Positions 1 through 64,000 of a stretch of DNA of 64,000 bases are shown in pieces. This stretch comes from the human T2T-CHM13v2.0 reference genome, Homo sapiens. The position numbers were made by a program, and so were the translations under genes. How positions within the stretch are numbered: position 1 is the first letter of the stretch; every line of letters starts with the position of its first letter. The notes under the pieces were generated by a model. It was not told where the DNA came from and did not search any database. It was given only the letters and a program-made list of their open reading frames with translations. The stretch is from assembly GCA_009914755.4 (NCBI GenBank), contig CP068257.2, positions 10,272,001 through 10,336,000 of the forward strand. Direction: 5' to 3'.

Positions 1-2435
1 TACCATTCTGATCTATTCCCTTCCTCTTCACTCCACTCTATTCCATTCCATTCCATTCCATGCCATTCAATTCCATGCCATTCCATTCCACTGCACTCCG
101 ATTAACTCCATACAACTCCATTCCATTCCACTCCATAACACTCCATTCTGTTCTGTTCCATTTTGTTTCATTCCATTCCATTCCATCCCGTTCCATTCCA
201 TTCTATTCCACTCCATGGCATTCCATTCCACTCCATTCCATTCTACTCCACTCCACTCCACTCCACTGCTTTCCATTCCACTCGACTCCCCTCAACTCTG
301 TTCCATTCCGTCCCGTTCCATTCTCTTCCTTTCCATTCCATTCCACTCCATTCCATTCTTCTCCTCTCCATTCCACTCCACTCCATTTCACTCCATTACA
401 ATCCATTTCATTCCACACCACTCCTCTCAACTCCATTCCTTTCCATTCAATTCCTCTCCACTCCTTTCCATTCCATTCCATTCCATTTCATTCCACTGCA
501 CTCAGATCCACTGCCCTCAACTCCATTCCACTCCACTCCATTCCATTTAATTCCTCTGCACTCAAATCCACTGCACTCAACTCCACTCCACTCTGTTCCC
601 TTCCATTCCATTCCATTGCATTCCATTCTGTTCCAATTAATTCCATTCCATGCCACTCCACTGCATTCCACTCCATTCCACTCCACTCCACTCCACTCCA
701 TTCCACTATAATCAATTCCATTCCACTGCACTCTGATCCACTCCAATGAACTCCACTCCACTCCATTCATGTCCTTTCCACTCCGTTCTGTTCCCTTCCA
801 TTCCATTATGTTCCACTCCATTCCATTCCACTCCATTGCATCCCACTCCATTCCACTCCACTCAACTTAACTCCATTCCACTCCACTCCACTTAACTCCA
901 TTCCATTCCATTCCATTCCATTCTTTTCCAATCCACTCCATGCCATTCAACTCCACTGCATTCCATTCCATTTGACTGCACTCCATTCTATTCCATTCCA
1001 TTTTGTTCCATTCCACTGTCCTCCAATCCACTCCACTCAACTGCACTCCACTCCGCTCCACTCCATTCCATTCCATTCCATTCCATTTCATTCCACTCCT
1101 TTCCATTCCATTGCACTAAATTCCTTTCCATTCCACACCACTCCATTGCATTCCATTCCACACCATTCCATTTCATTCCACTCCATTCCATTGCATTCCA
1201 CTAGATTCAATTACATTCCACTCCACTCAACTCCACTCCACTCTACTCAGTTCCGTTCTGTTACATTCCATTCTGTTCTTTTCCATTCCATTCCATTCCC
1301 TTCCGCTCCACTTTATTCCATTCCACTCTATTCCATTCCACTCCCCTCCACTCCACTCCGCTCCACTCCACTCAACTCCATTCCACTCCACTCCACTCTA
1401 CTCCAATTTGTTCCATTCCGTTCCTTTCCATTCTGTTCCATTGCGTTCCATTCCACTCCATTCCATTCCACTCCACTCCACTCCATTTTACTAAATTCCA
1501 CTTCATTCATCTCCACTCCACTCCACTCCATTACATTCCATTTCATTGCACTCCACTCCATTCCATTCCATTCCTTTCCATTCCATTCAATTCCATGCCA
1601 CTCCACTGCACTCCAATCCACTCCACTCAAATCCATTCCACTCCACTCCATTCTGTTCTGTTTCATTCCATTGCTTTCCATTCCATTCCTTTCCATTCCA
1701 TTCAATTTCATTTCATTCCACTGCATTCCATTCCACTCCATTACACTCCACTCCACTCCACTCGAATCCACTCCACTCCACTCCATTCCACTACACTACA
1801 CTCCATTCCATTCCATTCCATTCCACTGCAACTCCGATTCACTCCACTCCATTCCACTACACTACACTCCATTCCATTCCATTCCATTCCATTCCACTGC
1901 AACTCCGATTCACTCCACTGAATTCCAATCCACTTCACTCCATTGCATTCAATTCAATGCCACCCCACTCCTTTCCATTCAATTTATTTCCATTCCATTC
2001 CGTTCCACTGCACTCCGATTAGCTCCGCTAAACTCCACTCCACTCCACTCCTCCCCGTTCCTTTCTGTTCCATTCCATTCCATTCCATTCCAATCCGTAC
2101 AATTCCATTCCATTCCACACCACTCAATTCCATACAACTCCATAGCACTCCACTCCACTCCAACTCACTCCAATCGACTCCACTCAACTCCACTCCTCTC
2201 CACTCCACTGCACTCCATTCCACTCTGATCCCCTCCAGTCCACTCCACTCCATTCCATTCTGTTCCATTCCATTTCCTTTCGTTCTGTTCCATTCATCTC
2301 CATTCCATTCCTTTCCATCCCACTCGATTCCACTCCACTAAATTCCACTCCACTCTATTCCACTCCACTCCACTCCATATCACTCCATTCCATTTCACTC
2401 CACTTCATTACATTCTACTCCATTCCATTCAATTC

Positions 2436-2512
2436 CTTTATTTCCACTGGATGTCACTCTGTCACTCAAACTGGAGTGCAGTGGCACAATCTTAGCTCAC
2501 ATTTCATTTCAC
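2436..2512 (-). repeat. Alu 3'-end-derived segment (copy 1 of 26) embedded in HSat3
   Basis: ctttatttccactggatgtcactctgtcactcaaactggagtgcagtggcacaatcttagctcacatttcatttcac aligns to the antisense Alu 3' end (TTTTTTGAGACGGAGTCTCGCTCTGTCGCCCAGGCTGGAGTGCAGTGGCGCGATCTCGGCTCAC). CpGs have decayed to CA/TG. Confidence 0.85.
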
Positions 2513-4802
2513 AATTCCATTCCATTCCATTCCATTTCATTCCATTCCTTTCCATTCCATTCCATTCCTTTCCATTCCATTCCACTCTCTTCAACTCCAA
2601 TCCACTACACTCCATTCCACTTCTCTGCATCCCACTCCAGTACACTGGAATCCACTCCAATCCACTCCACTCCATTCCACTACCCTCTACTCCATTCCAT
2701 TCCACTCCATACCACTTCATAACAATCCACTCCAATCCTTTCCACTCCACTCCACTCAATTCCACTGCAATCCACTCCAATCCATTCCATTCCATTCCAA
2801 TCCACTCCATTCCATTCCATTGCATTCCCTTCCAATCCACTCTACTCCATTCAATTTCGTTCCCCTCCAATCCTCTCCACTCCACTCCATTCCACTCAAT
2901 TCCATTCCACTCCACTCAATTCCATTCCATTCTACTCCATTCCACTCCACGCTACTCCACTCCACTCCACTACACTCCACTTAATTTTATTCCATTCCAT
3001 TCCATTCCATTCCATTCCATTCCATTCCATACCATTCCACTCCACTCCACTCCAATCCAATCCGTTCCATTCCACTGCACTCTGATCCACTCCACTCAAC
3101 TCCACTCCATTCCACTTCATTCCATTTGATTCATTGCCACACCCCTCCTTTCCATTCTATTCCATTCCATTCCATTCCATTCCACTGCACTCCTATCCAC
3201 TCCACTCAACTCCCCTCCACTCCACTATTTTCCATTCCATTCCATTCCATTCCATTCCTTTCCATTCCATTCATTTCCATTCCATTCCACGCCACTCCAT
3301 TCCATTCAACTCCATTGAACTCCAATCCACTAAACTCCAATCCAATCCACTCCACTCCACTCCACTACGTTCCACTCCACTACACTCCACTACACTCCAC
3401 TACTCTCCACTCTGTTCCATTCCGTTCCTTTCCATTCCATTCTGTTCTGTTCTGTTACATTCCACTCCATTCCATTCCATTCCACTCCAATGCACTCCAA
3501 TCCATTTCACTGCATTCAACTCCATTCCACTCCACTCCAATCCACTTCACTCCATTCCATTCCGCTCCTTTGCATTCCATTCCACTCCATTCTATTCCAT
3601 TCCATTCCACTCCATTCAACTCCATTCACCTCCACTTCCTTTCTCTCCATTCTGTTCCACTACACTACACTCAATTCCCTTCCATTCCATTCCATTCCAC
3701 TCCATTTCTTTCCATTCCATTCCACTCCATACCACTCCATTCCATTCTATTTCATTCCATTCCACTGTACTCCAATCCACACCACTTGACTCCACTGCAA
3801 TCCACCCCAGTCCGTTCCATTTCGTTTCACTCCTTTCCCTTCCATTCCTCTCTATTCCATTCCACTCCACTCCAATCCAATCCACTCCACTCCTTTCCAT
3901 ACCACTCCATTCCATTCTAGTCCACTCCAATCACTCCATTCCATTGCATTCCACCCCATGCCACTCCATTCCACTCCACTCCATGCCACTGCACTCCATT
4001 CCATTCCAGTCCTCTCCATTACACTCCATTCCATTCCATTCCATTCTATTCTATTCCATTCCATTCCATTCCATTCCATTCCATTCCATTCCATTCCATT
4101 CTACTCTAGTCGGGTTGATTCCTTTCCTTTCACTTCCATTCCATTCCACTCCATTCCATTGTACTCCACCCCATTCCACTCCATTCCATTCCACTCCACT
4201 CCATTCCATTTCATTCCATTCCATTCCATTCCACTGCACTTCCTTCTACTCCACTCAACTCCACTACACACCACTCCATTCAATTTTGTTCCATTCCATT
4301 CCGTTCCATTCCACTTCATTCCACTCCACTACACTCAATTTTACTCCGCTCCATTTCACTCCATTCCACTCCATTCCACTCCACTCCACTCCATTCCATT
4401 CCACTCCACTCCATTCCACTCCTTTCCATTCCATTCCATTCCATTCCATTCCGTTCCATTCCACTCCATTCCACTCTGTTCCATTCCATTCCACTCCATT
4501 CCACTCTGTTCCATTCCATTCCCTTCCACTGCACTCCTATCCACTCGACTCAACTCCACTCCACTGCACTCCACTCCGTTCCACTCCCTTCAATTCCATT
4601 CCGTTGCGTTCCATTCCATTCCATTCCATTCCATTCCACTCCAATCCATTGCATTCCACACCATTCCACTCCACTCCTTTCCCTTCCACTCCTTTCAACT
4701 CCTTTCCACTCCATTCTATTCCATTCCTTTCCACTCCTTTCCATTCCATTCCATTACACTCCACTCCATTCCATTCCATTCCACTCCATTCAATTTGATT
4801 CC

Positions 4803-4878
4803 TGTATTTCGGGTGGATCTCACTCTGTCACACAGAGATTAGTGCAATATCACAATCTTAGCTCACATTTCATTTCAC
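4803..4878 (-). repeat. Alu 3'-end-derived segment (copy 2), most diverged copy
   Basis: tgtatttcgggtggatctcactctgtcacacagagattagtgcaatatcacaatcttagctcacatttcatttcac. Same truncation points as the other copies. Confidence 0.75.
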
Positions 4879-5538
4879 CATTCCATTCAACACCACTCCA
4901 TTACATTCTACTGCACTCTATTCCACTCCACTCCACTCCATTTAACTCCACTCCACTCCACTCCATTCCATTCCATTCCATTCTATTTAATTCCACTGCA
5001 CTCTGATACACTCCACTCAACTCCACTCTACTCCACTCCACTACACTACGTTCCATTCCATTCATTTTCCTTCCGTTCCATTCTGTTCCACTCCAGTCCA
5101 TTACATTCCACTCCACTCCTTTCCAGTCCATTCCATTCCATTCCACTCGACTCCACTCCACTCCACTTCTTTCCATTAAATTCCATTCCATTCCACTGCA
5201 CTCTGATCCACTCCACTCATTTCCACTCCATTTCACTCCACTCTGTTCCGTTCCATTCCAATCTCTTCCATTCCAGTCCATTCCATTCCATTCCACTGAA
5301 TTCTGCTCCATTCCACTCAATTCCATTGCACTCCGTTCCACTCCATTCCACTCTATGTTATTCCAGTCCATTCCTCTCCTTTCCATTCCCTTTCTGTCCA
5401 CTGCATTCAACTCCAGTCCACTCCACTCCATTCCACTCCTCTCCACTCCATTCCACTGCATTCCACTCCACTCCATTCCACTCCTCTCCACTCCATTCCA
5501 CTCCATTCCATTGCAATCCCCTCCATTCCATTCCGTTC

Positions 5539-5617
5539 CTTTATATCGAATGGATCTCACTCTGTAACTCAGACTTAAGTGCAGTGGCACAATCTTAGCT
5601 CACATTTTATTTCACCA
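5539..5617 (-). repeat. Alu 3'-end-derived segment (copy 3)
   Basis: ctttatatcgaatggatctcactctgtaactcagacttaagtgcagtggcacaatcttagctcacattttatttcac. Confidence 0.85.
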
Positions 5618-6184
5618 TTCCATTCCATTCCATTCCATTCCATTCCATTCCATTCCACTCTACTCCATTCAATTCCACTCCATTCCACTCCATGCCACTC
5701 CACTCCTCTTCACTCCACTCCATTCCACTCCATTCCATTCCATTCCACTGAACTCCAATCCACACCACTCAACTCCACTTGACTCCACTCTACTCCATTC
5801 CATTCCGTTTCATTCCTTTCCATTCCATTCATTTCCATTCCACTCCTTTATATTCCGCTCCACTCCATTCTACTCCACTCCACTCCATTCTACTCCACTC
5901 CTCTCCATTCCATTCCATTTCTCTCCACTCCACTTCATTCCGTGCTATTCCATTCCATTCCATTCCATTCCTTTCCCCTTCACTCCATTCCATTCCACTC
6001 CACTCCACACCACTTTACTCCGTTACCTTCCTTTCCATTCAATTCCGTTCCACTCCGTTCCATTCCGTTCAATTCTATTCCGTTCCACTCTACTCCAGTC
6101 CACTCCATTCCGTTTCACTCCATTCCGCTCCATTCCATTCCACTCCACTCCACTCCATTTCATTCTACTCCATTCCATTCCATT

Positions 6185-6262
6185 CCTTTATTTATAATGG
6201 ATCTCACTCTGTCAGCCAGACTGGAGTGCAGTGGCACAATCTTAGCTCACATTTCATTTCAC
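6185..6262 (-). repeat. Alu 3'-end-derived segment (copy 4)
   Basis: cctttatttataatggatctcactctgtcagccagactggagtgcagtggcacaatcttagctcacatttcatttcac. Confidence 0.85.
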
Positions 6263-9200
6263 CATTCCACTCCATTCCATTCCATTCCTTTCCATTCCAT
6301 TCAATCCACGTCACTCCACTCCATTCCATTCCACTCCACTTCACTCCGCTCCACTCAACTCTGCTGCACTCCTTTCCATTCCCATCCACTCCATTCCGTT
6401 CCACTCCATTCCATTCCACTCCACTCCACTCCATTCTATTCCAATCCTTTCTATACAAGTACATTCCACTCCAATTCACTCCACTCCACTCCACTCAACT
6501 CCACTGCACTCCTTTCCATTCCCCTCCACTCCATTCCATTCCACTCCATTCCATTCCACTCCACTCCACTCCATTCTATTCCAATCCTTTCTATACCATT
6601 ACATTCCACTCCACTTCTATCCCTTCCAAGTCACTCCACTCCATTCAACTCCACTCCTTTCAATTACATTCAATTCCACTGAACTCCTTTCAATTCCATT
6701 CCATTCATTTCCATTCCATTCCAAACCATTCCATTCATTTCCATTCCATTGCATTCCATTCCATTCCATTCCATTCCACTGCCTTCCACTCCATTCCATT
6801 CCATTCCAATCCACTAAATTCTATTCCACTCCAATCCACTCCATTCCATTCCAATCCAAACCATTCCATTCCTTTTGATTGCATTCCATTCATTCCACTC
6901 CACTCCATTCCATTCCATTTCACTCCATTTCTTTCCATTCCACACCATTTCATTCCATTCCACTCCACTCCACTCCACACCAATCCACTCCACTGCATTC
7001 CATTCAATTCTGTTCCATTCCATTCCACTCCAGTCCTCTCCATTCCATTCCATTTCAATACACTCCGATCCACTGCACTCAACTCCACTCCATTACACTC
7101 TATCCCGTTCCGTTCCGTTCCATTCCATTCCATTCCATTCAGTTCTGTTCCATTATATTCCATTCCACTCCAATCCATTCCACTCCACTCCATTTCACTC
7201 CTTTCCACTCAATTCTACTCCACATCACTCCAGTCCACTCCATTCCATTCCATTCCATTCCACTCCACTCCACTTCATTCCATTCCATTCAATATTGTTC
7301 CATTCCATTCCACTGCACTCCGATTCACTGCATTGAACTCCAATCCACTCCACTCCACTTGGTTCTGTTCCGTTCTATTCCATTCCATTCCATTCCATTC
7401 CATTCCATTTAATTCCATTCCATTCCACTCCACTCCAGTCCACTCCACTCCACTCCATTCCTCTCCACTCCACTCCATTCCACTTCATTCCTTTCCATTC
7501 CACTGCACTCCAATCCTCTCAACTCCACTCCACCCCACTCTGCTACGTTCCGTTAGTTTCCATTCCATTCTGTTCCATTCCATTCCACCCCATTCCATTC
7601 CACTCCACTCCATCCCACTCCATTTCACTTCACTCCACTCCACTGCACTCAACTCCCCTCCATTCCATACGACTCATTTCCATTCATTTCCACTCCACTC
7701 CATTCCTCTCCATTCCACTCCATTCCACTCCACTCCACTCTACTCCTCTCCATTCCACTCCTCTCCATTCCATTTCATTCCACTCCTCTCTATTCCATTC
7801 CACTCCATTCCATTTCACTCCACTGTACTCCATTCTACGCCACTCCACTCCACTCCATTCCATTCCATTCTACTCCACTCCATTCCATTCCACTTCACTC
7901 CACTCCACTCTATTCCATTCCATTCCACTCCACTCCACTCCATTCCATTCCACTCCACTCTACTCCATTCCATTCCATTACATACCATTCCGTTGCATTC
8001 CATTCCACTTCACTCCACTCCATTCCATTCCATTCCATTCCGTTCCATTCCACTGCACTCCAATTAATTCCACACAACTCCACTCCATTCCACTCCACTG
8101 CACTCCATTCTGTTCTGTTCTATTCTATACCGTGCCATTCCATTCCATTCTATTCCATTCCATTCTATTACACTTCACTGCATTCCATTCCACTCCATTC
8201 CATTCTACTCCAATCCACTCCACTCCACTGCATTCCAGTCCACTTGACTCCACTCCACTTCATTGCATTCCATCCCGTTCCATTCTGTTACTTTCCATTC
8301 CATTCCACTCCACTCCATTTCACTCCATTACACTCCATTCAACTTCACACCACCCAACTCAACTCCACTCCTTTCCATTCAATTCCTCTCCACTCCATTC
8401 CAGTCCATTCCACTGCACTCAGATCCACTGAACGCAACTCCACTCCACTCCACTCTGTTCTGTTCCGTTCCATTCCATTCCATTCCATTCCATTTAATTC
8501 CATTCCATTCCACTCCACTGCATTCCACTCCATTCCATTCCACTCCACTCCTCTCCATTCCACTCCAATCACTTCCATTTCACTGCACTCTGATCCACTC
8601 CAATCAACTCCACTCCATTCCAATCAACTCCACTCCACTCCATTCATGTCCATTCCACTCCGTTTTTTCCCTTCCGTTCCATTGTGTTCCACTCCGTTCC
8701 ATTCCACTCCACTGCATTCCACTCCATTCCTCTCCATTTCACTTCACTCAGCTCCACTTCATTCCATTCCACTCCTCTTCATTCTACTCCATTTCATTCC
8801 ACTCCACTCCACTCCATTCCATTCTACTTCACTCCATTCCATTCAATTCCACTCCACTCCAATCCATTCCATTCCATTCAGTTCCACTCCACTCCATGCC
8901 ATTCCACTACACTCCATTCCCTTCCATTCCATTCCATTCCATTCCATTCCATTCCATTCGAATCCATTCCATTCCATTCCTTTCCATTCCACTGTCCTCC
9001 AATCCACTCCACTCAACTCCACTACACTCCACTACACTCCGTTACATTCCTTTCCATTCCATTCCTTTCCATTGCATTCCACTAAATTCCATTCCATTCC
9101 CCACCTCTACATTGCATTCCATTCCACATCATTCCGTTTCATTCCACTACATTCCATTTCATACCACTAGATTCCATTACATTCCACTACACTCAACTCC

Positions 9201-10287
9201 ACTGCACTCCACTCCACTCCACTCAGTTACATTCCATTCCATTGCATTCTGTTCCTTTCCATTCCAATTCATTCCATTCCAATGCTTTCCACTCCACTCC
9301 ATTCCATTCCACTCCATTCCATTCCTCTCCCCTCCACTCCACTCCTCTCCACTCCAGTCCACTCCACTCTACTGTACTACACTTTGTTCCATTCCGTTCC
9401 TTTCTGTTCTGTTCCATTCCGTTCCATTTCACTCCATTCCATTCCATTGCACTCCACTCCATTCCATTCCATTCCTTTGCTTTCCATTCCATGCCATTCC
9501 ACTGCACTCCAATCCACTCCACTCAACTCCACTCTACTCCACTCCACTCTGTTCTGTTCTATTTCACTCCTTTCTGTTGCATTCCATTCCATTTCATTCC
9601 ATTCCATTAAACTCCACTCCATTCCATTCCATTCCACTCCTCTCCACTCCACTCCACTCCACTCAAATCCACTCCACTACACTCCATTCCACTCCACTAC
9701 ACTCCATTGCATTCCATTCCGTTCAATTCTACTTCACTCCCATCCTCTCCACTCAACTCCACTCCACTCCACTCCATTCAATGCCACCCCACTCGTTTCC
9801 ATTCCATTTAATTCCATTCCATTCCATTCCACTGCACTCCGATTAAGTCCACTCAACTCCACTCCTCTCCGTTCCATTCTGTTCCATTCCATTCCGTTCC
9901 ATTCCATTCCAATCCATACAATTCCATGCCATTCCATGCCCTTCCATTCCATGCAATTCCGTAGTACTCCACTCCACTCCAATCCACTCCAAACGACTCC
10001 ACTGAATTCCACTCCTCTCCTCTCCACTCCACTCCATTCCACTCCGATCACCTCCGCTTCACTCCATTCCACTCCGTTCCATTCTGTTCCATTCCATTTC
10101 CTTCGTTCTGTTCCATTCCACTCCATTCCATTCCTTTCCATTCCACTCCATTCCACTCCACTAAATTCCACTCCACTCCATTCCACTCCTCTAAATTCCA
10201 CTCCACTGCATTCCACTCCACTCCACACCATGTCCCTCTATTCCATTGCACTCCACTTCATTCCATTCTACTCCATTCCATTCCACT

Positions 10288-10366
10288 CCTTTATTTCGAC
10301 TGGATGTTACTCTGCCACTCAGACTGGAGTGCAGTAGCATAACCTTAGCTCATATTTCATTTCACA
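10288..10366 (-). repeat. Alu 3'-end-derived segment (copy 5)
   Basis: cctttatttcgactggatgttactctgccactcagactggagtgcagtagcataaccttagctcatatttcatttcac. Confidence 0.85.
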
Positions 10367-12053
10367 ATTCCATTCCGTTCCATTCCATTTCATTCCATTC
10401 CATTCCATTACACGCTCCTCCACTCCATTCCACTCCACTCCATTCCACTCCACTCCACTGGATTCCACTTAAATCCACTCCACTCCATTCCATTACCCTC
10501 TACTCCATTCCATTCCATTCTATTCCACTCCACTCCACTTCAATCCATTCCACTCCAATCCATTCCATTCTGTTCCATTGCATTCCATTCCACTCCTTTC
10601 CACTCCATTCCATTTCATTCCACTCCATTCCTCTCCACTCCACTCCATTCCACTCAATTCCATTCCACTCCCGTCAATTCCATTCCATTCCACTACATTC
10701 CACTCCACTCTACTCCAATCCACTCCACTACACTCAATTTAATTCCATTCCATTCCATTCCTTTCCATTCAATTCCACTCCTCTCCACTGCATTCCATTC
10801 CATTCCATTCCATTCTATTCCATTGCACTCTGATCCACTCCACTCAACTCCACTCCATTCCCCTCCACTTCATTCCATTCGATTCAATGCCACACCACTC
10901 CTTTCCATTCCATTCCACTCCATTCCTTTCCATTCCATTCCATTCCGTTCCATTCCATTCCTTTCCACTGCACTCCTTTCCACTCCACTCCACTCCTCTC
11001 CATTCCGTTCTGTTCCATTCAATTCCATTCCATTGCATTCCATTACATGCTGTTGAATTCCATTCCATTCCATGCCACTCCATTCCCTTCAACTCCATTG
11101 AACTCCTCTCCACTCCACTAAACTCCCATCCACTCCACTCCACTATGTTCCATTCCACTCCACTCCGTTCCATTCTGTTCTGTTCCATTCCATTCCGTTC
11201 TGTTCTGTTCCATTCCACTCCATTCCATTCCATTCTACTCCAATCCATTTCACTCCATTCAACTCCATTCCACTCCACTCCACTTCACTCCATTACATTC
11301 TGCTCCATTCCATTCCATTCCACTCCATTCTATTCCATTCCATGTCACTCTGTTCAACTCCATTCAGCTCCACTTCATTTCATTCCACTCCATTCCACTA
11401 CATTACACTCCATTCCCTTCCATGCCATTCCATTCCACTCCAATTCATTCCATTCCATTCCACTCCATTCCACTCCACTCCACTGCACTCCAGTCCACTC
11501 CATTGCATTGTGTTCCATTCCTTTCCACTGCACTTCACTCCACTCGACTCCACTCCATTCTGTTCCATTCCATTCCATTCCACTGCACTCTAGTCGACTT
11601 CATTGCATTGTGTTCTATTCCTTTCCACTGCACTCCAATCCACTCCACTCGACTCCACTCCACTCCACTCCGTTCCATTCCATTCCATTCCTTTCCCTTC
11701 CATTCCTCTCCATTCCATTCCACTCTAATCCACTCCACTCCATGCTTTTCCATTCCACTCTCTTCCATTCTATTCCATTCCATTCCATTCCATTCCATTC
11801 CACCCCATTCCAATCCACTCCATTCCACTGCAATCCATTCCATTCCACTCCACTCCATTACACTCCATTCCATTCCATTCCATTCCATTCCATTCCATTC
11901 CACTCCACTCCACTCCATTCCATTCCACTCCATTCCATTCCATTCAACTCCACTACATTCCACTCCACTCCTTTCCACTGCACCCACTCCATTCCACTCC
12001 ATTCCATTCCACTCCACTCCATTCCATTACATTTTATTCCACTGCATTCCATT

Positions 12054-12130
12054 CCTTTATTTCGACTGGATCTCACTCTGTCACCGAAATGGAGTGCAGT
12101 TGCACAAACTTAGCTCACATTTCATGTCAT
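12054..12130 (-). repeat. Alu 3'-end-derived segment (copy 6)
   Basis: cctttatttcgactggatctcactctgtcaccgaaatggagtgcagttgcacaaacttagctcacatttcatgtcat. Confidence 0.85.
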
Positions 12131-12609
12131 CATTCCAATCCGTTCCATTCCATTCCATTCCATTCCATTCCGTTCCATTCCATTCCACTCCACTCCACTC
12201 CATTCCATTACATTCCACTCCACTACACTAAACTCCACTGCCCTCCACTGCAGTCCACTGCATTCCAGTCAACTCCACTCCATTCCACTCCTCTCTGTTC
12301 CATTCCTTTCCATTCCATTCCATTCCTTTCTGTTCCATTCCTCCCCATTTCACTCCATGACATTCCATTCCACTCCAATCCACTCCACTCCACTCCACTC
12401 CATTCCATTAGACTCCATTCTATTCCATTAAACTCAATTCCATTCCATTCCTTTCCACTCCATTCCACTTCATTCTATTCCATTCCAGTGCAGTTCTCTC
12501 CACTCCACTCCATTACACTCCACTCCATTCCTCTCCACTAAACTCCATTTCACTCCTTTGCATTCCACTCCAATGCATTTCATTCCGTTTTAATCCATTC
12601 CATTCCATT

Positions 12610-12690
12610 CCTTTATTTCGACTGGGTCTTACCTTGTCACGCAGACTGGACTGCGGTGGCACAATCTTAGCTCACATTTCATGTTACCTT
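12610..12690 (-). repeat. Alu 3'-end-derived segment (copy 7)
   Basis: cctttatttcgactgggtcttaccttgtcacgcagactggactgcggtggcacaatcttagctcacatttcatgttac. Lies only about 480 bp downstream of copy 6. Confidence 0.85.
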
Positions 12691-14621
12691 TCCATTGTAT
12701 TGCATTCTATTCCATTCTGTTCCTTTCCATTCCATTCCACTTCACTCCTTTCCATTCCATTCCACTGCACTCCACTCAGCTCCACTCCAATGCACTCCAC
12801 TGCATTCCAGTCCACTCCACTCCATTCCATCACACTCTGTTCCATTCCACTCCACTCCCCTCCGTTCCACTCCAGTCCACTCCATGCCATTACACTACAC
12901 ACCACTCCATTCCATTCCATTTCATTCCACTTCAATCCATTCCATTCCACTCCACTACATTCTACTGCGCTCCACTCCTCTCCACTCCATTCCATTCAAT
13001 TGCACCCCATTCCATTCAAATCCACTCCTTTCCATTCCATTCCATTCCACTGCACTCCCATCCACTCGACTCAACTCCACTCCACTGGAGTCCACTCCAT
13101 TCCTTTCCGCTCAATTCCATTCTGTTGCATTCCATTCCATTCTGTTCCATTCCGTTCCATTCCACTCCAATCCATTCCATTCCAAACCATTCCACTCCAC
13201 TCCACCACACTCCACTCCACTCCACTCCACTCCACACCACTCCACCCCACTCTTTTCCATTCTGATCCATTCCATTCCGTTCCATTCCACTTCATTCCAT
13301 TCCACTCCACTCAATTTCACTCCACTTCATTTCACTCCATTCCACTCCATTCCACTCCATTCCACTGCACTCCACTCCACTCCGCTCCACTCCATTCCAT
13401 TCCAACCCATTCCATTCCATTCCACTCCACTCCATTCCATTCCATTCCACTCCACTCCACTCCTCTGCACTCCACTCCTCTCCACTCCATTCCATTCCAT
13501 TCCACTAAATTACATTCCATTCCAGTCCATTCCACTGCACTCCAATCCTTTCAACTCAACTCCACTCCACTCCACTCTGTTCCATTCCCTTCAATTCCAT
13601 TCCATTGCATTCCATTCCATTCCGTTCCTTTCCATTCCATTCCACTCCAATCAATTCCATTCCACACCGTTCCACTCCACTCCACTCTGTTCCATTCCCT
13701 TCAATTCCATTCCGTTCCATTCCATTCCATTCCGTTCCTTTCCACTCTGTTCCATTCCACTCCACTCCATTCCATTCCACTCCATTTCACTCCATTCCAC
13801 TCCTTTCCACTCCACTGCAATCCACTCCACTCCACAGCACTCCACTCCTTTTCATTCCATTTCTTTCCACTGCACTCTGAACCACTCCACTCCACTCCAA
13901 TCCACTCCAATCCAATCTGGTCCACTCTGTTCAGTTCCGTTCCATTCCTTTCCATTCCACTCCATTCCATTACAATCCACTCCATTCCATTTCACTGCAT
14001 TCCATTTCCCTCCACTCCATTCTACTACATTCCATTCCATTCCACTCCATTCCATTCTATTCCATTCCACTCCATTCCACTCCACGCCATTCCACTAAAC
14101 TCCATTTCACTCCATGGCACTTCATTCCACTCCAAGCCACTCCACTCTACCTTATTCCATTCCACTACACTTCATTCCATTCCGTTCATTCTATTCCTTT
14201 CCACTGCCCTCCGATCCACTCCACTGAACTCCACTCTACTCCACTGCGTTCCATTCCATTCTATTCCATTCATTTCCATTTCATTCCATTCTGTTCCATT
14301 CCATTCCATTCCACTCCACTTTATTCCATTACACTCCGTTCCACTCCACTCCAATCCACTCCACTCCATTCCATTCCATTCCATTCCATTCCACTGCACT
14401 CCAATCCACTTCTGAAAACTCCATTACGATGCACTCCACTGCACTCCGTTCCATTCTGTTCCATTCCATTCGACTTCATTCCACTCAACTCCGCTCCATT
14501 CCACTCTACTCCATTCCATTGCATTCAACTCCATTCCATTCCATTCGATTCCACTCCATTCCACTCAATTCAATTCCACTCCACTCCATTCCATTCCACT
14601 CCACTCCATTCCATTCCAATC

Positions 14622-14698
14622 CTTTATTTCAATTGGATCTCACTCTGTCACCCAGACTGGAATGCAGTGGCACAATCATAGCTCACATTTCATTTCAC
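14622..14698 (-). repeat. Alu 3'-end-derived segment (copy 8)
   Basis: cctttatttcaattggatctcactctgtcacccagactggaatgcagtggcacaatcatagctcacatttcatttcac. Confidence 0.85.
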
Positions 14699-15295
14699 CA
14701 TTCCATTCCATTCCACTTCAGTCCACTCCCCTCCACTCAACTCCACACAACTCCACTCCATTCCATTCCAATCCACTTCACTCCATTCCATTCCATTCCA
14801 TTCCATTCCATTCCTCTCCACTCCATTCCATTCCACTCCATTCCACTGCAATCCACTTCACTCCACTTGACTCTACTACATTCCATTCCATTCCACTGCA
14901 CTGTGATCCACTCCACTCAACTCCACTACACTCCACTACTCTACACTCCGTTCCATTCTGTTCCATTCCATTTCATTTTAATCCTTTCCATTCCACGGCA
15001 CTCCATTCCACTCCACTCCATTTCACTCCATTCCACTCCATTCCACTCGACTCAATGGGACTCCATTCCATTCCACTTCATTCCATTCCATTCCACCCCA
15101 TTCCATTCATTTCCTTTCCATTTCATTACACTCCATTCCACTCCATTCCATTCCACTCCACTCCACTCCACTCCACTCCATTCCATTCCATTCCACTGCA
15201 CTCCGATCCACTCCACTCCATTCCATTGCACTCCATTCCATTCTACTCCATTCCGTTCCACTTAACTTCAATCCAGTCCAGTCCACTCTATTCCA

Positions 15296-15500
15296 TTCCA
15301 CTTCATTCCATTCCATTCCTATTCTTTCCATTCCATTCTTCTCCATTCCATTCCATTCCATTGCATTCCATTCCATTCCATTCCATTCCATTCCTATTCT
15401 TTCCATTCCATTCTTCTCCATCCCATTCCATTCCATTCCATTCCATTCCATTCCTATTCTTTCCATTCCATTCTTCTCCATTCCATTCTTCTCCATTCCA
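15296..15500. repeat. Local ~60-65 bp higher-order sub-repeat (about 3 copies) within HSat3
   Basis: The unit attcctattctttccattccattcttctccattccattccattccattccattcc repeats three times. The - strand ORF 15303-15551 shows the periodic EEWNGKNRNGMEWNGME accordingly. Confidence 0.7.
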
Positions 15501-16479
15501 TTCCATTCCATTCCACTCCACTCCGCTAAATTCCATTCCACTCCACTCCACTCAATTCCATTCCACTCCACTACAGTCCATTCCCTTCCATTCCACTTCA
15601 CTCCACTCCACTCCACTCCACTGTACTCCACTCCATTCCATTCCACTGCACTTCTGTCCACTCCACTCCTCTCCATTCCATTCTGTTCCATTCCATTCCG
15701 TTCCATTCCATTCCACTCCATTCCATTCCACTCAACTCCTTTTCACTCCATTTCACTCCATTCCACTCCACTCCACTTCACTCCACTCCTCTTGACTCCA
15801 TTCCTTTAAAATCAATTCCATTGCAATCCACTCCATTCCATTCCCTTCCACTCCATTCCACTTCATTCCTCTCCACTTCACTCCAATCCATTCCATTGCA
15901 CTCCTTTCCATTCCATTCTATTCAATTCCATTCCTCTCCTTTCCACTCCACTACACTCCACTCCATTCAATTCCATTCCACTCCACTCCATTCCATTCCA
16001 CTTCACTCCACTCCTCTCCACTCCAGTCCACTAAACACCACTCCATTCCATTCCATTCCACTTCTCTGCCCTCCGATCCACTCCAGTCAACTCCACTCCA
16101 CTCCACACCTTCTTTTTCCATTCCATTCCATTCTGTTCCATTGCATTCTCTTCCATTCCACTCCACTCAATTTCACTCTTTCCACTCCATTCCACTCCAC
16201 CCAATTATATTCCACTCCAATCCATAATATTCCACTCCACTCCACTCCACTCCATTCCACTCCACTCCATTCCATTCCATTCCGTTCCATTCCATTCCAC
16301 CGAATTCTACTCCATGCCATTTCACTCCATTCCACTCCATTTCACTCCATTAGACTTCAATATACACCATTCCACCACTCCATTTGCCTCCACTCCATTC
16401 CACTCCACTCCCATGCATTCCACTCCATTCCATTCCACTCCACTCCATTCCATTCCATTCTACTCCATTGCATTCCATT

Positions 16480-16558
16480 CCTTATTTCCGAATGGATCTC
16501 ACTCTGTCTCCATGACAGGAGTGCAGTGGCACAGTCTTAGCTCACATTTCATTTCACC
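16480..16558 (-). repeat. Alu 3'-end-derived segment (copy 9)
   Basis: ccttatttccgaatggatctcactctgtctccatgacaggagtgcagtggcacagtcttagctcacatttcatttcac. Confidence 0.85.
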
Positions 16559-17021
16559 ATTCCATTCCATTGCATTCCATTCCATTCCATTCCTTTCCAT
16601 TTCATTCCACTCGATTCCACTCCACTCCACTCCATTCCATTCAACTCCACTCCATTCCACTCCATTCCCTTAAATTCCATTTCACTGCACCCCTATACAC
16701 TCCACTCCAATCCACTCCATTCCATTCTGTTCCTTTCCATTCCGTTTCATTCCATTACATTCCATTCCTTTCCACCCCACTCCATTCCATTCCTCTCCAT
16801 TCCACTCCACTCTATTACACTCCCCTCCATTCCACTCCACTCCACTCCATTCCATTCCATTCCACTCCATTCCATTCCATTTTGTTCCATTACACTCTAC
16901 TCCACTCCATTACACTCCACTCTATTCCACTCCTCTTCATTCCACATGACTCCTTTCCTTTCCACTCCTTTCCATTCCACAGCAGTCCATTCCTTTCAAA
17001 TTTACTCCATTCCATTCCAGT

Positions 17022-17100
17022 CCTTTATTTCGACTGGATCTCACTCTTTCCCCAATACTGGAGTGCAGTGGCACAGTCTTAGCTAACATTTCATTTCACC
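17022..17100 (-). repeat. Alu 3'-end-derived segment (copy 10)
   Basis: cctttatttcgactggatctcactctttccccaatactggagtgcagtggcacagtcttagctaacatttcatttcac. Confidence 0.85.
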
Positions 17101-17861
17101 ATTCCTTTCCATTCCATTCCATTCCATTTCATTCTATTCCATTGGATTCCATTCCACTGCACTCCGATCCATTCCATGCCATTCCACTCCACTCAATTCC
17201 ATTCCACTCCACTCCACTCCATTAAATTCCATTCAACTCCACTCCATTCCACTCCATTCCCTTACATTCCATTTCACTGCACTCTGATAGACTCCACTGT
17301 ACTCCACTGCACTCCATTCCAATCCACTCCATCCCGTTCTTTTCCCTTCCATTCCGTTTCATTCCATTAAGTTCCATTCGATTACATTCCTTTCCACTAA
17401 ACTCCATTCCATTCCACTCCATTCCACTCCACTCCGTTACACTCCACTCCATTCCACTCCACTCCACTCCATTCCGCTCCATTCAATTCCATTCCACTCC
17501 ATTCCATTCCACGCCATTCCACTCCACTGCGTTACACTCCACTCCATTCCACTCCACTCCACTCCATTCCATTCCACTCCATTCCACACCACTCCACTCC
17601 ATTCCACTCCACTCCACTCCATTCCGCTTCATTCAATTCCATTCCACTCCATTCCATTGCACTCCATTCCACACCACTCTACTCCATTTCACTCCACTCC
17701 ACTCCACTCCGCTCCATTCCATTCCATTCCGCTCCATTCCATTCCTTTCCACTCCATTCCATTCCATTCCACTGAACTCCACTCCATTACACTCCATTCA
17801 ATTCCAATCCACTCCATTCCACAGAGTCCATTCCATTCAATTTTACTCCATTCCAGTCCAG

Positions 17862-17940
17862 TCCTTTATTTTGACTGAATCTCTCTCTGCCCCCATACTG
17901 GAGTGCAGTGGCAAAATCTTAGTTCACATTTCATTTCACC
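17862..17940 (-). repeat. Alu 3'-end-derived segment (copy 11)
   Basis: cctttattttgactgaatctctctctgcccccatactggagtgcagtggcaaaatcttagttcacatttcatttcac. Confidence 0.85.
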
Positions 17941-18904
17941 ATTCCATTCCATTCCATTCCATTCTATTCCATTGCATTCCTTTCCACTGCACTCCGATCC
18001 ATTCCATTCCATTCCATTCCATTCCATTCCATTCTATTCCATTCCAATCCACTCCACTGCACTCCAATCCATTCCATGCCATTCCACTCCCCTTGATTCC
18101 ATTCCGCTCCACTCCATTCCATTCCACTACATTCCATTCCATTCCGTTCCACTCCAATCCATTCCATTCCATTCCATTCCATTCCATTCCATTCCATTGC
18201 ATTCCATTCCACTGCACTCCGATCCATTCCATGCAATTCCTCTCCACTCGATTCCATTCCACTCCACTCCATTCCATTCCACTACATTCCATTCCATTCC
18301 ATTCCACTCCACTCCATTCCATTCCACTCCACTTCATTCCATTCCATTCCATTCCATTCCATTCCATTCCATTACACTCCAATCCATTCCATTCCATTCC
18401 ACTCCATTCCATTCCATTCCACTTCACTCCATTCCATTCCACTCCACTCAGCTCCACTCCATTCCATTGCATTGCATTGCATTCCATTCCACTCCATTCC
18501 ATTCCATTCCATTCCATTCTGGTCCATTCCATTCCATTCCACTGCACTCCATTCCATTACACTCCATTCCTCTCCGCTACTCTTCACTCCTCTCTACTCT
18601 GTTCAATTCCATTCCATTCCATTACATTGCACTCTGATCCACTCCACGCAACTCCACTCCATTGCATTCCGTTCCATTCTGTTCCATTCTGTTCCGTTCC
18701 GTTGCACTCAGTTCCTTTATACTCCACTCCATTCCACTCCACTCCACTCCATTCTTTTCCATTCCACTCCCTTCCATTCCATTCCATTCCACTCCATTCC
18801 CGTCCATTGCACTCCACTCCATTCCACTCCACTGCACTCCATTCCACTCCATTCCTTTCCATTCCACTCCATTGCTTTCCATTCCAATCCATTAAATTCC
18901 ATGC

Positions 18905-18980
18905 CATTATTTCTACTGGATCTCACTCTGTCACCCAGACTGTTGTGTAGTGGCACAACCTTAGCTCACATTTTTTCACC
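18905..18980 (-). repeat. Alu 3'-end-derived segment (copy 12)
   Basis: cattatttctactggatctcactctgtcacccagactgttgtgtagtggcacaaccttagctcacattttttcac. Confidence 0.85.
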
Positions 18981-20269
18981 ATTCCATTCCACTCCATTCC
19001 ATTCCATTCCATTCCATTCCATTCCATTCCATTCTATTCCCTTCCATTCCATTCCATCCCACTCCAATCCACTCCATTCCACTCAACTCCACAAAAGTCC
19101 ACTGCCTTCCATTGCATTTCATTCCACTCCATTCCATTCCATTCCACTCAATTCCATTCCATCCCATTCCAGTGCACTCTGATCCATTCCTCTCAACTCC
19201 ACACCACTCCATTCCGTTCCTTTCCATTCCATTCCATTCCATTCTGTTCCATTTCACTCCATTCCTTTCCACTCCACTCCATTCCATTCCACTCCATTTC
19301 ACTCCATTCCACTCCATTTCACTCCATTCCACTCCTTTCCACTCCACTCCAGTCCTCTCCACTCGACAGCACTCCACTCCTTTCCATTCCATTTCAACCC
19401 ACTGCGCTCTGATTCACTCCACTAGACTCCAATCCACTCCAGTCCACTGCATTCCACTATGTTCATTTCCGTTCCATTCCTTTCCATTACACTCCATTCC
19501 ATTCCAATCCACTCCATTCCATTGCACTCCATTTCACTCCACTCCACTCCCCTTCACTCCATTCCACTCCATTCCATTTAATTACACTCCAATCCATTCT
19601 ATTCCATTTCACTCCATTCCACTATATTCCACTCCACCCCATTCCACTACACTCCATTTCACTCCACGGCTCTCCATTCCACTCCAATCCACTCCAATCT
19701 ACCCTGTTCCATTCCACGGCACTCCATTCCACTCCACTCTACCCTGTTCCATTCCACTACACTTCATTATTATCCGTTCCATTCTATTCCATTCCACTGC
19801 CCTCTGATCCACTCCACTCCACTCCACTCCACTCCACTCCACTCCATTCCGTTCCATTCCATTCCATTCGTTTCCATTCCATTTCGTTCCGTTCCATTCC
19901 ATTCCATTCCAGTCCACTCCTTTCCATTACACTCCGTTCCACTCCACTCCACTCCACTCCGTTCCATTCCATTCCATTCCATTCCATTCCATTCCATTCC
20001 TCTGCACTCCAATCCACTACTCTAAATTCCATTCTGATGCACTCCACTGCACTCCGTTTCATTTTGTTCCGTTCTGTTCCATTCTGTTCCGTTCTGTTCC
20101 ATTCTTTTCTGTTCCATTGCATTCCACTCCATTCCATTCAACTACACTCCATTCCACTCCACTCCACTCCATTCCATTCCGTTCCATTCCACTCTCTTCC
20201 ACTCCGTTCCACTCCATTCCATTCCACTCCACTCCATTCAATTCCATTCTACTCCATTCCATTCCACTC

Positions 20270-20348
20270 CATTATTTCAATTGGCTCTCACTCTGTCACC
20301 CAGACTGGAATGCAGTGGCACAGTCTTACCTCACATTTCGTTTGAGAA
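20270..20348 (-). repeat. Alu 3'-end-derived segment (copy 13)
   Basis: cattatttcaattggctctcactctgtcacccagactggaatgcagtggcacagtcttacctcacatttcgtttgag. Confidence 0.85.
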
Positions 20349-21589
20349 TTCCATTCCATTCCATTCCATTCCACTTCAGTCCCCTCCACTCCACTCAACT
20401 CCACACAACTCCACTCCATTCCATTCCATTCCACTCCACTCCACTCCATTCCATTCCACTCCACTCCATTCCATTTCATTGCATTCCATTCCATTCCACT
20501 CCATTCCATTCCACTCCATTCCACTGCACTCCACTTCACTCCACTCTACTCTACTACATTCTATTCCATTCCATTCCACTGCACTCTGATCCACTCCACT
20601 CAACTCCACTCCACTCCACTACTCTACACTCTGTTCCATTCCGTTCCATTCCATTCCTTCCATTCTATTCTAATCCATTCCCTTCCTCTCCACTCCATTC
20701 CACTCCACTCCATTTCACTCCATTCCACTCCATTTCACTCGACTCAACGGCACTCCATTACATTCCACTTCATTCCATTCCATTCCACCCCATTCCATTC
20801 CATTCCATTCCACTCCACTCCCTTCCATTCCACTCCACTCCACTACATTCCACGACACTCCATTCTACTCCATTCCATTCCATTCCATTACGCTTCTCTC
20901 CATTCCACTAAATTCCATTCCATTCCTTTCTACTGCACTTTTATCCACTCCACACAGCTCCACTCCACTCCACTCTGTTCCCTTCTGATCAATTCCATTC
21001 CATTGCATTCCATTCCGTTCCATTCCATTCCATTCCATTCCACTCCACTCGACTCCATTCCATTCCACTCCATTCTACTCCATTCCACTCCACTCCACTC
21101 CACGCCAGTCCACTCCACTGCACTCCACTCCACTCCATTCCATTCCATTTCACTGCACTCCAATCCACTCCACTCAACTCCACTCCAATTCACTCCACTA
21201 CGTTCCGTTCCATTCCATTCCATTCCATTCCATTCCATTCCACTCCATTCCATTCCACTCCATTTCACTCCATTACACTCCATTCCACTCCACTACACTC
21301 CCCTCCCTTCCATTTCACTCCATTCCATTCCATTCCACTCCATTCCATTCCATTCCATTCCATTCCATTCCATTCCATTCCATTCCTTTCCATTCCTCTC
21401 CACTCCACTCCTTTCCACTCCACTACACCCCATTCCACTCCACTCCACTCCATTCCACTTCTATCCATTCCACTCCACTCCGTTACATTCTACTCCACCT
21501 CATGTCATTCCACTCCATTCCATTCCACTCCATTCCACTCCACTCCACTCCTCTCCATTCCATTCTTCTTTACTCTATTCCATTCCATT

Positions 21590-21668
21590 CCTTTATTTCG
21601 ATTGGATCTCACTCTGTCACCCAGACTGGAGTGCAGTGGCACAATCTTAGCGCACATTACATTTCATC
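21590..21668 (-). repeat. Alu 3'-end-derived segment (copy 14)
   Basis: cctttatttcgattggatctcactctgtcacccagactggagtgcagtggcacaatcttagcgcacattacatttcat. Confidence 0.85.
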
Positions 21669-22431
21669 TTTCCATTCCATGGCATTCCATTCCATTCCAT
21701 TCTATTATATTCTACTCCACTCCACTCCACTCCATTCCATTCCACTCCACCCCTTTCCTTTCCTTTCCTTTCCTTTCAATTCCACTCCTTTCCATTCCAT
21801 TCCATTCCATTCCACTTCACTCCAAACCACTCCAGTCATATCCTCTCCACTCCACTACGTTCCATTCCGTTCAACTCCATTCTCGTCCATTCCATTCCGT
21901 TTCATTCCATTCCATTCCATTCCAATCCAGTCCATTGCATTCCACTCGATTCCACTCCAATTCACTCAACTCCACTCCATTCCATTCCATTCCATTCCAT
22001 TCCATTCCACTGCACTCCCACCCCCTCCACACAACTCCACTTCACTGCACTCCACTCCACTCCGTTTCATTGTGTTCTATTCCATTCCTTTCCGTTCCAT
22101 TCCATTACATTCGATTCCAATCCACTACATTCCAATCCACTACATTCCACTCCATTCCATTCCATTCCACTCCACTCCACTCCATTCCAATCCACTCCTC
22201 TCCATTCCACTCCACTCCACTCCATTCCACTGCATTCCATTCCATTCCACTCCTTTCAGTTCCATTCCTTTCCACTCCAATCCAATCCGTTATACTACAA
22301 TCCATTCCACTCCACTTCCATTCCACTCTGTTATACTGCAATCCATTCCACTCCACTTCCATTCCTCTCCACTCCACTCCCTGCCACTCCATTCCACTCT
22401 ACTCCATTCCATTCTACTCCATTCCATTCCT

Positions 22432-22510
22432 TTCCTTTATGTCGACTGGATCTCACTCTGTCACCCAGAGCAGAGTGCAGTGGCACTGTCTTAGCTCACA
22501 TTTCATTTCA
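22432..22510 (-). repeat. Alu 3'-end-derived segment (copy 15)
   Basis: cctttatgtcgactggatctcactctgtcacccagagcagagtgcagtggcactgtcttagctcacatttcatttcac. Confidence 0.85.
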
Positions 22511-23034
22511 CCATTCCATTCCATTTCATTCCACTCCACTCCACTCCACTCCACTGAACTCTGTTCCATTCCATACCATTCCATTCCACGCCACTCCATA
22601 CCACTCCATTCCACACCAGTCCACTCCACTCCATTCCACGCCACTCCACTCCACTAAACACCAGTCCACTCCACTCCATTCCCTTACATCCAATCGATTC
22701 CTTTCCTTTCCAGTCCATTCCACTGCACTCCAATACATTGTATGCAACTCCACTCCACTCCACTCTGTTCCATTCTGTTCCATTTCGTTCCATTCTGTTC
22801 CATTCCATTCCAATCAATTCCATTCCACTCCACTCCACTACACTCCAATCCATTTCACTCCGTTCCACTCCATTCCACTCCGCTTTACTAAACTGCTTTT
22901 TATTCCACTCCATTCCACTCCATTCCAATCCACTCCATTCCACTCTATTCCATTCTACTCCACACTACTCCATTCCACTCCATTTCAATCCACTGCACTC
23001 CATGCCATTCCATTCTACTCTGTTCCATTGCATT

Positions 23035-23112
23035 CCTTTATTTCGACTGGATCTCACTCTGTCACCCAGACTGGAGTGCAGTGGCTCAATCTGAGCACAC
23101 ATTTCATTTCAC
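23035..23112 (-). repeat. Alu 3'-end-derived segment (copy 16)
   Basis: cctttatttcgactggatctcactctgtcacccagactggagtgcagtggctcaatctgagcacacatttcatttcac. Confidence 0.85.
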
Positions 23113-24291
23113 CAATCCATTTCATTCTTTTCCAATCCTTTCCATTCCATTCCACTCCAATCCACTCCAGTCCTCTCCATTCCTCTACACTCCTTTCCAT
23201 TGTCTTCCATTTCACTCCACGGCAATACGATCCATTCCACTCAAAACCACTGCAGTCCACTGTGCTCAATTCCGTTCCGTTACTTTCCATTCCATTCCAT
23301 TCCATTTCATTCCATTCCATTCCATTCCATTCCATTCCATTCCATTCCATTCCACTCCATTCCACTGCATTCCACTCCATTCCATTCCACTCCCTTCCAC
23401 TATATTCCACTCCACTCCGTTCCACTCCACTACACTCCACTGCCCTCCATTCCATTCCATTCCATTCTTTTCCATTCCATTCCATTCCATTCTTTTCCAT
23501 TCCATTCCATTCCTTTCCATTCCATTCTATTCCACTCCACTGCAGTTCTTTCAATTTTGTTCCAGTGCTTTCCTTTATGTTCCATTCCACTCCATTCCTT
23601 TCCACTCCACTCCTTTCCACTCCTCTCCATTTCACTCCATTCCACTCCATTCACCTCAACTCCGCTCCACTCCACTGCACTCCACTCCAATCCCTTCCAT
23701 TCCACCCCATTCCATTACATTCCATTCCACTCCTTTCCATTACATTCCACTACTTTCCACTTCATTCCACGCCATTCCCCTCCACAGCATTCCACTCCAC
23801 TCCCTTCCAATCCACTCCACTCCATTCCATTCCATTCCACTCCATTCCATTCCATTCCAATCCATTCCACTTCAATCCACTTCACTCCAATCTACTCCAT
23901 TCCATTCCATTCCACTCCATTCCATTCCATTCCACTCCATTCCATTCCTTTCCAATCCATTCCACTTGAATCCATTCCACTCCATTCCACTTGAATCCAT
24001 TCCACTCCATTCCACTCCATTCCATTCCACTCCACTCTATCCCATTCCATTCCACTCCACTCCATTCCATTCCATTCAATTCCACTCCATTCCATTCCAT
24101 TCCAATCCATTCCACTTCAATCCACTTCACTCCATTCCACTCCATTCCATTGCATTCCACTCCATTCCATTCCTTTCCAATCCATTCCACTTCAATCTAT
24201 TCCACTCCATTCCATTCCATTCCACTCCATTCCCTTCCATTCCATTCCACTCCACTCCATTCCATTCCTTTCTACTCCATTCCATTCAATT

Positions 24292-24370
24292 CCTTTATTT
24301 CGATTGGATCTCACTCTCTCACCCAGATTGGAGAGCAGTGGCACAAACTAAGCTCATGTTTCATTTCACC
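24292..24370 (-). repeat. Alu 3'-end-derived segment (copy 17)
   Basis: cctttatttcgattggatctcactctctcacccagattggagagcagtggcacaaactaagctcatgtttcatttcac. Confidence 0.85.
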
Positions 24371-25145
24371 ATTCCATTCCATTCCATTCCATTCCATTCC
24401 ACTGCACTCTGATCCACTCCACTCCACTCCACTCCACTTTAATCCACTAAGTTCAATTCCGTTCCCTTCCATTCTGTTCTGTTCCGTTCCCTACCCGACC
24501 ATTCTATTCCACTCCACTCCATTCCACCTCACTCCATTTCTCTGCATTACACTCCATTCCATTCCACTCCACTGTACTCCACACCCCTCCACTCCGTTCC
24601 ATTGTATTCCATTACACTCCATTCCATTCCACTGCATTCCATTCCATTTCATTCCATTCTACTCCACTCCATTCCATTCTACTCCACTCCAGTCCATTCC
24701 ACTCCACTCCACTGCACTCTGCTCCACTCCAATCAACTCCATTCCACTCCACTGCACTAAACTCCACTCCAGTCCACTTCATTCCCTTCCATTTCATTCC
24801 ACTACACTCCACTCCATTCCAGTCCACTCCACTCCACTCCACTCCATTCCATTCCATTCCATTCCATTACACTCCACTCCATTCCACTCCACTCCATTCC
24901 ATTCCACTCCATTCCACTCCATTCCATTCCATTCCATCCCATTCCACTGTATTCCAATCCACTCCATTTCACCTCAATCCATTCCACTTCACTCCACTCC
25001 ATTCACTCCACTCCATTTCCTTCCACTCTTCCATTCCATTCTATTCCACTCCATTCCACTCCATTCCACTCCACTCCACTCCATTCCACTCCATTCCATA
25101 CCATTTTATTCCATTCCATTCCATTCTACTCCATTCCATTCCATT

Positions 25146-25222
25146 CCTCTATTTCGATTGGATCTCACTCTGTCACCCAGACTTGTGTGCAGTGGCACAA
25201 TCTTAGCTCACCTTACATTTCA
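25146..25222 (-). repeat. Alu 3'-end-derived segment (copy 18)
   Basis: cctctatttcgattggatctcactctgtcacccagacttgtgtgcagtggcacaatcttagctcaccttacatttcac. Confidence 0.85.
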
Positions 25223-26257
25223 CCATTCCATTCCATTCCATTCCATTCCATTCCATTCCATTCCATTCCATTCCAATCCATGGAAATCCACTCCACTCCA
25301 CTCCACTCCGCTCCACTCCTTTCTATTCCACTCCACCTCGTTCCATTCCATTCTATTCCTTTCCATTTCATTCCATTCCATTCCACTGCACTCCGATCCA
25401 CTTCACTCCATTCAACTCCACTCCATTCCACTCCACTACTTTCCATTCCATTCCATTTCATTCTGTTCCATTCCATTCCATTCTGTTCCATTCCATTCCA
25501 TTCAACTCAACTCCATTCCGTTCCCCTGCATTCCACTCCAATTCACTCCACTCCACTCCATTCCATTCCATACCATTCCATTCCACTGCACTCCTATCCA
25601 CTCCACACAACTCCACTCCACTGCACTCCACTCCACTCCGTTCCATTCCATTCCGTTCCATTTTATTTCTTTCCATTCCATTCCTCTCCATTCCACTCCA
25701 CTTCACTCCACTCCACTCCACTCCATTCCATTCCATTCCATTCCATTCCATTCCATTGCACACCAGTCCCTTCCATTCCATTCCATTCCTTTCCACTCCA
25801 CTCGACTGCAGTCCGTTCAATTAGGTTCCAATCCTTTGCTTTCCATTCCATTCCACTCCATTCCGTTCCACTCCACTCCTTTCTACTCCTCTCTTTTTCA
25901 CTCTATTCCACTCCATTCCACTCTACTCTGCTCCACTGTACTTTACTCCACTCCAATCCACTCCATTCCATTCCATTCCATTCCATTCCATTCCACTGCA
26001 CTCCGATACCCTCCACGCAACTCCACTCCACTCCACTCTTTTCCATTCCGTTCCATTCTGTTCTGTTCTGTTCCATTCCATTCCATGCCATTCAATTCCA
26101 CTCCACTCAACACAATTTCACTCCATTCCACTCCATTCCACTATAGTCTACTGAACTCCATTCCATTCCACTCCATTCCAAACCACTCCACTCCATTCCA
26201 CTCCATTCCATTTCACTCCACTCTATTCAATTCCATTCTACTCCATTCCATTGCATT

Positions 26258-26336
26258 CCTTTGTTTCTTCTGGATCTCACTCTGTCACCCAGACTGGAGT
26301 TCAGTGGCACAATCTTAGAACACATTACATTTCACC
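26258..26336 (-). repeat. Alu 3'-end-derived segment (copy 19)
   Basis: cctttgtttcttctggatctcactctgtcacccagactggagttcagtggcacaatcttagaacacattacatttcac. Confidence 0.85.
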
Positions 26337-27041
26337 ATTCCATTTCATTCCATTCCATTCCTTTCCATTCCACTCCACTCCACTCAACTCCTCTCCATTC
26401 CTGTGCACACCTTTCTATTCCATTCCATTCCATTCTACGGTAATCCAATCCATTCTAATCAACACCACTCCACTCCACTCTGCTCCACTCCGTTCCATTC
26501 CATTCCATTTCATTCCATTCCATTCCATTCCATTGCATTCCATTCCATACTATTCCTTTCCATTCCATTCCATTCCATTCCATTCCACTCTACTCAAATT
26601 CCATTCCACTCCATTCCACTCCACTCCACTACACTCCACTGCAATCCATTCCATTCCATTCCACTGCAAACCACTCCTTTCCATTCCATTCCATTCCATT
26701 CCTTTCCAGTCCTTTACTTTCCATACCATTCCACTCCATTCCATTCCACTCCACTCCTTTCCACTCTTCTCCATTTCACTCCATTCCACTCCATTACACT
26801 CCAGTCCGCTCCACTCCACTCCAATCCACTCCACTACACTCCAGTCCGCTCCACTCCACTCCACTCCACTCCATTCCACTCCATTCCATTCCACTCCAGT
26901 CCATTCCATTCCATTCCATTGCACTCCATTCCATTGCACTCCATTCCATTCCATTCCACTCCATTCCACTCCATTCCAATCCATTCCACTTCAATCCAAT
27001 CCACTACATTCCTTTCGTTTCTACTCCATTTCATTCCATTC

Positions 27042-27118
27042 ATTTATTTCGACTGGATCTCACTCTGTCATCCAGACTGGAGAGCAGTGGCAATATCTTA
27101 GCTCACATTTCATTTCAG
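27042..27118 (-). repeat. Alu 3'-end-derived segment (copy 20)
   Basis: catttatttcgactggatctcactctgtcatccagactggagagcagtggcaatatcttagctcacatttcatttcag. Confidence 0.85.
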
Positions 27119-27911
27119 CATTCCATTCCATTCCATTCCAATCTATTCCACTCCATTCCATTCCATTGCATTCCATTCCACTGCACTCCCATCCACTCCA
27201 CTCAACTCCACTCCACTCCAGTGCACTAAGCTCAATTCCGTTCCCTTCCATTCGGTTGCTTTCCATTCTATACCCAACCATTCTATTCCACTCCACTCCA
27301 TTCCACTCCACTCCACTTCTCTCCATTCCCCTCAATTCCATTCCACTCCACTCCACTCCACTCCATTTCTTTCCATTCCACTCCTTTCCATTCCATGGCA
27401 TTCCATTCCATTTCATTCTATTCCACTCTACTCCATTCGATTCCACTCCATTCCAGTCCATTCCACTCCACTCCACTCCACTCTGCTCCACTCCAGTCAA
27501 CTCCATTCCACTCCACTCCACTTCATTCCATTCCATTCCATTCCATTCCACTGCAGTCCGATCCACTCCACCCAATTCCACTCCACTCCAACCATTCCAT
27601 TCCATTCCGTTCCATTCTATTCCGTTCTGTTCCGTTCCATTCCATTCTACACCATTCCATTCCACTCCACTCCACTCAACTTGACTCCACTCCATTCCAT
27701 TCCACTCCATTCCACTGCATTCCAATCCACTCCATTCCACCTCAATCCGTTCCTCTCCACTCCTCTCTATTCCATTCCTCTCCATTACATTCCACTCCAT
27801 TCCATTCCATTCCACCCCATTACACACCATTCCAATCCACTCCACTCCATTCCAATCCATCCAATTCCATTTTATTCCATTCCATTCCATTCTACTTTAT
27901 TCCATTCCATT

Positions 27912-27990
27912 CCCTTATTTCAATCGGATCTCACTCTGTCACCGAGACTGGAGTGCAGTGGCACAATCTTAGCATACACTACATTTCACC
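27912..27990 (-). repeat. Alu 3'-end-derived segment (copy 21)
   Basis: cccttatttcaatcggatctcactctgtcaccgagactggagtgcagtggcacaatcttagcatacactacatttcac. Confidence 0.85.
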
Positions 27991-28657
27991 ATTCCATTCC
28001 ATTCTTTTCCATTCCATTCCATTCCACTCCACTCCTCTCCACTCCACTCAATTCTGTTCCATTCCATTCCATTCCATCCAATTCCATTCCATTCCATTCT
28101 GTTCCATTCCATTCCATTCCATTCCATTCCATTCCATTCCATTCCATTGCCTTGCATTGCATTCCTTTCCATTGCATTCCATTCCTTTCCATTCCATTCC
28201 ATTCCATTCCACTGCACTCCGGTCCAATCCACTCCACTCCACTACGTTCAGTTCCGTTCCATTCAATTCTGTTCCATTCCATTCCGTTCCATTCTGTTCC
28301 ATTCCTTTCCACTCCCCTCCATACCATTCCACTCTATTCTACTCCACTTCACTCCACTCCACTCCACTCCACTCCACCCCATTCCATTCCATACCATTTC
28401 ATTCCGCTGCACTCCCATCCACTCCACACAACTCCACTCCACTCTGTTCCATTCTGTTCTGTTCCGTACCTTTCCATTCCATTCCACATCATTCCATTCC
28501 AATGCAGTCCATTCCACTCCACTCCATTCCACTCCGTTATACAGCAATCCATTCCACTCCACTCCATTCCACTCCACTCCACTCCATGCCCCACCATTCC
28601 CTTCCACTGCACTCCACTCCACTCCATTCCATTCCATTCTACTCCATTCCATTCCAT

Positions 28658-28736
28658 TCCTTACTTCGACTGGGTCTCACTCTGTCACTCAGACAGGAAT
28701 GCAGTGGCACAATCATAGTTCACATTTCATTTCACC
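28658..28736 (-). repeat. Alu 3'-end-derived segment (copy 22)
   Basis: ccttacttcgactgggtctcactctgtcactcagacaggaatgcagtggcacaatcatagttcacatttcatttcac. Confidence 0.85.
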
Positions 28737-29743
28737 GTTCCAGTCCATTCCATTCCAGTTCATTCCATTCCACTCCAGTCCACTCTACTCCACTCCACTC
28801 TACTCCACTCCACTCAACTCCACTGCACTCCACTCAACTCCATTCTGTTCCGTTCCATTCCTTTCCTTTCCATTGCATTGCATTCCTTTCCATTCCATTC
28901 CATTCCACTCCACTCCACTCCATTCCACTCCGTACCTTCACATTCCACTCCAGTCCTCTCCACTCCACTCTACTACACTCCATTCCACTCCACCACATTA
29001 AACTTCACTCCACTACACTCCATTCCATTCCATTCCATTCCACTGTACTGCGACACACTCCACTCAATTCCAATCCACTCAACTCCACTACACTCCGTTC
29101 CATTCCATTCCATTCTGTTCTATTCCATTCAACTCCATTACACTCCACTGCACTCCACTCCACTCCATTTCACTCCATTCCACTCCATTCCACTGCACTC
29201 CACTCCACTAAACTCTATTCCATTCCACTCCATTTCAGTACATTCCATTCCACTCCATTCCACTCCACTCCATTCCTCTCGATTCCATTCCATTCCTCTC
29301 CATTCCACTCCATTCCACTCCACTCCAATTCCACTCCATTCCACTCCACTCCACTCCACTAAACTCCATTCCATTCCACTCCATGTCAGTCCATTCCACT
29401 CTACTGCATTGCACTACACTCCATTCCATTCCTCTCAATTCCATTCCTTTCCACTCCACTCCATTCCACTCCACTCCACTAAACGCCACTCCACTTCACT
29501 AAACTCCACTCCTCTCGACTCCATACCATTCCATTACATTCCATTACATTCCACTGCAGTCCGATCCACTCCAATCAACTCCACTCCACTCTATTCCACT
29601 TTGTTCCATTCCGTTCTGTTCTGTTCCGTTCTACTGCACTCCATTCCATTCCACTCCACTCTAATCCACTCTACTCCACTCCTTTCCTCTCCGTTACATT
29701 CCACATCACTCCATTCCATTGCATTTTACTCCATTCCGTTCCA

Positions 29744-29822
29744 TTCCTTTATTTAGACTGTATCTCACTTTGTCACCCGTACTGGAGTGCAGTGGCACAA
29801 TCTTAGCTCACGTTTCATTTCA
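29744..29822 (-). repeat. Alu 3'-end-derived segment (copy 23)
   Basis: cctttatttagactgtatctcactttgtcacccgtactggagtgcagtggcacaatcttagctcacgtttcatttcac. Confidence 0.85.
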
Positions 29823-30693
29823 CCATTCCATTTCATTCCATTCCAATCCTTTCCATTCCACTCCGTTCCACTCCACTCCACTGCACTCCAATCTGCTGCA
29901 CTCCACTCCATTCCACTCCACTCCACTGCACTCCAATCCATTCCATTTCACTCTATGCCACTGCTTTCCATTACATTGCATTCCATTTCAATCCTCTCCA
30001 TTCCAATCCATTCCACTCCACTCCAATCCACTCCACTCCACTCCACTTCATTCCATTCCATTCCATTCCATTCCCTTCCACTCCACACCATTCCATTTTA
30101 CTCCACTCCCCTCTACTCCACTCCATTCCATTAAATTCCATTCCACTCCTCTTCATTCCATTCGATTTCATTCCATTCCATTACATTCCAGTCCACAGCA
30201 CTCCTATACACTCCACACCACTCCACTCCACACTACTCCACTCCATTCCATTCCTCTCCACTCCACTCCATTCCATTCCATTCCATTCCATTCCATTCCA
30301 TTCTACTCCACTGCATTCCATTCCATTCCACTCCACTGAAGTCCACCCACTCCATTTCACTCCATTCCACTTCCATCCACTCCATTCCACTCCATTCCAT
30401 TCCACTCCACTCCATTCCATTCCATTTCATTCCATTCCTTTCAATCCCACTCCATTCCACTCCATTTCACTCCACTCCTTCCACTCCTTTCCATTCCACT
30501 ACACTACATTCTCCTCCTTTCCATTCCATTCCTCTCCCTTCCATACCATTCCTTTCCACTCCATTCCACTCCACTCAATTCCATTCCACTCCATTCAATT
30601 CCATTCCACTCCATTACACTCTATTCCACTCTATTCCACTCCATTCCATTCCACTCTTCTCCCTTCCATGAAATTCTACTCCATTGTATTCCA

Positions 30694-30772
30694 TTCCTTT
30701 ATTTCGACTGGATCTCACTCTGTGACCCAGACTGGAGTGCAGTGACAGAATTTTAGCTCACATTTCATTTCA
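30694..30772 (-). repeat. Alu 3'-end-derived segment (copy 24)
   Basis: cctttatttcgactggatctcactctgtgacccagactggagtgcagtgacagaattttagctcacatttcatttcac. Confidence 0.85.
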
Positions 30773-33671
30773 CCATTCCATTCCGTTCCATTTCATTCCA
30801 TTCTATTCCATTCCATTCCATTACACTCCAATCCACTCCACTCCACTCCTTTTCATTCCGTCCGACTCCACTCAACTCCCCTCCGCTTCACTCCACTCCA
30901 CTCCATTCCATTCCACTCCACTCCATTCCATTCCACTCCACTCCGTTACTTTCCTTTCCATTCCAGTCCACTGCACTCCAATCCATTCCTCTCAACCTCA
31001 CTCCAGTTCACTGTTTTCCATTCCGTTCCATTCCATTCCGTTCCATTTCATTCCTTTCCACTCCATTCCAATCCACTCCACTCTACTCCACTGCACTCCA
31101 CTCCATTCCATTCCATTCCGTTCCATTCCATTCCACAGCACTCCGATCCACTCCACTGCACTCCAATCCACTCCACTCCATTCCATTCCACTCCATTCCA
31201 TTACACTCCACTTCCCTCCATTTCAATCCACTCCCTTCCATTCCACTTCACTCCACTCCATTTTACTCCACTCCATTCAATTCCACTTCACTCCACTCCA
31301 TTCCACTCCACTCCATTCCATTCCATTCCTTTCCATGCCATTCCATTCCACTCCACTCCATTCCATTCCACTCCATTCCATTCCACTCCATTCCATTCCA
31401 TTCCATTCCATTCCATTCCATTCCATTCCATGCCATTCCATTCCATGCCATTCCTCTCCACTCCGTTCCACTCCACTCCACATCACTCCACTGGATTCCA
31501 TTTCAGTCCACTCCACTCCATTCCATTCAATTCCATTGCACTCCACTCCATTCCATTGTACTACAGTCCACCCAATTCCATTGTACTACACTCCACTCCA
31601 TCCCATTGTACTACACTCCACTCCATTCCACTGTACTCCACTCCACTCCACTCCACTCCAATCCACTTCGTTCCATTAAATTTCATTCCACTCCACTCCT
31701 TTCCATTTCATTCCATTCCATTCCAGTCCACTGCACTCTGATCCACTCCACTCAACTCCACTCCACTCCACTCCCCTCCACTCCTTTCCATTCCGTTCCA
31801 TTCCACTCCAATCTATTCCATTCCATTTCGTTCCATTCCATTCCATTCCACTGTACTGCATTTCATTCCTCTCCATTCACTCCACTCCACTCCCCTCATT
31901 CCATTCCATTCCATTCCACTGCACTCCAATCAATTCCACTCCACTCCACTCCATTCTATTCCATTCCACTCCATTATATTCCGTTGCACTTCACTCCATT
32001 CCACTCCACTACATTCCATTCCACTCCACTCAATTCCACTCCAATCCACTCCCTTCCGTTCCACTTCACTCAATTCCATTCCACTCCACTCCATTCCATT
32101 CCACTCCACTCCATTCCATTCCATTGCAGCCCATTCCACTCCACTCCATTCCTTTTCATTCCACTCCATTCCATTCCATTCCATTCCATTCCACTCCACT
32201 CCATTCCTGTCCACTCCACTCTACTCCACTCTATTCCCTCCCTCTCCACTCCACTCCACTCCATTCCATTCCATTCCATTCTATTCCATTCCAATCCATT
32301 CCACTGCACTCCATTCCACTCCACTCCAATCTACTCCACTCCACTCCATTCCCTTCCATTTGGTTCCATTCCATTCCTTCCATTCCATTCCACTCCATTC
32401 CTCTCCACTCCACTCCATTCCACTGCATTCTACTCCATTCCCCTCCACTCCACTCCAATGCACTCCACTCCACTCCTTTCCATTCCATTCCATTGCATTC
32501 CACTGCATTCCAATCCACTCCCCTCTACTCCACTACACTCCACTCAACTCCACTCCTTTCCATTCTGTTCCTTTCCGTTCTGTACCGTTTCATTCCATTC
32601 CACTCTATTCCATTCCACTCCACTCCACTCCATTTCACTCCATAGCACTCCATTCCACTGCACTCCACTCCACTCCTCTCCACTCCACTCCACTCCATTC
32701 CATTCCACTCAATTGCATTCCTTTCCATTCCATTCCACTCCATTCCACTAAACTCCATTCCACTCCACTCCACTCCATTATACTATATTCCTCGTCATTC
32801 CATTCTATTCCATTCCATTCCTCTCTATTCCATTTAATTCTTTCCACTCCATTCCACTCCACTCCATTCCACTACACTCCATTCCACTCCACTCCACTCC
32901 ATACCACTCCATTCCATTCCACTCCACTCTATTCCATTTCATTAACTTCCATTCCATTCCATTCCACTACACGCCAGTCCACTCCACTCAACTCACTTCA
33001 CTCCACTCCTTTCCCTTCCATTCCATTCTATTTCATTCCATTCAATTCCATTCCATTCCATTCCACTCCATTCCACTCCACTCCATTCCATTCCATGGCA
33101 TTCTACTCCATTCCACTGCACTCCCTTCCACTCCACTCCATTTTACTCCATTCCATTACTCCACTCCACTCCACTCCATTCCATTCCATTCCGTTCCACT
33201 GCACTCCGATCCACTCCTCTCAACTCCACTCCACTCCACTCTGTTCCATTCCATTCCGTTTCATTCTGTACCATTCTGTTCCATTCCACTCCATTCCATG
33301 CCAGTCCACTCCATTCCATTCCACTCCATTTCACTCCATTCCACTACATTCTACTCCATTCCACCCCATTCCACTTCACTCCATTCCACTCCTCTCCACT
33401 CCACTCCATTCCATTCCACTGATTTGCGTTCCATTCCATTCCACTCATTTCCATTCCATTCCATTCCATTCCTCTCCATTCTACTCCACTCCATTCCATT
33501 ATGCTGCATTCCACTTCATTCCATTCCATTCCATTCGTCTCTATTCCATTTCTTTCCGTTCTGCTCAATTCCACTTTACTCCATCCCAGTACACTCCATT
33601 CCACTCCGTTCCACTGCATTCCATTCCACTCCACCTCATTCCTTTCCACTTTACTCCATTCAATTCCATTG

Positions 33672-33748
33672 CTTTATTTCGATTGGATGTCACTCTGTCA
33701 CCCAGACTGTATTGCAGTGGCACAATTTTAGCTCACATTACGTTTCAC
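33672..33748 (-). repeat. Alu 3'-end-derived segment (copy 25)
   Basis: gctttatttcgattggatgtcactctgtcacccagactgtattgcagtggcacaattttagctcacattacgtttcac. Confidence 0.85.
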
Positions 33749-34091
33749 CATTCCATTCCATTCCATTCCATTCCATTCCATTCCATTCCATTCCATTCCA
33801 CTCCACTCCACACCACTCTACTCCACTCCACTCCATTCCATTCCACTCCATTCCATGCCATTTCATTCCATTCCATTCCACTGCACTCCGATCCACTCCA
33901 CTCAACTGCACTACTCTCCACTCCACTTCATTCCTTTACCTTCCATTCCATTCTGTTCCTTTCCATTCCATTCCACTCTACTCCATTCCATTCCCCTCGT
34001 TCCACTCCAGTCCACTGCACTCCACTCCACTCCACTCTGCTCCACTCCACTCCAATCCATTCCCTTCCATTCTACTGCATTCCATTCGATT

Positions 34092-34170
34092 ACTTTATTT
34101 CAATTGGATCTCACTTTGTCAACCAGACTGTAGTGCAGTGGCAAAATCTTAGCTCACAATGCATTTCACC
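34092..34170 (-). repeat. Alu 3'-end-derived segment (copy 26)
   Basis: tactttatttcaattggatctcactttgtcaaccagactgtagtgcagtggcaaaatcttagctcacaatgcatttcac. Lies only about 420 bp downstream of copy 25. Confidence 0.85.
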
Positions 34171-35638
34171 ATTCTTTTCCATTCCATTCAACTCCATTCC
34201 ATTCCATTCCACTCCACTCCACTGCACTCCACTTCACTCTACTCTCCTGCACTCCCTTCCATCCCACTTCACTCCATTCCATTCCATTCCGTTCCGTTCC
34301 GTTCCGTTCCGTTCCATTCCATTCCGTTCCATTCCATTCCTTTCCTTTCCACTGCACTCAGATTGACTCGACTCAACTCCACTGCACTCCACTCCATTCC
34401 GTTCCATTCCTTTCCATTCCATTCCTTTCCTTTATGTTCCATTCCATTCCTATCCACTCCAAACAATTCCAGTCCACTCCTTTCCATTAAATTCCTCTTC
34501 ACTCCACTCCACTAAACTCCACTCCTTCCCATTCCATTCCACTGCACTCTGATGCACCCCACTCAACTCCACTCCACTCTACTCCACTCCACTCCATTCA
34601 ATTCTGCTGCCCTCCAATCCACTCCACTGCACTCCACTCCCTTCCTTTCCATTCCAATCCATACCATTCCACTGCACTCCTCTCCATTCCACTCCACTCC
34701 ATTCCATTCCACTCCACTCCATTCCATTCCACTTCACTCCATTCCATTCCACTCCACTCCTTTCCATTCCACTCCACTCCATCCCATTCCTTTCCATTCC
34801 ATTACATTCCATTACATTCCACTCCACTCCATCCCATTCCTTTCTATTCCGTTCCATTCCATTCCATTCCATTCCATTCCTTTCCATTCCATTCCACTGC
34901 ACTCCGATCCACTCCACTCAACTCCTCTCCACTGTATTCCATTCTGTTCCATTCCGTTGCATTCCATTCCTTTCCATTCCTTTCAATTTCATTCCATTCC
35001 ATTCCATTCCACTCCACTCCATGCCATTCCACTCCATTCCACTCTACTCCACTCCACTCCAATCCCCTCCACTCTACTCCCTTACATTCCATTCCATTCC
35101 ATTGCACTGCATTCCTATCCACTCCACTCAACTCCATTGCACTCTACTCCACTTCATTCCACTGTGTTGCATTCCATTTCATTCATTTCCTCTCCATTCC
35201 ATTCCACTCCATTCCATTCCACTCCACTCGATTCCACTCCACTCCATTTCACTCCATTGCACTCCATTCCACTCCACTCCACTCCATTCCATTCCACTCT
35301 ATTACATTCCATTCCACTCCATTCCATTCAATTCCATTCCATACCATTCCACTCCATTCAACTCCACTTCACTCCACTCCACTCCAATTCCCTCCACTCC
35401 ACTCCAATCCACTCCACTCCACTCCATTCCATTCCACTCCATTCCATTCCACTTCACTCTGCTCCATTCCATTCCACTACACTCCACTCCATTCCATTCC
35501 ATTTTTTTGAAATCCACTCCATTCCATTTCACTCCACTCCACCCCAATCCACACCACTCCACTTCACTCCACTCCATTCCATTCCATTCCATTCCATTCC
35601 ATTCCATTCCATTCCATTCCATTCCACTGCACTCCAAT

Positions 35639-36412
35639 CTTCACATAAAATGTAGACAGAAGCTTTCTGAGAAACTTTTCTCTGATGTGTGCATTCATCT
35701 CACAGATGTGAACCATTCTTTTGTTTGAGCAGTTTGGTAACATTCTTTTTGTAGAATCTGCAAAAGGATATTTGTGAGCACTTTGAAGCCTATGGTGAAA
35801 AAGGAAATATCTTCAGAGAAAAACTAGAAAGAAGGTTTCTGAGAAACTGCTTTGTCATGTGTGAATTAGTCTCACAGATTTGAACCTTTCTGTTGATTGA
35901 ACATATTGGAAACCTTCTTTTTGTAGAATCTGCAAAGGGATATTTGTGAACACTTGGAGGCCAATGGTGAAAAAGGAAATATATTCACATGAAAACTAGA
36001 CAGAATCTTTCTGAGACACTTCTGTGTTTGGAGTGCACTCATCTCAAACAGTTGAACCTTTCTTTTGATTGAGCAGTTTGGAAACAGTCTTTTTGTAGGA
36101 TCAGCAATGAGATGTTTGTGAGTGCTTTGAGGCCTATGGCAAAAAAGGAAATATCTTCACATAACAACTAGACAGAAGGTTTCTGAGAAACTGCTTTGTA
36201 ATGTGTGCATTCATCTCCCAGTGGTAAACATTTATTTTCATTGAGCAGATGGGAAACTTTTTTCTTGTAGAATCTGCAAAGGGATATTTGTGAGTGCTTT
36301 GAGGCCTATGGTGAAAAAGGAAATATCTTCATATAAAATGTAGACAGAAGCTTTCTGAGAAATTTATTTGTGATGTGTGCATTCTTCTCATAGAGTTGAA
36401 CCATTCTTCTCT
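35639..36412 (+). repeat. Alpha satellite, divergent ~171 bp monomers, + (conventional) orientation
   Basis: Monomers of the form ...ttgtagaatctgcaaaggatatttgtgagcactttgaagcctatggtgaaaaaggaaatatcttca...aaactagacagaagc...ttctgagaaacttctttgtgatgtgtgcattcatctcacagagttgaacc. The pJalpha-type motif TTCCTTTTTCACCATAG is present on the complement. No CENP-B box was seen. Confidence 0.96.
36397..36411. other. Candidate TSD (left copy) of L1 insertion 1
   Basis: ttgaaccattcttct sits immediately before the L1 poly-T tail. It matches gtgaagcattctttt at 37582-37596, about 14 bp with 2-3 mismatches. Confidence 0.5.
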
Positions 36413-37582
36413 ATTTTTTTGGGAGCTCTGGGTTTATTTATTTATTTATTTACTTTTATTATTATTATACTTTAATTTTTAGGGAACATGTGTACAACGT
36501 GCTAGTTTGTTACACATGTATACATGTGCCATGTTTGTGTGCTGCACCCATGAACTCATCATTTAGCATTAGGTATATCTCCTAAGGCTATCCCTCCCCC
36601 TCCCCACACCTGACTACAGTCCCTGGTGTGTGGTGTGTGATGTTTCCCTTCCTGTGTCCATGTGTTCTCTTTGATCAACTCCCAACTATGAGTGAGAACA
36701 TGTGGTGTTTTATTTTTTGTCCTTGCAATAGTTCACTGAGAATGATGGTTTCCAGCTTCATCCATGTCCCTACAAAGAACATGAACTCATCATTTTTTAT
36801 GGCTGCATAGTGTTCCATGATGTATATGTGCCACATTTTCTTCATCCAGTCTATCGTGGTTGGACATTTACGTTGGTTCCAAGTCTTTGCTATTGTGAAT
36901 AGTGCCACTATAAACATATGTGTGCATGTGTCTTTATAGCAGCATGATTTATAATCCTTTGGGTATATACCCAGTAATGGCATGGCTGGGTCAAGTGGTA
37001 TTTCTAGTTCTAGATCCCTGAGGAATCTCCTTACCGACTTCCACAATGGTTGAACTAGTTTACAGTCCCATTAACAGTGCAAAAATGTTCCTATTTCTCA
37101 CATCCTCTCCAGCACCTGTTGTTTCCTGACTTTTTAATGATCGCCATTCTAACTGGTGTGAGATGGTATCTCATTGTGGTTTGACTTGCATTTCTCTGAT
37201 GGCCAGTGAAGATGAGCATTTTTTCATTTGTTCATTGGCTGCATAAATGTCTTCTTTTGAGAAATGTCTGTTCATATCCTTTGCCCACTTTTTGATGGAG
37301 TTGTTTGTTTTTTTCCTGTAAATTTGTCTGAGTTCATTGTAGATTCTAGATATTAGCCCTTTGTCAGATGAATAGGTTTCAAAAATTTTCTCCCATTCCG
37401 TAGGATGCCTGTTCACTCTGATGGTGGTTTCTTTTGCTGTGCAGAAGCTCCTTAGTTTAATGAGATCCCATTTGTCAATTGTGGCTTTTGTTGACATTGC
37501 TTTAGGTGTTTTAGACATGAAGTACTTGCCCTTGTCTATGTCCTGAATGGTATTGCCTAGGTTTTCTTCTAGAGATTTTATG
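36413..37582 (-). mobile_element. L1 (LINE-1) 5'-truncated 3' fragment: ORF2 C-terminus, 3'UTR and A-tail
   Basis: On the + strand, poly-T and (TAAA)n-like tail, then agggaacatgtgtacaacgtgctagtttgttacacatgtatacatgtgccatg, which is the antisense L1 3'UTR end. The - strand ORFs 36675-37046 (MWKSVRRFLRDLELEIP...IDWMKKMWHIYIMEHYAAIKNDEFM) and 37171-37590 (...[34 protein letters not shown]...[36 protein letters not shown]) match the L1 ORF2 C-terminal region. A 12-nt non-L1 stretch, gggagctctggg, sits inside the tail. Confidence 0.95.
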
Positions 37583-37590
37583 TGAAGCAT
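36675..37590 (-). pseudogene. L1 ORF2 C-terminal remnant (two frame-shifted ORF pieces)
   Basis: Protein similarity to L1 ORF2p C-terminus motifs (HYAAIKNDEFM, CWRGCG-region, FSKEDIYAA). Interrupted reading frame and 5'-truncated. Confidence 0.9.
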
Positions 37591-37596
37591 TCTTTT
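37582..37596. other. Candidate TSD (right copy) of L1 insertion 1
   Basis: gtgaagcattctttt follows the L1 5' truncation point directly. The alpha monomer phase resumes where the left copy broke. Confidence 0.5.
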
Positions 37597-40500
37597 GATT
37601 AATCAATTTGGATACTCTGTTGTTGTAGAATCTACAAGGAGATATTTGTGAGCGCTTTGATGCCTATGGTGAAAAAGGAAATATCTTCACCTAAAAACTA
37701 GACAGAAGCATTCTGAGAAACTTCTTTGCGATGTATGCATTCGTCTCACACAGTTGAACCTTTCTTCTGATTGAGCAGTTTCAAAACAGTCCTTTTGTAG
37801 AATCTTCAAAGGGATATTTGTGAGCCCATTGAGGCCTATGGTGAAATAGGAAATATCTTCATATAAAAACTAGTCAGAAGATTTCTGGAAACTTATTTGT
37901 GATGTGTGCTTTCACCTCACAGAGTTGAACCTTTCTTTTGATTGAGCAGTTTGAAAACACACTTTTTGTAGAATCTGCAAATGGATATTTGGAGCACTTT
38001 GAGGACTATGGTGAAAAAGGAAATATCTTCACATAAAAATTAGAAAGCAACATTTTATGAAACTTCTTTGTGATGCGTGCTTTCATCTCACATAGTTGAA
38101 CCTTTCTATTCATTGAGTAGTTTGGAAACCATCTTTTGTAGAATCTGCAAATGGATATTTGGAGTGGTTTGAGGCCTTCGTGAGAAAGGAAATATCTTCA
38201 CATAAAAACTAGACAGAAGCATCCTGAGAAACTTCTTGGTGACGTGTGCATTTACCACACAGAGTTGAACTGATCTGTTGATTGAACAGTTTGGTAACAG
38301 TCTTTTTGTAGTATCTGTAGAGGGATGTTTGTGAGCAGTTTGAGGCCTATGGTGAGCAAGGAAATATCTTCACATAAAAACTAGACAGAAGCTTTCTGAG
38401 AAATTTCTTTGTGATGTGTGAATTAATCTCAGAGTGTTGAATCTTTCTTTGGATTGAGCAGTTTGTAAACAATCCTTTTGTAGAATCTGCAAAGGTATAT
38501 TTCTGAGCCCATTGAGGCCTATGGTGAAATATGAAATATCTTCCCATAAAAAGAAGATAGAAGGTTTCTAAGAAACTTCTCAGTGATGTGTGCTTCCATC
38601 TCACAGAGTTGAACATTTCTATTCATTGAGCAGTTTGGAAACCATCTTTTTGCAGAATCTGCAAATGGATATTTGGAGTGGTTTGAGGACTTTGTGAGAA
38701 AGGAAATATCTTCACATTAAAACTAGACAGAAGCATTCTGAGAAACTTCTTGGTGACGTGTGCATTTATCACACAGAGTTAAACCCTTCTTTTGATTGAA
38801 CAGTTTGGAAACAGTCTTTTTGTAGTATCTGTAGAGTGATTTTTGTGAGCAGTTTAAGGCCTATGGTGAACAAGGAAATATCTTCACATAAAAACTAGGC
38901 AGAAGCTTTCTGAGAAACTTCTTTGTGATGTGTGAACTCATCTCACAGTGTTGAACCTTTGTTTGGATGGAGCAGTTTGTAAACAATCCTTTTGTAGAAT
39001 CTGCAAAGGTATATTTCTGAGCCCATTGAGGCCTATGGTGAAATACGAAATATCTTCCCATAAAAACTAGACAGAAGGTTTCTAAGAAACTTCTTTGTGA
39101 TGTGTGCTTCCATCTAACAGAGTTGAACCTTTCTTTTGATTGAGCAGTTTGGAGACACTCTTTTTGTAGAATCTGCAAATGTATATTTGGAGCGCTTTGA
39201 GGCCTATGGTAAAAAAGGAAATACCATCACATAAAAATTCGATGGAAGAATTCTGAGAAACTTCTTTGTGAGGGTTGGATTCATCTCACACATTTGAACA
39301 TTTCTTTGATTGAAGATTTGGAAACAGTCTTTTTGTAAAATCTATAAAGGGATAATTGTGAACCCTTTGAGGCCTAGGGTGAAGTAGGAAATATCTTCAC
39401 ATAAAAACTACACAGAAATTTTCTGAGAAACGTTTTAGTGATGCGTGCATTCATCTCACAGTGTTGAACCTTTCCTTTGCTAGAGCACTTTGGAAACAGT
39501 CCTATTGTAGAATCCCCAAAGGGATACTTCTCAGCCGATTGAGGCCTTTGGTGATATTGGAAATATCTTCACATAAAAGCTAGACAGAAGCTTTCTGAGA
39601 AACTTATTTTTAATGAGTGCTCTCATCTCAAAGAGTTAAGTGTTTCTTTTGAATGAGCAGTTTGGAAACACTCTTTTTGCATAATCTGCAAATGGATAAT
39701 TGGAGCGTTTTGAGGCCTATGGTGAAAAAGGAAATATCTTCACATAAAAACTAAACAGAAGTTTTCTGGGAAACTACTTTGTAATGTGTGCATTCATCTC
39801 ACAGCGTTGAAAACTTCTTTTGATTGAGCAGTTTGTAAACAGTCTTTTTTGTAGAATCTGCAAATGGATATTTGGAGTGCTCTGAGTTCTATAGTGAAAA
39901 AGGAAATATCTTCCAAAAAAAACTAGAAAGAAACATTCTGAGAAACTTCTTTGTGATATGTACTTTCATCTCACAGAGTTGAACCTTTCTTTTCATTGAG
40001 CAGTTTGGAAACAGACTTTTTATAGAATCTGGAAATGCATATTTGGAGAGCTTTGAGGCCTATGGAGAAAAAGGAAATATCTTCAGATAAACACTAAACA
40101 GAAGCTTTCTGAGAAACTTCTTTGTGATGCCTGCATTCATATCACAGAGCTGAAACTTTCTTTTGATTTAGCAGTTTGTAAACAGTCTTTTGGTAGAATC
40201 TGCAAATAGATACTTGGAGTGCTTTGAGGCCTATGTTGAAAAAGGAAATATCTTCACAAAAAATCTAGAAAGATACATTCTGAGAAACTTCTTTGTGATG
40301 TGTGCTTTCACCTCACGGAGTTGAAACTTTCTTTTCATTGAGCAACTTGGAAACAGTCTTTTTGTGGAATCTGCAAATGGATATTTGGAGCGCTTTGAGG
40401 CTTGTGGTGAAAAAGGAAATATCTCATGTAAACCCTAGACAGAAGTATTCTGAGAAACTTCTTTGTATTGTGTCCATTCATCTCACAGAGTTGAAACTTT

Positions 40501-43500
40501 CTTTGGATTGAGCAGTTTGGAAATAGTCTTTTTGTAGAATCTGTGAAAAATATTTTTGGGCCCTTTATGGCCCATGGTGAAACAGAAAATATCCTCAAAG
40601 AAAAACTAGACATAAGCTTTCTGAGAAACTTCTTTGTGATGTGTACTTTCAACACACGGAGTTGTAGCTTTCTTTTGATTGAGCAGTTTTGAAACAGTCT
40701 TTTTGCGGAATCAGCAAATGGATGTTTGGAGTGCTTTGAGGCCTATGGTGAAAAAGTGAATAACTTCACATAAAAAATAGACAGAAGCATTGTGAGAAAC
40801 ATCTCTGTGATGTGTGCATTCATCTCACAGAGTTGAACCTTTCTTTGATTGAGCAGTTTGGAAACAGTCCTTTTGTAGAATCTGCAAAGGGATATTTCTG
40901 AGCCCATTGAAGCCTAGGGTGAAAAAGAAATGTCTTCCCATAAAAAGTAGATAGAAGCATTCTGATAAACTTTTTTGTGGTGTGTCCATTCATCTCACAG
41001 AGTTGAAACTTCCCTTGGATTGAGCAGTTTGAAAACAGTCTTTTTGCAGAATTTACAAAAAAATTTTGTGAGCCCTATATGGCCCATGGTGAAATAGGAA
41101 ATATCGTCACATAAAAAATAGACAGAAGCTTTCTGAGAGACTACTTTGTGATGTTTGCTTCCGTGTCACAGGTTTGAACCTTTCTTTTGATTGAGCAGTT
41201 TGGAAACACTCTTTTTGTAGAATCTACAAATGGGTATTTGGAGCGCTTTGAGGCCTATGGTGAAAAAAGAAATATCTGCACATAAAAACTAGACAGATGC
41301 ATTCTGCAAAACTTCTTTGTGATGTGTGCATTCATCTCACAGAGTTGAATCTTTCTTTGGATTCAGCAGTTTTCTAAACAGACCTTTTGTAAAATCTACA
41401 AAGTAATACTTCTGAGCCCATTGAGGCCTATGGTGAAAAAGGAAATATCTTCACACGAAATCTTAACAGAAGCATTCTGAGAAACTTCTTTGTGATGTGT
41501 GCACTCATCTCACAGTGTTGAAACTTTCTTTTGATTGAGCAGTTTGGAAACAGTCTTTTTGTACAATCTGCAAAGGGATATTTCTGAGCCATTTGAGGCC
41601 TACTGTGAAAGAGAAATATCTTCATATAAAAACTAGCAAAAGCATTCTGAGAAACTTCTTTGTAATGTGTGCATTCATCACACAGAGTTGAAACTTTCTT
41701 TTGATTGAGCAGTTTGGGGACAGTCTTTTTGTATAATGTGCAAAAGGATATTTGTGAGCCCTTTCAGGACTGTGGTGAAATAGGGAATATCTTCACAAAA
41801 AAACTAGACCGAAGCTTTTGGAGAAACTTCTTTGTGTTGTGTGCTTTCATCTCACAGAGTTGAACTTTTCTTTTGATTGAGCAGTTTGGAAACATTCTTT
41901 TTGTAGAATCTGAAGATGGATATTTGCAGCATTTCAGGCCTATGGTGAACAGGAAATTTCTTCACATAAAAACTAGACAGAAGCATTCTGAGAAACTTCT
42001 TTGTGATGTGTGCATTCATGTCACAGAGTTAAAACTTTCTGTGGCTTGAGCAGTTTGGAAAGAATTCTTTTGCAGAATCTGCAAAGGGATGTTTGTGAGC
42101 CCATTGGGGCCTATGGTGAAATAGGAAATGTCTTCACATAAAAACTAGGCAGAAGCTTTTTGTAAAACTTCTTTGTGCTGTGTGCTTTCACCACAAAGAG
42201 TTGAACCTCTCTTTTGAGTGAGCAGTTTGGAAACACTCTTTTTGTAGAAATTGCAAATGGATATTTGGAGTGCTTTGACGCCTATAGTGAAAAAGAAAAT
42301 ATCTGCATTTAAAAACTAGACAGAAACTTTCTGAGAAACTTCTTTGTGATGTGTGCTTTCATCTCACAGATTTGGACCTTGCTTTTCATTGAGAAGTTTG
42401 GCAACAACTCGTTTTGTAGAATCTGCAAAGAGATATTTGTCAGCAGTTTGAGGCCTATGGTGAAAAAGTAAATATCTTCACCTAAAACCTAGACAGAAGC
42501 ATTTTGAGAAAACTCTTTGTGATGTTTGCATTCATCTCACTGAGTTGAACCTTTCTGTTCATTGAGCAGTGTGGAAACATGCTTTTTGTGCAATCTGCAA
42601 AGGAATATTTGTTTGCGGTTTGAGACCTATGGTGAAAAAGTAATAACTTCAAATAAAAACTGGACAGAAACATTCTGATAAACTAATTTTGCATGTGTGC
42701 ATTGATCTCACAGAGTTGAATCTTTCTTTTGATGAAGCAGTTCGGAAACAGTTTTTTGTAGAATCTGAATAGGGATATTTGTGATCCCTTTGAGGCCTAA
42801 GGAGAAATAGGAAATATCTTCACATAAAAACTAGACGGAAACTTTCTGAGAAAGTTCTTTGTGACGTGGGCTTTCATCTCACAGATGTGAAACTTTATTT
42901 TGATTGAGCAGTTTGGAAAGAGTCTTTTGTAGTATCTGCAGAGGGCTATTAGTGAGCGGACAGGCTTATAGTGAAAAAAGAAGTGGCTTCTCAAAAAAAC
43001 TATACAGAAGAATTCTGAGAGACTTCTTTGTAATGTGTGCATTTATCTTACAGTGTTAAACCTTTCTTTTGATCGAGCTTTTTGGAAACACTCTTTTTGT
43101 AGCATCTGCAAGAGTATACTTCTGAGCCCATTGAGACCTATTTTGAAATATGAAATATCTTCACATAAAAACTAGATAGAAGGTTTCTAAGAAACACTTG
43201 TGTGAAGTGTGCTTTCATCTCACAGAGTTGAACCTCTCTTTTCATTGAGCAGTTTGAAAACACTCTTTTTGTAGAATCTGCAAGTGGATATTTGGAGTGC
43301 TTTCAGGCCCATGGTGAAAAAGGAAATACCTTCACATAATAACCACACAGAAGCATTCTGAGAAACTTCTTTGTGATGTGTGCATTCATCTCACAGTGTT
43401 GAAACTTTATTTTGTTTGAGCAGTTTAGAAACAGTCTTTTCCTGCATTCTGCAAAGGTGTATTTCTGAGCCATTTGAGGTCTATGTGAAAAAGAAATATC

Positions 43501-45066
43501 TTCATATTTAAACTAGACAGAAGCATTCTGAGGAACTTCTTTGTGATGTCTCCATTCATCTGACAGATTTGAAGATTTCTTTTAATTCACACTTTTGAAA
43601 CCATATTTTTGTAGAATCTGCAAAGGGATATTTTTGAGACATTTGAAGCTTATAGTGACATAGTAAATATCGTCACATAAAAACTAGACAGGAGAGTTCT
43701 GAGAAACTTCATTCTCATGTGTGCATTCACCTCACAGAATTTAAGCTTTCTTTTGATTGAGCAGTATGGAAATGGTTGTCTTTTAGAAACTGGAAAGGGA
43801 TATTTCTTAGCCCTTTGAGGCCTATGGTGAAACTGGAAATATCTTCACATGAAAACTAGACCGAAGCTTTCTGAGAAAGTCCTTTGAGATGTGTGCTTTC
43901 ATCTCACAGAGTTAAAACTTTCTTTTGATTGAGCAGTTTGGAAACACTCTTTTTGTGATATCTGTAAATGGATATTAGGAGTGCTTTGAGGTCAATGGTG
44001 ACAAAGGAAATATCCTCACATAAAAACTAAACAGAAATTTTCTGAGAAATTACTTTTTGATGTGTCCATTAATCTAACAGAGTTGAAACTTTCTTTTTAT
44101 TGAGCAGTTTGGATATAGTCTTTTTGTAGAATCTGCAAAAAAATATTTGTGAGCCCTTTATTGCCTATGGTGAAATAGGAATTTTCTTCACATATAAACT
44201 AGAAAGAAGCATTCTGAGAAACTTCTTTTTGATGTGTGCATTCATCTCACATAGTTGAAACTTTCTTTGGATTGAGCAGTTTGGAAACAGCCCTTTTGTA
44301 GAATCTGCAAAGGAATATTTCTGAGCGCATTGAGTACTATGGTGCAATGTGAAATATCTTCACATAAAAACTAGAAAGAAGCTTTCTAAGAAACTTCTTT
44401 GTGATGTGTGCTTTCATCTCACAGAATTGAAACTTTCTTTTGATTGAGGAGTTTGGAAACACTCTTTATCTAGAATCTGCAAATGGATATTTTGAGCGCT
44501 ATTGAGGCCCATGGTGAAAAACGCAATATCCTCACATAAAAACTAAACAGAAGCTTTCTGAGAGACTTCCTTGTGATGTGTGCATTCATCTCACAGAGTT
44601 GAACCTTTCTTTTTATTGAGCAGGTTAGAAAGAGGCTTATTGAACAATCTGCAAAGGGATAATTCTGATCATTTTGAGTCCTATGGTGAAAGAGAAATAT
44701 CTTCACATAAAAACTAGACAGAATCATTCCAAGAAATTTCTTTGTGATGTGTCCATTCATCTCACAGAGTTGAAACTTTCTTTTGATTGAGCAGTTTGGA
44801 AACAGTCTTTTTGTAGAACCTTCAAAGGGATATTTGTGAGCCCTTTATGACCTCAGGTAAAATAGAAAATATCTTCACATACAAACTAGAGAGAAGCTGT
44901 TTGAGTAACTTTTTTGTGATGTGTGCTTTCATCTCACAGAGGTAAAAATTTGTTTTGATTGATTAGTTTGGAAGCAGTCTTTTTGTTGAATCTGCAAATG
45001 GATGTTTGGATTGCTTTGAGGCCTATGTTGAGAAAGGTAATATGTTCACTAAAAACAAGACAGAAG
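37583..45066 (+). repeat. Alpha satellite, divergent monomers, + orientation
   Basis: Continuous 171-bp periodicity. Monomers are visibly diverged from one another; a rough estimate is 70-85% identity. Confidence 0.96.
38090..39125 (+). repeat. Tandem duplication (2 copies) of a 3-monomer (~514 bp) alpha-satellite block
   Basis: 38090-38605 and 38606-39125 are near-identical (estimated above 90%). Both include the rare 4-bp-deleted variant ggagtggtttgaggccttcgtgagaaagg or ggagtggtttgaggactttgtgagaaagg. The - strand ORFs 38347-38616 and 38861-39178 encode near-identical peptides (FNSVRWKHTS.RSFLETF...HRPQWAQKYTFADSTKGLFTNCSIQ). Confidence 0.85.
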
Positions 45067-45510
45067 ACTGGATTAAGAAAATGTGGCACATATACACCAT
45101 GGAATACTATGCAGCTATAATAAATGATGATTTCATGTACTTTGTAGGGACATAGATGAAATTGGAAATCACCATTCTCAGTAAACTATCGCAAGAACAA
45201 AAAACCAAACACTGCATATTCTCACTCAAGGGTGGGAATTGAACAATGAGAGCAACACATGGACACAGGAAGGGGAACATCACACTCTGGGGACTGTTGT
45301 GGGGTGGGGGGAAGGGGGAGGGATAGCATTGGGAGATATACCTAATGCTAGATGACGAGTTAGTGGGTGCAGCACACCAGCATGGCACATGTATACATAT
45401 GTAACAAACCTGCACATTGTGCACATGTACCCTAAAACTTAAAGTATAATAATAATAAATTAAAAAACTAACTTTGAAAGAAATAAAAAAGTGTTGAAAA
45501 TAAAAAAAAA
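45067..45510 (+). mobile_element. L1 5'-truncated 3' fragment (+ strand) with bipartite A-rich tail
   Basis: gactggattaagaaaatgtggcacatatacaccatggaatactatgcagc (IDWIKKMWHIYTMEYYAAI) runs through ...gggtgcagcacaccagcatggcacatgtatacatatgtaacaaacctgcacattgtgcacatgtaccctaaaacttaaagtataataataataaattaaaaaa. This is followed by 43 nt ctaactttgaaagaaataaaaaagtgttgaaaataaaaaaaaa before alpha resumes. The - strand ORF 45107-45685 in the track is the antisense artefact. Confidence 0.93.
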
Positions 45511-48500
45511 GATTCCTGAGAAACTCCTTTGTTATGTGTGCATTCATCTCACCAGTTTGAAATTTTCTTTTGATTGAGCAGTTTAGAAACAGTCTTTTTG
45601 TACAATCTACAAAGTGATATTTCTGAACGGTTTGATGCCTATGGTGAAAAAGAAATATCTTCACATAAAAACTAGACAGAAGCATTATGATAACCTAATT
45701 TATTATGTGTGCATTCGTCTCACAGAGTTGAACATTTCTTTTCATTTAGCAGTTCGAAAACTGTCTTTGTAGAATCTGCAATGGGGTATTTGTGAGATCT
45801 TTGAGGCCCATGGTGATATAGGAAATATCTTCACAAAAAAAGTAGAGAGAAGCATTATGAGAAACTTCTTCGTGATGTGTACTTTCTTTTCACAGATTCG
45901 AATCTTTCTTTTAATTGAACAGTTGGAAACTCTCTTTTTGTAGAGTTTGCAAAAGGATATTTGGAGTGCTTTGAGGCCTATGGTGAAAAAGGAAATATTT
46001 TCACTTAAAAACTAAACAGAAGCTTTCTGAAAAACTTCTCTGTGATGTGAGTATTCATGTCACAGTGTTGAACCTTTGTTTTCATTGAGCAGTTTGGAAA
46101 CCATCTTTTTGTACAATCTGCAAAGGAATATTTCTGAGCAGTTTGAGGCCTATGGTGAAAAACAAATATCTTAACACAGAAACTAGACAGAGGCATTCTG
46201 AGAAACTTCTTATTCACATGTGCATTCATCTCCCAGAGATGAATCTTTCTTTTCATTGAGAAATTCGGAAACAATCTTTTGTAGAATTTGCAAAAGGATA
46301 TATGTGAGCCCACTGAGGCCCATGGTGAAATGGGAAATATCTTCACAGAAAAACTATACAGAAGCATACCGAGAAACTTCTTTGTGATGTTTGCATTCAT
46401 CTCACAGAGTTGAAATTTTCTTTTGATTGAGCAGTTTGGAAAAACTCTTTTTGAAGTATCTGCAAATGGATATTTGGAGCACTTTGTGGCTTGTGGTGAA
46501 AAACTAAATATCTTCACATAAAATCTAGTGAGAAACTTTCTGAAGAACTTCTTTGTGATGTGTGTTTTCATCTCACAGAGTTGAAAATTTCTTTTGATTG
46601 AGCAGTTTGGAAACACTATTTTGTAGAATCTGCAAATTGATATTTGGATTTCTTTGAGGCCTATCGTTAGAAGGGAAATATCTTCACATAAAAACTAGAC
46701 AGAAGATTTCTGAGAAACTTCTTTGTGATGTGTGCTTTCATCTCACAGACTTGAACTGTTCTTTTGATTGAGCAGTTAGGAAAAATTCTTTATCTACAAT
46801 CTGCAAAGGGATATTTCTGATTCCTATGGTGAAAAAGAAATATCCTCCCATAAAAATTAGACAGAAACATTCTGAGAAACTTCTTTGTGATGTGTGCTTT
46901 CATCTCACAGGTTTGAGCCTTTCTTTTGATTGAACACTTTGGAAACAGTCTTTTTGTACAATGTACAAAGGGATATTTCTGAATGGTTTGATGCCTATGG
47001 TGAAAAAGAAATATCTTCACAAAAAAACTAGACAGAAGCATTCTGAGTAACTTCTTTTTTATGTCTGCATTCGTCTCACAGAGTTGAACCTTTCTTTGCA
47101 TGGAGCAGTTCGAAAACAGTCTTTTTGTAGAGTCTGCAAAGGGATATTTGTGAGCTCTTTGAGGCGTATGGTGAAATATGAAATATCTTCACATAAAAAC
47201 CAGACAGAAGCATTATGAGGAACTTCTTTGTGATGTGTGGTTTCATCTCACAGAGTTGAACTTTTCTTTGCATTTGACAGTTTAGAAACAGTCTTTTTGT
47301 ACAATATGCAAAGGGATGTTTTTGAACGGTTTGAGGCCTATGGTGAAAAATAATTATGTCAGATAAAAACCAGACAGAAGCATTCTGAGAAACTTCTTTT
47401 TCATGTGTGCATTTATCTCACAGAATTGAACCTTTCTTTTCATGTAGCTGTTTGGAAACAGTCTTTTTGTAGAATCTGCAAATGGATATTTGGAGCACTT
47501 TGAGGCCTGTGGTGAAAAAGGAAATATCTTCACATAAAAACTAGACAGAAGCATTCTGAAAAACTTCTTTGGATGGGTGCATTCATTTCACAGAGATGAA
47601 GCATTCCTTTGATTGAACAGTTTTCAAGTAGTCTTTTTGTAGTATCTGCAGAGGGATATTTGGGAGCCATTTAAGGCCTATGGTGAAAAAGGAAATATCT
47701 TCACATAAAAACTAGACAGAGGCATTCTGAGAAACTTCTTTATGATATGCGCATTCATCTCACAGAGTTGAACCTGTCTTTTCATTGAGCAATTTGGAAA
47801 CAGTGTTTTTGTACAATCTGCAAAGGGATATTTCTTAGCTGTTTGAGGCCTCTGGTGAAAAAGTCATATCTTCACATAAAAACTAGGCAGAAGCCTTCTG
47901 AGAAACTTCTTTGTGATATGTCCATTCATCTCACAGAGTTGAAACTTTGTTTTGATTGAGTTGTTTGGAAACAGGCTTTTTGTAGAGTCTGCAAAGGGAT
48001 ATTTGGAAGACCTTTATGGCTTATGATGAAATAGGAAATATCTTCACATAAAAACTAGAAAAATATTCTGAGAAACTTCTTTGTGATGTGTGCTTTCATC
48101 TCACAGAGTTGAAACTTTCTTCTGATTGAGCAGTTTGGAAAGAGGCCTTTTGTAGTATCTGAAAAGAGATATTTTTGAGCCCATTGAGGCCTATGCTGAA
48201 AGAGGAAATATCTTCACATATAAGCTAGATAAAAACTTTCTGAGAAAATTCTTTGTGATGTGTGTTTTCATCTCACAAAGTAGAATCTTTCTTTTCATTG
48301 AGCAGTTTAGAAGCAGTCTTTTTGTAACAGCTGCATAGGGATATTTCTGAGTGGTTTGAGGCCTATGGTGACAAAGAAATATCTTCACATAAAACTAGAC
48401 AGAAGCATTCTGAGAAACTTCTTTTTTAGGTGTGAATTCATCTCACAGAGTTGAAACTTACTTTTCATTGAGCAGTTCTGTAACAGTCTTTTTGTAGAAT

Positions 48501-48777
48501 CTGCAAAAGGATATTTGTGAGCCCCTTGAGGCCCATGGTGTAACAGGAAATACCTTCACTTAAAAACTAGACAGAAGCATTCTGAGTAACTTCTTTGTGA
48601 TTTGTGATTTCATCTCACAGAGTTGAACCTTTCTTTTGATTGAGCAGTTTGGAAAACCTCTTTTTGCACAATCTGCAAAAGATATTTGGTGCACTTTGTG
48701 GACTATGGTGAAAAAGGAAATATCTTCATATAAAAACTAGAAAGAAACTTTCTGAGAAACTTCTTTGTGATGTGCAC
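45511..48777 (+). repeat. Alpha satellite, divergent monomers, + orientation
   Basis: 171-bp monomers of the same family as upstream. Confidence 0.96.
48752..48774. other. Candidate TSD (left copy) of L1 insertion 3
   Basis: ctgagaaacttctttgtgatgtg lies immediately left of the L1 poly-T tail. An identical 23-mer at 50356-50378 lies immediately right of the L1. Caveat: this motif is conserved in most alpha monomers. Confidence 0.45.
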
Positions 48778-50354
<1,577 letters not shown>

Positions 50355-52224
50355 CCTGAGAAACTTCTTTGTGATGTGTGCATTCATCTCACAGAGTTGA
50401 ACCTTTCTTTTGATTGGGCAGTTTGGAAACAGTCTTTTTGTAGAATCTGCAAAGTGATATGTTTCAGTGGTTTGAATCCAATGGTGAAAAAGGAAATATC
50501 GAAAAATAAAATGTAGACAGCAGCTTTCTGAAGAACTTCTTTGTGATGTGTGCATTCATCTCACAGGGTTGAATTTCTTTCAATTCACCAGTTTGGAAAC
50601 AGTCTTTTTGTAGAACCTGCAAAGTGATATTGGTGAACGCTTTGATGCTTATGGTGCAAAAGGAAATATCTTCATATAAAAACTAGACTCATGTTTTCTG
50701 GGAAACTTCTTTGTGATGGGTGTATGCATCTCAAAGACTTGAATCTTTCTTTTGATTGAGCAGTTTGGAAACAGTCTTTTTGGAGAATCTGTAAATGGAT
50801 GTTTTTGAGTGGTTTGAGGCATGTGATGAAAAAGGAAATATCTTCATATAAAAACTAGACAGAAGCATTCTGAGAAACCACTTTGCGATGCATGCATTCA
50901 TCTCACAGAGTTTAATTTTCTTTCATTGAGCAGATAGGAAACAGTCTTTTTGTAGAATAAGCAAAGCGATATTTGTGAGCTTTCTGAGGCCTATTGTGAA
51001 AAAGGAAATATCCACAAATAAAATCTAGACAGAATCCTTCTGAGAAACTTCGTAGTGATGTGTGCATTCATCACACAGAATTGAACCTTTCTTTTGATTG
51101 AGCAGTTTGGAAACAGTCTTTTCATAGAATCTGCAAAGGAAAATTTGGGAACACTTTCAGGCTTATGGTGAAAAAAAGTGTCTTCACATAAAAACTATAC
51201 AGAAACATTCTGAGAAACTTCTTTTTGATGTGTGCATTCATCTCACACAGCTGAACTTTCATTTGAGTGAGCAGTTTGGAAACAGTCCTATTGTAGAATC
51301 TGCAAAGGGTTATTTATGAGCTGTTTGAGGCCTATGGTGAAAAAGGGAGTATCGACAAATAAAAACTAGACAGAAACTTTCTGAGAAACTTCTCTCTGAT
51401 ATGTGCATTCATCTCACAGAGTAGAAGCTTTCTTTGATTGAGCCGTTTGGAAACAGTCTTTTTGTAGAATCTGCAAAGGGTTATATATAGGCGGTTTCAG
51501 GTCTATGGTGAAAAAGGAAATATCTTCACATAAAAACTAGACAGAAGCTTTCTGAGAAAATTCTTTGAGATGTGCACATTCATCTCACAGATTTGAAGTA
51601 TTCTTTTCCTTGACCAGTTTGGATAGAGTCTTTTTGTAGAATCTGCTTTGCGATATATGTGAGCCCTTTGAAGCCTATGGTGAAAAAAGTAATATCTTCA
51701 CACAAAAACTAGACAGAAGCTTTCTGAGAAACTTCTTTGTGATGTGTGCATTCATCCCAAAAGTTGAACCTGTCTTTGGATTGAGCAGTTTGGAAACAGT
51801 CCTTTGTAGAATGTACAAAGGGATATTTGGGATCCCTTTTTGGCCTATGGTGAAAAAGGAAATGTCTTCAGATAAAAACTAGACAGAAGCATTCTGAGAA
51901 ACTTCTTTGCGATGTGTGCATTCACCTCACAGAGTTGAAGCTTTCTTTTGATTGAGTAGTTTGGAAACAGTCTTTTTGTAGAATCTGAAAAGGGTTATTT
52001 ATGAGTGGTTTGAGGTCTATGGTGAAAAAGGGAGTATCAACAAATAAAAAGTAGACAGAAACTTTCTGAGAAACTTCTCTGGATGTGTGCATTCATCTCA
52101 CAGAGTGGAAGCTTTCTTTGATTGAGCAGTTTTGTAACAGTCTTTTTGTAGAATTTGCAAAGGGATATATGTAGGCAGTTTGAGGTCTATGGTGAAAACG
52201 GAAATATCTTCACATAAAAACTAA
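50355..52224 (+). repeat. Alpha satellite, divergent monomers, + orientation (last + block)
   Basis: 171-bp monomers, ending ...ggaaatatcttcacataaaaacta at the inversion point. Confidence 0.96.
50356..50378. other. Candidate TSD (right copy) of L1 insertion 3
   Basis: ctgagaaacttctttgtgatgtg. Confidence 0.45.
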
Positions 52225-55200
52225 CTGCTTAATGGGAAGAAATTTTTACTTCTGTGTGATAAATGCACATGTCACAAATGAGTTACTCAGAAAACTTCTT
52301 TCTACTTTTAATATGAAGATATTTCCTTTTTCACCATATGCTTCAATGCACTCACAGATATCCCTTTGAAGATTCTACAAAAAGATTGTTTCCAAACTGC
52401 TCAATAAACAGAATGATTCAACCCTGTGAGACGAATGTGTACATCACAAAGAAGTTTCTCAGAAAACTTCCTTCTCAGTTTTATTTGAAGATATTTCCTT
52501 TTTGAACATAGGCCTCAATGCACTCCCAAATATACCTTTGCAGAGTCTACAAAAAGACTGTTTCCAAACTGCTCAATCAAAAGAAAGTTTCAACTCTGTT
52601 AGATGAATGCACTCATCAGAAAGTAGTTTCTCAGTAAGCTTCTCACTAGTTTTTATATGAAGATACTTCCTTTTTCAACATGGGTCTCAAAGCACTCAAA
52701 AATATCCCTTTGCAGACTCTAGAATAACAGAGTTTACAAACTGCTCAATGAAAAGAAATGTTTACATCTGTGAGATGAGTACACATATCTTAAAGCAGCT
52801 TCTCAGAATGCTTCTTTCTAGCTTTTATGTGAAGATATTTCCTTTTCCACCATAGGCCTCAACTTGCTCCTAAATATCCCTTTGCAGATTCTACAAAAAG
52901 ACTGTTTCCATACTGCTCAATCAAAAAAAAAAATGTTAAACTCTATGAGATAAATGCACACATCAAAAAAAGTTTCTCAGAAAACTTTTGTCTAGTTTTT
53001 ATGTGAATATATTTCCTTATTCATCATAAGCCTCAAAGCGCTACAAATATCCCTCTGCAGATTCTACAAAAAGACTGTTTGCAAACTGCTCAATCCAAAG
53101 AATATTTCACCTCTGTGTGATGAATGCACACATCCAAAGAAGTTTCTCAGAAACTTTCTTTATGGTTTTTCCCTGAAGATATTTCCTTTTTCAACATAGA
53201 CCTCAAAGACATCACAAATATCCCTTTGCAGATTCTACAAAAAGACTGTTTCCAAGCTGCTCAATAAAAAGAATTATTGAACACTGTCAGATGAATGCAC
53301 ACAGCTCAAAGAAGTTTCTCAGAATCCTTCAGTCTAGTTTTTATGTGAATATATTTCCTTTTTCACGATAGGCCTCAAAGTGCTCCAAATATCCGTTTGC
53401 AGAGTCTACAAAAAGACTGTTTCCAAACGGCTCAATCAAAACAAAGGTTCAACTCTGTGTGATGAATGCACACATCACGAAGTAGTTTCTCATAATGCTT
53501 CTGTCCAGTTTTTCACCGTAGGTCTCAAAGTGCTCACAAATATCTCTTTACAGATTCTACAAAAATACTTCTTCCAAATTGCTCAATCAAAAGAAAGGTT
53601 CAACTCTGTGAGATGTATGCACACCACAAAGAGGTTTCTCAGAAAGCTTCTCTCTAGTTTTTATGTGAAGATATTTCCTTTTTCACCATAGGCCTCAAAG
53701 CATTCACAAATATCCCTTTGCAGATTCTACAAAAAGACTCTTTACACATGGCTCAAACAAAAGAATGTTTCAACTCTGTGAGGTGAATGCTCACATCACG
53801 AGGATGTTTCTCAGAAAGCTTCTGTGTAGTTTTTATGTGAAGATATTTCCTTTTTCACCATACACCTCAAAGGGCTCACAAATATCCCTTTGCAGATCTT
53901 ACAAGAAAAGAGTTTCCAATCTTCTCAATGAAAAGAAACAGACACATCTGGGAGATGAATGTACATATCACAAAGCAGTTTCTGAGAAACATTCTGTCTA
54001 GTTTTTATGTGAAGGTATCTCCTTTTCCACCACAGGATGTAAAGCACTCAAAATTGTCCCTTTGCAGATTCTACAAAAAGATTGTTTCCACACTGCTCAT
54101 CAAAAGAAAGGTTCAACTCTGTGAGATGAATGCACATGTCAAAAAGTGGTTTCTCAGAAATCTTCTATTAATTTTTTATGTGAATGTTTCCTTTTTCCCC
54201 ATGAGCCTCAAGGTGCTCAGAAGTATCCACTTGAAGAATATTTAAAAAGACTGTTTCCAAACTGCTCAATCAAAAGAAAAGTTGAACTGTGTGAGATGAC
54301 TGCACACATCACAAAGAAGTTTCTCAGAAACCTTCTTTATAGTTTTTCTGTGAAGATATTTCCTTTTTCACCATAGGCCTCAAAGCCCTCACAAATATCT
54401 CTTTGCAGATTCTACAAAAAGATTGTTCCAAATCGCTCAATAAAAAGAATTATTGAACTTTGTGAGATGAATGCACACATCTCAAAGAAGTTTCTCACAA
54501 ACTTTCAGTCTGATTTTTATGTGAATGTATTTCATTTTTCACCATAGGCCTCAAAGTGCTCCAAATATCCATTTGCAGAGTCTACAAAAAGACTGTTTCC
54601 AAATGGCTCAATGAATAGAAAGTTTCAACTCTGAGATGAATCCACAAATCACTAAGAAGTTTTGCAGGAGGCTTCTGTCTAATTTTTATATGAAGACATT
54701 TCCTTTTTCACCATAGGCCTCCATCTGCTCACAATTATCCCTTAGCAGATTCTACAAGAACAGAATTTCCAGACTGATCAAACAAAACAAACGTTTTTCT
54801 CTGTGTGGTGAATGCACACATCACAAAACTGTTTCTCAGAAACCTTCTTTATACTTTTTATGTGATGATAATTCTTTTTTCTCCCTAGGACTCAAAGTGC
54901 TCAAAAATATCCCTTTGCAGATTCTACAAAAAGATTGTTTCCAAAGTGCTCAATCGAAAGAATAGTTCAACTCTGTGAGATGAATGTGTACATCACAGAG
55001 AAGTTTCTCAGAAACCTTCTTTTTAGTTTTTATGTGAAGATATTTCCTTTTCCACCACAGGCTTCAAAGTGCTCAGGAATATCCCTTTGTAGATTCTGCA
55101 AAAAGACTGCTTCCCAACTGCTCAATCAAATAAATGGTTGAACTTTGTGAGATGGATGCACACATCTCAAAGAGGTTTCTCAGAAATCTTCTGTCCATTT

Positions 55201-58200
55201 TTTATGTGAAGATATTTCCTTTTTCACCATAGCACTACAAGTCGTGACAAGTATCCCTTGCAGATTCTATAAAAACACTGTTTCCAGACTGCTCAATCAA
55301 AAGAATGGTTCAACTCTGTGAGATGATTGCACACATCACAAAGAAGCCACTAAGAAAGCTTCTGTCTAGTTTTTATGTGAAGATATTTCCTTTTTCACCA
55401 TAGGCCTCAAAGCACTCACAAATATCCCTTTGCAGATTCTACAAGAACAGTTTCCTAACTGATCACAGAAAATAAATGTTTACCTCTCTGAGATCAATGC
55501 ACACACCACAAAGCTGTTTCTAAGAAACCTTCTTTATACCTTTTATATGAATATATTTCCTTTTTCACCATTGGCCTCAAAGCTCTCATAAATATCCCTT
55601 TGCAGATTCCACAAACAGACGGTTTCCATACTGCTCAATCAAAAGTAAGTTTCAACTTTGTGAGATGAATGCCCACATCACAAAGAGGTTTCTCAGAAAG
55701 CCTCTCTCTAATTTTTATGTGAAGATATTTCCTTTTTCACCATAGGCCTCAAAGCACTCACAATTATCCCTTTGCAGAATCTACAAGAACAGTTTCCAGA
55801 CAGATCAGAGAAAAGAAACGTTTACTTCTGTGAGATGAATGCATAAATCATAAAGCTGTTTCTGAGAAACCTTGTTTATACTTTTTATGTGAATACATTT
55901 CCTTTTTAACCATAGGCCTCAAAGCACTCATAAATATCCCTTTGCAGATTCTACAAAAAGAGTGTTTCCAAACTGTTCAATCAAAAGAATGGTTGAACTC
56001 TACGAGATGAATGCACACATCACAAAGAAGTTTCTCGGAAAGTTTCTGTCTAGTTTTTATGTGAAGATATTTCCTATTTCATCATAGGCCTCATACCACT
56101 CAAAAATATGCCCTTACAGATTCTACAAAAATACTGTTTCCAAATTGCTCAATCCAAAGAAAGTTTCAAATCTGTGAGATGAATGCACACATCACAAGGA
56201 GGTTTCTCAGAAAGCTTCTCTCTAGTTTTCATGTGAAAATATTTCGTTTTCACCATAGGCTTCAAAGCATCACAAATATCCATTTGCAGATTCTACCAAA
56301 ATACTGTTTACAAACTGCCCAATCAAAAGTATGTTTCAACTCTGTGAGATGAATTCTCGCATCTCCAAGATGTTTCACAGAAAGCTTCCGTCTAGTTTTT
56401 ATGTGAAGATAATTCCTTTTTCACCATAGGCCTCAAAGTGCTGACAAATATCCCTTTGCAGATTTTACAAGAACAGAATTTCCAATCTGTTCATTGAAAA
56501 GAAATGGTTACTTCTGTGAGATGAAAGCAAACATCACAAGGCAGTTTCTCAGAAATATTCTGTCTAGTTTTTATTTAAAAATAATTCCTTTTCCAACATA
56601 GGACACAAAACACTAACTAATAACCCTTTGGAAATTCTACCAAATACTGCTTCCAAAATGCTCATCAAAAGAAAGGTTCACCTCTGTGGGATAAATGCAA
56701 ATATCAAAAAGATGATTCTCAGAAAGCATCTATCTTGTTTTTATGTGAAAGTGTTTCCTTTTTCACCATGGGCCTCAAAGTGCTCAAAAATATCCCTTTG
56801 CAGATCCTAAAAAAAGACTGTTTCCAAACCGGTGAGTCAAAGGAATGGTTCAACTCTGTGAGATGAATGCACACATCATAAAGAAGTTTCTCACAAACCT
56901 TCTTTATAGTTTTTATGTGAAGATATTTCCTTTTAACCATAGACCTCAAAGTGCTCACAAATATCCCTTTGCAGATTCTACAAAAAGGTGGTTTCCCAAC
57001 TGCTCCATCAAAAGAATTGTTGAACTCTGTGAGATGAATGCATACATCACAAAGCAGTTTCTCAGAAATCTTTAGTCTAGTTTTTTTGTGAAGATAATTT
57101 CTCTTTCACCATAGGCCTCAAAGTGATCAGAAATATCCCTTTACAGATTCTACAAAAAGACGTTTCTAAACTGCTTAATCAAAAGAAAGTTTCATTTCTG
57201 TGAGATGAATGCACATATCACCAAGAAGTTTCTCACTAGGCTTCTGTCTAGTTTTTATGTGAAGACAATATCTTTTTCACAATAGGGCTCTAGGCACTCA
57301 AAAATATCCCTTAGCAGATCCTACAAGAACAGAGTTTCCCAACTGATCAAAGAAAAGAATTGTTTACCTCTGTGAGATGAATGCAGACATCAAAAAACAG
57401 TTTCTCAGAAACCTTCTTTATAGTTTTCTGTGAAGATACTTCTTTTCCTGCATAGGCCTCAAAGTGCTCACAAATATCCGTTTGCAGATTCTTCAAAAAG
57501 ACTGTTTCCAAAGGGCTAAATTAAAAGAGACATTCAAATCTGTGAGATGAATGCACATATCACAAAGAAGTATCTTGGAAACTTTCTGCATACTTTGAAT
57601 GTGAAGATATTTCCTTTGTCACAATAGGCCTCAAAGTGCTCAAAAATACCCCCTTTGAGATTGTACAAGAACACAGTTTCCAGACTGATAGGAGAAAAAA
57701 AACACTTACCTCTGTGAGATGAATGCACACATCACAAGGTTGTTTTTAGAAAACCTGCTTTATAGTTCTTATGTGAAGATATGTCCTTTTCCACCATAGG
57801 ATTCACCGCGCTCCAAATATCCAATGGCAGACTCTACAAAAAGAGTGTTTCCAAACTGCTCAACAAAAAGTTAGTTCATCTCTGTGAGATGAATGCACAC
57901 AACACAAAGAAGTTTCTCAGAATGCTTCTGTCTAGTTTTCATTGCAGATATTTCCTTTTCCACCATAGGCATCAAAGCACTCTAAATATCCACTTGCAGA
58001 TTCTACAAAAAGAGTGTTTCAAAACTGCTCAATCAAAAGAAAGTTTCAACTCTGTGAGCTGAAAGCACACATCACAAAGAAGTTTCTCAAAATGATTCCC
58101 TGTAGTTTTCATGTGAAGATATTTCCTTTTCCACAAGAGGCCGCAAAGCGATCCAAATATCCAATTGCAGATTCTACAAAAAGTGTGTTTCAAAACTGCC

Positions 58201-61200
58201 CAATCAGAATAAAGTTTGAACTCTGTGAGTAGAATACACGCATCACAAAGAACTTTCTCAGAATGCTTCTGGCTAGTTTTTAAGGGAAGATATATTCTTT
58301 TGCACTGTATGTCTCAAAGAGATCCAAATATCCACTTGCAGATTCTACAAAAAGAGTGTTTCAAAACTGCTCAATGAAAAGAATGGTTCAACTCTGTGAG
58401 ATGAATGCACACATCACAAAGAAGTTTCTCTGAATGCTTCTGTCTAGTTTTTATGTGCAGATATTTCCTTTTCCACTATAGGCCTCAAAGCTGTCCAAAT
58501 ACAAATTTGAAGATGGTACGAAAAGAATGTATCCAAACTGCTCAATAAAAAGACATGTTCAACTCGGTGAGTTGAATGCACACATCACAGAAAAGTTTCT
58601 CAGAATGCTTCTGTCTAGTTTTTATGTGAAGATATTTCCTTTTCCACCATAGGCCTCAAAGCGCTCTAAATATCCAACTGCTGATTCTACGAAAAGAGTG
58701 CTTCAAAACTGCTCAATCAAAAGAAATGTTCAACTCTGTGAGTTGAATGTACACATCACAAAGAAGTATCTTAGAATGATTCTGTCTAGTTCTTATGTGA
58801 AGATATTTCCTTTTCTATCATGGCTTCAAAGTGCTCCACATATCCACTTGCAGACTCTACAAAAAGAGTGTTTCAAAACTGCTCAATCAAAAGAAAGGTT
58901 CAACTCTGTGAGATGAATGCACACATCATGAAGAAATTTCTCAGAATGCTTCTGTCTAGATTTTATGTGAAGATATTTCCTTTTCCACCAGAGGCCATAC
59001 AGCGCTCCAAATATTCACTTGCAGATTCTACAGAAAGAGTGTTTCAGAACTGCTCAATCAAAAGAAAGGTTCAACTCTGTGAGTTGAATGCACACAACAC
59101 AAAGAACTTTGTCAGAATGCTTCTCTGTAGTTTTTACGTGAAGATGTTTGCTTTTCCACCATAAGCATCAAAGCGGTCCAAATATCCACTTGCACACTCT
59201 ATAAAAAGAGTGTTTCAAAACTGCTCAATCAAAAGAAAGTTTCAGCTCAGTGAGATGAAGGCACACATCACAAAGAAGTTTCTCAGTATACTTCTGTCTA
59301 GTCTTTATGTGAAGACATTTCCTTTTTCACAATAGGCCTCAAAGAGGTCCAAATATCCACTTGCAGATTCTACACAAAGAGTGTTTCAAAACTGTTAAGT
59401 CAAAAGAATGGATCAAGACAGTGATATGAATGCACACACCACAAAGAAGTTTTTCAGAATGCTTCTCTCTAGTTTTTAGGTGAAGATATTTCCTTTTACA
59501 CCATAGACCTCAAACCGCTCCAGGTATCCCTTTGCAGATACTACAAAAAGAGTGTTTCAAAACTGCTCAATCAAAAGAAAGATTCAACTCTGTGAGATGA
59601 ATGCACACATCAAGAAGAAGTTTCTCAGAATGCTTCCAACAAATATTTATGTGAAGATATTTCCTTTTCCACTATCGACCTCAAAGTGCTCCCAGTATCC
59701 ACTTGCAGATTCTACAAAAAGAGTGTTTCCAAACTGCTCAATCAAAAGAAAGCTTCAACTCTGAGAGATGAATGCACACATCACAAAGAAATGTCTCAGA
59801 ATGCTTCTGTCTAGTTTTTATGTGAAGATATTGCCTTTTTCATTTAAGGCCACATAGCGCTCCAAATACCCAATTGCAGGTTCTACAAAAGGAGTCTTTC
59901 AAAACTGCTCTATCAAAAGAAGGGTTACATTCTGTGAGTTGAATGCACACGTCACAAAGAAGTTTCTCAGAATGCTTCTGTCTACGATTTATGTGAAGAT
60001 ATTTCCTTTTCCACTATAGGCCTCAAAGCGCTGCAAATATCCACTGGCAGATTCTACAAAAAGAGTGTTTCAAAACTGCTCAATCAAAAGAAAGGTTGAA
60101 CACTGTGAGTTGAATGCACACATCACAAATAAGTTTCTCAGAATGCTTCTCTGTAGTTTTTATGTGAAGATATTTCCTTTTCCACCATAGGCCTCAAAGT
60201 GCTCCCAATATCCATTTGCAGATTCTACAAAAAGAGACATTCAAAACTACTAAATCAAAAGAATGGTTCAACTCTGTGAGATGAATGCACACAAAACAAA
60301 GAAGTAGCTGAGAATGCTTCTCTTTAGTTTTTATGTGAAGATATTTCCTTTTCCACCATAGGCCACAAAGTGCTCCTAATATCCACTTGCAGATTCTACA
60401 AAAAGAGTATTTCAAAACTACTCAATCAAAAGAATGGTTCAACTCTGTAAGATGAATGCACATATCACAAAGAAGTATCACAGAATGCTTCTGCCTAATT
60501 TTATTGTGAAAATATTTCATTTTCCACCATAGGCCTCAAAGCACTATGATTATCCACTTGTAGACTGTACAGAAAGAGCGTTTCAAAACTGGTCAATAAA
60601 AAGAAAACTTCAACTCTGTGAGATGAATGCACATATCACAAAGATGTTTCTCAGAATGCTTCTATCTAATTTTTATGTGAAGATATTTCCTTTTCCCCTG
60701 TAGGCCACAAAGGTCTCCAAATATCCACTTGCAGATTCTACAAAAAGAGAGTTTGAAAACTTCACAATCAAAAGAAAGTTTCAACTCTGTGAGATGAATG
60801 CACACATCACAAGGAAGTTTCTCAGAATGCTTCTGTCTAGTTTATGTGAAGATATTTCCTTTTCCAACAGAGGCTGCAAAACACTCGAAATATCCACTTG
60901 CAGATTCTAAAAAAAGAGTGTTTCAAAACTGCTCAATCAAAAGAAAGACTCAAATCTGTGAGTTGAACACACACAACACAAAGAACTTTGTCAGAATGCT
61001 TCTGTGTAGTTTTTATGTGAAGATATTTCCTTTCCTACCATAAGCCTCAAAGTGCTCCAAATATCCACTTGCACACTCTACAAAAAGAGTGGTTCAAAAC
61101 TGCTCAATCAAAAGAAAGGTTGAACTCTGCGAGATGAATGCACACATCACAAAGAAGTTTCTCAGAATGCTTCTCCGTAGTTTTTATGTGAAGATATATC

Positions 61201-64000
61201 CTTTTCCGCAGTAGGCCACAAAGCACTCCAAATATCCACTTGCAGATCCTAAAAAAAGTGTGTTTCAAAACTGCTCAATCAAAAGAAAGGTTCAACTCTG
61301 TGTGTTGAATGCACACATCACAAACCAATTTCTCAGAATGCTTCTGTGTAGTTTTCACGTGAAGATATTTACTTTTCTACCATAGGCCTCAAAACGCTCC
61401 AAGTATCCAATTGGAGATTCTACAAAAAGAGTGCTTCAAAACTGCTCAATCAAAAGAAAGCTTCAACTCTGTGAGATGAAGGCACACATGACAAAGAAGT
61501 TTCTCAGAATGCTGTTGTCTAGTTTTTATGTGAAGATATTGCCTTTTCCACTTAAGGCCACATAGCGCTCCAAATATCCACTTACAGATTCTACAAAAGG
61601 AGTCTTTCAAAACTGCTCAATCAAAAGAAGGATTGCACTCTTTGAGTTAAATGCACACATCACAAAGAAGTTTCTCAGAATGCTTCTATGTACTATTTAT
61701 GTGAAGATATTTCCTTTTCCACCGTAGGCCTCAAAGCGTTCCAAAAATCCACTGGCAGATTTTACAAAAAGAGTGTTTCAAAACTGTTGAATCTAAAGAA
61801 AGGTTGAACTCTGTGGGTTGAATGCACACATCACAAAGAAGTTTCTCAGAATGATTCTGTCTAAATTTTATGTGAAAATATTCCATTTTCCACCATAGGC
61901 CTCGATGTGCTCCAAATATCCACTTGCAGATTCTACAAAAAGAGTGTTTCCAAACTGCTCAACCAAAAGAACGGTTCAACTCTGTGAGATGAAACCACAT
62001 ATCATAAAGAAGTTTCTCAGAAATTTTCTGTCTAGTTTTTTTGTGAGAATATTTCCTATTTCATCCATAGGCATCAATGGTCTGAGAAATATCCCTTCAC
62101 AGATTCTACATAAGGACTGTTTCCAAACTGCTGAATCGAAAGAAATGTTCAACTCTTTGTGATGAATGTGCACATCACAAAGAAGTTTCTCAGAATGATT
62201 CTATCTAGTTTTTATGTGAAGATATTTCATTTTCCACTATAGGCCACAAAGGACTCCAAATATCCACTTGCAGATTCCCCATAAAGAGTGTTTCCAAACT
62301 GCTCAATCAAAGGAAATTTACAACTCTGTGAGATGAAAGAACACATCATAAAGAAGTTTCTCAGAAAGCTCCTGTCTAGTTTTTATGTGAAGATATTTTA
62401 TGTTTCACCATAGTCCAGAAGGTGCTCAAAAATAGCCCTTTGCAGATTCTACACAAAGACTGTTTCCAAACTTCTGAACCAAAATAAAGGTTCAACTCTG
62501 TGAGATGAAAGCACATATCTCAAAGAAGTTTCTCAGAAACGTTCTGTCTGGTTTTTATGAGAAGTTATTTCCTATTTCACCATAGGCCTCAATGGGCTGA
62601 GAAATATCCCTTTACAGATACTGCAAAAGGACTATTTCCAAACTGCTCAATCCAAAGAAAGTTTCACCTCTTTGAGTTGAATGCATACATCACAAAGAAG
62701 TTTCTCAGAATGCTTCTGCCTAGTTTTTATGTGAAGATATTTCCTTTTTCACCATAGGCCTTAAACTGCTCTCAGATATCCCTCTGCAGATACTACAAAA
62801 AGACTGTCTCCAAACTGCTCCATCAAAAGTAAAGTTCAACTCTCTGAGATGAAAGGATACCTCTCAAAGAAGTTTCTCAGAATACTTTTGTCTAGTTTTT
62901 ATGTGAAGATATTTCTTTTTTGATATAGGCCTCCAACTTCTCAGAAATATCCCATTCCAGATTGTACAAAAAGATTGTTTCCAAACTGCTCAATGAAAAG
63001 AAACGTTCAACTCTGTGAGATGTATGCATGCATCAAAAAGAAGTTTCTCAGAAAGCTTCTGTTTATATTTCATGTGAAGGTATTTCCTTTTTCACCATAA
63101 GCCTCAAAGCACTCCAAATATCCATTTGCAGATTCTACAAAAAGACTGTTTCCAAACTGATCAATCAAAAGAAAGTTTCAAATCTGTGACATGAAAGCAC
63201 ACATCACTAAGAAGTTTATCAGAAAGCTTCTGTCTAGTTTTTATGTGAAGATATGTCCTTTTTCACCATAGGCATCAATGGGAACAGAAATATCCCTTTG
63301 CAGATCCTACAAAAAGACTGTTTCCAAACTGCTCAATCAAAGGAATGGTTCAACTCTGTGAGATGAAACCACATATCACAAAGAAGTTTCTCAGAAATCC
63401 TCTGTCTAGTTTTTATGTGAAGATATTTCCTATTTCATCCATAGGCCTCAATGGGCTCAGAAATATACCTTCACAGATTCTACAAAACGACAGTTTCCAA
63501 ACTGCTCAATCCAAAGACAGCTTCAACTCTTTGAGATGAATGCACACAATACAAAGAAGTTTCTTAGAATGCTTCTACCTAGTTTTTATGTGAAGATATT
63601 TCCTTTTTCACCACAGGCCTTAAACTGCTCTCACATATCCCTCTTCAGATACTACAAAAAGATTGTTTCCAGACTGCTCCATCAAAAGAAAAGTTCAAAT
63701 CTGTAAGATGAATAGATACATCACAAAAAATTTTCTCAGAATACTTCTGTCTACATTTTATCTGAAGATATTTCTTTTTCACCATAGGCCTCCAACTTCG
63801 CAGAAATTTCCTTTGCAGACTGTACAAAAAGACTGTTTCCAAACTGCTCAATGAAAAGAAAGTTTCACCTCTGTGAGATGTATGAACTCATAAAAAAGAA
63901 GTTTCTCAGAAAGCTTCTGTTTAGATTCCATGTGAAGATATGTCCTTTTTCACCATAGGCATCAAAGCGCTTGACATATCCTTTGCAGATTCTACAAAAA
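52225..64000 (-). repeat. Alpha satellite, - (inverted) orientation, to the window end
   Basis: From actgcttaatgggaagaaatttttacttctgtgtgataaatgcacatgtcacaaa onward, the + strand reads the reverse complement of the alpha monomer, for example ttatgtgaagatatttcctttttcaccataggcctcaaag...ctgtttccaaactgctcaatcaaaagaa. No TE insertions were seen in this block. Confidence 0.96.
57790..62000 (-). repeat. More homogeneous alpha-satellite sub-block (~25 monomers) with a distinct signature
   Basis: The monomers share ccacttgcagattctacaaaaagagtgtttcaaaactgctcaatcaaaagaa, where flanking monomers have ccctttgcagattctacaaaaagactgtttccaaactgctcaat. Near-identical monomers recur at about 1879 bp (59081 vs 60960) and about 1708 bp (59822 vs 61530). 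Confidence 0.6.

What the first reader, a model, noticed from the sequence alone, without database searches (positions are those of the whole stretch)
2436..34170. One truncated Alu 3'-end fragment was captured and co-amplified 26 times inside an HSat3 array
The same ~77 bp antisense Alu piece, the A-tail remnant plus about 65 nt of the Alu 3' end, recurs 26 times. Its boundaries are identical every time. On the left it is always ...cattcctttatttcgactgg, and on the right always ...cttagctcacatttcatttcaccattcc. Independent Alu insertions would show different truncation points, orientations and TSDs, so this is a single ancient Alu piece that became part of the satellite's amplification unit. 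The Alu CpGs (GTCGCCC, GGCGCGATCTCGG) have all decayed to CA/TG in every copy (gtcaccc, ggcacaatcttag). That fits long residence in methylated heterochromatin. Copy-to-copy divergence is visibly large, for example copy 2 at 4803-4878, so the amplification is old. The segment is a convenient unique-ish anchor inside an otherwise featureless pentamer array. It works for mapping, read phasing, FISH/oligo probes and dating of array expansion.
Basis: partly seen in the sequence, partly recalled or inferred. Interest (0 to 1): 0.6.

Follow-up and report, generated by a model that had tools for sequence, protein, structure and literature searches.

The report
Alu tail fragment co-amplified inside HSat3
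A short leftover of one ancient Alu jumping-gene insertion was copied along with the surrounding human satellite 3 repeats and now recurs 26 times in this 35-kb array; this is real, but it is an already described and probably functionless feature of human pericentromeric satellites.

Summary
Window 1-35636 is human satellite 3 (CATTC/CACTC pentamers). It carries exactly 26 same-strand copies of a ~77-bp segment between 2438 and 34171. The segment holds 56-58 nt of antisense Alu, corresponding to Alu positions ~225-282. A T-rich remnant of 8-9 nt lies on its left and a fixed non-pentamer flank, ATTTCATTTCACC, on its right. Both junctions fall at the same position in every copy.

The same junctions, orientation and truncation point recur in 342 further copies on 120 independent metagenome contigs. 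These contigs are presumed human contamination. Independent insertions are therefore excluded, and a single capture followed by amplification is strongly supported.

- **CpG loss:** The five Alu CpGs are lost in the shared consensus, so that decay predates amplification.
- **Lineage:** The window copies belong to a derived haplotype. A second haplotype in other contigs is closer to the Alu consensus.
- **No fixed unit:** Spacing runs from 421 to 4103 bp. Copies differ by about 17% pairwise, with no local homogenisation.
- **Limits on use:** The junction is not locus-specific, and clock dating is unreliable.

T2T papers already report TE and Alu fragments as part of HSat3 repeat units. The finding is ordinary and already known. 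Subfamily and chromosome could not be assigned.

The parts
1..35636 (+). Host array: human satellite 3, with the CATTC/CACTC pentamer strand on +. It ends directly against alpha satellite at 35636/35637.
   Evidence: 5-mer census: the five rotations of CATTC occur ~2200 times each and those of CACTC ~1700 each. GC skew is about -0.83 up to 34 kb. TRF finds period 5 up to 35626 and period 171/172 from 35637.
2438..2513 (-). Alu-fragment copy 1 (Alu sense is on the minus strand)
   Evidence: nhmmer E=5e-25; alignment
4805..4880 (-). Copy 2 (14% from consensus)
   Evidence: confirmed by the 100% identical contig L118
5541..5617 (-). Copy 3
6188..6264 (-). Copy 4
10291..10366 (-). Copy 5
12057..12131 (-). 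Copy 6
12613..12688 (-). Copy 7
14624..14700 (-). Copy 8 (shares an extended right flank with copy 13)
16486..16559 (-). Copy 9
17025..17101 (-). Copy 10
17866..17941 (-). Copy 11
18907..18980 (-). Copy 12 (most diverged, 17%)
20272..20345 (-). Copy 13
21593..21668 (-). Copy 14
22437..22513 (-). Copy 15
23038..23114 (-). Copy 16 (closest to consensus, 4%)
24295..24371 (-). Copy 17 (flanks most similar to those of copy 20)
25150..25225 (-). Copy 18
26262..26337 (-). Copy 19
27044..27119 (-). Copy 20
27915..27991 (-). Copy 21
28661..28736 (-). Copy 22
29749..29825 (-). Copy 23
30699..30775 (-). Copy 24
33674..33750 (-). Copy 25
34095..34171 (-). Copy 26

Best explanation
One Alu element became embedded, antisense to the CATTC strand, in an ancestral HSat3 tract. 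Only its last 56-58 nt plus a short A-tail remnant survived. The loss came either from 5' truncation at insertion or from a later deletion.

This leftover had already lost all its CpGs. It was then carried passively as HSat3 blocks were duplicated, most likely by unequal exchange or replication slippage. Gain and loss of whole pentamers between copies made the spacing irregular. Afterwards the copies decayed independently by point mutation, with little or no homogenisation.

The window holds 26 members of a derived sub-lineage of this family. The fragment most likely has no function of its own.

Shown here: Alu homology, a single truncation point and orientation, shared CpG loss, two nested haplotypes, 5-bp quantised spacing, star-like divergence, and presence in independent assemblies.

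Inferred: retrotransposition as the mode of entry, unequal exchange or slippage as the amplifier, and absence of function.
For: - **Alu origin:** Local alignment to the printed AluSx consensus covers positions 225-288, with score 66 against shuffles at 16.9 +/- 2.1 (maximum 24). 7SL RNA matches over only 41 nt.
- **Single event:** Junctions are the same in all 26 copies. Across the window plus 312 kb of external contigs, no Alu sequence lies 5' of position 224, and 204 of 246 HSPs start at 225. All 342 of 342 external copies and all 26 of 26 window copies share one orientation. No other Alu part is present in the window.
- **CpG loss before amplification:** All five ancestral CpG sites read CA in the consensus (TA at the fifth site in the window haplotype, CA in the AGC haplotype), and CG is retained in 2 of 208 copies at one site.
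- **Stepwise history:** Three linked sites define two haplotypes. AGC (GACAGG / CAGGCTGG / TCTCAGC) has 48 unique copies and matches the Alu consensus at two of the three sites, and is one CpG step from it at the third. TAT has 133 unique copies, including 23 of the 26 window copies; the other three differ from TAT at one of the three sites. TAT carries three further fixed changes.
- **Pentamer-step length change:** Spacing is congruent to 2 mod 5 in 112 of 202 intervals (20% expected), and in 96 of 142 intervals shorter than 800 bp. Series such as 672/677/682/687/692/697/702/707 occur between contigs.
- **Co-amplified flanks:** In-register identity exceeds 5-nt-shifted controls from -75 to +110. 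Pairs c08-c13 and c17-c20 share flanks at 0.83-0.85 identity against a background of 0.74 +/- 0.03.
- **Old, unhomogenised copies:** Copies sit 9.2% from the consensus and 16.7% apart pairwise. Divergence does not correlate with distance (rho 0.01), and adjacent copies are not closer.
- **Real sequence:** Independent contigs match the window at 98-100%.
[quoted passage not shown] Alu fragments are interspersed with HSat3 on Y and the acrocentrics without local homogenisation.
Against: - No fixed period or higher-order unit is visible. Window spacing is 421-4103 bp. Apart from the ~180 nt around the fragment, all array segments align to each other at only 73-78%, which is the generic pentamer background. 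Duplication of larger blocks is therefore supported only weakly.
- No unambiguous target-site duplication can be read in a pentamer repeat. Retrotransposition into HSat3, as opposed to another mode of capture, is not demonstrated.
- The T-rich stretch (TTTATTTC or TTTCTTTC) is short. It could be a pentamer variant rather than an A-tail remnant.
- Function was not tested in any way.
Confidence: 0.85

Rival explanations
1. Single capture, but spread by short-tract gene conversion or patch repair into pre-existing HSat3 repeats, rather than by duplication of the blocks that contain the fragment.
For: Position-specific flank homology extends only ~75 nt to the left and ~25 nt to the right. Spacing is irregular. 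Core similarity does not track flank similarity (Spearman -0.07 and -0.22, although the ungapped core measure in that call was distorted by indels). Phylogeny is star-like with no neighbour effect.
Against: Pentamer slippage erases register, and therefore detectable flank homology, quickly whatever the mechanism. Spacing quantised in 5-bp steps and multi-fragment blocks with the same spacing series recur in several contigs. Some pairs share extended flanks. Inserting a 62-nt heterology by conversion into pentamer repeats 26 or more times is less parsimonious.
Confidence: 0.1
2. Independent Alu insertions into a preferred HSat3 target.
For: None beyond the presence of many copies.
Against: The copies share the same truncation at Alu position 225, the same left junction and the same orientation. 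They share the same lost CpGs and the same non-CpG substitutions in the consensus. No left monomer or other Alu part occurs anywhere.
Confidence: 0.01
3. The segment is not Alu. It is instead a chance resemblance, an inverted HSat3 piece, or a 7SL RNA-derived piece.
For: Part of it (CTGGAGTGCAGTGG) is the reverse complement of a native HSat3 motif, CCACTGCACTCC, which gives ~31 weak minus-strand profile hits. The Rfam scan found nothing, Metazoa_SRP included.
Against: The 64-nt alignment to Alu scores ~23 sd above shuffles. It includes non-pentamer parts (GTGAGCYRAGAT, CTGGGTGACAGAGTGAGA). The 7SL alignment stops after 41 nt, whereas Alu continues through GTGAGCCGAGATCGCGCC. A negative Rfam result is expected for a 56-nt end piece of a ~300-nt structured model.
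Confidence: 0.01
4. Reverse causality: the pentamer array grew out of the A-rich tail of an Alu, which would make the Alu the seed of this HSat3 lineage rather than a passenger.
For: The tail remnant runs directly into GGAAT repeats (AAATAAAGGAATGG on the Alu sense strand). That Alu tails can seed microsatellites is established knowledge, not tested here.
Against: Pentamers flank both sides of the fragment in the same orientation. Stretches of 2.4-4.1 kb of the same array lack the fragment. From the literature, (CATTC)n satellites are far more widespread than this fragment.
Confidence: 0.02
5. The fragment is retained because it does something. It might act as a protein-binding or RNA-processing island in stress-induced satellite III transcripts, or as a structure-forming inverted repeat with CCACTGCACTCC motifs.
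For: The fragment is widespread and persistent (>=342 external copies). It is the only G-containing non-pentamer island in the array.
Against: Copies have diverged 8-28% from each other with no conserved sub-block beyond average. Long stretches of the array lack it, and spacing is irregular. No expression or binding data were examined.
Confidence: 0.03

Closest known systems
Alu/TE fragments within HSat3 arrays, as reported by the T2T consortium (Altemose et al., 10.1101/2021.07.12.452052; Rhie et al., 10.1101/2022.12.01.518724; both cite or extend Bandyopadhyay et al. 2001 on acrocentric satellite III clones)
   Same: [quoted passage not shown] The window shows exactly this, including the lack of a neighbour effect.
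   Different: Rhie et al. label the fragments AluY. Here the 56-58 nt do not resolve the subfamily: the 3' end fits the printed Alu-J better, while another site fits Alu-Sx. Those papers do not describe, in the text I could read, the exact junction, the two nested haplotypes or the 5-bp quantised spacing. I could not establish whether this window is one of their arrays.
HSat1B / DYZ2, the ~2.5-kb Y-chromosome repeat containing one Alu-derived subunit per unit (Frommer et al. 1984; Rhie et al.)
   Same: A single old Alu piece, about 20% diverged from its consensus, was captured once and multiplied as part of a satellite unit.
   Different: DYZ2 has a fixed ~2.5-kb unit with >98% identity between units and a much longer Alu part. 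Here there is no fixed unit, only 56-58 nt of Alu, and ~17% pairwise divergence.
Nested tandem repeats (NTRs) of HSat2/3 and composite satellites (Altemose et al.; Hoyt et al., 10.1101/2021.07.12.451456)
   Same: A pentamer-derived satellite organised into longer, irregular units that can include TE-derived pieces.
   Different: Composite satellites are built wholly from TE parts with a defined unit. This array is >95% pentamers, and the TE piece recurs at irregular intervals.
[quoted passage not shown] 1992; assigned to HSat3B2 in Table S1 of PMC4022460)
   Same: HSat3 directly abuts alpha satellite, as at window 35636/35637. The reported unit of 1483 bp is close to intervals of 1483/1487 bp seen in external contigs.
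   Different: This is only a lead. The most common HSat3B2-specific 24-mer is absent from the window, and no Table-1 24-mer of any subfamily matches it exactly.

Membership tests
Alu SINE (as a derived fragment) | Sequence homology to the Alu consensus, above chance | tested here: met
   Alignment to AluSx positions 225-288 scores 66, against shuffles at 16.9 +/- 2.1. With AluSx as query there are 246 HSPs over the window and external contigs.
Alu SINE (as a derived fragment) | Dimeric structure (left and right monomers, A-rich linker, Pol III A/B boxes) | tested here: not met
   No match to left-arm sequence in the window. No Alu HSP starts before position 224. This is a fragment, not an element.
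Alu SINE (as a derived fragment) | 3' A-tail | tested here: inconclusive
   An 8-9 nt T-rich stretch lies on the + strand next to the Alu 3' end: TTTATTTC in the window and TTTCTTTC in the AGC haplotype. It is too short and too pentamer-like to be certain.
Alu SINE (as a derived fragment) | Target-site duplication flanking the insertion | tested here: inconclusive
   ATTTC lies on both sides (TTTATTTC|...|ATTTCATTTC). Any two in-phase flanks in a pentamer repeat look alike, so this cannot be scored.
Alu subfamily (J / S / Y) | Diagnostic positions | tested here: inconclusive
   The AGC-haplotype 3' end, GAGATCCTGTC, is 1 mismatch from the printed Alu-J (GAGACCCTGTC) and 3 from Alu-Sx (GAGACTCCGTC). 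However, GTGAGCTGAGAT fits Alu-Sx (GCCGAGAT) better than the printed Alu-J (GCCGTGAT). From my own knowledge, S and Y are identical over this stretch.
Human satellite 3 (HSat3) | Long array derived from (CATTC)n pentamers, strand-asymmetric | tested here: met
   5-mer census, GC skew of -0.8, TRF period 5.
HSat3 subfamily (A1-A6, B1-B5 of Altemose 2014) | [quoted passage not shown] | tested here: inconclusive
   Only the single most common 24-mer per subfamily (Table 1) could be tested. There were 0 exact matches in the window and 3 matches of the HSat3A4 24-mer in the external contigs. The stored part of the full 24-mer list held none of the six Alu-fragment and junction sub-strings I searched for.
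Satellite with a TE-derived subunit / nested tandem repeat | The TE piece recurs in tandem, in one orientation, with the same junctions, as part of the repeated DNA | tested here: met
Satellite with a TE-derived subunit / nested tandem repeat | A defined unit length | tested here: not met
   Spacing is 421-4103 bp in the window and 135-4457 bp in external contigs. Self-BLAST shows only background identity of 73-78%.

The most novel reading that the evidence does not exclude
The ancestral state of this fragment is known, because it is the Alu consensus. It could therefore serve as an internal reporter of a mutational regime peculiar to HSat3 heterochromatin. Four observations point that way:
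- All five CpGs decayed in the same strand direction (C>T on the Alu sense strand, which is G>A on the G-poor CATTC strand).
- Post-amplification changes show Ts:Tv of 78:104, well below what I recall as the usual ~2:1.
- Divergence is too high for the age of Alu under euchromatic rates.
- 'Allelic' contigs differ from the window by up to 2%.

If these reflect a strand-asymmetric, transversion-rich and several-fold faster mutation process in HSat3, that would be of some interest. Alternatively, the fragment might have a role in satellite III transcripts.
Probability: 0.1. Interest if true: 0.4.

Novelty: already known. Interest (0 to 1): 0.12.

Why it matters
It matters little beyond bookkeeping. 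The finding is a clean textbook illustration that satellites amplify whatever lands in them. It also shows that HSat3 evolves by whole-pentamer gain and loss with little homogenisation.

On the practical side, individual copies differ by 8-28%, so they do give locally unique markers for read placement inside an otherwise low-complexity array. The junction itself, however, is shared by many HSat3 blocks, and the Alu part is shared by over a million Alus. It is therefore not a locus-specific probe. It also cannot be dated with a euchromatic clock.

The fragment turns up readily as human contamination in metagenome assemblies, which is a useful caution for metagenomics.

Tried and rejected
- **Rfam scan.** An E-value-threshold scan of 20000-31000 (11 copies) gave no hit, Metazoa_SRP included. 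This is uninformative for a 56-nt end piece.
- **Search for a fixed unit.**
  - Ungapped register analysis loses signal beyond ~100 nt because of indels.
  - Self-BLAST gives only 73-78% background identity everywhere.
  - The landmark motif CCACTGCACTC..ATCCACTC occurs 92 times, every ~390 bp, and is not positioned relative to the fragment. A first fuzzy-regex attempt at this motif failed technically.
- **Subfamily and chromosome assignment.** The Table-1 subfamily-specific 24-mers of Altemose 2014 give no exact hit in the window. The stored part of their 24-mer dataset contains none of the six Alu-fragment and junction sub-strings I searched for. The dataset does not use the subfamily labels I searched for.
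- **Genome-contig scan** for the junction: 0 hits.
- **Literature not held.** Choo et al. 1990 (PMC332295) is not in the library, and Bandyopadhyay 2001 and Vissel 1992 could not be read. Whether their clones carry this exact fragment is unknown.
- **Hierarchical clustering** of all copies lumped 195 of 208 into one cluster. Classification by three linked diagnostic sites was informative instead.
- **Core-versus-flank correlation** used ungapped cores and is distorted by indels in five copies. It was recomputed on the alignment.
Full report
**What the window is.** Positions 1-35636 are human satellite 3.
- The five rotations of CATTC occur about 2200 times each and those of CACTC about 1700 times each.
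- GC skew is about -0.83, and TRF reports period 5 up to 35626.
- At 35636/35637 the array abuts divergent alpha satellite directly. This has a 171/342-bp period with ~79% matches, and it runs to the end of the window.
- The alpha satellite is interrupted by two L1 pieces and contains a strand switch.

**The observation.** The segment is present as described.
- A 49-mer from its core matches 10 times at <=3 mismatches, against 0.00 expected.
- blastn-short with the 88-nt consensus finds 26 plus-strand copies at 87-96% identity.
- A profile built from the copies (nhmmer --max) recovers exactly the same 26, with E from 2e-26 to 2e-20. It finds no partial or degenerate copies. It finds none in 1-2430, in the fragment-free stretches 6265-10284 and 30776-33667, in 34172-35636, or in the alpha satellite.
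- A MAFFT alignment of all copies with 60-nt flanks crosses both junctions in a single register, apart from isolated 1-2 nt indels in a few copies. The boundaries are therefore at the same position in every copy.
The left 20-mer and the right 28-mer each occur exactly only four times. The 78-nt k-mer proposed for database searching has no exact occurrence even in this window.

**Is it Alu?** The Rfam scan was silent, as expected for a short end piece of a structured model. I therefore took consensus sequences printed in papers: ALU-J and ALU-Sx from PMC5218400 and 7SL RNA from PMC3395682.
- The reverse complement of the 26-copy consensus aligns to AluSx positions 225-288 with score 66. Shuffles give 16.9 +/- 2.1, with a maximum of 24.
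- The printed Alu-J scores 56, but that sequence lacks one base, which costs a gap.
- 7SL aligns over only 41 nt.
- The Alu-derived body is GAC...GCTCAC, 56 nt on the + strand. An 8-9 nt T-rich stretch precedes it. The next 13 nt (ATTTCATTTCACC) are not Alu.
- No other Alu part exists in the window.
- The subfamily cannot be resolved from 56 nt. One diagnostic site favours the printed Alu-J and another favours Alu-Sx.

**Related sequences elsewhere.** Instead I used the right junction, with one degenerate position, to scan public contigs.
- The scan found nothing in bacterial and archaeal genomes.
I take these to be human contamination, a phenomenon Rhie et al. describe specifically for HSat3.
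- The 120 contigs total 312 kb and hold 342 profile hits.
- Some contigs match the window at 98-100%. L118 is 100% identical over 2422 bp, covering the diverged copy 2, and L085 is 99.4% identical over 3660 bp. The window sequence is therefore not an assembly artefact.
- Most other contigs match only at the ~75% pentamer background, so they are different HSat3 blocks carrying the same fragment.
- All 342 external copies have the window's orientation relative to the CATTC strand.
- With AluSx as query against everything, 204 of 246 HSPs begin at Alu position 225 and none begins before 224.

Independent insertions are thereby excluded, and a single capture is supported well beyond this window.

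**History that can be read from the copies.**
1. All five ancestral CpG sites inside the fragment read CA on the + strand in the shared consensus, in 158-188 of 208 unique copies; at the fifth site CA is the state of the AGC haplotype (56 copies) and most copies carry the further-derived TA. CG survives in 2 of 208 at one site. CpG decay therefore happened in the founder, before amplification.
2. The one CpG present in the consensus (TCGA at the tail/body junction) is the most variable site: CG 113, TG 38 and CA 29 of 208. That fits ongoing decay of methylated CpG after amplification.
3. Three linked sites define two haplotypes.
   - AGC (GACAGG, CAGGCTGG, TCTCAGC) has 48 unique copies, all external.
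   - TAT (GACTGG, CAGACTGG, TCTTAGC) has 133 unique copies, including 23 of the 26 window copies; the other three differ from TAT at one of the three sites.
   - AGC is the state closer to the Alu consensus at every site. For example, CTCGG > CTCAG > CTTAG explains the apparent double change.
   - The window therefore belongs to a derived sub-lineage. Amplification was stepwise.
4. Window copies are 9.2% from their consensus (range 3.8-16.7%) and 16.7% apart pairwise (range 7.7-28%). Divergence does not correlate with physical distance (rho 0.01), and adjacent copies are not more similar (0.163 against 0.168). The phylogeny is star-like without local homogenisation, as Rhie et al. reported for HSat3-Alu fragments.

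**How it spread.** There is no fixed unit.
- Intervals are 421-4103 bp in the window and 135-4457 bp in external contigs.
- Self-BLAST of the array gives only 73-78% identity everywhere.
- Position-specific flank homology above 5-nt-shifted controls extends only from about -75 to +110 relative to the segment start. It includes a conserved CATTCTACTCC about 20 nt upstream.
- Intervals are strongly quantised. They are congruent to 2 mod 5 in 112 of 202 cases, and in 96 of 142 intervals under 800 bp. This matches a non-pentamer insert of 62 nt plus whole pentamers.
- The same multi-fragment blocks recur in different contigs with intervals that differ by multiples of 5, such as 672, 677, 682 ... 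707.
- A few window pairs (c08-c13, c17-c20) share flanks at 0.83-0.85 identity against a background of 0.74 +/- 0.03, with matching neighbour offsets.

I infer passive co-duplication with surrounding blocks, followed by pentamer slippage or unequal exchange. Spread by short-tract conversion is not excluded, and I give it about 0.1.

**Entry mechanism (inferred).** The T-rich stretch next to the Alu 3' end fits an A-tail remnant, and hence retrotransposition. In a pentamer repeat, however, a target-site duplication cannot be scored. The internal break at Alu 225 could be a 5' truncation or a later deletion.

**Dating.**
- From my own knowledge, a rate of ~1e-9 per site per year would put 9.2% divergence from the consensus at ~90 Myr. 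That exceeds the age of Alu itself.
- The founder was already diverged from the Alu consensus at several non-CpG positions before amplification.
- So either the substitution rate here is several-fold above the euchromatic rate, or the consensus is not the founder.

**What is known.**
[quoted passage not shown] 2001 for satellite III.
- Rhie et al. describe HSat3 blocks intermingled with Alu fragments on Y and the acrocentrics. They find clustering across chromosomes and no local homogenisation.
- HSat1B/DYZ2 is the classical case of an Alu piece inside a satellite unit.

The finding is thus a correct rediscovery of a described phenomenon. The exact junction, the nested haplotypes and the 5-bp quantisation may not have been spelled out in print. 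They are details rather than a new kind of thing.

**Subfamily and chromosome.** I could not assign either.
- The Table-1 subfamily-specific 24-mers give no exact hit in the window.
- The stored fraction of the full list held none of the six fragment and junction sub-strings I searched for.
- HSat3 contiguous with alpha satellite on chromosomes 13/14/21 (HUMASAT3, assigned to HSat3B2, 1483-bp unit) is a lead only.

**Verdict.** The secondary claims on CpG timing, unit structure, anchor specificity and dating are corrected above. Interest is low.

Noticed in passing
window 35636/35637: The HSat3 array abuts divergent (monomeric/dimeric, ~79% matches) alpha satellite directly, with no transition sequence...CCACTGCACTCCA|ATCTTCACATAAAATG....
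   Followed up: partly
window ~36410-37583: A 5'-truncated L1 3' end is inserted antisense into alpha satellite, with a T-rich tail at its left end.
   Followed up: no
window ~48775-50355: A composite L1 insertion in alpha satellite. An antisense 3'-end piece (~48775-49280) is joined to a sense-oriented ORF2 piece (~49281-50355). The same alpha-satellite words, CTGAGAAACTTCTTTGTGATGTG, lie on both sides. It looks like a single insertion with a target-site duplication and an internal inversion (twin-priming-like), although the two pieces are not adjacent in L1.
   Followed up: no
window ~52222/52223: The alpha satellite switches strand here, an inversion breakpoint. Forward-orientation words occur only before this point and reverse-orientation words only after it. 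The GC skew changes sign.
   Followed up: partly
window 1-35636, e.g. 11480-11495, 12255-12270, 29878-29895: The native HSat3 motif CCACTGCACTCC(A/G) is nearly identical to the Alu sense sequence GCCACTGCACTCCAG. It gives ~31 weak minus-strand hits of the fragment profile. Each antisense Alu piece therefore forms a 12-16 bp inverted repeat with nearby satellite motifs. This may be coincidence, or it may be relevant to how the piece was captured or retained.
   Followed up: no
the 26 copies, window 2438-34171: Substitutions relative to the consensus show 78 transitions against 104 transversions (Ts:Tv 0.75), well below what I recall as the usual ~2:1. G and C sites change about 1.8 times as often as A and T sites. 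The counts are of cells, not independent events.
   Followed up: no
consensus of all copies (window + L001-L120): All five ancestral Alu CpGs decayed in the same strand direction: CG>CA on the + strand, which is C>T on the Alu sense strand. The two-sided chance is 1/16, so this is suggestive only. It removes G from the already G-poor strand.
   Followed up: partly
L001-L120 (metagenome contigs): HSat3 with this Alu junction is a common contaminant of metagenome assemblies. Contigs that match the window at full length range from 100% down to ~98% identity and differ by pentamer-sized indels. That is high for allelic variation, so they may be acrocentric paralogues.
   Followed up: partly
L035 1000-2300, L013, L113, L086, L063: Some external HSat3 blocks carry the ancestral-like (AGC) form of the fragment at much denser spacing (about 160-450 bp) and with lower profile scores. 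These blocks may be older or differently organised arrays of the same family.
   Followed up: partly
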